Shown piece by piece: positions 1-33,725 of a DNA stretch of 33,725 nt. Each line of letters opens with the position of its first letter. Within the stretch, counting starts at the first letter, position 1. Under the pieces are notes generated by a model. That model was given only the letters and a program-made list of their open reading frames with translations, searched no databases and was not told the origin of the DNA. The position numbers and the translations under genes are program-made. Origin of the DNA: Leidyana gryllorum EB-2025a (taxonomy: Eukaryota; Protista; Apicomplexa); NCBI GenBank assembly GCA_048772705.1, contig JBLWGC010000108.1, positions 1 to 33,725 on the forward strand. Reading direction: 5' to 3'.

Positions 1-207
1 AAGCCCCACTTACACGGGAGTGTCTCCGGCTCCACACGTGCCGGCCGGCCAGCGGAGACGGAGACACGCAGTATACACACACGTTTTTGAGTGAACATTT
101 TGAGTGAACGACAACTTACTGAAACTAATAACACGACTACAATGCACCTAAGATCAAAGAAACAGCGACTCAGCCCCGATAGCAGAACGGGGACGATGCC
201 CGTTACA
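1..207 (+). repeat. 5' LTR of element A (truncated by window edge)
   Basis: Matches 4834-5041 except a G/A substitution near 71 and one missing G in the G-run near 190; ends TTACA. Confidence 0.95.
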
Positions 208-1209
208 CTGGTAGCAGTGCGTACTCAACTACAACGAAGGAGAACGACGCGGCAGTGCACGATGACGCGGATCCTGATTTGCAACACGACGATGACAACG
301 GCGGCAATACCCCTCCCACAGAGGAAACGCAAGGCCTACAAGAACCACTACAGCAGAGTGACAAGCCGGCTCGGAAACAGGAGCGGAAACGACATGCGAG
401 AAGACTGCACAAGGATAACGAACAGCTGAAGGAAGCGCGCATGGCATTCAAGGGCCACAATCTGTTCACGGGCGGCAAAGAGTATCGGGCCAGGGACTGG
501 ATAGATACGTGCCGAGCCAAATTCTTGGCCAACAGAATAACGGATGACGCAGCCAAGGTTCAGATCGCTAGTACATTACTGGCGAACTCGGCCGCACGCT
601 GGCTACTGAACAATGAGGGAGTGATTCAAGGCACCTTGGGACGACTTCGCGCGCAGACTGATAGACGAATTTGACCCGTGCAGCGTAGTTGATACCGACA
701 TGACAAAAATGATGAAACTTACAAAAACGGACTCCATGGAAGCATACGTACTGGAATTCTGTTCCCTCAACCGAGGTATTGATGCTGCCATCGACCAACA
801 AACGAGGGTTAACATGTTCTTCGATGGCCTGCCATCCGAAGACCGAATGGCATTGGCTGCTTACACCACAGAACCACTGGAAATTGTATGCCGACGGGCA
901 CTAGTGTACAGCGTGACAGTGGGACGAAACAAGCGACCAATGGAACACTGCTTCGCCATGGAAGCGCGAAAGATCGCCCGAGTGGGCAAGAATTGTCCAT
1001 TCACTCACGAGCAGTGCATTCGCGAGAGGAGATGTTTCAACTGTGGGCAAACGGACCACACGGCCTGGAAGTGCCCATTACCGCGTGATGACAGGAGACC
1101 GGAGAGAAGGCCTGGCACCAACGTCAATAGAATGGGCGAACAACGACGTGTATTTTCGATTGCAGAGGATTTTCCGCAGTCTCAAGGCGCACTGGCCAAC
1201 CGCACTTGA
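142..1209 (+). pseudogene. gag: gag of A with two apparent 1-nt frameshifts (~190, ~630); CCHC zinc knuckle
   Basis: ATG142 MHLRSKK; restoring the G seen in the 3' LTR gives ...DARYTGSSA into ORF 255-674; ORF 700-1209 has CFNCGQTDHTAWKC; homologous to intact gags at 18812 and 27989. Confidence 0.85.
209..222 (+). promoter_or_regulatory. Primer-binding site (tRNA-iMet type) of A
   Basis: TGGTAGCAGTGCGT 1 nt after the LTR end; the same core follows five other LTRs. Confidence 0.9.
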
Positions 1210-1224
1210 GAGAACTCGTTGGCC
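1167..1224 (+). promoter_or_regulatory. Predicted -1 ribosomal frameshift signal (G GAT TTT + H-type pseudoknot)
   Basis: Heptamer 1167-1173 in gag frame; stem TCTCAAG(1180-86)/CTTGAGA(1205-11); loop GGCCAAC(1194-1200) complementary to GTTGGCC(1218-24); -1 frame is open into pol. Confidence 0.85.
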
Positions 1225-2569
1225 CGCGAGCACCACCACTGACGGCTAACTGGTACATGAGTCATCCCAACCCACGAAGCACACCCGTCCCCGCATGTGT
1301 ACTTATAGACACAGGCGCGTCGATAGCTTGCATAGATACGAATGCAGCAAGGAAGCTTTCCTTGGAGCCTAGTGGGGACTTCGTGAACATCGCCGCCCTG
1401 TATCAAACGCAAAGGAAACCACTTACACACGTACGGATCGAGACGCATGAAGGACAGACAGTTGGCGTGAAGGCAGCCATGGTGGAAGGTTTACCATACG
1501 ACATAATAATACCAACAGCTGTGATAATTCACCTAGGCCTTTGTATAGGAACCGACGTCACAAGGAACTTGTGCATACTTGAACGAAGAGTGATTCCAAT
1601 TGACAAGAGACGGAGTGTCGAATGGACTAAACCCAACAGCGAAGGCGCAGAGGTGAACGCATTAAGAGTCACCGAGCAACCAATGGAGGAAACCCATATC
1701 GATATTCCCAGGGAGGAAGAGGACTTGATCAAATTGTTTGCTCGCATATTCACGGAACCAACAGGCCTACCACCCAGGCCCCAGAACATAGACCATGACA
1801 TCACGCTCATAGACCCCAACTGCACTCCGTTTGTCCGCCAACCATATAAGATTCCCCAGAAGCATATCGGAGAAATGCGGCGCCAAATCATAGAACTCGC
1901 GGAGAACGGCAAAATCACACTCAGTAGCTCCAGTTGGGCCTCGCCGTGTATGTTCGTGCCCAAGAAAGACACGGCGGTGCCACGACTGGTCTGCGACTAT
2001 CGAGCACTGAACAATGCCACAAAAAAGGTGGCCTCACCTCTCCCAGCAATAGAGGACGCCATACAGATCTTGGGGGGAGCGGAATGGTTCTCCATCCTCG
2101 ACCTAAAGGCGGGATATCATCAGATTAGAATGACGGAACAAGCACAAAAACTCACGGCATTTGCGACTCCATGGGGCCTGTTTGAGTGGACCGTTATGCC
2201 GAACGGCCTGACGAATGCCCCCGCAACGTTCATGACACTCATGAACCAAACGTTCCATGGACTTCTTGGACACTGCGTCTTCGTCTATTTAGACGACGTC
2301 CTGATATACTCTCCTAGTCGGACACGACATAGAACGGACCTGCAAGAAGTTTTCACACGGCTCGACCGAGCAACCTTACGAGTACACCGCAGGAAATCCC
2401 ACTTCTTCAAAACACGCATCGAGTACATCGGACACCAGATCGAAGCTGGATGCATCTCACCAATTCCCCAAAAAGTGGATGGACTATGTGAGATCCATCA
2501 CCCGACAACGTTGAGGGAACTCCAGCGCTTCCTCGGAATGTTTAATTACTACCGGAAGTTCATACCGAA

Positions 2570-2807
2570 TGTAACCCCGGTTCCCACAGGTCGCCATGGC
2601 GTCGGGTTGACGGCTAAGCCGCCGGCTGCTGCGTAGCTCCAATGGCATGGTACGTTCGTTAGTAAGCTTTGAAATGACTAATCTGTGTTTGTAGATCGCG
2701 CGTCTCCGTGTGTGCCCGGTCTACCGGCCTCGGAGACACCCTCTAATGATGCTGATCCAGCTGCGGCTGGTCAGTGACTAACTAAACTAAAAGTGTCCTT
2801 GTCTACA
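2570..2807 (-). mobile_element. Solo LTR S1 (238 bp) with TSD CCGAA
   Basis: CCGAA at 2565-2569 and 2808-2812; minus-strand termini TGTAG...TTACA; contains the GTCTCC/GGAGAC motif and gag start MPLELRSSRR...GY (ATG 2648). Confidence 0.92.
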
Positions 2808-4813
2808 CCGAACTTCGCCCAGATATCCGCACCACTATACGCAGCTGGAAAAGGCAAGAAGAAACCTACAGATAAGATTGAACGTACAGCCGACACCGAC
2901 GCAGCGATAGCCTTATTAAAGGAAAGCATCCGCACGGCGCCCAAGCTCTCTTTCCCTCTTGCAACGGTCACAGAACTCACCATTAACACAGATGCCAGTC
3001 TCAATGCAGTTGGAGCCGTACTACAACAGAAAACCGACAGAGGGATGTGCCCAGTGGATTTCTTCTCCAAAACCCTCAACGACGCTCAAAGCAGATACCC
3101 AACACATGAGCGGGAGTTGTTGGCCATCGTGCTCGCGTGCCGTCACTGGCGACACCTGTTAGTGGGCAGAAGAACGAATATTGTTACGGATCATAAACCG
3201 TTGACTTACCTGATGCAGCAGCCACACCTCTCCGACAGACAGGTGAGATGGCTCATCACCTTGGCGGAATTGGACATCAACATCACCTACTTGAGGGGAA
3301 CCCAAAATTTTATTGGCGATCTATTGAGTCGACCCCGACATCCACAGGTGGACGAGAACCACTCAGAATGTTTCAGCATACAACTATCGGCCAAACAGAA
3401 CATAGAAGAGAGACTCAGGGAGAGCTGGAGAACAAAGGAACAGGAAGCGGGCAAATGTGGAGAAGTTCAATGGATTGAGGGGCTTCCAGTAACCCCAGAA
3501 GCAACAATAGAAGTACCCAATGACCCGTCCATAATAAGGGAGATTATTGCTGAGAATCACGACAGCACCCTGGCTGGGCATTTGGCCCCAGAGAAAACGA
3601 TTGGAAGAATCAAGGCCTTGTTCACGTGGCGGGGACTATCGGCGGATGTCTCGGCGTACTGCCGGAATTGCCAAACTTGCCAACGATCCAAGATGCGAAA
3701 TCACCGCAAATTCGGACTTCTGAACCCGTTAAACAATCCGACCAGCCCCTGGGTCGAAATAGGACTTGACTTCCTAGAACTGCCTCCCGACGAACGAACC
3801 GGCCACAATTATGTGATGGTTGTGGTTGATAGGCTCTCGCGACGCATACGACTGATACCGTGTTTCAAGACAATCACTGCAAACGAAGCGGCAGAACTAT
3901 TCACCACTAATATTATCAAAGTTCACGGTCTACCACAGAAAGTGGTCTCCGATAGAGACCCACGGTTCACAGCGGCGATTTGGCAGGATACTCTAAAAGG
4001 CTTGGGAATTGACTTAGCGATGTCAACGGCAGCTCATCCGCAGACTAACGGACTCGTTGAACGAGCAAATAGATCAATCGTACAGATGCTCAGGTGCACA
4101 CTTGCAGGTCATGGGGGATCGTGGATGACTCATCTCTCTGCCACTGAGATGGCATATAACAGCTCACTGCAGGCTTCGACGAACTCAACCCCCCTGGAAT
4201 TGGATACGGGCCGCATCACCTTGATTCCATCAAACCTACACGACATAGCAGGCCAACGCTCCACCAGCAGCAAACTTTACCTTCAGAGGATACAGGAGGC
4301 TCGCGATCGACTCTCAGCGGCCCAAGCTGCGCAAAAGAACCAAGCTGACAAGTGGAGAGTGCAGCAGTCGTTCGAAGTAGGACAACAAGTGCTCCTATCA
4401 ACCAAGCAGTTGGCCCACGTGCCACGCCATAAACTCACCAACCCATTCGCAGGTCCATTCACCATCATAGCACGAGGTCAACATGATACGTACACCCTCG
4501 ACCTACCGGACTCCTGGGGGCTACTACCCAAGTTTCACGTATCCCGACTTGAGCCTTTTCGCTCAGAGCAACGAATTATAACAATTACAGATGACGAAAA
4601 CGAACCGAAGTCGGACGACGGGATATACATAATGGAGAAGGTGGTAGGTTGGCGCGAACAAGAGGGACAGCTACAGTACCTCATCCAATGGGTGGGATAC
4701 CCTGACAAAACGTGGGAAAGCGCAGAGACGGTTCTTGAAGCCGAGGGACAAGACCTTATACAAGAATTCACGAGAGAGTGGAACAAAAGGAACCCACGGA
4801 ACCCGTTTACAAC

Positions 4814-4830
4814 GGAGGGGGTGGGAGGAG
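4814..4830 (+). promoter_or_regulatory. Polypurine tract of A
   Basis: GGAGGGGGTGGGAGGAG directly abutting the LTR start TGTAA. Confidence 0.85.
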
Positions 4831-5041
4831 TGTAAGCCCCACTTACACGGGAGTGTCTCCGGCTCCACACGTGCCGGCCGGCCAGCGGAGACGGAGACAC
4901 GCAATATACACACACGTTTTTGAGTGAACATTTTGAGTGAACGACAACTTACTGAAACTAATAACACGACTACAATGCACCTAAGATCAAAGAAACAGCG
5001 ACTCAGCCCCGATAGCAGAACGGGGGACGATGCCCGTTACA
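4831..5041 (+). repeat. 3' LTR of element A (211 bp)
   Basis: TGTAAGCCCC...CCCGTTACA; direct repeat of the window start. Confidence 0.95.
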
Positions 5042-6586
5042 GTTGTTCGAGGGTGCCGCCCACTGCCTCATTGCTGGCATCAGTGTATATGTGGAAAGGT
5101 AAGTTCTCGTCGACAACTCCTAGGGTAAGGTCCTGGCTGAAGGCTCTCTTCTGATCCTCTCCCAATGTTCTGAGTCTGCAGGTGACCACTGGATCTTGTC
5201 TCCTTTCTTGGTGTATTGATTGATCACATTGTGGAGCGGAGCAGCTTTGGCAGCGAAGTTCGGGATGTATTTGGCATAGTATGTCATTGCTCCCAGCGTC
5301 TTTCGTAGAGCCCCCATCGTTTCCGGCCTCGGCAGCCTTGAAGATGTCTTGTTTTACTGGATCGGGTCGGATGCCTTTCTGGTCGAGGTACTGGCCCACG
5401 AATCCCACCTCAGTAATAAAGAAGGCTGACTTGGCTGGGTGGACATGAAGCTGATGCTTCTGCAGTGTTGTTAATATCTGTCGGAGGTCCTCCCGATGTT
5501 GTTGGTGCGTGGGGCTATACACGAGAATGTCATCAACGTACACTATGCAACATTTTCCGATCCAGTCTCGCAGTATGTCCTCCATGAAGGCGACGAATGC
5601 TGGAGGGGCGTTCTTGAGGCCGAATGGTAGGACTCGCCATTCGTACTTGCCTAAGGGGGTACTGAAGGCCGTGTATGCCTGTGACTCCGGCCTCATCTGA
5701 ATCTGGTGGTACCCAGATTTCAAGTCCAGTTTAGAAAATACTCGCGATCCTCGCAATGTTGGTGCTGATAGATCAGCCCGTGGTATCGGGTATGCGTAGG
5801 TGATGGTTCTATCGTTGAGGTGTTTGTAATTGATAACCATCCGTGGAATCGGTGTGTCTTTCTTCGAAGCCAGGAACAAGGAGCTCCCCACTCCGATTTG
5901 GATGGTGCAATCATTCCTAGGTTCAGCAACTCTGCTATCTGTCGTTCTATCTCCTTCCTTTGTTGTTGGCCGCAAGCGTAAGGTCGTTCAAAATGGGCCA
6001 CCGAGTTGGGCTTCAGTCTGATCTCAAAATCATGGAACCCACGTGAGGGTGGTGTCGACTGTGGTGCCTTGAACAAGTTCCCAAATTCGTTTGTGATCCA
6101 TTCCTCTCCAATCGGGTATTTGATTGTCTGGGCCGTGGCCGTACTTATTTGTAAGACTTGAGAGGTGTGTGAGGCATCCGCTAGTGACAGTTGCTCCAAA
6201 ATTGTGAGTTCACCGCGTATGTTTGTTCCTATCGCCAGCTTCAGTGCACAAATGGTCTCAACGCCCAAAATGACGTCGTATCTGTCGATGTTGGCGACTT
6301 GAAATTTCAGTTTTACGCCTGGCGTTTTTGTGTCAATAGGTGTGCCTCCGTCTCTCCCCGACTGTATTGTGATCCAATTCCGGTTAGCTGTTTAGCTGAC
6401 CCTTGGTGTACCTTGAGGCTTAATCTGGCTGCTGTATCTGGATGCATAACAGTGATTTCCGCCCCGGTATCCACCAGGCATAAGGCCTGTAATCTGGCTT
6501 CCTTCGCGTAGATCCACCACCGCACCGCTGCCTGTTGTCGCTCTCCGATGGCAAATACGAGGGCCCCTCCGTCCAAGGACGGAGGG
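5042..6586 (-). pseudogene. pol: pol fragment 'B' (PR-RT-start of RNase H), frameshifted, cut by LTRs on both sides
   Basis: ORF pieces with LVDTGAE, LDLKSGYHQI, YVDD and TDASNEAVGG in different frames. Confidence 0.9.
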
Positions 6587-6810
6587 TATAACCTGGCGGT
6601 CCGTTCTCGTTGCCATCGAGATTGGTAAGTGATCTGCTACGTAATTCCATGTTTCTTAGGTGTGTGTTGTTCGTGTTCCCCCCGCGTCTCCGTGCCGGTG
6701 CCGGCCCGCATGGAGACACAGAGATGCTGGTAAGCTGGACTGGCTTTGCCAGACAGTGATATGCAACTAAACATGACACTGGTCTACACTGGTGGCGGCT
6801 ATCCGCTACA
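6587..6810 (-). repeat. 3' LTR of H (224 bp, TGTAG...TTATA)
   Basis: Preceded by GGAGGAG; pol stop TAG lies within TGTAG; holds gag start MELRSRS...PGY (ATG 6650). Single copy, so boundaries are inferred by analogy. Confidence 0.82.
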
Positions 6811-7070
6811 CTCCTCCGGGGTTGGTAAAGAGGTCCTCGCCTCGCAGTTGGGCAGGCGTGTATGGAACTCGAGTGGTTGGCCTGTTATTGAACTCGCGTC
6901 GGTAAGCCAGTACCAAGTCCAAGGCGTCTCCTTCTCGTATCGTCTCAATTGGCTCCCACGAGGGCTCCTCATAGCCTTGCCATTTGACTAACCAGTGCAT
7001 TCCTCTTGAAGTCAACCTCTCTCCGATCACCTTGTCCATGAGATATACCGGGGCGGTCTCTGCGGGCGGG

Positions 7071-7426
7071 TGTAATGGCCATCGGTTCCGTGGGCGTTGT
7101 CGGTGAGTTCTCGGCCACTACGTAATTGCATCTTAGATACTTCGTTCGCAGGTTCAGTGGTCATGCCGGTCGGTTCGCACGTAATCAAAAAGGTGAGTTC
7201 ACACGATGATCTGGCTTGTGTCCCCCCGTGTCTCCGGCCGGCCGGCCGGCACGCCGGAGACACAGACACGATCAGGACGGCTGGCTTCGGTTGGACGTCG
7301 TCAAACGCCTCGGTGACGAAGTAGCCTTCCCCCGACGGTGGTGCCTTGGGTCGGTTCTAGCGTCGGGGCTCTATCGAGGAGCGGTGTTCGTTGCGACGAT
7401 GTCGGCATTGGCTCTAAAGTGTTACA
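7071..7426 (-). mobile_element. Solo LTR S2 (356 bp) with TSD GCGGG
   Basis: GCGGG at 7066-7070 and 7427-7431; TGTAA...TTACA; gag start MQLRSGRE...HY (ATG 7131). Removal restores FHVSRLTRYNGDPPAETAPVYLMDK. Confidence 0.92.
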
Positions 7427-10400
7427 GCGGGTCTCCATTGTATCTGGTAAGTCGTGACACGTGAAAACGGTTGTAGATGCGTAGTCCGGGGGGTAGCTCA
7501 ATCTCATACACGTTTCCTGGGATCTGTTGTGACACGCGGAAGGGGCCTATGCGAGCGGGGGAGAGCTTACCGTTTGAGTCCTTTCAGGTTGGTGGTGGAG
7601 AGTAGCACCCAGTCGTTGACCTCGAATGACTCATCCTGTCTGTGGCGGTCTGCGTTCCGTTTTTGTTTTTGTTGGGCGGCGTTTATGCGGTCTAGAACTT
7701 CTCTGATTCGTTCGGAGTACAGTTGGATTGGTCTGTTTGTGTGAGGAGGAAGTGGGAGTGTTGCCTCGAAGGGTCCTCGAAAGGGTCTTCCTGTCTCCGC
7801 CTCATGCGGCGACATCCCTATGGACTCGTTGAAGGTGGCGTTGAAGGCCATCTCTACCGTGGGTAATAGGTGTCTCCAGTTGTCGCCTATCTCGTTGCAG
7901 ATGTTTCTCAAGATTTGGATGACGGTCCGGTGTGCTCTTTCTGCCATTCCGTTTGTCTGAGGGTGGAAAGCTGAGCTGGTTCGCAGTCGAGTGTTCGTCA
8001 GTTGCAGTACTTCGGTCCACGCCTCTGACAGCCACCTGGAGTCGCGGACTGCTACGATGCTTTCTGGGCAGCCGTGTGGTCGTATCAAGTAGTTGAACAG
8101 CAGTTTGGCGGTGCCGATTGCTGTAACCTCTTTGGTACAGGGTGCCAGGATGATCTTTCTGGTCAGTCTGTCGATAATGGTAAGTACGCAATCTTCTCCG
8201 GTCTCGCTGTCTCTCGGCAGGCATAGTAGGTCTATGCTCACCTCCTTCCAAGGTCCACTGGGCGGTGGAAGTGGGGTGAGGAGGCCCAGCGGCCGGTGGT
8301 TAGCTGCCTTAGTCTTCTGACATGAATCACATTTCCTACAGAACTCGCGCACGTCCTGTGCCAAACCATCCCAGTTGAAGAGAGCTGCTATGCGGCGTAG
8401 CGTCCGGTCCGATGCCATGTGACCACCGAGTGGTGAGGCATGTGCCTCCTCCAGTATCTTCATCCTGATGGTAGTGTTGTCTGGTACTTGTATTCTTCCC
8501 TCCTGATCGTATACCAGGCCTTCGTGTCGGTATAGGTGGTCGTTCAATTCTATGTTCGCGCTGAGTCGTTTTAGTGCTAGGAGGAACTCGTCTTCCTGGC
8601 TCTGGGCTCTAGCCGACATACAACTGCCACGCGGTGGTCGGCTCAGTAAGTCGGCTAAGTAGTTGTCTTTGCCTTTGATGTAATCGATCTCGCAAGGATA
8701 TTGTGAGATCTTTATCAGGGTACGCACTACCCGCTCTATACGTTTTTCGCTTTCACTAAGGTCACCAGCGGTTTATGGTCCGTGAGGACTCTGAAGGGCT
8801 TCTCCATCAAGAAATGGCGCCACCTCTTGAGAGCCATTTCAATGGCGTATAGTTCACGCTCGTGAACTGGCCAGTTGCGTTGTGCCGAGGTCAACGAGGT
8901 GCTCATGAATTCCAAGGGTAGTCGCTGCCCGTTCTGTTCTTGTTCAAGTGTGGCGCCGATGGCCTCGTTTGACGCATCGGTAGTAACGAGCAGTGGCAGG
9001 GTTCGGTCCATATGCCCGAGCTTGTTGTTGCTCGTGAAGGCTTCTGTAAGGGCTTTCCACTCTTTCAACGACTCCGCGTCCCATTTTATCTTCTCACTCG
9101 GCCGGCTTGCTGAACTGATCCGTCTGTGAAAAGGGCGGGTGAGAGAGGCGAACATTGGAATGAATCTTGCGTAGTAAGTCATCGACCCGATTATGGCGCG
9201 TAGTACTTGTATGGTTTCTGGAGGGGGGTGGTGTCGGAAGAAGTGAACTCTCGATTGGTCCGGTTGAATGCCGTGGGTAGTAACATGATGGCCAGTGAAG
9301 TGGAATTTTTGCAAGAAAAATTGAGATTTTTGTGGGTTCAAGAAAAGCTGGTGTTCCCGTAGCCGTGCGAAGACTGCCTTCAAGCGCTCTCGGTGGTCCT
9401 CAACTGTGGTGCTGTAGACTAACACGTCGTCAACGTAGGCGACGCACACAAATCGGCCGATCATCCCGTCCAGAACGTGGGTCATGAGGGCGATAAACGA
9501 GCAAGGAGCGTTTTTAAGCCCGAAAGGGCATCACGGTATACTGGAACTTTCCGAACGGGGGCGGGACCAAATCCGCTGCAAGCGGCTGTGATTTCTCCTG
9601 GATCCGAAACCTGACTAAATCCTGACTTGAGATCCAGTTTCGAGAAGACTCGTGCTCCTCTGAGTTTGGACAGGTTCTCCTCCGTGGTCATCGTCGGGGT
9701 AAGTGTACGACACTGGGCCACTCATTCAATGCTTTATAGTTCACAACCATCCTGGGCGTGGCTGTGTCCTTCTTCCCTACCAGGAAACAGGGTGCCGACC
9801 ACTCCGATCGTGAGCGCGTCACTTTCCCCTGGGCAAGCAGTTCCATCACTTGTCTTCGCAACTCCTTCTGATTCTGCTCCGTCCCTCCAGATGGTCTCCC
9901 ATTGAAAGGTTGTGCCTCGGGCAATAACTGGATGCGGAAATTGAAGAATCCTCTGTCCGGTGGATAAGGTAGCTCCTCTTTTAGCAGGTCCTTGTACTCT
10001 GTTGTGATCGACTCTGCCTGGTCGACCGTCGCTGGAGGCACCGGCGTCGGGGCGTGCCGTGCCATTGTTGTGAAGGCTGTTTGCGTAGACTGGATTGTGG
10101 TTCCTTCCGCGACTACCATATGTCCTCTCCCGTCCGTTCCGAGTAATAAACTGGCCTCGTGGATGACCGGTATGCCAAGAATGGCTTGGTAACCATTTAG
10201 TTTGGCAATGGCGAAGCTCATTGGCCCGTACTCGTGGTGCGGTGTCGCGTAATATTGCGTGAGTTTCTCCATCGCAAGTGACGCTTCCCATTCCTTCTAT
10301 CCGTCGAAGGGTCGACTCGTGTGCTGTGAGTCCCATCTGTTCATATGTCGACGTATCAAGTATGTTGAGCTCGGCGCCGGAAAGTCTATCAGGGCGCGTA

Positions 10401-10538
10401 CGGTTGTTCGTTTGCCGGTTGTCAGGTGTTCAGATCCCAGCTCACTGAGGCAGTCCAACCTATTCTGTGCGGGTTGTCGTCAAGTCGTAATGCTGTGAAA
10501 CAGCTGGGTTCCCCCCGGTGCTTTCGGTGGGCCGGGGG

Positions 10539-10800
10539 TGTAACCTGACTCTAAGGCCGGGTTCGTAGTGCTCAGGTGAATGCTTCGTCCGCTACGTAAA
10601 ACCATTGTTGTTCCAATGCAGGCACGTGAAAGGTAAGTCACAAAGGTACGTCTAATCTAGAGTCTATATATGTGTCTCCGTTAATGCCGGTGCCGGCCGG
10701 CCGGAGACGGAGACACACACACTGGTGAACCGGTCCCGGCCGGTCACCGATGAGCGTCCTCCTTGCAGTAACTATCCGTGTAACCGTTCTAACGGTTACA
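10539..10800 (-). mobile_element. Solo LTR S3 (262 bp) with TSD GGGGG, related to D-family LTR
   Basis: GGGGG at 10534-10538 and 10801-10805; TGTAACC...GGTTACA; gag start MVLRSGRS...GY (ATG 10605); U3 similar to 18014-18110. Confidence 0.92.
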
Positions 10801-10810
10801 GGGGGTGCGG

Positions 10811-10989
10811 TCAAAAATCCTCCTTCTCGGAATCCGTGCTATTCTCTAATCCCGGTTGGTTACCCTCCATGGCGTTGTACACTGTGCGCTGTGGCTTCGG
10901 CTCGTTTCGTTTTCGACGTTCTGGACACTGTCTCGTCATGTGGTCCGCCTTGCCGCATATGTAGCATAAGCGATTTTGCTCGCAATGCT
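10811..10989 (-). pseudogene. gag: gag C-terminal fragment of H (zinc knuckle, ends EDF*)
   Basis: HCEQNRLCYICGKADHMTRQC; ends GAG GAT TTT TGA. Confidence 0.88.
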
Positions 10990-11180
10990 TGTAAGGTGAA
11001 CATCTATCACCGGCGACCCGGAGGCCGGCCGGCACGTGGACCCGGAGACGGAGACAGGGAGAGTACAAACACGCACGTGTTTCAGTATTAGTTTTTTCGA
11101 GTGACTTACCTGCACAATGAACAACGAACTACAAAACCAGTCCATTAGCTCGGGACCAGCAGCGGAGAAGGCGGGTTACA
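10990..11180 (+). repeat. 5' LTR 'X' (191 bp) followed by PBS and a gag stub
   Basis: TGTAAGG...GGTTACA, then C + TGGTAGCAGTGCG (11182-11194); ATG 11117 reads MNNELQ...AGYTGSSAPRYEQLP. Confidence 0.88.
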
Positions 11181-11216
11181 CTGGTAGCAGTGCGCCTCGT
11201 TACGAACAACTACCCT

Positions 11217-11425
11217 TATAACCGGGGGGTAGGTCCGGTGGGGATTGGTCTAGGTTCTGTCCTATCTGTTTGCCGTTCCTAAGCTGTAGCATAGTTAGAT
11301 CTGTTGTTTCACTGTTCATGCACTCCGGTTCCAAAAAAGGTTCGTGTGTTTCGTGTCTGTTTGTTTACGTCTCCGTCTCCGGGTTTCCGGTCATGCCGGT
11401 CTGCCGGTGATGGTCTTCGGTTACA
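11217..11425 (-). repeat. 3' LTR of C (TGTAA...TTATA)
   Basis: Direct repeat of 15700-15908. Confidence 0.95.
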
Positions 11426-11438
11426 CTCTTCCCCCTCT

Positions 11439-14400
11439 TCAGTTGTCCAGGTCACGGCCCTCCAACTCTTCTTGTGTGTAGGGGATTCTGGTGGTTGGTC
11501 TTGCATTAAATTCTCGTCGAAACTGCAGTACAAGATCCATGGCGTCACCTTCTCGAATAACTGTGATCGGTTCCCACGTTGCCTGGCTGTCGGGGTACCC
11601 TCGCCACTTGATCTGCCATCTGTAACCGTTCGCCGTACGCCGTTCTCCAATCACTGACTCCAGTTGATATACCGGTTCGGGTGAGCTGGGTGGGGTTCCA
11701 ACGTATCGCTGCAGCCTGCTAACGTGAAAACGATTGTGTACCTGCAGCTGTGGTGGGAGTTCTAACTGGTACACGTCTCCTGGAATACAGGCACTGACTC
11801 GGAATGGGCCAATTCGGCTAGGCGACAGCTTCGTCCTTCTGAGGCCTACCAACTGTTTAGTCAAGAGTAAGACGTAATCGCCTTCTGAGAAAACTTCCTC
11901 CCTCCGATGTTGGTCTGCGGCTCGCCTTTGTTGCTCCTGTGCGTGACGTATCCTATCAGTGATCTCTTGCAGTCGGCTGAGTTCGCTTTGAAAGCTTGGC
12001 GGGGTGTTATTTGGGTTTGGAGGCAGTGTTGCTTGCATGGGGCCTCTGAATGAATGTCCCGTGTCAGCCTCGTGAGGTGAGATGCCCGTTGATTCGTTGA
12101 TTGTTGTATTCATGGCTATTTCAACCACGGGTATTAGAATCGTCCATGAGTCGCCAAGTCCCTCGCACGTTGCCTTCAATATTTGAATGAGTGTCCGATG
12201 TGCACGCTCCAGTAGACCATTGGTCTGAGGATGGAATGCTGTACTGGGTTTCAGCCTTGTTCCCAGTTTGCTGAGCATCTCGTTCCACACCTCCGAGCAC
12301 CAGCGCGAATCTCGATCGCATATGATGGACTCAGGGCAGCCGTGAGGGCGGATGAGGTGTTGTATGAGGATGTCCGCTGTCTCTCGAGCCGAAACAGTCC
12401 GATTGGTAGGAACCAAAATGACTCTCCGAGAAAATCTGTCTATAATCGTCATCAGACAGTCCTTGCCCGTTTCGCCGTCGGGTGGTAAACAGACCAGGTC
12501 TATGCTCACCTGCAACCATGGTCTTTCTGGGGGTGGGATTGGATGGAGCAGTCCAGCTGCTCTTTGGTTGGTGGCCTTGATTCGTTGGCATGTATCACAT
12601 GCCTTACAAAAGGCCCGTACGTCCTTCGCTATGTGTGGCCAGTAGAAATTGGCCATCACCCTTTTCAGCGTCCTCTCCGTTCCCATGTGTCCACTCAACC
12701 GAGATGAGTGGCACTCCTCGAGAATGCGTTTTCTGACCTCGTCGTCCGGTGGGATGATTATTCTGTCTTCTGAATCGTATATCAGTCCATTGTGTTTGAC
12801 TTGATCTTCTGACGGGTTGAGCGGTCCGCTCAATCTCTGCAGTAGCAGCAAAAACTCGGCTTCCTGATTCTGGTATCGGGCAACGTTGCACAACCGCTCT
12901 GGGGGTCGACTCAACAGATCCGCCAAGTGGTTCTCGCTCCCCTTTATATAGTCAATCTTGCATGGATACTGGGAGATTTTAAGTAAGGTTCGAATGACCC
13001 TATCCGAGACGTTCTTTCCCTTGACCAGGGTAGCCAATGGCTTGTGGTCCGTGAATACCTTGAAGGGCTTTGTAAGAAGGTAATGTTTCCATTTTCGCAG
13101 AGCCATTTCTATCGCATAAAGCTCACGTTCGTGAACCGGCCATGCTCGTTGAGCGGTCGTCAGCTTACGGCTCATGAATTCGAGTGGTGTCCGTCCTTCC
13201 TCTGGCCACTGCTCCAGTGTGGCGCCAATTGCATCATTTGATGCATCAGTGGTCACCACTAAGGGGAGGGTTTTATCCATGTGCCCTAGTTTCCGTTCGT
13301 CGTCAAAGCATTCCGTCAAATGCTTCCATGCCATCAATAATTCTGGTGTCCAGACAACTGCGTCCTTGGCTTTTTCACTCCCAGCTATCACAGTGTGGAA
13401 CATTTTGACTTTGTCTGCAAACAGAGGTATGAATCGGGAGTAGTATCCCATAGCTCCAACCAAGGTACTGAGTTCCTTGACTGTTCTGGGTGGTGGGTGC
13501 TTGCGAAAGAAGTCCACTCGTGTCTGTGCAGGGTACACGCCTTCTGCTGTGACCCTATGTCCGGTGAAGTCCACCTCGGTCAGATAGAACTTCGATTTAG
13601 TCGGGTTTGGGTATAGTTGGTGCTTTCGTAGCCGATCGAGTACGGCTCTGAGATGCTCTGTGTGTTCCGCTTGACTGGTACTGTATACCAGCAAGTCGTC
13701 CACATATGCCACCACGAACTTTCCAATAAGTCCGTCTAGTACATCAGTCATCAAGGCGATGAATGCACAAGGAGCATTCTTAAGACCAAAGGGCATGACT
13801 GTGTACTGAAACTTGCCGAAAGGAGTAACGAAAGCCGTTAGCTCCTGGCTCTTTTCGTCAATTCGTATCTGCATGAACCCGGCCTTTAGGTCGATCTTGG
13901 AAAAGACCTTCGCGCCTCTCAAGACTGAGAGATTTTCCTCCGTCGTGGTAGTGGGGAAGGCGTAATTGACCGTTTGATCGTTCAAGCCTTTATAGTTTGT
14001 GACCATTCTTGGTACCGGCGTGTCAGCCTTCGGCACCAGGAAGCAAGGAGCTGACCAGTCGGACTTGGACTGAATCACCTTGCCTTCCTTCATTAGCTGG
14101 TGTACCTGCCGTCGTAATTCCTCCGTGTCTGCCTTCCCACTGTACGGTCTGGCTGTATATGGGGTCGCATCGGGTTTGAGCTTGATCTCAAAATTATGAA
14201 AACCGCGGTCCGGTGGGTACGGTATCTCACTTCTAAACAAATCACTATATTCCTCCAATATCCACCGACCCTCTTCGTTATGCCTCGGTCCAGCGTTCCG
14301 TAACGTCACCTTGTTTGGTTTTGCTACCATTGCTTTCCTCGTTGGATCCAGAGTGATCCCTTCTGCTATCACCATGCGACCGTTGCCGTCCGTGCCCAGG

Positions 14401-14789
14401 ACCAACGGGATCGCATGGATCAATGGGAGTCCAATGATGGCTTGGTAATGGCGATTCCTCACCACTGCGAATTCCGCCGGCCCATAGCGGCCGTGGGTCG
14501 TGACCAGGCATGCGTCGACCAGTCCTTCACATCGCGCTGATCCCATGCCTTCAATCTGACCTGTTGTCGAATCTTTGACCTTCAGCTCCAGTGCGTGAGC
14601 CAACGCGGGGGTCATAATGTTCAGTTCGGCGCCCGAGTCGATGAGTACATTCACCCGGTGTCCGGTTTTGCTATGCGAATTTGTGACCTCCCACTCTACC
14701 GTAGCCGTCCACCCGATGTGCTGGCCTGTGTCCGTTGCTATTGCTGTAAAACAAGTTCGTGGCCCGCCGGGGGCCTCTATCAAAAATCC
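11439..14789 (-). CDS. pol: Pol polyprotein of C (PR-RT-RH-IN-chromodomain), entered by predicted -1 frameshift
   Basis: 1114-aa ORF: LIDSGAE, YVDD, TDAS, HHCC, DDE, GPF, WQIKWRGY..TWE; GGATTTT at 14789-14783. Confidence 0.95.
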   Translation of the reverse strand, partial: GFLIEAPGGPRTCFTAIATDTGQHIGWTATVEWEVTNSHSKTGHRVNVLIDSGAELNIMTPALAHALELKVKDSTTGQIEGMGSARCEGLVDACLVTTHGRYGPAEFAVVRNRHYQAIIGLPLIHAIPLVLGTDGNGRMVIAEGITLDPTRKAMVAKPNKVTLRNAGPRHNEEGRWILEEYSDLFRSEIPYPPDRGFHNFEIKLKPDATPYTARPYSGKADTEELRRQVHQLMKEGKVIQSKSDWSAPCFLVPKADTPVPRMVTNYKGLNDQTVNYAFPTTTTEENLSVLRGAKVFSKIDLKAGFMQIRIDEKSQELTAFVTPFGKFQYTVMPFGLKNAPCAFIALMTDVLDGLIGKFVVAYVDDLLVYSTSQAEHTEHLRAVLDRLRKHQLYPNPTKSKFYLTEVDFTGHRVTAEGVYPAQTRVDFFRKHPPPRTVKELSTLVGAMGYYSRFIPLFADKVKMFHTVIAGSEKAKDAVVWTPELLMAWKHLTECFDDERKLGHMDKTLPLVVTTDASNDAIGATLEQWPEEGRTPLEFMSRKLTTAQRAWPVHERELYAIEMALRKWKHYLLTKPFKVFTDHKPLATLVKGKNVSDRVIRTLLKISQYPCKIDYIKGSENHLADLLSRPPERLCNVARYQNQEAEFLLLLQRLSGPLNPSEDQVKHNGLIYDSEDRIIIPPDDEVRKRILEECHSSRLSGHMGTERTLKRVMANFYWPHIAKDVRAFCKACDTCQRIKATNQRAAGLLHPIPPPERPWLQVSIDLVCLPPDGETGKDCLMTIIDRFSRRVILVPTNRTVSARETADILIQHLIRPHGCPESIICDRDSRWCSEVWNEMLSKLGTRLKPSTAFHPQTNGLLERAHRTLIQILKATCEGLGDSWTILIPVVEIAMNTTINESTGISPHEADTGHSFRGPMQATLPPNPNNTPPSFQSELSRLQEITDRIRHAQEQQRRAADQHRREEVFSEGDYVLLLTKQLVGLRRTKLSPSRIGPFRVSACIPGDVYQLELPPQLQVHNRFHVSRLQRYVGTPPSSPEPVYQLESVIGERRTANGYRWQIKWRGYPDSQATWEPITVIREGDAMDLVLQFRREFNARPTTRIPYTQEELEGRDLDN

Positions 14790-15775
14790 GACTCGACTTC
14801 ATCCGCTTCTTCCGTCATCTCGGTGTCCGCTAGGTGTACCGTGGCCGCCTGGAAAGCCCTGGCCTTGCCTCCTTGTCTGATCTGTTGTGGTCCTGATCCC
14901 CGCTTCGGACACTTGGCCGAGATGTGCCCACCTTGGCCACATATGTAGCAGAGGTTGTTCCTGCTACAATACTCCCGCGTATGGGGATTCTGCAGGCCCA
15001 CTCCTCGTTTGGTAGCCACCAATACCCTCTGCGTTTGAGGGGGGTCCTCCGGACACAGTGTTAGCACCAGTGCGACCGCTGCCGTCACTGTCTTCGGGTT
15101 CCGTCCTCGGATTGCCAGTTGTTCCGCCTTGGGGAGCCGCCCGAGGAAGAGATCCACAAGATCGGGTTCGGGAATGCTGCGGATCATACGGCGTGCCTGT
15201 CGGAAGGCCAAGGCGAATTGGCGAAGTCGTCCATTTTCCACGCGTAGTTCAACAAGCCTTGCTAAGCTCCCACGTTTGTCGGACTCGAATTCGCTAACTA
15301 CCAGCCTTCTGAAGTGCTCCCAGTCGACCCTTCGGATGTCCTCCAAGGTCGCATTCGCCCATGCAGAGGCGCCTCCGCGGAACGTTCCGCATGCCACAGC
15401 TGGCCAGTGCGCCTTCGGCAGAGCTGCATTGCGAAAACAATTCTCCAGCGTATCCAGGTGAAGATTCGGATCCGTGTCGCCATCGAACGGGCCCGCCACT
15501 TGCACTGTGGTCCGTATCCAGCTCATCACCCGCAACGCCATGTCCATTCCGCTGTGTAATTCTCCGTTTGTGGTCTTCCCGTGATCTGTTTGCTTCGCGA
15601 TCGTCTTCGAAGCGTCGTCTGATAGGGATTCCACCGCCGTTTCAGGGTCATCGTGCAAGTTTTTGTCCTCCGTCAGATCATTTGCCGCACTGCTACCAGT
15701 ATAACCGGGGGGTAGGTCCGGTGGGGATTGGTCTAGGTTCTGTCCTATCTGTTTGCCGTTCCTAAGCTGTAGCAT
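14780..15775 (-). CDS. gag: Gag of C (alternative in-frame ATG at 15802)
   Basis: MLQLRNGK...GYTGSSA; CYICGQGGHISAKC; ends SDF*. Confidence 0.92.
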   Translation of the reverse strand: MLQLRNGKQIGQNLDQSPPDLPPGYTGSSAANDLTEDKNLHDDPETAVESLSDDASKTIAKQTDHGKTTNGELHSGMDMALRVMSWIRTTVQVAGPFDGDTDPNLHLDTLENCFRNAALPKAHWPAVACGTFRGGASAWANATLEDIRRVDWEHFRRLVVSEFESDKRGSLARLVELRVENGRLRQFALAFRQARRMIRSIPEPDLVDLFLGRLPKAEQLAIRGRNPKTVTAAVALVLTLCPEDPPQTQRVLVATKRGVGLQNPHTREYCSRNNLCYICGQGGHISAKCPKRGSGPQQIRQGGKARAFQAATVHLADTEMTEEADEVESDF

Positions 15776-15908
15776 AGTTAGATCTGTTGTTTCACTGTTC
15801 ATGCACTCCGGTTCCAAAAAAGGTTCGTGTGTTTCGTGTCTGTTTGTTTACGTCTCCGTCTCCGGGTTTCCGGTCATGCCGGTCTGCCGGTGATGGTCTT
15901 CGGTTACA
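15700..15908 (-). repeat. 5' LTR of C
   Basis: Followed on the minus strand by C + TGGTAGCAGTGCG. Confidence 0.95.
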
Positions 15909-18213
15909 ACCCTTCCCCAACACCCTGAAAGAACTCCAGAGCATATTGGGTATGATGAATTACTACCGGAGATTCATCCCCGGCTTCGCAAGACTGGCAA
16001 ACCCACTCTACGAATTGAGTCATGGGCTGAAGAAACCGAACTCACCAATTACAGCAACTCAGGCGGCCGAAGAAGCGTTCAAGGGACTCAAAACAGCACT
16101 GGCGAACACACGACCCCTCCAGTTTCCGGACATACAAATAAAGGAATTAACCCTGGACACAGACGCCAGTCTTACGGCGATAGGGGGGGTACTCCAACAA
16201 CCGACCTCGCAAGGATTGGCACCAATCGAGTTCTTCTCCAAAGCTCTGACAGCGACCCAGAGCCGCTACCCCACACACGAACGAGAATTACTCGCCATCG
16301 TGGAATCCTGCAAACATTGGCGCCACCTCCTAGTCGGAAGAAGAATCACGATTCGAACAGATCACAAGCCACTAACGTACCTCCTGACGCAAGCGCATTT
16401 GTCCGACAGACAAGCAAGATGGATGGTCAGACTCGCGGAGTTGGATATACACTTTGAATATATAAAGGGCGCCCAAAATATTATAGCCGATTTACTTAGC
16501 CGACCCCGAACCAACACCACCCTAACCGACAGACCAGCGATTCAACCAGAGACGGTACACAGCACCGTCCCAGGGAACAATGAAGAAGAGCCCGTCAGCA
16601 CGGACCTTGAAACACGCCTCCGCCATGCGTGGAGCAACCGACGAGAGGAAGCCGGCAAGTGCGGAACACCCGAATGGATTGAAGGGCTACCGGTGACACC
16701 GCAAGGTACCATAGAAGTTCCCCCGGACGAGGAGTTGATACGAGCCATCGTGAAAGACAATCACGACAGTACGCTGGCCGGGCACTTGGCAGCGGATAAG
16801 ACGATCGGACGGGTGAGATCATTGTTCAGCTGGAAAGGAATGGCTGCTGATATAATCGAGTATTGTCGCACTTGCGACACTTGCCAGAAGGCGAAGAAGA
16901 GGACGCATAGACCACACGGTTTACTACACCCAATCAGCAACCCCAGCCTCCCATGGGTGGAAGTGGGCGTTGACTTCCTGGAAATGCCGAAGGTTTCGGA
17001 GAACGACTCGGATTACATCATGGTTGTGGTGGATAGACTCTCGAGGCGACTCAGACTTCTACCCTGCAGGAAACGCATAACAGCAAGCCAATCAGCCGCC
17101 CTGTTCCTAGAGAACATAGTGAAAGTGCACGGAGCCCCCCGCAAGATCATATCTGACCGAGATCCTAGGTTCGTCAGCGAAATGTGGCAAGGGATAATGA
17201 AAGGCTTAGGAGCGAACCTAGCATTCTCAACGGCGTACCACCCCCAATCGAATGGATTGGTGGAACGAAACAACAGATCAACGCTTCAACTGATCCGATG
17301 CGCACTCCACGCACACGGTGGGAAATGGCAGGACCATCTACTAGCAACGGAAATGGCGTACAACTCAACGATCCAGTCCTCGACCAACATGTGCCCACTC
17401 GAACTGGACACTGGACGAACCACGTTTATTCCCACAAATCTGAACGAGATAACCTCCACCCGATCGGTCGCAGGACGACTGTATCTGCAGAAACTGCAGG
17501 AAGCCAACGATAGACTCAGACTAGCCAGTCTACAGCAGAAGGAACACGCAGACAAGAGGAGACAAGAGGTAAGCTTCCGAGAGGGCGACCTGGTACTTCT
17601 GAACACTAACGGACTGGCACACCTACCTAAGAACAAGCTCTCTTTACCATTTTGCGGACCTTTCAGGATCATAGAAGCCACTACTCATGATACATACCTC
17701 TTAGACTTACCAAGCACGTGGGGATTATACCCCAAGTTTCACGCAAGCAGACTAGAACCCTATAGACAACGGGACGAACCTGCAGAAACACCTACACCCG
17801 AAGAACTCTACATAATGGAATCGATTCAAGGATGGCGCGAAACGGCAGACGGAATAGAATACCTAGTCAGCTGGGCAGGCTACACCGACCGCAGCTGGGA
17901 GAAGGCATCAACGGTCTTGGAGGCCGAAGGAGCAGATCTAATTGAAGCATTCCGAAGAAGATGGAACCAGAGGAACCCCCGCACTCCGTTCACCCATGAT
18001 GATGGGGGAGGGATGTAAGGGGGACGCTCATCGGTGACTGGCCGGGACCGGTTCACCCGTGTGTGTGTCTCCGTCTCCGGGCCGGCCGGCTCCGGCATTA
18101 ACGGAGACACAGAGATCAACTTTTAGATTCGAACTTACCTTTTGAGTGCCTGCTTGCCATGGACTTACGCTCTAGAACAATAGCCGTAGCTTCGACGACT
18201 GGAAAGAATTATA
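15909..18213 (+). mobile_element. 3' half of D-family element (D1): RT C-terminus-RH-IN-chromodomain + 3' LTR
   Basis: Near-identical to 21174 onward (offset 5265); translated protein is identical in the ORF track; LTR 18014-18213. Confidence 0.95.
18014..18213 (+). repeat. 3' LTR of D1 (200 bp, TGTAA...TTATA)
   Basis: Identical by eye to 18667-18866; preceded by PPT GGGGGAGGGA. Confidence 0.95.
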
Positions 18214-18666
18214 GGCACCCTCAAAGACTCAGCGGCTAGGTGGCTTAACGCCACGGACTCGACCTCGACCCTGCGGGAGCTCCCGTGGGCACAATTTCGT
18301 ATCCGATTCCTCACTGAGTTCGGATCGAACACCAGGAGTGACTTACAGGAAATGATGGACCTTCGAGCGGATCCGACAGATTTGGCACCCTTCGTTCGGA
18401 AGGTTCGACAGTTGCGCAGAGGACTACTGCACATGGGGGATGATGAAATCATGCAGTTCATCAAACGAGCACTTCCCAGGGGCCAGCGGGAACTATTGGT
18501 CTCAAGGAACCCCCGAACCAGCGACGAGGCCCTAGCCTTCTTAGCCGAAATTGGACGGGATGCTCAGGCGGCACAGAAGGAGACCACGCGAATACTGATG
18601 ACCAAGCAGCGCGGTGTGGGCTTCAACAACCCACACTCCCGCGACCACTGCACGAAAAATAGACTG
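18214..18666 (+). pseudogene. gag: Internal gag fragment 'I' of a C-like family between two D LTRs
   Basis: Open frame GTLKDSAARW...PWAQFR..TEF...KQRGVGFNNPHSRDHCTKNRL, similar to C gag (KRGVGLQNPHTREYCSRNNL). Confidence 0.85.
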
Positions 18667-18866
18667 TGTAAGGGGGACGCTCATCGGTGACTGGCCGGGA
18701 CCGGTTCACCCGTGTGTGTGTCTCCGTCTCCGGGCCGGCCGGCTCCGGCATTAACGGAGACACAGAGATCAACTTTTAGATTCGAACTTACCTTTTGAGT
18801 GCCTGCTTGCCATGGACTTACGCTCTAGAACAATAGCCGTAGCTTCGACGACTGGAAAGAATTATA
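18667..18866 (+). repeat. 5' LTR of D2
   Basis: TGTAAGGGGG...GAATTATA then C + PBS. Confidence 0.95.
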
Positions 18867-19921
18867 CTGGTAGCAGTGCGTCGTTCCTCGCGGCTGACAA
18901 CGACGATATGGAAGGGAACGCCCCCCATAGCACGAACCCGACGAAGCCACGAGGAACGGACGGCACGCACCGTGACATACCGACCACACCACCTTCGGAA
19001 CTCACTGCCGACAGCGAACAACACGCCAAGATGTGGCGGCAGATAGCGGATACACTTAACCAGGCGCTCCAATGCCCCGCAAGGAAGGAAGTACACACGG
19101 ACACGCACGATCAAATCTTGACCAAAGCCGAAAAGGCCTTAAAGAAGCAACCACAATTCGACGGAACAGAGTCGAAGTCCGCCCGGGATTGGATCGACAG
19201 TTGCGCCGCTTGCTTCGCAGCGGCCAGGATCACCGATGACGCGGTCAGGATCCAAGCGGTGTGCTCCACCTTCAGCGGCGTAGCAGCCAGGTGGTTTATG
19301 GCCAGAATTGAGTTACTTGACGCTTCATGGGAGGACTTTTATACAACATTTCTTAAGGAATTCGACACGGAGGGCAGCATCATGTCCGACATGGCTCGGC
19401 TGTCGCTGCTGAAGAAGACAAGTAGCATGGGGACGTACGTTGCGGAATTCAAGAAACTGAGTCGCGGAATACCTAAAGCCATTGATCGAGAAACGAGAGC
19501 GCAGCTATTCTTCATGGGCCTACCCACGGCGGACCGAGTAGCACTCTCGGCTTGTCTGAGCGAAGAGATGGACACGATTTACCAGAGGGCCTTACAGTAT
19601 GGATTACTCAGCTCGTACAACAAACCAACCGAACATTGCTTAGCCACCAATGAACACAGAGGAACGAGGGTAGGACAGCGATGCAGATACAGTCACGAGG
19701 AGTGCGTACAACAACGACGTTGCTTCAATTGCGGATCCCAAGACCATGTGGCATTCCGATGCCAACACCCCCGCGATGACAAAAGAACGAAACGACCAGC
19801 GCCTTCACATAGCCAGGAGAGGAGAGAACCGCCCAGACGCGTCTTCGCCACGATTCCACAGGATTTTATGGAAACCCCGGAATCCTTGGCACCGATTCTG
19901 AACGGGGAAGCGAAGCCTTAG
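18812..19921 (+). CDS. gag: Gag of D2 (369 aa)
   Basis: MDLRSRT...NYTGSSA; CFNCGSQDHVAFRC. Confidence 0.95.
   Translation: MDLRSRTIAVASTTGKNYTGSSASFLAADNDDMEGNAPHSTNPTKPRGTDGTHRDIPTTPPSELTADSEQHAKMWRQIADTLNQALQCPARKEVHTDTHDQILTKAEKALKKQPQFDGTESKSARDWIDSCAACFAAARITDDAVRIQAVCSTFSGVAARWFMARIELLDASWEDFYTTFLKEFDTEGSIMSDMARLSLLKKTSSMGTYVAEFKKLSRGIPKAIDRETRAQLFFMGLPTADRVALSACLSEEMDTIYQRALQYGLLSSYNKPTEHCLATNEHRGTRVGQRCRYSHEECVQQRRCFNCGSQDHVAFRCQHPRDDKRTKRPAPSHSQERREPPRRVFATIPQDFMETPESLAPILNGEAKP
18868..18885 (+). promoter_or_regulatory. 18-nt PBS of D2
   Basis: TGGTAGCAGTGCGTCGTT, shared exactly with E and G. Confidence 0.92.
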
Positions 19922-22900
19922 TAAGGAAACAACCCCTCACCGCACAATGGACACTTCATAACCCGAATCACCCCGAACAACGATTGCAAGCGTGTGTACT
20001 TGTCGATACCGGAGCCTCCGTCAGCTGTATACATACGGAAACCGCTCGCGCCATGGGACTGGCGCCGAACGGCCGACAACTACAAATCCAGTCGATCCAT
20101 GGATCCCACAATCATGCAATGACCAACGTCCTACTGCGAACAGAACAGAACCACGTACTCTTGGAAGCAGCCGCAACACCCAACATGGCGTATGACTTGA
20201 TAATACCTACCGCGGTGATTGCGCACCTGAACCTCACCATTACGACCGACCACAGTCACAATTTGTGCATATTCGAAGGAAAGATCAACGCAGTTCGCGC
20301 AGCACTTCGACCAGAACAATGGGTCAAAACCACTCCTGGACAGTGCCACTACCTGAACGAAATTCATACAACCAGACTCGACATACCCGAAGAGGAACGG
20401 TGGCTAGAAATTGAGTTCCGAACGGTTCTCCACGAACACGCACCAATGCCACCGAGCCGACCCGGAATAGATCACCGCATCGAACTCACCGATCCCCAAA
20501 TCAAACCATTCGCACGACAGCCGTACCGCATACCCCAACAGTACGTGGGAGAGCTTCGAAACCAACTAACGGAACTCACCAAGGACGGGAAAATCCAGCT
20601 CAGTTCATCAAGCTGGGCTTCGCCCTGCCTTTTCGTCCCTAAGAAGGACACCGCGGTTCCAAGGCTGGTTTGCGATTACAGAAGACTGAACGAAGCGACA
20701 CGCAAAGTCGTTTCACCCATACCCAGCCTGGACGACGCGTTGCAACTGCTCGCTGATGCAAAATGGTTCTCCACATTGGACCTTAAGGCGGGATACCACC
20801 AAGTCAGAATGGAGCCCGAGAGCCGACATCTCACCGCTTTCGCCACACCATGGGGACTTTACGAATGGACCGTAATGCCCAATGGTCTGACGAATGCCCC
20901 GGCTACCTTCAACACCATGATGACGCACATACTGGGACATCTCATCGGCGAATGTATCTTCGTATATCTCGATGACGTCCTAGTATTCTCAAAGACCATT
21001 CAAGAACACAGACAACACCTACGCCAAGTCATGGAGGGACTTCGAACTAATCACCTGATAGTACACAGGAGGAAGTCGCACTTCTTCAAAACCAGAGTGC
21101 AGTATCTTGGCCACGAGATAGGACCAGAAGGAATCACACCACTACATCACAAGGTCGACGGTCTCCAACGACTACCCTTCCCCAACACCCTGAAAGAACT
21201 CCAGAGCATATTGGGTATGATGAATTACTACCGGAGATTCATCCCCGGCTTCGCAAGACTGGCAAACCCACTCTACGAATTGAGTCATGGGCTGAAGAAA
21301 CCGAACTCACCAATTACAGCAACTCAGGCGGCCGAAGAAGCGTTCAAGGGACTCAAAACAGCACTGGCGAACACACGACCCCTCCAGTTTCCGGACATAC
21401 AAATAAAGGAATTAACCCTGGACACAGACGCCAGTCTTACGGCGATAGGGGGGGTACTCCAACAACCGACCTCGCAAGGATTGGCACCAATCGAGTTCTT
21501 CTCCAAAGCTCTGACAGCGACCCAGAGCCGCTACCCCACACACGAACGAGAATTACTCGCCATCGTGGAATCCTGCAAACATTGGCGCCACCTCCTAGTC
21601 GGAAGAAGAATCACGATTCGAACAGATCACAAGCCACTAACGTACCTCCTGACGCAAGCGCATTTGTCCGACAGACAAGCAAGATGGATGGTCAGACTCG
21701 CGGAGTTGGATATACACTTTGAATATATAAAGGGCGCCCAAAATATTATAGCTGATTTACTTAGCCGACCCCGAACCAACACCACCCTAACCGACAGACC
21801 AGCGATTCAACCAGAGACGGTACACAGCACCGTCCCAGGGAACAATGAAGAAGAGCCCGTCAGCACGGACCTTGAAACACGCCTCCGCCATGCGTGGAGC
21901 AACCGACGAGAGGAAGCCGGCAAGTGCGGAACACCCGAATGGATTGAAGGGCTACCGGTGACACCGCAAGGTACCATAGAAGTTCCCCCGGACGAGGAGT
22001 TGATACGAGCCATCGTGAAAGACAATCACGACAGTACGCTGGCCGGGCACTTGGCAGCGGATAAGACGATCGGACGGGTGAGATCATTGTTCAGCTGGAA
22101 AGGAATGGCTGCTGATATAATCGAGTATTGTCGCACTTGCGACACTTGCCAGAAGGCGAAGAAGAGGACGCATAGACCACACGGTTTACTACACCCAATC
22201 AGCAACCCCAGCCTCCCATGGGTGGAAGTGGGCGTTGACTTCCTGGAAATGCCGAAGGTTTCGGAGAACGACTCGGATTACATCATGGTTGTGGTGGATA
22301 GACTCTCGAGGCGACTCAGACTTCTACCCTGCAGGAAACGCATAACAGCAAGCCAATCAGCCGCCCTGTTCCTAGAGAACATAGTGAAAGTGCACGGAGC
22401 CCCCCGCAAGATCATATCTGACCGAGATCCTAGGTTCGTCAGCGAAATGTGGCAAGGGATAATGAAAGGCTTAGGAGCGAACCTAGCATTCTCAACGGCG
22501 TACCACCCCCAATCGAATGGATTGGTGGAACGAAACAACAGATCAACGCTTCAACTGATCCGATGCGCACTCCACGCACACGGTGGGAAATGGCAGGACC
22601 ATCTACTAGCAACGGAAATGGCGTACAACTCAACGATCCAGTCCTCGACCAACATGTGCCCACTCGAACTGGACACTGGACGAACCACGTTTATTCCCAC
22701 AAATCTGAACGAGATAACCTCCACCCGATCGGTCGCAGGACGACTGTATCTGCAGAAACTGCAGGAAGCCAACGATAGACTCAGACTAGCCAGTCTACAG
22801 CAGAAGGAACACGCAGACAAGAGGAGACAAGAGGTAAGCTTCCGAGAGGGCGACCTGGTACTTCTGAACACTAACGGACTGGCACACCTACCTAAGAACA

Positions 22901-23283
22901 AGCTCTCTTTACCATTTTGCGGACCTTTCAGGATCATAGAAGCCACTACTCATGATACATACCTCTTAGACTTACCAAGCACGTGGGGATTATACCCCAA
23001 GTTTCACGCAAGCAGACTAGAACCCTATAGACAACGGGACGAACCTGCAGAAACACCTACACCCGAAGAACTCTACATAATGGAATCGATTCAAGGATGG
23101 CGCGAAACGGCAGACGGAATAGAATACCTAGTCAGCTGGGCAGGCTACACCGACCGCAGCTGGGAGAAGGCATCAACGGTCTTGGAGGCCGAAGGAGCAG
23201 ATCTAATTGAAGCATTCCGAAGAAGATGGAACCAGAGGAACCCCCGCACTCCGTTCACCCATGATGATGGGGGAGGGATGTAA
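19861..23283 (+). CDS. pol: Pol of D2, entered by predicted -1 frameshift at GGATTTT 19861-19867
   Basis: -1 frame is open from the heptamer into the 1099-aa ORF; LVDTGA, YLDD, TDAS, HHCC/DDE, GPF, YLVSWAGY chromodomain; stop TAA inside LTR TGTAA. Confidence 0.95.
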   Translation, partial: GFYGNPGILGTDSERGSEALVRKQPLTAQWTLHNPNHPEQRLQACVLVDTGASVSCIHTETARAMGLAPNGRQLQIQSIHGSHNHAMTNVLLRTEQNHVLLEAAATPNMAYDLIIPTAVIAHLNLTITTDHSHNLCIFEGKINAVRAALRPEQWVKTTPGQCHYLNEIHTTRLDIPEEERWLEIEFRTVLHEHAPMPPSRPGIDHRIELTDPQIKPFARQPYRIPQQYVGELRNQLTELTKDGKIQLSSSSWASPCLFVPKKDTAVPRLVCDYRRLNEATRKVVSPIPSLDDALQLLADAKWFSTLDLKAGYHQVRMEPESRHLTAFATPWGLYEWTVMPNGLTNAPATFNTMMTHILGHLIGECIFVYLDDVLVFSKTIQEHRQHLRQVMEGLRTNHLIVHRRKSHFFKTRVQYLGHEIGPEGITPLHHKVDGLQRLPFPNTLKELQSILGMMNYYRRFIPGFARLANPLYELSHGLKKPNSPITATQAAEEAFKGLKTALANTRPLQFPDIQIKELTLDTDASLTAIGGVLQQPTSQGLAPIEFFSKALTATQSRYPTHERELLAIVESCKHWRHLLVGRRITIRTDHKPLTYLLTQAHLSDRQARWMVRLAELDIHFEYIKGAQNIIADLLSRPRTNTTLTDRPAIQPETVHSTVPGNNEEEPVSTDLETRLRHAWSNRREEAGKCGTPEWIEGLPVTPQGTIEVPPDEELIRAIVKDNHDSTLAGHLAADKTIGRVRSLFSWKGMAADIIEYCRTCDTCQKAKKRTHRPHGLLHPISNPSLPWVEVGVDFLEMPKVSENDSDYIMVVVDRLSRRLRLLPCRKRITASQSAALFLENIVKVHGAPRKIISDRDPRFVSEMWQGIMKGLGANLAFSTAYHPQSNGLVERNNRSTLQLIRCALHAHGGKWQDHLLATEMAYNSTIQSSTNMCPLELDTGRTTFIPTNLNEITSTRSVAGRLYLQKLQEANDRLRLASLQQKEHADKRRQEVSFREGDLVLLNTNGLAHLPKNKLSLPFCGPFRIIEATTHDTYLLDLPSTWGLYPKFHASRLEPYRQRDEPAETPTPEELYIMESIQGWRETADGIEYLVSWAGYTDRSWEKASTVLEAEGADLIEAFRRRWNQRNPRTPFTHDDGGGM

Positions 23284-23338
23284 GGGGGACGCTCATCGGT
23301 GACTGGCCGGGACCGGTTCACCCGTGTGTGTGTCTCCG

Positions 23339-23507
23339 TGTAAGCCCCGGTAGGGGGAATGCGACGGCTGCGTAGGTCCATTTTTGGTTCTGTTCCCAGT
23401 TCGGGTTGTGTCCCTCCCTTGTTTGTAGCTACTGTCATGCACGCTCGAAAAACCTATGCTTTTTGTGTGTCCCACACATGTTTGGCTCTTCGGCTTAGCC
23501 TGCTACA
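23339..23507 (-). repeat. 3' LTR of E (TGTAG...TTACA)
   Basis: Direct repeat of 27947-28115; preceded by AGGGGAGGGG. Confidence 0.95.
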
Positions 23508-26500
23508 CCCCTCCCCTACCAAGAGAAGATGTATCGGCTGTGAACGGTTGTTTCGGATTCTGCCTGTTCCATTGCTCGCGAAATTTTTCCACTAGATCTG
23601 TTGCCTCGGCCTCTTGTAATTTTTGTGCTGACTCCCAGGTCTGATCGTCATAGCCGGCCCACTTCACCAAGTACTCAATCCCTGTGGGGGTCTCGCGCCA
23701 CCCAACGACCTCTTGCATTATGTAGTAAGTTTCCGTCTCTCCTGTTGGTACACATTGTCCTTCTCGCGATTTGTAAGGTTCGAGGCGGCTTATGTGGAAG
23801 TTAGGGAGGATCCCCCAGCTTTCGGGGAGGTCGACGAGGTAAGTATCTGCGCTCGTCTTCTTCAACACTTGGAACGGGCCACAGTAGGTTGGCGCCAGTT
23901 TGGATTTCGCTATATGGGCGAGGTTTCGTGTGTCTAAGAGAACCAGCTGCCCTTCCTGGAGTTCCCGTGGCTGTCGTTTTCTATCGGCGCTCTTTTTCTG
24001 CATCTCTGCTGCGTGTGTGAGGCGATCGTGAGCTTCTTGGAGCTTTTGCAGATATGTTCTGCCCATTTGACTTCTTGTGGACGCCAACTCGGCCAGGTTA
24101 TGTGAAATGAACGTGGCTCGACCCGTGTCGAGTTCTAAAGGGCTTGTGTGTGTGGATGACTGAACGGCACTGTTGTAGGCCATCTCTGTGGGCACTATAT
24201 GCGCCATCCAGTTTCCTCCGTGGGCTTCTAATGTGCAGCGTAAGATTTGCAGAATGGAACGATTGGCGCGTTCGACCAGTCCGTTCGTTTGCGGATGTCT
24301 CGCGGTCGACATGGCAAGATTGACTCCCAGACTGGTCATCATTGATTGCCACATCGTGGATGTGAATCGGACATCGCGGTCCGATACCATTTTGCGAGGG
24401 AGACCATGAATCTTGACTATCTCTCTGAGGAAGAGTTGGGCCGCCTCTTCTGCCGTGATCGTCTTCCGGCACGGGGTAAGTCGTACCCGACGGGTCAGGC
24501 GGTCCACGACCACCATGACGTAGTCGTGTCCGGTTTCCTCGTCCGCTTGGAGCTCGAGAAAATCCAATCCTATTTCCACCCATGGTCTCGAGGGGTTGCT
24601 CAATGGATGCAATAGGCCGTACGGTTTGTGGTTGCGGCGTTTCGCTTTCTGGCAAGCGTGACAACTGCTGCAGTAAGCGATCACGTCGGCCATCAACCCC
24701 CTCCAATGGAAGAGTGACCGGATTCTGGCTGCCGTTTTATCCGCCGCTAGGTGGCCCGCCAATGGGCTATCGTGATTGTCCTGGATGATGCAGCGGATCA
24801 AGGTCGGCACGTTGGGAACCTCGATTGTTCCTTCCGCCGTGACCGGCAGGCCTGCAACCCATTCTATGTTGACATCCTTACCTGCGTCCTCCTTATGTGT
24901 GCTCCAGTGGTTGCGTAGTTGCGCTTCAATGCCAACTTCCTCCAGCGTCTGGTCTGATTGCGATCCTTGCCCTGGAGATGCGGTTGGGGTCCCCCCGTCC
25001 GGTATCCGTGTGCTTGTGCCGAGACTGTTCACTTCGTCCACTCGTTGCTGGTGTGGTCTGCTAAGCAGGTCCGCTAGTACGTTCTGTGTGCCTGGGATGT
25101 ACTCAATGGAGATGTCCAGTTCCGTGAGGGTGATCAGCCATCGTATCTGGCGGTCCGAGAGGTGGGCTTGTCGTAGTAGGAACGTAAGGGGCTTATGGTC
25201 TGTTTTCACCCGTACTTTCCTTCCCAGAAGTAGATGTCGCCAGTGACGACAGGCACTGACAATGGCTAGGAGCTCGCGGTCATGGGTGGCGTAGCGGCTT
25301 TGGGCCGGCGTGAGAGTAAGGGACATGAACTCTATTGGCAGTACTTCGCCGTTGATTGTCTGCTCTAATATTGCTCCTACGGCCGTGAGACTTGCATCCG
25401 CCGTAATGGTGAGTTCCGTGGCGTGTGGGTCGGGATACTGCAATCTGGGGGCTTGCCTAAGGGCTTCTTTGAGGTCCTCGAACGCGGCTCGGGCCGATGG
25501 GGTGTCTTCTACTGGGTCCCCTGGCTTGGATAGTTTGTGTGACAGTTGATACAGTGGGTTAGCTCTAGCCGCGAAGTCCCGTACAAACCGTCGGTAGTAG
25601 TTCAGAATACCCATCACTCTTTGTAGATCTTTCAATTTCTTTGGGTATACCAATCCCTCTAAGGCGTCGAGTTTGCTCCGGAGGGGTCTAATTCCGCCCG
25701 CCTCAAATCTGTGTCCCACATAATCGATGCTCTGCTTGAAAAAATGGGATTTTCGCTTGTGGATAACTAAGCCGTGTTGTTGAAGTCGTTCCAGTGCGAT
25801 GCGTAAGTGTATTCGGTGCTCTTCCCGTGTCTTTGAAAAGATCAGCACGTCGTCCAGGTAGACAAAGGCGAATATGCCGATTATGTCTTGGAACACACTG
25901 TTCATGAGTCTCATGAAGGTGGCGGGGGCATTGGTGAGCCCATTTGGCATCACCTTCCACTCGTATAGCCCCCACGGCGTTGCGAATGCGGTTAGGTATC
26001 GTGATTCTGGGGCGACTCTGACTTGATAATATCCTGACTTCAGGTCCAAGGAGGAGAACCATTGTGCTCCTGCGAGGCACAGTGTGGCGTCTTCGATGGA
26101 TGGCAATGGTGAGGCTGTTCGGACGGTTGCTTGGTTGAGGCGTCTGTAGTCACAGACGAGCCGTGGTGTTGTCGTTTCCTTCTTGGGAACGAACATGGCT
26201 GGCGAGGCCCAGCTGGAGTTGCTGGGCTCGATTTGTCCGGCCTTTGTTAGTTCTGTAATCTGTCGGTGCATCTCTTTTATGTAATGCTGGGGAACCCGGT
26301 ATGGTCGGCTGACGTATGGTACCGTATCTGCTTTGAGTTCGATCTTATGGTCTATTCCCGGCCGCTCGGGAGGGGTTGGCAGCTGGTCCGGCATTAGCTG
26401 TGGAAAGTCGTCGAGGATGGTCGCCTCATTGGGTGGTATATCGATCTCTCCTGGTTCCATTGGCGCTTCTGGTTCGCCTGTGCGAGCCCCTTTCTCCGTC

Positions 26501-26976
26501 TCTATTGTCCACACTTGAAGTGGTATTGGTGTTGTTGCTTCTCCGCCTCTGATGGCCGCATTCTCCACCATCTCGAGATTTTGCCCGTCCGCTGTGCCTA
26601 TTCTCAGTCTGAGTTGCGCTATGGATTGGGTGGGTAGTATGACATCGTGTGTCAAGGTACGGAAGACTGCCGCTTCCATATCTAGACGTTGTCCTTGCCT
26701 CGTGTGGAGTGTCAGGTATACCGTTTCATGCCTAAGTGATGCGTGTGCGGATTGGATTGTGGTTTGCCGGCCGGTTGATTCTAGTCGCAGTCGGCTCGCT
26801 ATTTCTGCTCTCACACAGCCTATGGTTGCCCCTGTGTCAATGAGCACTTCGACAGGCAGTCGTCCTGTGCCATCGTCGGTTCGGCTTATCGTCCACGTTG
26901 TGGTGAGCAATGGCGTTTTCAATTGATCGCCTCTTGTTGGGGTGTCGCCAGCTGCCCCGAGGCTGAGGGAAAATCC
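23503..26976 (-). CDS. pol: Pol of E, entered by predicted -1 frameshift
   Basis: GGATTTT 26976-26970, open into the 1139-aa ORF; LIDTGA, YLDD, ADAS, HHCC/DDE, GPF, YLVKWAGY; stop TAG in LTR TGTAG. Confidence 0.95.
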   Translation of the reverse strand, partial: GFSLSLGAAGDTPTRGDQLKTPLLTTTWTISRTDDGTGRLPVEVLIDTGATIGCVRAEIASRLRLESTGRQTTIQSAHASLRHETVYLTLHTRQGQRLDMEAAVFRTLTHDVILPTQSIAQLRLRIGTADGQNLEMVENAAIRGGEATTPIPLQVWTIETEKGARTGEPEAPMEPGEIDIPPNEATILDDFPQLMPDQLPTPPERPGIDHKIELKADTVPYVSRPYRVPQHYIKEMHRQITELTKAGQIEPSNSSWASPAMFVPKKETTTPRLVCDYRRLNQATVRTASPLPSIEDATLCLAGAQWFSSLDLKSGYYQVRVAPESRYLTAFATPWGLYEWKVMPNGLTNAPATFMRLMNSVFQDIIGIFAFVYLDDVLIFSKTREEHRIHLRIALERLQQHGLVIHKRKSHFFKQSIDYVGHRFEAGGIRPLRSKLDALEGLVYPKKLKDLQRVMGILNYYRRFVRDFAARANPLYQLSHKLSKPGDPVEDTPSARAAFEDLKEALRQAPRLQYPDPHATELTITADASLTAVGAILEQTINGEVLPIEFMSLTLTPAQSRYATHDRELLAIVSACRHWRHLLLGRKVRVKTDHKPLTFLLRQAHLSDRQIRWLITLTELDISIEYIPGTQNVLADLLSRPHQQRVDEVNSLGTSTRIPDGGTPTASPGQGSQSDQTLEEVGIEAQLRNHWSTHKEDAGKDVNIEWVAGLPVTAEGTIEVPNVPTLIRCIIQDNHDSPLAGHLAADKTAARIRSLFHWRGLMADVIAYCSSCHACQKAKRRNHKPYGLLHPLSNPSRPWVEIGLDFLELQADEETGHDYVMVVVDRLTRRVRLTPCRKTITAEEAAQLFLREIVKIHGLPRKMVSDRDVRFTSTMWQSMMTSLGVNLAMSTARHPQTNGLVERANRSILQILRCTLEAHGGNWMAHIVPTEMAYNSAVQSSTHTSPLELDTGRATFISHNLAELASTRSQMGRTYLQKLQEAHDRLTHAAEMQKKSADRKRQPRELQEGQLVLLDTRNLAHIAKSKLAPTYCGPFQVLKKTSADTYLVDLPESWGILPNFHISRLEPYKSREGQCVPTGETETYYIMQEVVGWRETPTGIEYLVKWAGYDDQTWESAQKLQEAEATDLVEKFREQWNRQNPKQPFTADTSSLGRGGV

Positions 26977-27989
26977 CGCTCCTCCATCGTAAATACGCGT
27001 CGGCGGGGTGTTTGCTGTGTGTAGTTATCCACTCGTCCAAATTTGTTGTTCCTGCGGTCATCCCGCGGGTACCTGCAGCGCCAGGCTGAGTGGTCATCTG
27101 CTCCACAATTGAAACAGCGCTTTTCCCGTATACATTGCTCGTACGTATATTTGCATCGTTTCCCCACTCGCCCGGTTCCATTCGTTATACTAAAACAGTG
27201 TTCGTTGGTGGGCGCTGCTCTCTTGACTCTCCCTATGGCTGTTTCGTACTGCAATGCGCGTGTGCATAGCGTGTCGAGATCACATCCCACGAATTGAGCC
27301 AGAGCCATGCGGTCTGCCGCCGGAAGTCCTCGGAAGAACAGGTTTGTTCTGGTGCTGTCGGCTATGCAGTCGGGCACTCCTCTGTTGAGCGCTCGGAACT
27401 GATTGACGTATGTGGCCATAGAGTCCGTTTTCGATAAGGTTGTGAGCCGCACTAAGTCGTCTTCCAGAGTCTCCGCTGTATCGAATTCCTGAATTATCGC
27501 TCGGCTGAATTCTTCCCAGCTCGCCTGTTTGATGGCCGGCCTGCTCAGTAGCCAGCGAGCAGCTGAATGAGTGAGAAGTCCGCATGCGGTATTCACTTTG
27601 TATCGGTCTTCTGTAACGTCATGTGCCAAGAACTTGGCCGAACAACTGTCTATCCAATCCCGCCCCCCAATCTTGGCTGTCCCGTCGAAGCTATCGTGCT
27701 TCCTCAATGCCAGCTCCGCCCTTCTTTGTTGGTCCGGCGGGTGTGACACCTCACCTCCGTTCGCCTGTGCCGACGTCGCTGTCGTCAGGAAGAGTCTGAG
27801 TGTATCCCAGAGGGCTTGAATGGGGACGTTGCCCGTAAGTGCTTCTGTCGGCGGTGTCAAGGTCCCTTGCGGACCTTTCGTTGCTTCCATGCCTGTGCCG
27901 CTCGGCATGTCGTTTGTTTCGTTCGGTAACGACGCACTGCTACCAGTGTAAGCCCCGGTAGGGGGAATGCGACGGCTGCGTAGGTCCAT
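26919..27989 (-). CDS. gag: Gag of E (alternative upstream in-frame ATG at 28046)
   Basis: MDLRSRR...AYTGSSA; CFNCGADDHSAWRC. Confidence 0.93.
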   Translation of the reverse strand: MDLRSRRIPPTGAYTGSSASLPNETNDMPSGTGMEATKGPQGTLTPPTEALTGNVPIQALWDTLRLFLTTATSAQANGGEVSHPPDQQRRAELALRKHDSFDGTAKIGGRDWIDSCSAKFLAHDVTEDRYKVNTACGLLTHSAARWLLSRPAIKQASWEEFSRAIIQEFDTAETLEDDLVRLTTLSKTDSMATYVNQFRALNRGVPDCIADSTRTNLFFRGLPAADRMALAQFVGCDLDTLCTRALQYETAIGRVKRAAPTNEHCFSITNGTGRVGKRCKYTYEQCIREKRCFNCGADDHSAWRCRYPRDDRRNNKFGRVDNYTQQTPRRRVFTMEERDFPSASGQLATPQQEAIN

Positions 27990-28115
27990 TTTTGGTTCTG
28001 TTCCCAGTTCGGGTTGTGTCCCTCCCTTGTTTGTAGCTACTGTCATGCACGCTCGAAAAACCTATGCTTTTTGTGTGTCCCACACATGTTTGGCTCTTCG
28101 GCTTAGCCTGCTACA
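27947..28115 (-). repeat. 5' LTR of E
   Basis: Followed by C + 18-nt PBS on the minus strand. Confidence 0.95.
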
Positions 28116-28260
28116 CTCCGTCTCCGGGCCGGCCGGCTCCGGCATTAACGGAGACACAGAGATCAACTTTTAGATTCGAACTTACCTTTTGAGTGCCTGC
28201 TTGCCATGGACTTACGCTCTAGAACAATAGCCGTAGCTTCGACGACTGGAAAGAATTATA

Positions 28261-29797
28261 ACCACGATAGCGATCTGGCGGGGCATCTAGCCGCTGACAA
28301 AACGATAGGACGAGTGAAAGCAATGTTCACCTGGAGAGGGCTACCGATGGATGTCGCGAACTACTGCAGGACATGCGACAGATGTCAAAAAGCAAAGAAA
28401 CGGGGCCATCGGCCATACGGCCTTCTCCACCCGCTTTCGAACCCGACTCTACCATGGACGGAAGTCGGCATCGATTTTTTGGAACTGCCCAAGGACGCGG
28501 ACACAGGACAGGACTACCTTATGGTAGTCATAGATCGGCTGACGCGCCGAATACGCTTGATTCCCTGCACGAAAACGATCAACGCGAAGGAGACGGCGGA
28601 GCTGTTCCTGGAGCATGTGGTCAGAGTACATGGAGCACCCATGAAAATCGTTTCAGACAGAGACAGCAGATTTCTGGCAGAGGTATGGCGGACGATGACG
28701 GAAAGTATAGGAGCACGCTTGGCGATGAGCACTGCGTACCACCCGCAGTCAAATGGGCTGACGGAACGAACAAATAGATCAATATTGCAGATATTACGAT
28801 GTGTGCTGAACGGCCACGGAGAGAAATGGACGAGACATATCATCAGCACAGAAATGGCTTATAACTCAGCCAATCAAGCATCGACGGGTCAACGCCGCTG
28901 GAATTAGACACGGGGAGGACTACGTTCCTACCGTCTCAATTGAGAGAACTAGCATCGACGAGATCAACACTGGGGAGGCTACAACTCCAGAAATTGCAGG
29001 AAGCAACGGATAGGCTAGCCGACGCCAGGAGAAGGCAGAAGAATCAGGCAGACAGGCGACGTGAACAGGTAAAGTTCAAGACAGGAGATTATGTACTCCT
29101 GAACACGAAGAACTTAGCACATGTACCGACCAACAAGCTGTCCATCCCCTTCTGCGGACCATTTAGAGTGACAAGAGTAGGAACAAATGACACTTACACA
29201 TTGGACCTCCCACCAGGGTGGGGAATATTCCCAACCTTCCACATTAGCAGGCTAGAGAAGTATAACGACAGATGGAGAGAAACGAACCCCCAACCACATA
29301 TTCCGAGCGATACAGAACCCAAGGAACCCGAAGAGGAACTCTATATCATGGAGGCTATCAGAGGATGGAAACCCACTGAAAACGGAATTCTCTACAAAGT
29401 CAAATGGTTGGGGTACTCTCGCGAGACTTGGGAACCAGCCGAGGAGGTATTGGCGGCTCAAGGAGCCGACTTGATCGAAGACTTCAGATGCGAATGGAAC
29501 AGGAGAAACCCGACCAACCCATTCGCAGTAGACACAGCCAATCCACTGCACGAACCCGCGCGGCGGGGAGGGGTGTAAGAAGCACAGACGAAAGGAACTG
29601 TCAGCAGCCGGCCGCAACCGGTCTACTAAGAAGTCTGTGTCTCGGGGACCGGTCCGGCCGGCCGGGGAGACACGGACACGCGAACACACACTGTTTTTTG
29701 AGTGACTACGTGCGATACGAACTGGTATAAGACATGGACTTACGAAACGGCAAGGTGCTAGGCGCCATGACAACGAACACGGGCAAGCCGTGTTACA
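28261..29797 (+). mobile_element. 3' fragment of element 'F': integrase-chromodomain + 3' LTR
   Basis: HDSDLAGH..CDRC, DDE, GPF, YKVKWLGY; 1-nt frameshift near 28888; PPT GGGGAGGGG; LTR 29574-29797. Confidence 0.92.
29574..29797 (+). repeat. 3' LTR of F (224 bp, TGTAA...TTACA)
   Basis: Follows the PPT; holds gag start MDLRNGK...PCY (ATG 29734); single copy. Confidence 0.87.
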
Positions 29798-32444
29798 CTG
29801 TCCGCGTGTCAGGTGGGAGTTCCAGGAAATCCATATGCACTTCGACCCAGGGTTGTGATGGGATGTTTAGTGGGTTCAGGAGGCCGAGGGGGCGGTGGCG
29901 TCGTTGCTTACCCAATTGGCATGTCTGGCATTGTCGGCAAAACTGGGCTACGTCGTTCGTCATCCCAGGCCAGGTGAAGGTGGCTCGGATCCTATTTGCC
30001 GTCTTTTGCGGTCCGTAGTGGCCGGCGGTAAGTGTTGAGTGGGCCTCGCCTATGATTTGGGAGATCAATCCCGGGTCGAGTGGGACTTCGATACAGCCGT
30101 CTTCGGTGATGGGCAGGTTGGCGACCCAACGGACTGGTCCGCATGCTCCGGCTTGGTTCTGTCTGGTGCGCCATGCTTCAAGTAGGCTGCTATGTATCTG
30201 GGGCAGTTGATTGTCGACGGGAGGTTCACGGGAAAAATTATTTTGCGGCTCGGAAGGGTCGTTCGTGGCGGGGCTATGTTCGTCGGCGGTGTTCGTCCGA
30301 TTTTGCGGCTCGGAAGGGTCGTTCGTGGCGGGGCTGTGTTCGTCGGCGGTGTTCGTCCGATTTTGCGGCTCGGAAGGGTCGTTCGTGGCGGGGCTGTGTT
30401 CGTCGGCGGTGTTCGTCCGATTTTGCGGCTCGGAAGGGTCGTTCGTGGCGGTGTCGGTGTTCGTCGGCGGTGAATCGCTCACGTCGGTACTTCGTAACGG
30501 ATTTATGCGTGTCGTCAGCGAGAGGACTCGCGCGGTATTCCTCTCCTCTGTCGGCTTATTCGGTCGGCTGAGTAAGTCGGCGATGATGTTATCGCAGCCT
30601 TTCACGTATTCGAACTCGAGATGGTACTCAGCTAAGGTGATTAACCACCGTGCCTGTCGGTCTGACAAGTGTGGCTGCTTCATCAGGTATATCAAGGGGC
30701 GGTGGTCCGTATGGACTCTTATTTCACGGCCCACTAGCAGCTGTCGCCAGTGTCGGACCGCGAAGACCACTGCGAGGAGTTCCCTCTCGTGGGTCGGGTA
30801 GCGTTGCTCGACATCGGTCAGAGCGTGTGAGAAGAAGTCGGCCGGTTTCCGCATCTTCCCTGCCTCTTCCTCGTATTCGAGGGTCGCTCCGATTGCCCGA
30901 GCACTGGCGTCTGTGTGTAGGTGTAGTGTGGTTGCGTGGAGCGGTATGTAACCGAGGGTAGGTGCCGCGAGGAGTAGTGACTTCAGGTTGGTCCACGCTG
31001 TTGTGATACTGTTGTCGGATTGGATAGGGGCTTTGGGGTCCTTTAGGCCCGTCATGGCCTCATATAATGGGGCGGCGACCCTTGCAAAGTTTGGGACGAA
31101 TCGGCGGTAGTAATTGACCAGGCCAAGTGCGCTTTGCGTTTCGCGGAGAGTGGTAGGTACGGGTATATTTTCGATTGCTTCACATTTGGTCCTTAGTGGT
31201 TTGATTCCCTCGGCGGAGATGGTATGCCCCACGTAATCGACTTCGTCTAGGAAGAACCTTGATTTCCGCCGATGGACGATGAGCTGGTGATGGTTCAAAC
31301 GGGAGAAAACGTCTATCAGGTGAGTGCGGTGGGATTCGAAATCTGTGCTGAACACTAAGACGTCGTCTAGGTAGACGAACACAAACTCTCCAATGATGTC
31401 GCGAAAGACGAGATTCATGAGAGACATGAATGTGGCTGGGGCATTGCACAATCCGTTTGGCATGCTGACCCATTCAAAGAGACCCCACGGAGTCGTGAAA
31501 GCGGTGAGTGCGCGGCTGGAAGGGTGAACTCTGACTTGGTGGAAACCGCTTTTGAGGTCGAGCGTGCTGAAGACGCGCGCTCCGTTCAGGACCATTAGGG
31601 CGTCGTGGAGATTCGGCATGGGGTAGGCGGCTTTGACTGTGCGTCCGTTAAGTGCTCGATAGTCACATACGAGGCGGGGTGTTGTGGTATCTTTCTTGGG
31701 CACGAAGAGGCAAGGTGAAGCCCATGTGGACGTCGAGTGCGTGATCTTCCCTTCCTCGAGTAAGGTAAATAATTGTTCCTTCATTTCCCGTATGTATACT
31801 TGTGGCACGCGGTAGGGGGGTCTGGCGTATGCTGGGGCGTGGACGTTCGTGAGGGTGATGCGGTGGTCGATTCCTGGGCGGACTGGGGGGGTAGGAGGTT
31901 GTTCGAGAAAGACCGCGGGGAAGCGTTCGGCGAGAAACAATGCCTTCTCCGGGATGGGGACTCGCACAGGTGGCGGCACTCCTGTCGAGGGGAGGTCGTG
32001 GCGCGTCGGCAGGTCAGACGGGGGTATTCTCGCTACGTGTACGGAGGTGCGGTGGGTGACTATGCGGAGTCGTTCATTTCCCGTTTCTATTTTTATGCGT
32101 GCTCTGATTATATCTGGGGTACCCAGAATGAGGTCGTATGTGGCTTGAGGTACCACCAAAGCCGTGATTGTGAGCGGCGGTCTGGCGGGGAGGTGGAGAG
32201 TAAGTATGGCGGAAGCTGAGGTGGTTTCCTCGGACCACAGTCCCTTGATTTGGACGTGGGAAGATTGTGTAGGGAGTTGAAGTTGTTCAACAACGTGTTT
32301 GCAGACGCAGCTGGCCTCTGCCCCAGTGTCGACCAGGATGACGGCTCGGGGCAGCTGCGTGTCCTTCCAGGGGTGGCTTATCGGCCAGACGGCAGTGAGC
32401 GCCCGACCTACTTGGGCATTTCGGTCGGGCCTAGCGGAAAATCC
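29798..32444 (-). pseudogene. pol: pol of G, open but truncated within the integrase core
   Basis: LVDTGAE, YLDD, TDAS, HSTLTAGH..CQTC, ends MDFLELPPDTRT at the F LTR. Confidence 0.92.
30241..30451. repeat. 60-bp tandem repeat (~3.5 units) inside G pol
   Basis: ttttgcggctcggaagggtcgttcgtggcggggctgtgttcgtcggcggtgttcgtccga at 30241, 30301, 30361 and partial at 30421; encodes ATNDPSEPQNRTNTADEHSP. Confidence 0.97.
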
Positions 32445-33475
32445 GAAACGGTCATGTCTTGAGTATCGGCCTCGATGACGTGGACTCGGCGAGTTTTCGT
32501 TGGTTGCAGCGGTCGTGGTTGGTGAGGAGGTCTCTTGCGGTCGTCCCTGGGTTGAGGGCAGGCTGCGGAGCGGTGTTCGTTGCTCCCACAGTTGAAGCAT
32601 CGCCGTTCTTCTACACACTGGGTGTAAGAGAAGGGGCAACGGGATCCTACAGATCCACCACTTGGTGTGACTCTGTAGTGGAAGACGTCGGCGGTCGTAG
32701 AGCGGTTACCGACACGTTCAGCCCACTCCAGGGCGCGTCGTGCGGCTTCCTCGAAGGTCACTGACAGGTTGGCGGCCACGAGTTGATCGTCTGACGCGGG
32801 AAGTCCGCGATAGAACATCTTTACCAGTAGGTCATCTGGTACTGTCTGGGGTATGGCTCGGCGGAGTCTACGGCTCTCGTCTACGTATTCCTGCATTGAT
32901 GCTGTCTTTCGCGGGTTTACGAAGCGCGTGAATGGGTCGTCCGAGGTGGATCGGGGGGCGAATTCTTTGATGAAGGCGGTTTTGAAGTGTTCCCACCCTT
33001 GTTCTGGTAGGTCGGGTAGCGTTAGGGCCCATTGAGCGGCAGAACCGTGGAGATATGAGCAAGCCCACGCCGCGCGATGTTCTTCGGGGGTATGGCGGGT
33101 CCTGAACCTCAGTGAAATCGCGTCCAGCCACTCCTGTGCTTCTCTACGGCGTCGTCCATCAAATGGTTGCATGTTCTTCAGGGGATCTTGTCCGTCGGTG
33201 AAGGGGTGAAGTTGTGTGGATACAGCTGGCGGTGGTGGACTTGTCGGGGGTGCCGGTCCGGGGGCGCTGGGTTTGGCTGCGTTCGTCTTCAGCAGAGTAA
33301 GAATTTCGAGCATCGTGTGGTTCAGGGCATCTAAGCTGACCGAGCTGTCTAGGTGAGTTGTGGATAGGGATTCGGCTGAAGCGGATGTTGGTTCTTTAGG
33401 CGGGTGCGTGGCTTCCAACGACGCACTGCTACCAGTTTCAGCCCCGTGGGCTCCTGTTGATCGTTTTGTAGGCAT
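32408..33475 (-). CDS. gag: Gag of G
   Basis: MPTKRST..AETGSSA; CFNCGSNEHRSAAC; SDFP at the frameshift site. Confidence 0.92.
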   Translation of the reverse strand: MPTKRSTGAHGAETGSSASLEATHPPKEPTSASAESLSTTHLDSSVSLDALNHTMLEILTLLKTNAAKPSAPGPAPPTSPPPPAVSTQLHPFTDGQDPLKNMQPFDGRRRREAQEWLDAISLRFRTRHTPEEHRAAWACSYLHGSAAQWALTLPDLPEQGWEHFKTAFIKEFAPRSTSDDPFTRFVNPRKTASMQEYVDESRRLRRAIPQTVPDDLLVKMFYRGLPASDDQLVAANLSVTFEEAARRALEWAERVGNRSTTADVFHYRVTPSGGSVGSRCPFSYTQCVEERRCFNCGSNEHRSAACPQPRDDRKRPPHQPRPLQPTKTRRVHVIEADTQDMTVSDFPLGPTEMPK

Positions 33476-33602
33476 GGCAGTCGGTTTGTTCGAGTCGTGC
33501 AACAGGTAAAAATTGGACACACGTGTGTCTGCGCGTCTCCGGCCGGCCGGCCGTTGACGGAGACGGGCTATCCGCCGGATTGGCTTCGGCCAACCGACTA
33601 CA
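33436..33602 (-). repeat. 5' LTR of G (~167 bp; ends TGAAA)
   Basis: Starts TGTAGTCGG, has the GTCTCC..GGAGAC motif, precedes C + PBS. Single copy, so boundaries are inferred. Confidence 0.75.
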
Positions 33603-33725
33603 GACTTCCGCAAGGTCCTTTTCTAGGCCGCAACTGTCGGCCACCTCGTATGGTGCCGATGCCGGGGGCCAGTTGCGTGGGTTGGTCGAGGAGGGGGGTC
33701 GGAGCGTTGGCTCTCGTTGGGCTAA

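What the first reader, a model, noticed from the sequence alone, without database searches (positions are those of the whole stretch)
142..33475. LTR-encoded Gag N-terminal M-x-L-R-S-G-like motif resembling the LANA/IL-33 nucleosome acidic-patch anchor
Seen: gag N-termini are otherwise unalignable, yet begin MHLRSKK (142), MPLELRSSRR (2648-), MELRSRS (6650-), MQLRSGRE (7131-), MVLRSGRS (10605-), MLQLRNGK (15775-), MDLRSRT (18812), MDLRSRR (27989-) and MDLRNGK (29734). G has only MPTKRST and X lacks the motif. Codons differ (CTA AGA TCA, TTA CGT AGT, CTT AGG AAC, TTA CGC TCT), which points to selection on the peptide. Known: KSHV LANA (MRLRSGRS) and IL-33 (MxLRSG) bind the H2A-H2B acidic patch through an arginine anchor, and foamy virus Gag uses a similar chromatin-binding sequence that affects integration. 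Inference: these chromoviruses may use a two-part targeting system, a Gag nucleosome tether plus the integrase chromodomain, which could explain why they pile into one another. The motif could alternatively be an NLS or RNA-binding tail.
Basis: partly seen in the sequence, partly recalled or inferred. Interest (0 to 1): 0.85.

Follow-up and report, generated by a model that had tools for sequence, protein, structure and literature searches.

The report
LANA-like nucleosome-anchor motif on retrotransposon Gag
Dozens of very different jumping-gene families in one small eukaryotic genome all start their coat protein, from inside the terminal repeat, with the same short peptide that herpesvirus LANA and interleukin-33 use to grip nucleosomes. 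This suggests, but does not prove, that these elements tether themselves to chromatin through Gag.

Summary
All nine peptides are at the given coordinates. The pattern occurs 13 times in the window, against 0.66 expected from shuffles.

- **Where it lies:** The Gag ATG sits inside the ~200-bp LTR, 41-95 nt before a primer-binding site complementary to the genome's own initiator tRNA. That site is read through in frame as G-S-S-A.
- **How conserved it is:** Across the 15.5-Mb genome I found 35 gag families with this primer site (median 33% identity). Of these, 27 carry L-R-[S/N], usually as M-x-L-R-[S/N]-G-[K/R]. All six Arg codons and both Ser codon boxes are used, so selection acts on the peptide.
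- **Structural context:** The motif sits at the tip of a ~65-residue disordered arm.
- **Co-fold:** With the genome's own H2A-H2B the score was 0.82, against 0.00 for the best control. The arginine lands in the acidic triad as in LANA. This may be recall of the solved LANA complex.
- **Spread:** The motif is restricted to this clade. Among the 150 best outside Gag relatives only the nearest has it. It recurs in a Nannochloris polyprotein and one metagenomic element.
- **Status:** Nucleosome binding is plausible (about 0.45) but untested. A nuclear-import signal is the main rival. I found no published precedent in LTR retrotransposons.

The parts
18812..18832 (+). Motif MDLRSRT at the start of an intact 369-aa gag (ORF 18812-19921), inside the 5' LTR 18667-18866
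18868..18880 (+). Primer-binding site complementary to the genome's initiator tRNA (17 nt match here), read through in frame as G-S-S-A
27969..27989 (-). Motif MDLRSRR at the start of an intact 356-aa gag (26919-27989), inside the 5' LTR (about 27946-28119). Primer-binding site at 27933-27945.
15752..15775 (-). Motif MLQLRNGK at the start of an intact 331-aa gag (14780-15775), inside the 5' LTR 15686-15918. Primer-binding site at 15686-15698.
142..162 (+). Motif MHLRSKK in the 5' LTR of element A (LTR 1 to about 207, primer-binding site 209-221). This copy is out of frame with the primer-binding site because of a single-base length difference from the 3' LTR.
   Evidence: intact relatives L006 and L007
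4975..4995 (+). The same motif in the 3' LTR of element A (4834 to about 5041)
2619..2648 (-). MPLELRSSRR in an LTR copy with no primer-binding site after it (solo LTR)
6630..6650 (-). MELRSRS in a solo LTR. The same family heads a gag ORF at L010 and L001.
7111..7131 (-). MQLRSGRE in a solo LTR
10585..10605 (-). MVLRSGRS in a solo LTR. It matches LANA's MRLRSGRS at 7 of 8 positions. The same family heads a 359-aa gag at L005, which I used in the co-fold.
11272..11292 (-). 3' LTR copy (11203-11435) of the 15775 motif
18159..18179 (+). Copy of the 18812 motif in LTR 18014-18213
23361..23381 (-). 3' LTR copy (23338-23511) of the 27989 motif
28206..28226 (+). Third copy of the MDLRSRT LTR (28061-28260, about 80% identical to 18667-18866)
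29734..29754 (+). MDLRNGK in an LTR copy with no primer-binding site. The same family heads a 370-aa gag at L014.
33455..33475 (-). Variant N-terminus MPTKRST (K-R-S in place of L-R-S) of gag 32408-33475. Primer-binding site at 33422-33434.
11117..11194 (+). Family X: LTR-encoded N-terminus MNNELQNQ without the motif, followed by the primer-binding site at 11182-11194

Best explanation
These are Ty3/gypsy chromoviruses in which gag translation starts inside the 5' LTR and runs through the initiator-tRNA primer-binding site. The LTR-encoded start of Gag carries a short linear motif: hydrophobic-x-L-R-[S/N]-G-[K/R], usually with the initiator Met as the hydrophobic residue. It sits at the tip of a ~65-residue disordered arm ahead of the capsid domain.

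The most likely function is a LANA/IL-33-type arginine anchor. The Arg inserts into the H2A acidic triad, and the Leu and Met pack into the adjacent hydrophobic groove of H2A-H2B. This would tether Gag, or the particle or pre-integration complex that carries it, to nucleosomes, as foamy-virus Gag and MLV p12 do for retroviruses.

Shown: the anatomy, the conservation, selection at the peptide level, disorder, and sequence and model likeness to LANA.

Inferred: use of the LTR ATG, histone binding, and any role in integration or in the nesting of the elements.
For: Anatomy:
- Pfam finds capsid and zinc knuckle in gag, and PR-RT-RH-IN plus chromodomain in pol.
- The primer-binding 13-mer occurs 61 times in the genome and 0 times in the control. 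It is complementary to the 3' end of the genome's initiator tRNA.

Start codon:
- In about 50 of 61 sites a 250-480-aa gag ORF runs through the primer-binding site in the same frame, with an in-LTR ATG.
- In several families the next in-frame Met lies at or beyond the start of the capsid domain.

Conservation, over the 34 of 35 families (<80% identity, median 33%) that have an anchor Arg:
- R in 34/34.
- L before it in 27/34.
- S, N or T after it in 32/34.
- G in 20/34.
- K or R in 22/34.
- A hydrophobic residue at -3 in most.
- No flanking position exceeds about 10/34.

Peptide-level selection:
- All six Arg codons, four Leu codons and all six Ser codons are used.
- The distance to the LTR end varies.

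Likeness:
- MXLRSG is the published LANA/IL-33 motif (PMC4958301).
- In LANA, M6 and L8 make hydrophobic contacts and R9 is the anchor to E61, D90 and E92 (PMC9040877).
- The genome's H2A and H2B keep these residues.

Co-fold of own H2A, own H2B and the first 32 Gag residues of the MVLRSGRS family:
- Score 0.82 against 0.00 for the best of 3 controls.
- The mark was reached by 51 of 78 solved complexes and 2 of 108 mismatched pairs.
- Runs agree in at least 76% of contacts. Partner pLDDT is at least 50.
- R4 touches H2A residues equivalent to E61 and E92. L3 and M1 lie in the H2A/H2B groove.

Disorder: residues 1-66 have pLDDT below 50.

Not a basic tail: only 2 of 35 families have K[KR]x[KR], and there are typically two basic residues in the first 12.

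Recurrence elsewhere:
- A Logan contig with the same LTR, ATG and primer-site layout (TLRSS).
- Nannochloris P0005, MPVLRNGRQIG.
- P0082, with LRSGK at residue 14.
Against: - No binding, localisation or expression data exist. No RNA run was listed, so use of the LTR ATG is inferred.
- The co-fold used the most LANA-like family. By the tool's own warning it may score from memory of the solved LANA-nucleosome complex. Peptides and disordered chains are outside its calibration.
- Position x is Asp or Glu in 14 of 34 families, whereas LANA (Arg) and IL-33 (Lys) have a base there. LANA R7 pairs with H2B E110 (PMC9040877), so an acid should weaken that contact.
- 13 of 34 families have Asn instead of Ser. 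About a third lack the Gly.
- Seven families have only T-R-S, K-R-[ST] or P-R-K, and one has no motif, yet all look intact.
- The motif is absent from almost all of the 150 nearest outside Gag relatives.
Confidence: 0.45

Rival explanations
1. The motif is a non-classical nuclear-import or nuclear-pore docking signal at the Gag N-terminus, as in fission-yeast Tf1. It would bring the particle or pre-integration complex into the nucleus rather than bind histones.
For: - Tf1 is a related Ty3/gypsy element with a chromodomain integrase. The first ten residues of its Gag are critical for nuclear import and transposition (PMC7175516, citing Dang and Levin 2000).
- The motif is N-terminal, exposed and disordered, and contains Arg and Lys/Arg.
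- The variant families (MPTKRST, MVKRTKRS, MPAKRSTRA) look more like short basic signals.
Against: - Only 2 of 35 families contain K[KR]x[KR]. Most have two basic residues and often one or two acidic ones in the first 12.
- The best-conserved positions include the non-basic L, S/N and G, which a charge-based signal would not require.
- The specific match to MXLRSG would be unexplained.
Confidence: 0.2
2. The motif serves some other peptide-level function of Gag: assembly or maturation (a protease site or a p12-like capsid contact), turnover through the N-terminus, or docking to another acidic host surface.
For: - Peptide-level conservation is shown, but the partner is not.
- Met-Asp and Met-Glu starts (14 of 34) are typical substrates of N-terminal acetylation (my own knowledge).
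- The acidic x position fits the acidic patch poorly.
Against: - No known processing or degron motif requires L-R-[S/N]-G-[K/R].
- In four families the motif lies 5-8 residues in from the N-terminus with the same core, so it does not depend on being the terminus.
Confidence: 0.2
3. The motif mimics the start of the kinetochore CENP-C / KNL2 CENPC-k motif and directs the elements to centromeric nucleosomes. This would explain the nests.
For: - The plant CENPC-k motif begins KRSRSGRV/L, and grass delta-KNL2 keeps only RRLRSGKV/I (PMC9210943). This is close to LRSGKxL and LRNGKVL here.
- The elements sit in dense nests on short contigs and at contig ends.
Against: - The second half of the CENP-C-type motif (P-L-E-F/Y-W) is absent. 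The only downstream aromatic is a Tyr fixed by the LTR end, at a variable distance.
- Nothing shows that the nests are centromeres.
- Integrase chromodomains alone could explain the nesting.
Confidence: 0.07
4. The conservation is at nucleotide level (U5 RNA structure, a primer-activation signal or an integrase-binding site), or the ORF upstream of the primer-binding site is not translated and the resemblance is chance.
For: - The sequence lies in the LTR near its 3' end, where cis-acting signals are expected.
- The adjacent Y-T/I-G-S-S-A really is a by-product of the LTR end plus the primer-binding site.
Against: - Codons differ at up to 6 of 9 bases between families (CTA AGA TCA against TTA CGT AGC). 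All Arg and Ser codons are used, and the distance to the LTR end varies.
- 33 chance matches to the same LTR-end plus primer-site 18-mer in metagenomes show no ORF or motif.
- 13 hits in the window against 0.66 expected.
Confidence: 0.04

Closest known systems
KSHV LANA residues 5-13 and the IL-33 chromatin-binding motif (MXLRSG)
   Same: The core sequence is the same: Met/hydrophobic, x, Leu, Arg, Ser, Gly, then Arg/Lys. It lies in an exposed, unstructured segment. The model places Arg in the H2A E61/D90/E92 pocket and Leu/Met in the hydrophobic groove (PMC9040877; PMC4958301).
   Different: - It sits on a retrotransposon capsid protein, mostly at the very N-terminus with the initiator Met as part of the motif.
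- x is mostly acidic rather than basic.
- Ser is often Asn, and Gly is sometimes Arg/Lys.
- Binding is untested.
Retroviral Gag chromatin tethers: prototype foamy virus Gag chromatin-binding site and MLV p12
   Same: Both are Gag-borne peptides that bind nucleosomes and affect tethering of the incoming complex. The foamy virus site does so through an arginine anchor, R540 (PMC9040877; PMC6021111).
   Different: - The foamy virus site lies in a C-terminal Gly-Arg box, and p12 is an internal cleavage product.
- The sequences are unrelated to L-R-S-G.
- Here the host element is an LTR retrotransposon (Metaviridae) with an integrase chromodomain.
Tf1 Gag N-terminal nuclear import signal
   Same: Same element type (Ty3/gypsy with chromodomain integrase), and a functional signal in the first ~10 residues of Gag (PMC7175516).
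   Different: Tf1's signal acts in nuclear import through Nup124. I could not compare the sequences because the primary paper is not held. The motif here is not basic-rich.
CENP-C motif / KNL2 CENPC-k motif
   Same: An R-S-G-[RK]-[VLI]-type arginine-anchor start (PMC9210943).
   Different: The hydrophobic P-L-E-F/Y-W half is absent.
Ty1 (gag start inside the 5' LTR)
   Same: The gag ATG lies in the LTR, so every LTR copy carries the start of gag (my own knowledge for Ty1; shown here).
   Different: - Ty1 is a copia-type element.
- Here the ORF also reads through the primer-binding site in a fixed frame.
- The LTR-encoded part carries a conserved docking motif.

Membership tests
Chromovirus (Ty3/gypsy LTR retrotransposon with chromodomain integrase) | Direct LTRs flanking gag and pol in the order PR-RT-RH-IN | tested here: met
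   LTR pairs; Pfam domains
Chromovirus (Ty3/gypsy LTR retrotransposon with chromodomain integrase) | Chromodomain at the integrase C-terminus | tested here: met
   PF00385 at the C-terminus of three pol ORFs in the window
Chromovirus (Ty3/gypsy LTR retrotransposon with chromodomain integrase) | tRNA primer-binding site next to the 5' LTR | tested here: met
   13-17 nt complementary to the 3' end of the genome's initiator tRNA
LANA/IL-33-type chromatin-binding motif | Sequence M-x-L-R-S-G | tested here: met
   Exact in MVLRSGRS, MQLRSGRE, MDLRSGR/K and MVLRSGK. It is relaxed (S/N, G/R/K) in the other L-R families, 27 of 35 in all.
LANA/IL-33-type chromatin-binding motif | Exposed, flexible segment | tested here: met
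   Residues 1-66 have pLDDT below 50 and no secondary structure
LANA/IL-33-type chromatin-binding motif | Arginine-dependent binding to the H2A-H2B acidic patch | tested here: inconclusive
   The co-fold scored 0.82 against 0.00 for the best control, with Arg on the E61/E92 equivalents. This is a model that may recall the solved LANA complex.
LANA/IL-33-type chromatin-binding motif | Association with chromosomes in cells | not testable with these tools
   Needs a GFP-peptide localisation experiment
CENP-C / CENPC-k motif | Arginine-anchor half followed by a conserved P-L-E-F/Y-W hydrophobic half | tested here: not met
   The first half is similar (PMC9210943). There is no conserved Trp/Phe block downstream, only an LTR-end-encoded Tyr at a variable distance.
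Classical monopartite nuclear localisation signal | K-[KR]-x-[KR] core | tested here: not met
   Present in 2 of 35 families
Retroviral Gag chromatin tether (PFV Gag site, MLV p12) | Gag-borne peptide whose loss redistributes or blocks integration | not testable with these tools
   Location on Gag is met. The functional effect needs transposition and integration-site assays.

The most novel reading that the evidence does not exclude
The LTR-encoded Gag peptide is a true nucleosome acidic-patch anchor that arose in algal or protist chromoviruses independently of herpesvirus LANA and IL-33. Together with the integrase chromodomain it reads two features of the same nucleosome (acidic patch plus methylated H3 tail), or it mimics the kinetochore CENPC-k anchor. 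This would steer insertions into heterochromatic or centromeric nests. It would be the first Gag-based chromatin tether in an LTR retrotransposon.
Probability: 0.15. Interest if true: 0.88.

Novelty: new variant of a known kind. Interest (0 to 1): 0.66.

Why it matters
Gag-mediated tethering to the nucleosome acidic patch is known for two retrovirus groups. There it governs nuclear retention and the choice of integration site. Targeting of LTR retrotransposons has so far been ascribed to integrase: chromodomains, Sir4, Pol III factors.

A LANA-type anchor kept by more than two dozen highly divergent chromovirus families would have three consequences:
- It would extend Gag tethering to the retrotransposon ancestors or relatives of retroviruses.
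- It would add a striking case of molecular mimicry or convergence with a herpesvirus protein and a human cytokine.
- It would offer a simple, directly testable 7-residue handle on how these elements find chromatin.

The anatomy is also unusual and useful for annotation. The gag start lies inside the LTR and the primer-binding site is translated in a fixed frame, so standard predictions that start gag after the primer-binding site would miss the motif.

Tried and rejected
- **Word-based homologue search with the window's gag:** no hit.
- **Homologue search with the gag part of the Nannochloris polyprotein:** only itself and one 97% copy. Its encoding contig was not on record.
- **Profile comparison of that gag with the genome's gag alignment:** no significant match. 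I therefore cannot say whether its motif is inherited or convergent.
- **Metagenome scan for the LTR-end plus primer-site 18-mer:** 33 hits, all chance matches with no gag ORF or motif. They are useful only as a negative control.
- **RNA evidence for the transcript start:** none was listed, so I did not use read laying.
- **First tRNA patterns:** they failed because the acceptor stem has G-U pairs. A looser pattern found the initiator tRNA.
- **PY-type import signal:** rejected. The Tyr is fixed by the LTR end, and the residue before it is not a conserved Pro.
- **Phosphorylation site:** rejected, because Ser is replaced by Asn in 13 families.
- **TATA boxes in the LTRs:** none found, so the transcript start stays unknown.
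- **Literature searches for an arginine anchor or acidic-patch binding by an LTR-retrotransposon Gag:** nothing found.
- **Co-fold limits:** only one job was allowed. The Asn variants, the acid-x variants and the motif-less X and G peptides remain unmodelled.

Full report
**What is in the window.**
- The 33.7-kb window is a nest of Ty3/gypsy chromoviruses.
- Pfam finds Ty3-type capsid and zinc knuckle in the gag ORFs. It finds protease, RT, RNase H, integrase, SH3 and chromodomain in the pol ORFs.
- Short LTR pairs lie at 1-192/4834-5025, 11203-11435/15686-15918 and 23338-23511/27946-28119. The same LTR recurs at 18014-18213, 18667-18866 and, at about 80% identity, 28061-28260.
- The LTRs begin TGTA and end TTACA or TTATA. 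One base later comes TGGTAGCAGTGCG.
- This 13-mer occurs 61 times in the window's 15.5-Mb assembly and never in the reversed control.
- It is complementary to the 3' end of a tRNA with anticodon CAT and the GATCGAAAC T-loop typical of initiator tRNA. About 200 gene copies are present. In the element at 18868 the match runs to 17 nt. It is therefore the primer-binding site.

**Check of the observation.**
- The pattern M-x(1-3)-L-R-[SN]-[GRKQ] is found 13 times in six frames, against 0.66 on average (maximum 5) in 200 dinucleotide shuffles. The four unlisted family copies are simply the second LTRs.
- Each ATG lies inside an LTR, 41-95 nt before the primer-binding site. The reading frame then passes through the LTR end (Tyr, then Thr or Ile) and the primer-binding site (Gly-Ser-Ser-Ala) into gag.
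- The recurring YTGSSA that follows the motif is thus a by-product of the LTR end and the primer site, not a second peptide motif.
- Only 15775-, 18812+ and 27989- head intact gag ORFs in this window.
- Five instances are solo or 3' LTR copies.
- In element A the two LTR copies differ in length by one base between the motif and the LTR end, so the 5' copy is out of frame. Intact relatives elsewhere (L006, L007) read MHLRSKK...YTGSSA into a 355-aa gag.

**Genome-wide test.**
- I fetched all 61 primer-site loci.
- In about 50 of them a 250-480-aa gag ORF runs through the primer site in the same frame, with an ATG inside the LTR.
- Clustering at 80% identity gives 35 families. Their gag proteins are only about 33% identical to each other, and a third of the pairs give no BLAST hit at all.
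- Counts for each position, over the 34 of 35 families that have an anchor Arg, are given under the best explanation. No flanking position exceeds about 10 of 34.
- Three families have T-R-S, three K-R-[ST], one P-R-K-N-S, and one (X) has nothing.
- In four families the core lies 5-8 residues in from the N-terminus, so it does not depend on being terminal.
- All six Arg codons, four Leu codons and all six Ser codons are used, and the distance to the LTR end varies.
- Together this rules out a nucleotide-level constraint and shows purifying selection on the peptide.
- In several families the next in-frame Met lies at or beyond the start of the capsid domain, which supports use of the LTR ATG.

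**Context in the protein.** An AlphaFold2 model of the 18812 gag, built on the 29-family alignment, has residues 1-66 at pLDDT below 50 with no secondary structure. Confident capsid helices follow at 68-269, then the zinc knuckle. The motif is therefore a short linear motif at the tip of a flexible arm.

**Likeness to known nucleosome binders.**
- MXLRSG is the published chromatin-binding motif shared by LANA and IL-33 (PMC4958301).
- In the LANA-nucleosome structure, R9 is the anchor to H2A E61, D90 and E92. M6 and L8 fill a hydrophobic pocket, and R7 pairs with H2B E110 (PMC9040877).
- The conserved Gag positions (hydrophobic -3, L -1, R 0, S/N +1, G +2, K/R +3) map onto exactly this stretch.
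- The T-R-S variants recall the cytomegalovirus IE1 motif, in which T485, R486 and S487 contact the same patch (PMC9040877).
- The motif also resembles the start of the kinetochore CENPC-k motif (KRSRSGRV/L; truncated form RRLRSGKV/I; PMC9210943). The hydrophobic second half of that motif is absent here.

**Co-fold.**
- The genome's H2A and H2B are somewhat divergent but keep every acidic-patch residue.
- I folded H2A 14-122, H2B 28-123 and the first 32 residues of the MVLRSGRS-family Gag together. The score was 0.82 in three runs, against 0.00 for the best of three controls.
- That mark was reached by 51 of 78 solved complexes and 2 of 108 mismatched pairs. Runs agree in at least 76% of contacts. 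Partner pLDDT is at least 50.
- Arg4 touches the equivalents of H2A E61 and E92 and H2B E102/L103/H106. Leu3 and Met1 lie on H2A Y57/A60/E61/E64 and H2B H106/E110.
- This is the LANA binding mode.
- The tool warns that peptides are outside its calibration and that a pass can come from memory of a solved complex. Here that is likely, since this family differs from LANA at one position of eight. I count it as confirming the likeness, not as evidence of binding.

**How wide the motif goes.**
- A profile of 29 gag families was run against 1.84 billion representative proteins. It returned 15,213 hits.
- Among the best 150, only the nearest has the motif (P0123, at most 48% identical to any family here, from a Logan assembly). 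It has TLRSS, and the same LTR, ATG and read-through primer-site layout.
- The next-closest group starts with a different basic-then-acidic signature.
- Among 120 pol relatives, a Nannochloris polyprotein begins MPVLRNGRQIG and a metagenomic element has LRSGK at residue 14. By my own rough estimate from amino-acid frequencies, about 0.01 such matches are expected by chance.
- The Nannochloris gag cannot be aligned to the gag families of this genome. Deep inheritance and convergence therefore cannot be told apart.
- The motif is a clade feature with scattered outliers, not a general chromovirus trait.

**Rivals.**
- The strongest rival is a nuclear-import or pore-docking signal. In Tf1, a related element, the first ten Gag residues are critical for nuclear import (PMC7175516). 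Against it, only 2 of 35 families have a classical basic core, most have two basic residues in the first twelve, and the conserved L, S/N and G are not explained.
- A point against the acidic-patch reading is that position x is Asp or Glu in 14 families, where LANA and IL-33 have a base. In addition, Asn often replaces Ser.
- Other peptide-level roles cannot be excluded.
- Nucleotide-level constraint and chance are effectively excluded.

**Verdict.**
- The 'two-part targeting' idea is inference only.
- In the searchable literature I found no report of an arginine-anchor or acidic-patch motif on an LTR-retrotransposon Gag.
- I rate it a new variant of a known kind, namely Gag-borne chromatin tethers. 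It has a cheap decisive test: peptide binding to nucleosomes with R-to-A, acidic-patch mutants and LANA competition.

Noticed in passing
G000 genome-wide, e.g. L078-L081 (contig C5): About 200 near-identical initiator-tRNA genes (anticodon CAT, GATCGAAAC T-loop) in a 15.5-Mb assembly, spread over many short contigs. This tRNA is the primer of the chromoviruses studied here.
   Followed up: partly
window 18700-18800, 15780-15880 (-), 4860-4960: LTRs of different families share an inverted repeat of the type GTCTCCG...CGGAGAC followed by a T-run (TTTTGAGTG or CTTTTTTGG) 20-45 nt upstream of the gag ATG. No TATA box is present. This may mark the promoter or the R/U5 boundary.
   Followed up: no
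window 30240-30451: Three and a half tandem copies of a 60-bp unit (99% identical) inside the region of the pol ORF 29793-32639 (-).
   Followed up: no
window 28206-28907 (+): The third copy of the MDLRSRT LTR opens a 233-aa ORF that continues beyond the LTR into foreign sequence, so an LTR-borne ATG can create fusion ORFs at solo LTRs.
   Followed up: no
L056-L058, L061, L064 (host histone genes): The host histones are unusually divergent at their tails (H3 starts MTKTKHAARKST). There are few histone gene copies, an H2A.Z-like gene and a short CENH3-like H3 variant (L058).
   Followed up: partly
P0125-P0136 (outside relatives of gag): The next-closest Gag group in public data shares a different N-terminal signature: Met, small residue, Pro/Thr, Arg/Ile, Arg/Lys, then an acidic run ending K-E-N. 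This hints that Gag N-termini of this superfamily carry lineage-specific short motifs.
   Followed up: no
window 11182-11203: The element at 11203-15918 is inserted only 8 nt after the primer-binding site of family X. Another element (23338-28119) appears to be inserted in or next to the 3' LTR of its neighbour. I did not analyse insertion points within the nest.
   Followed up: no
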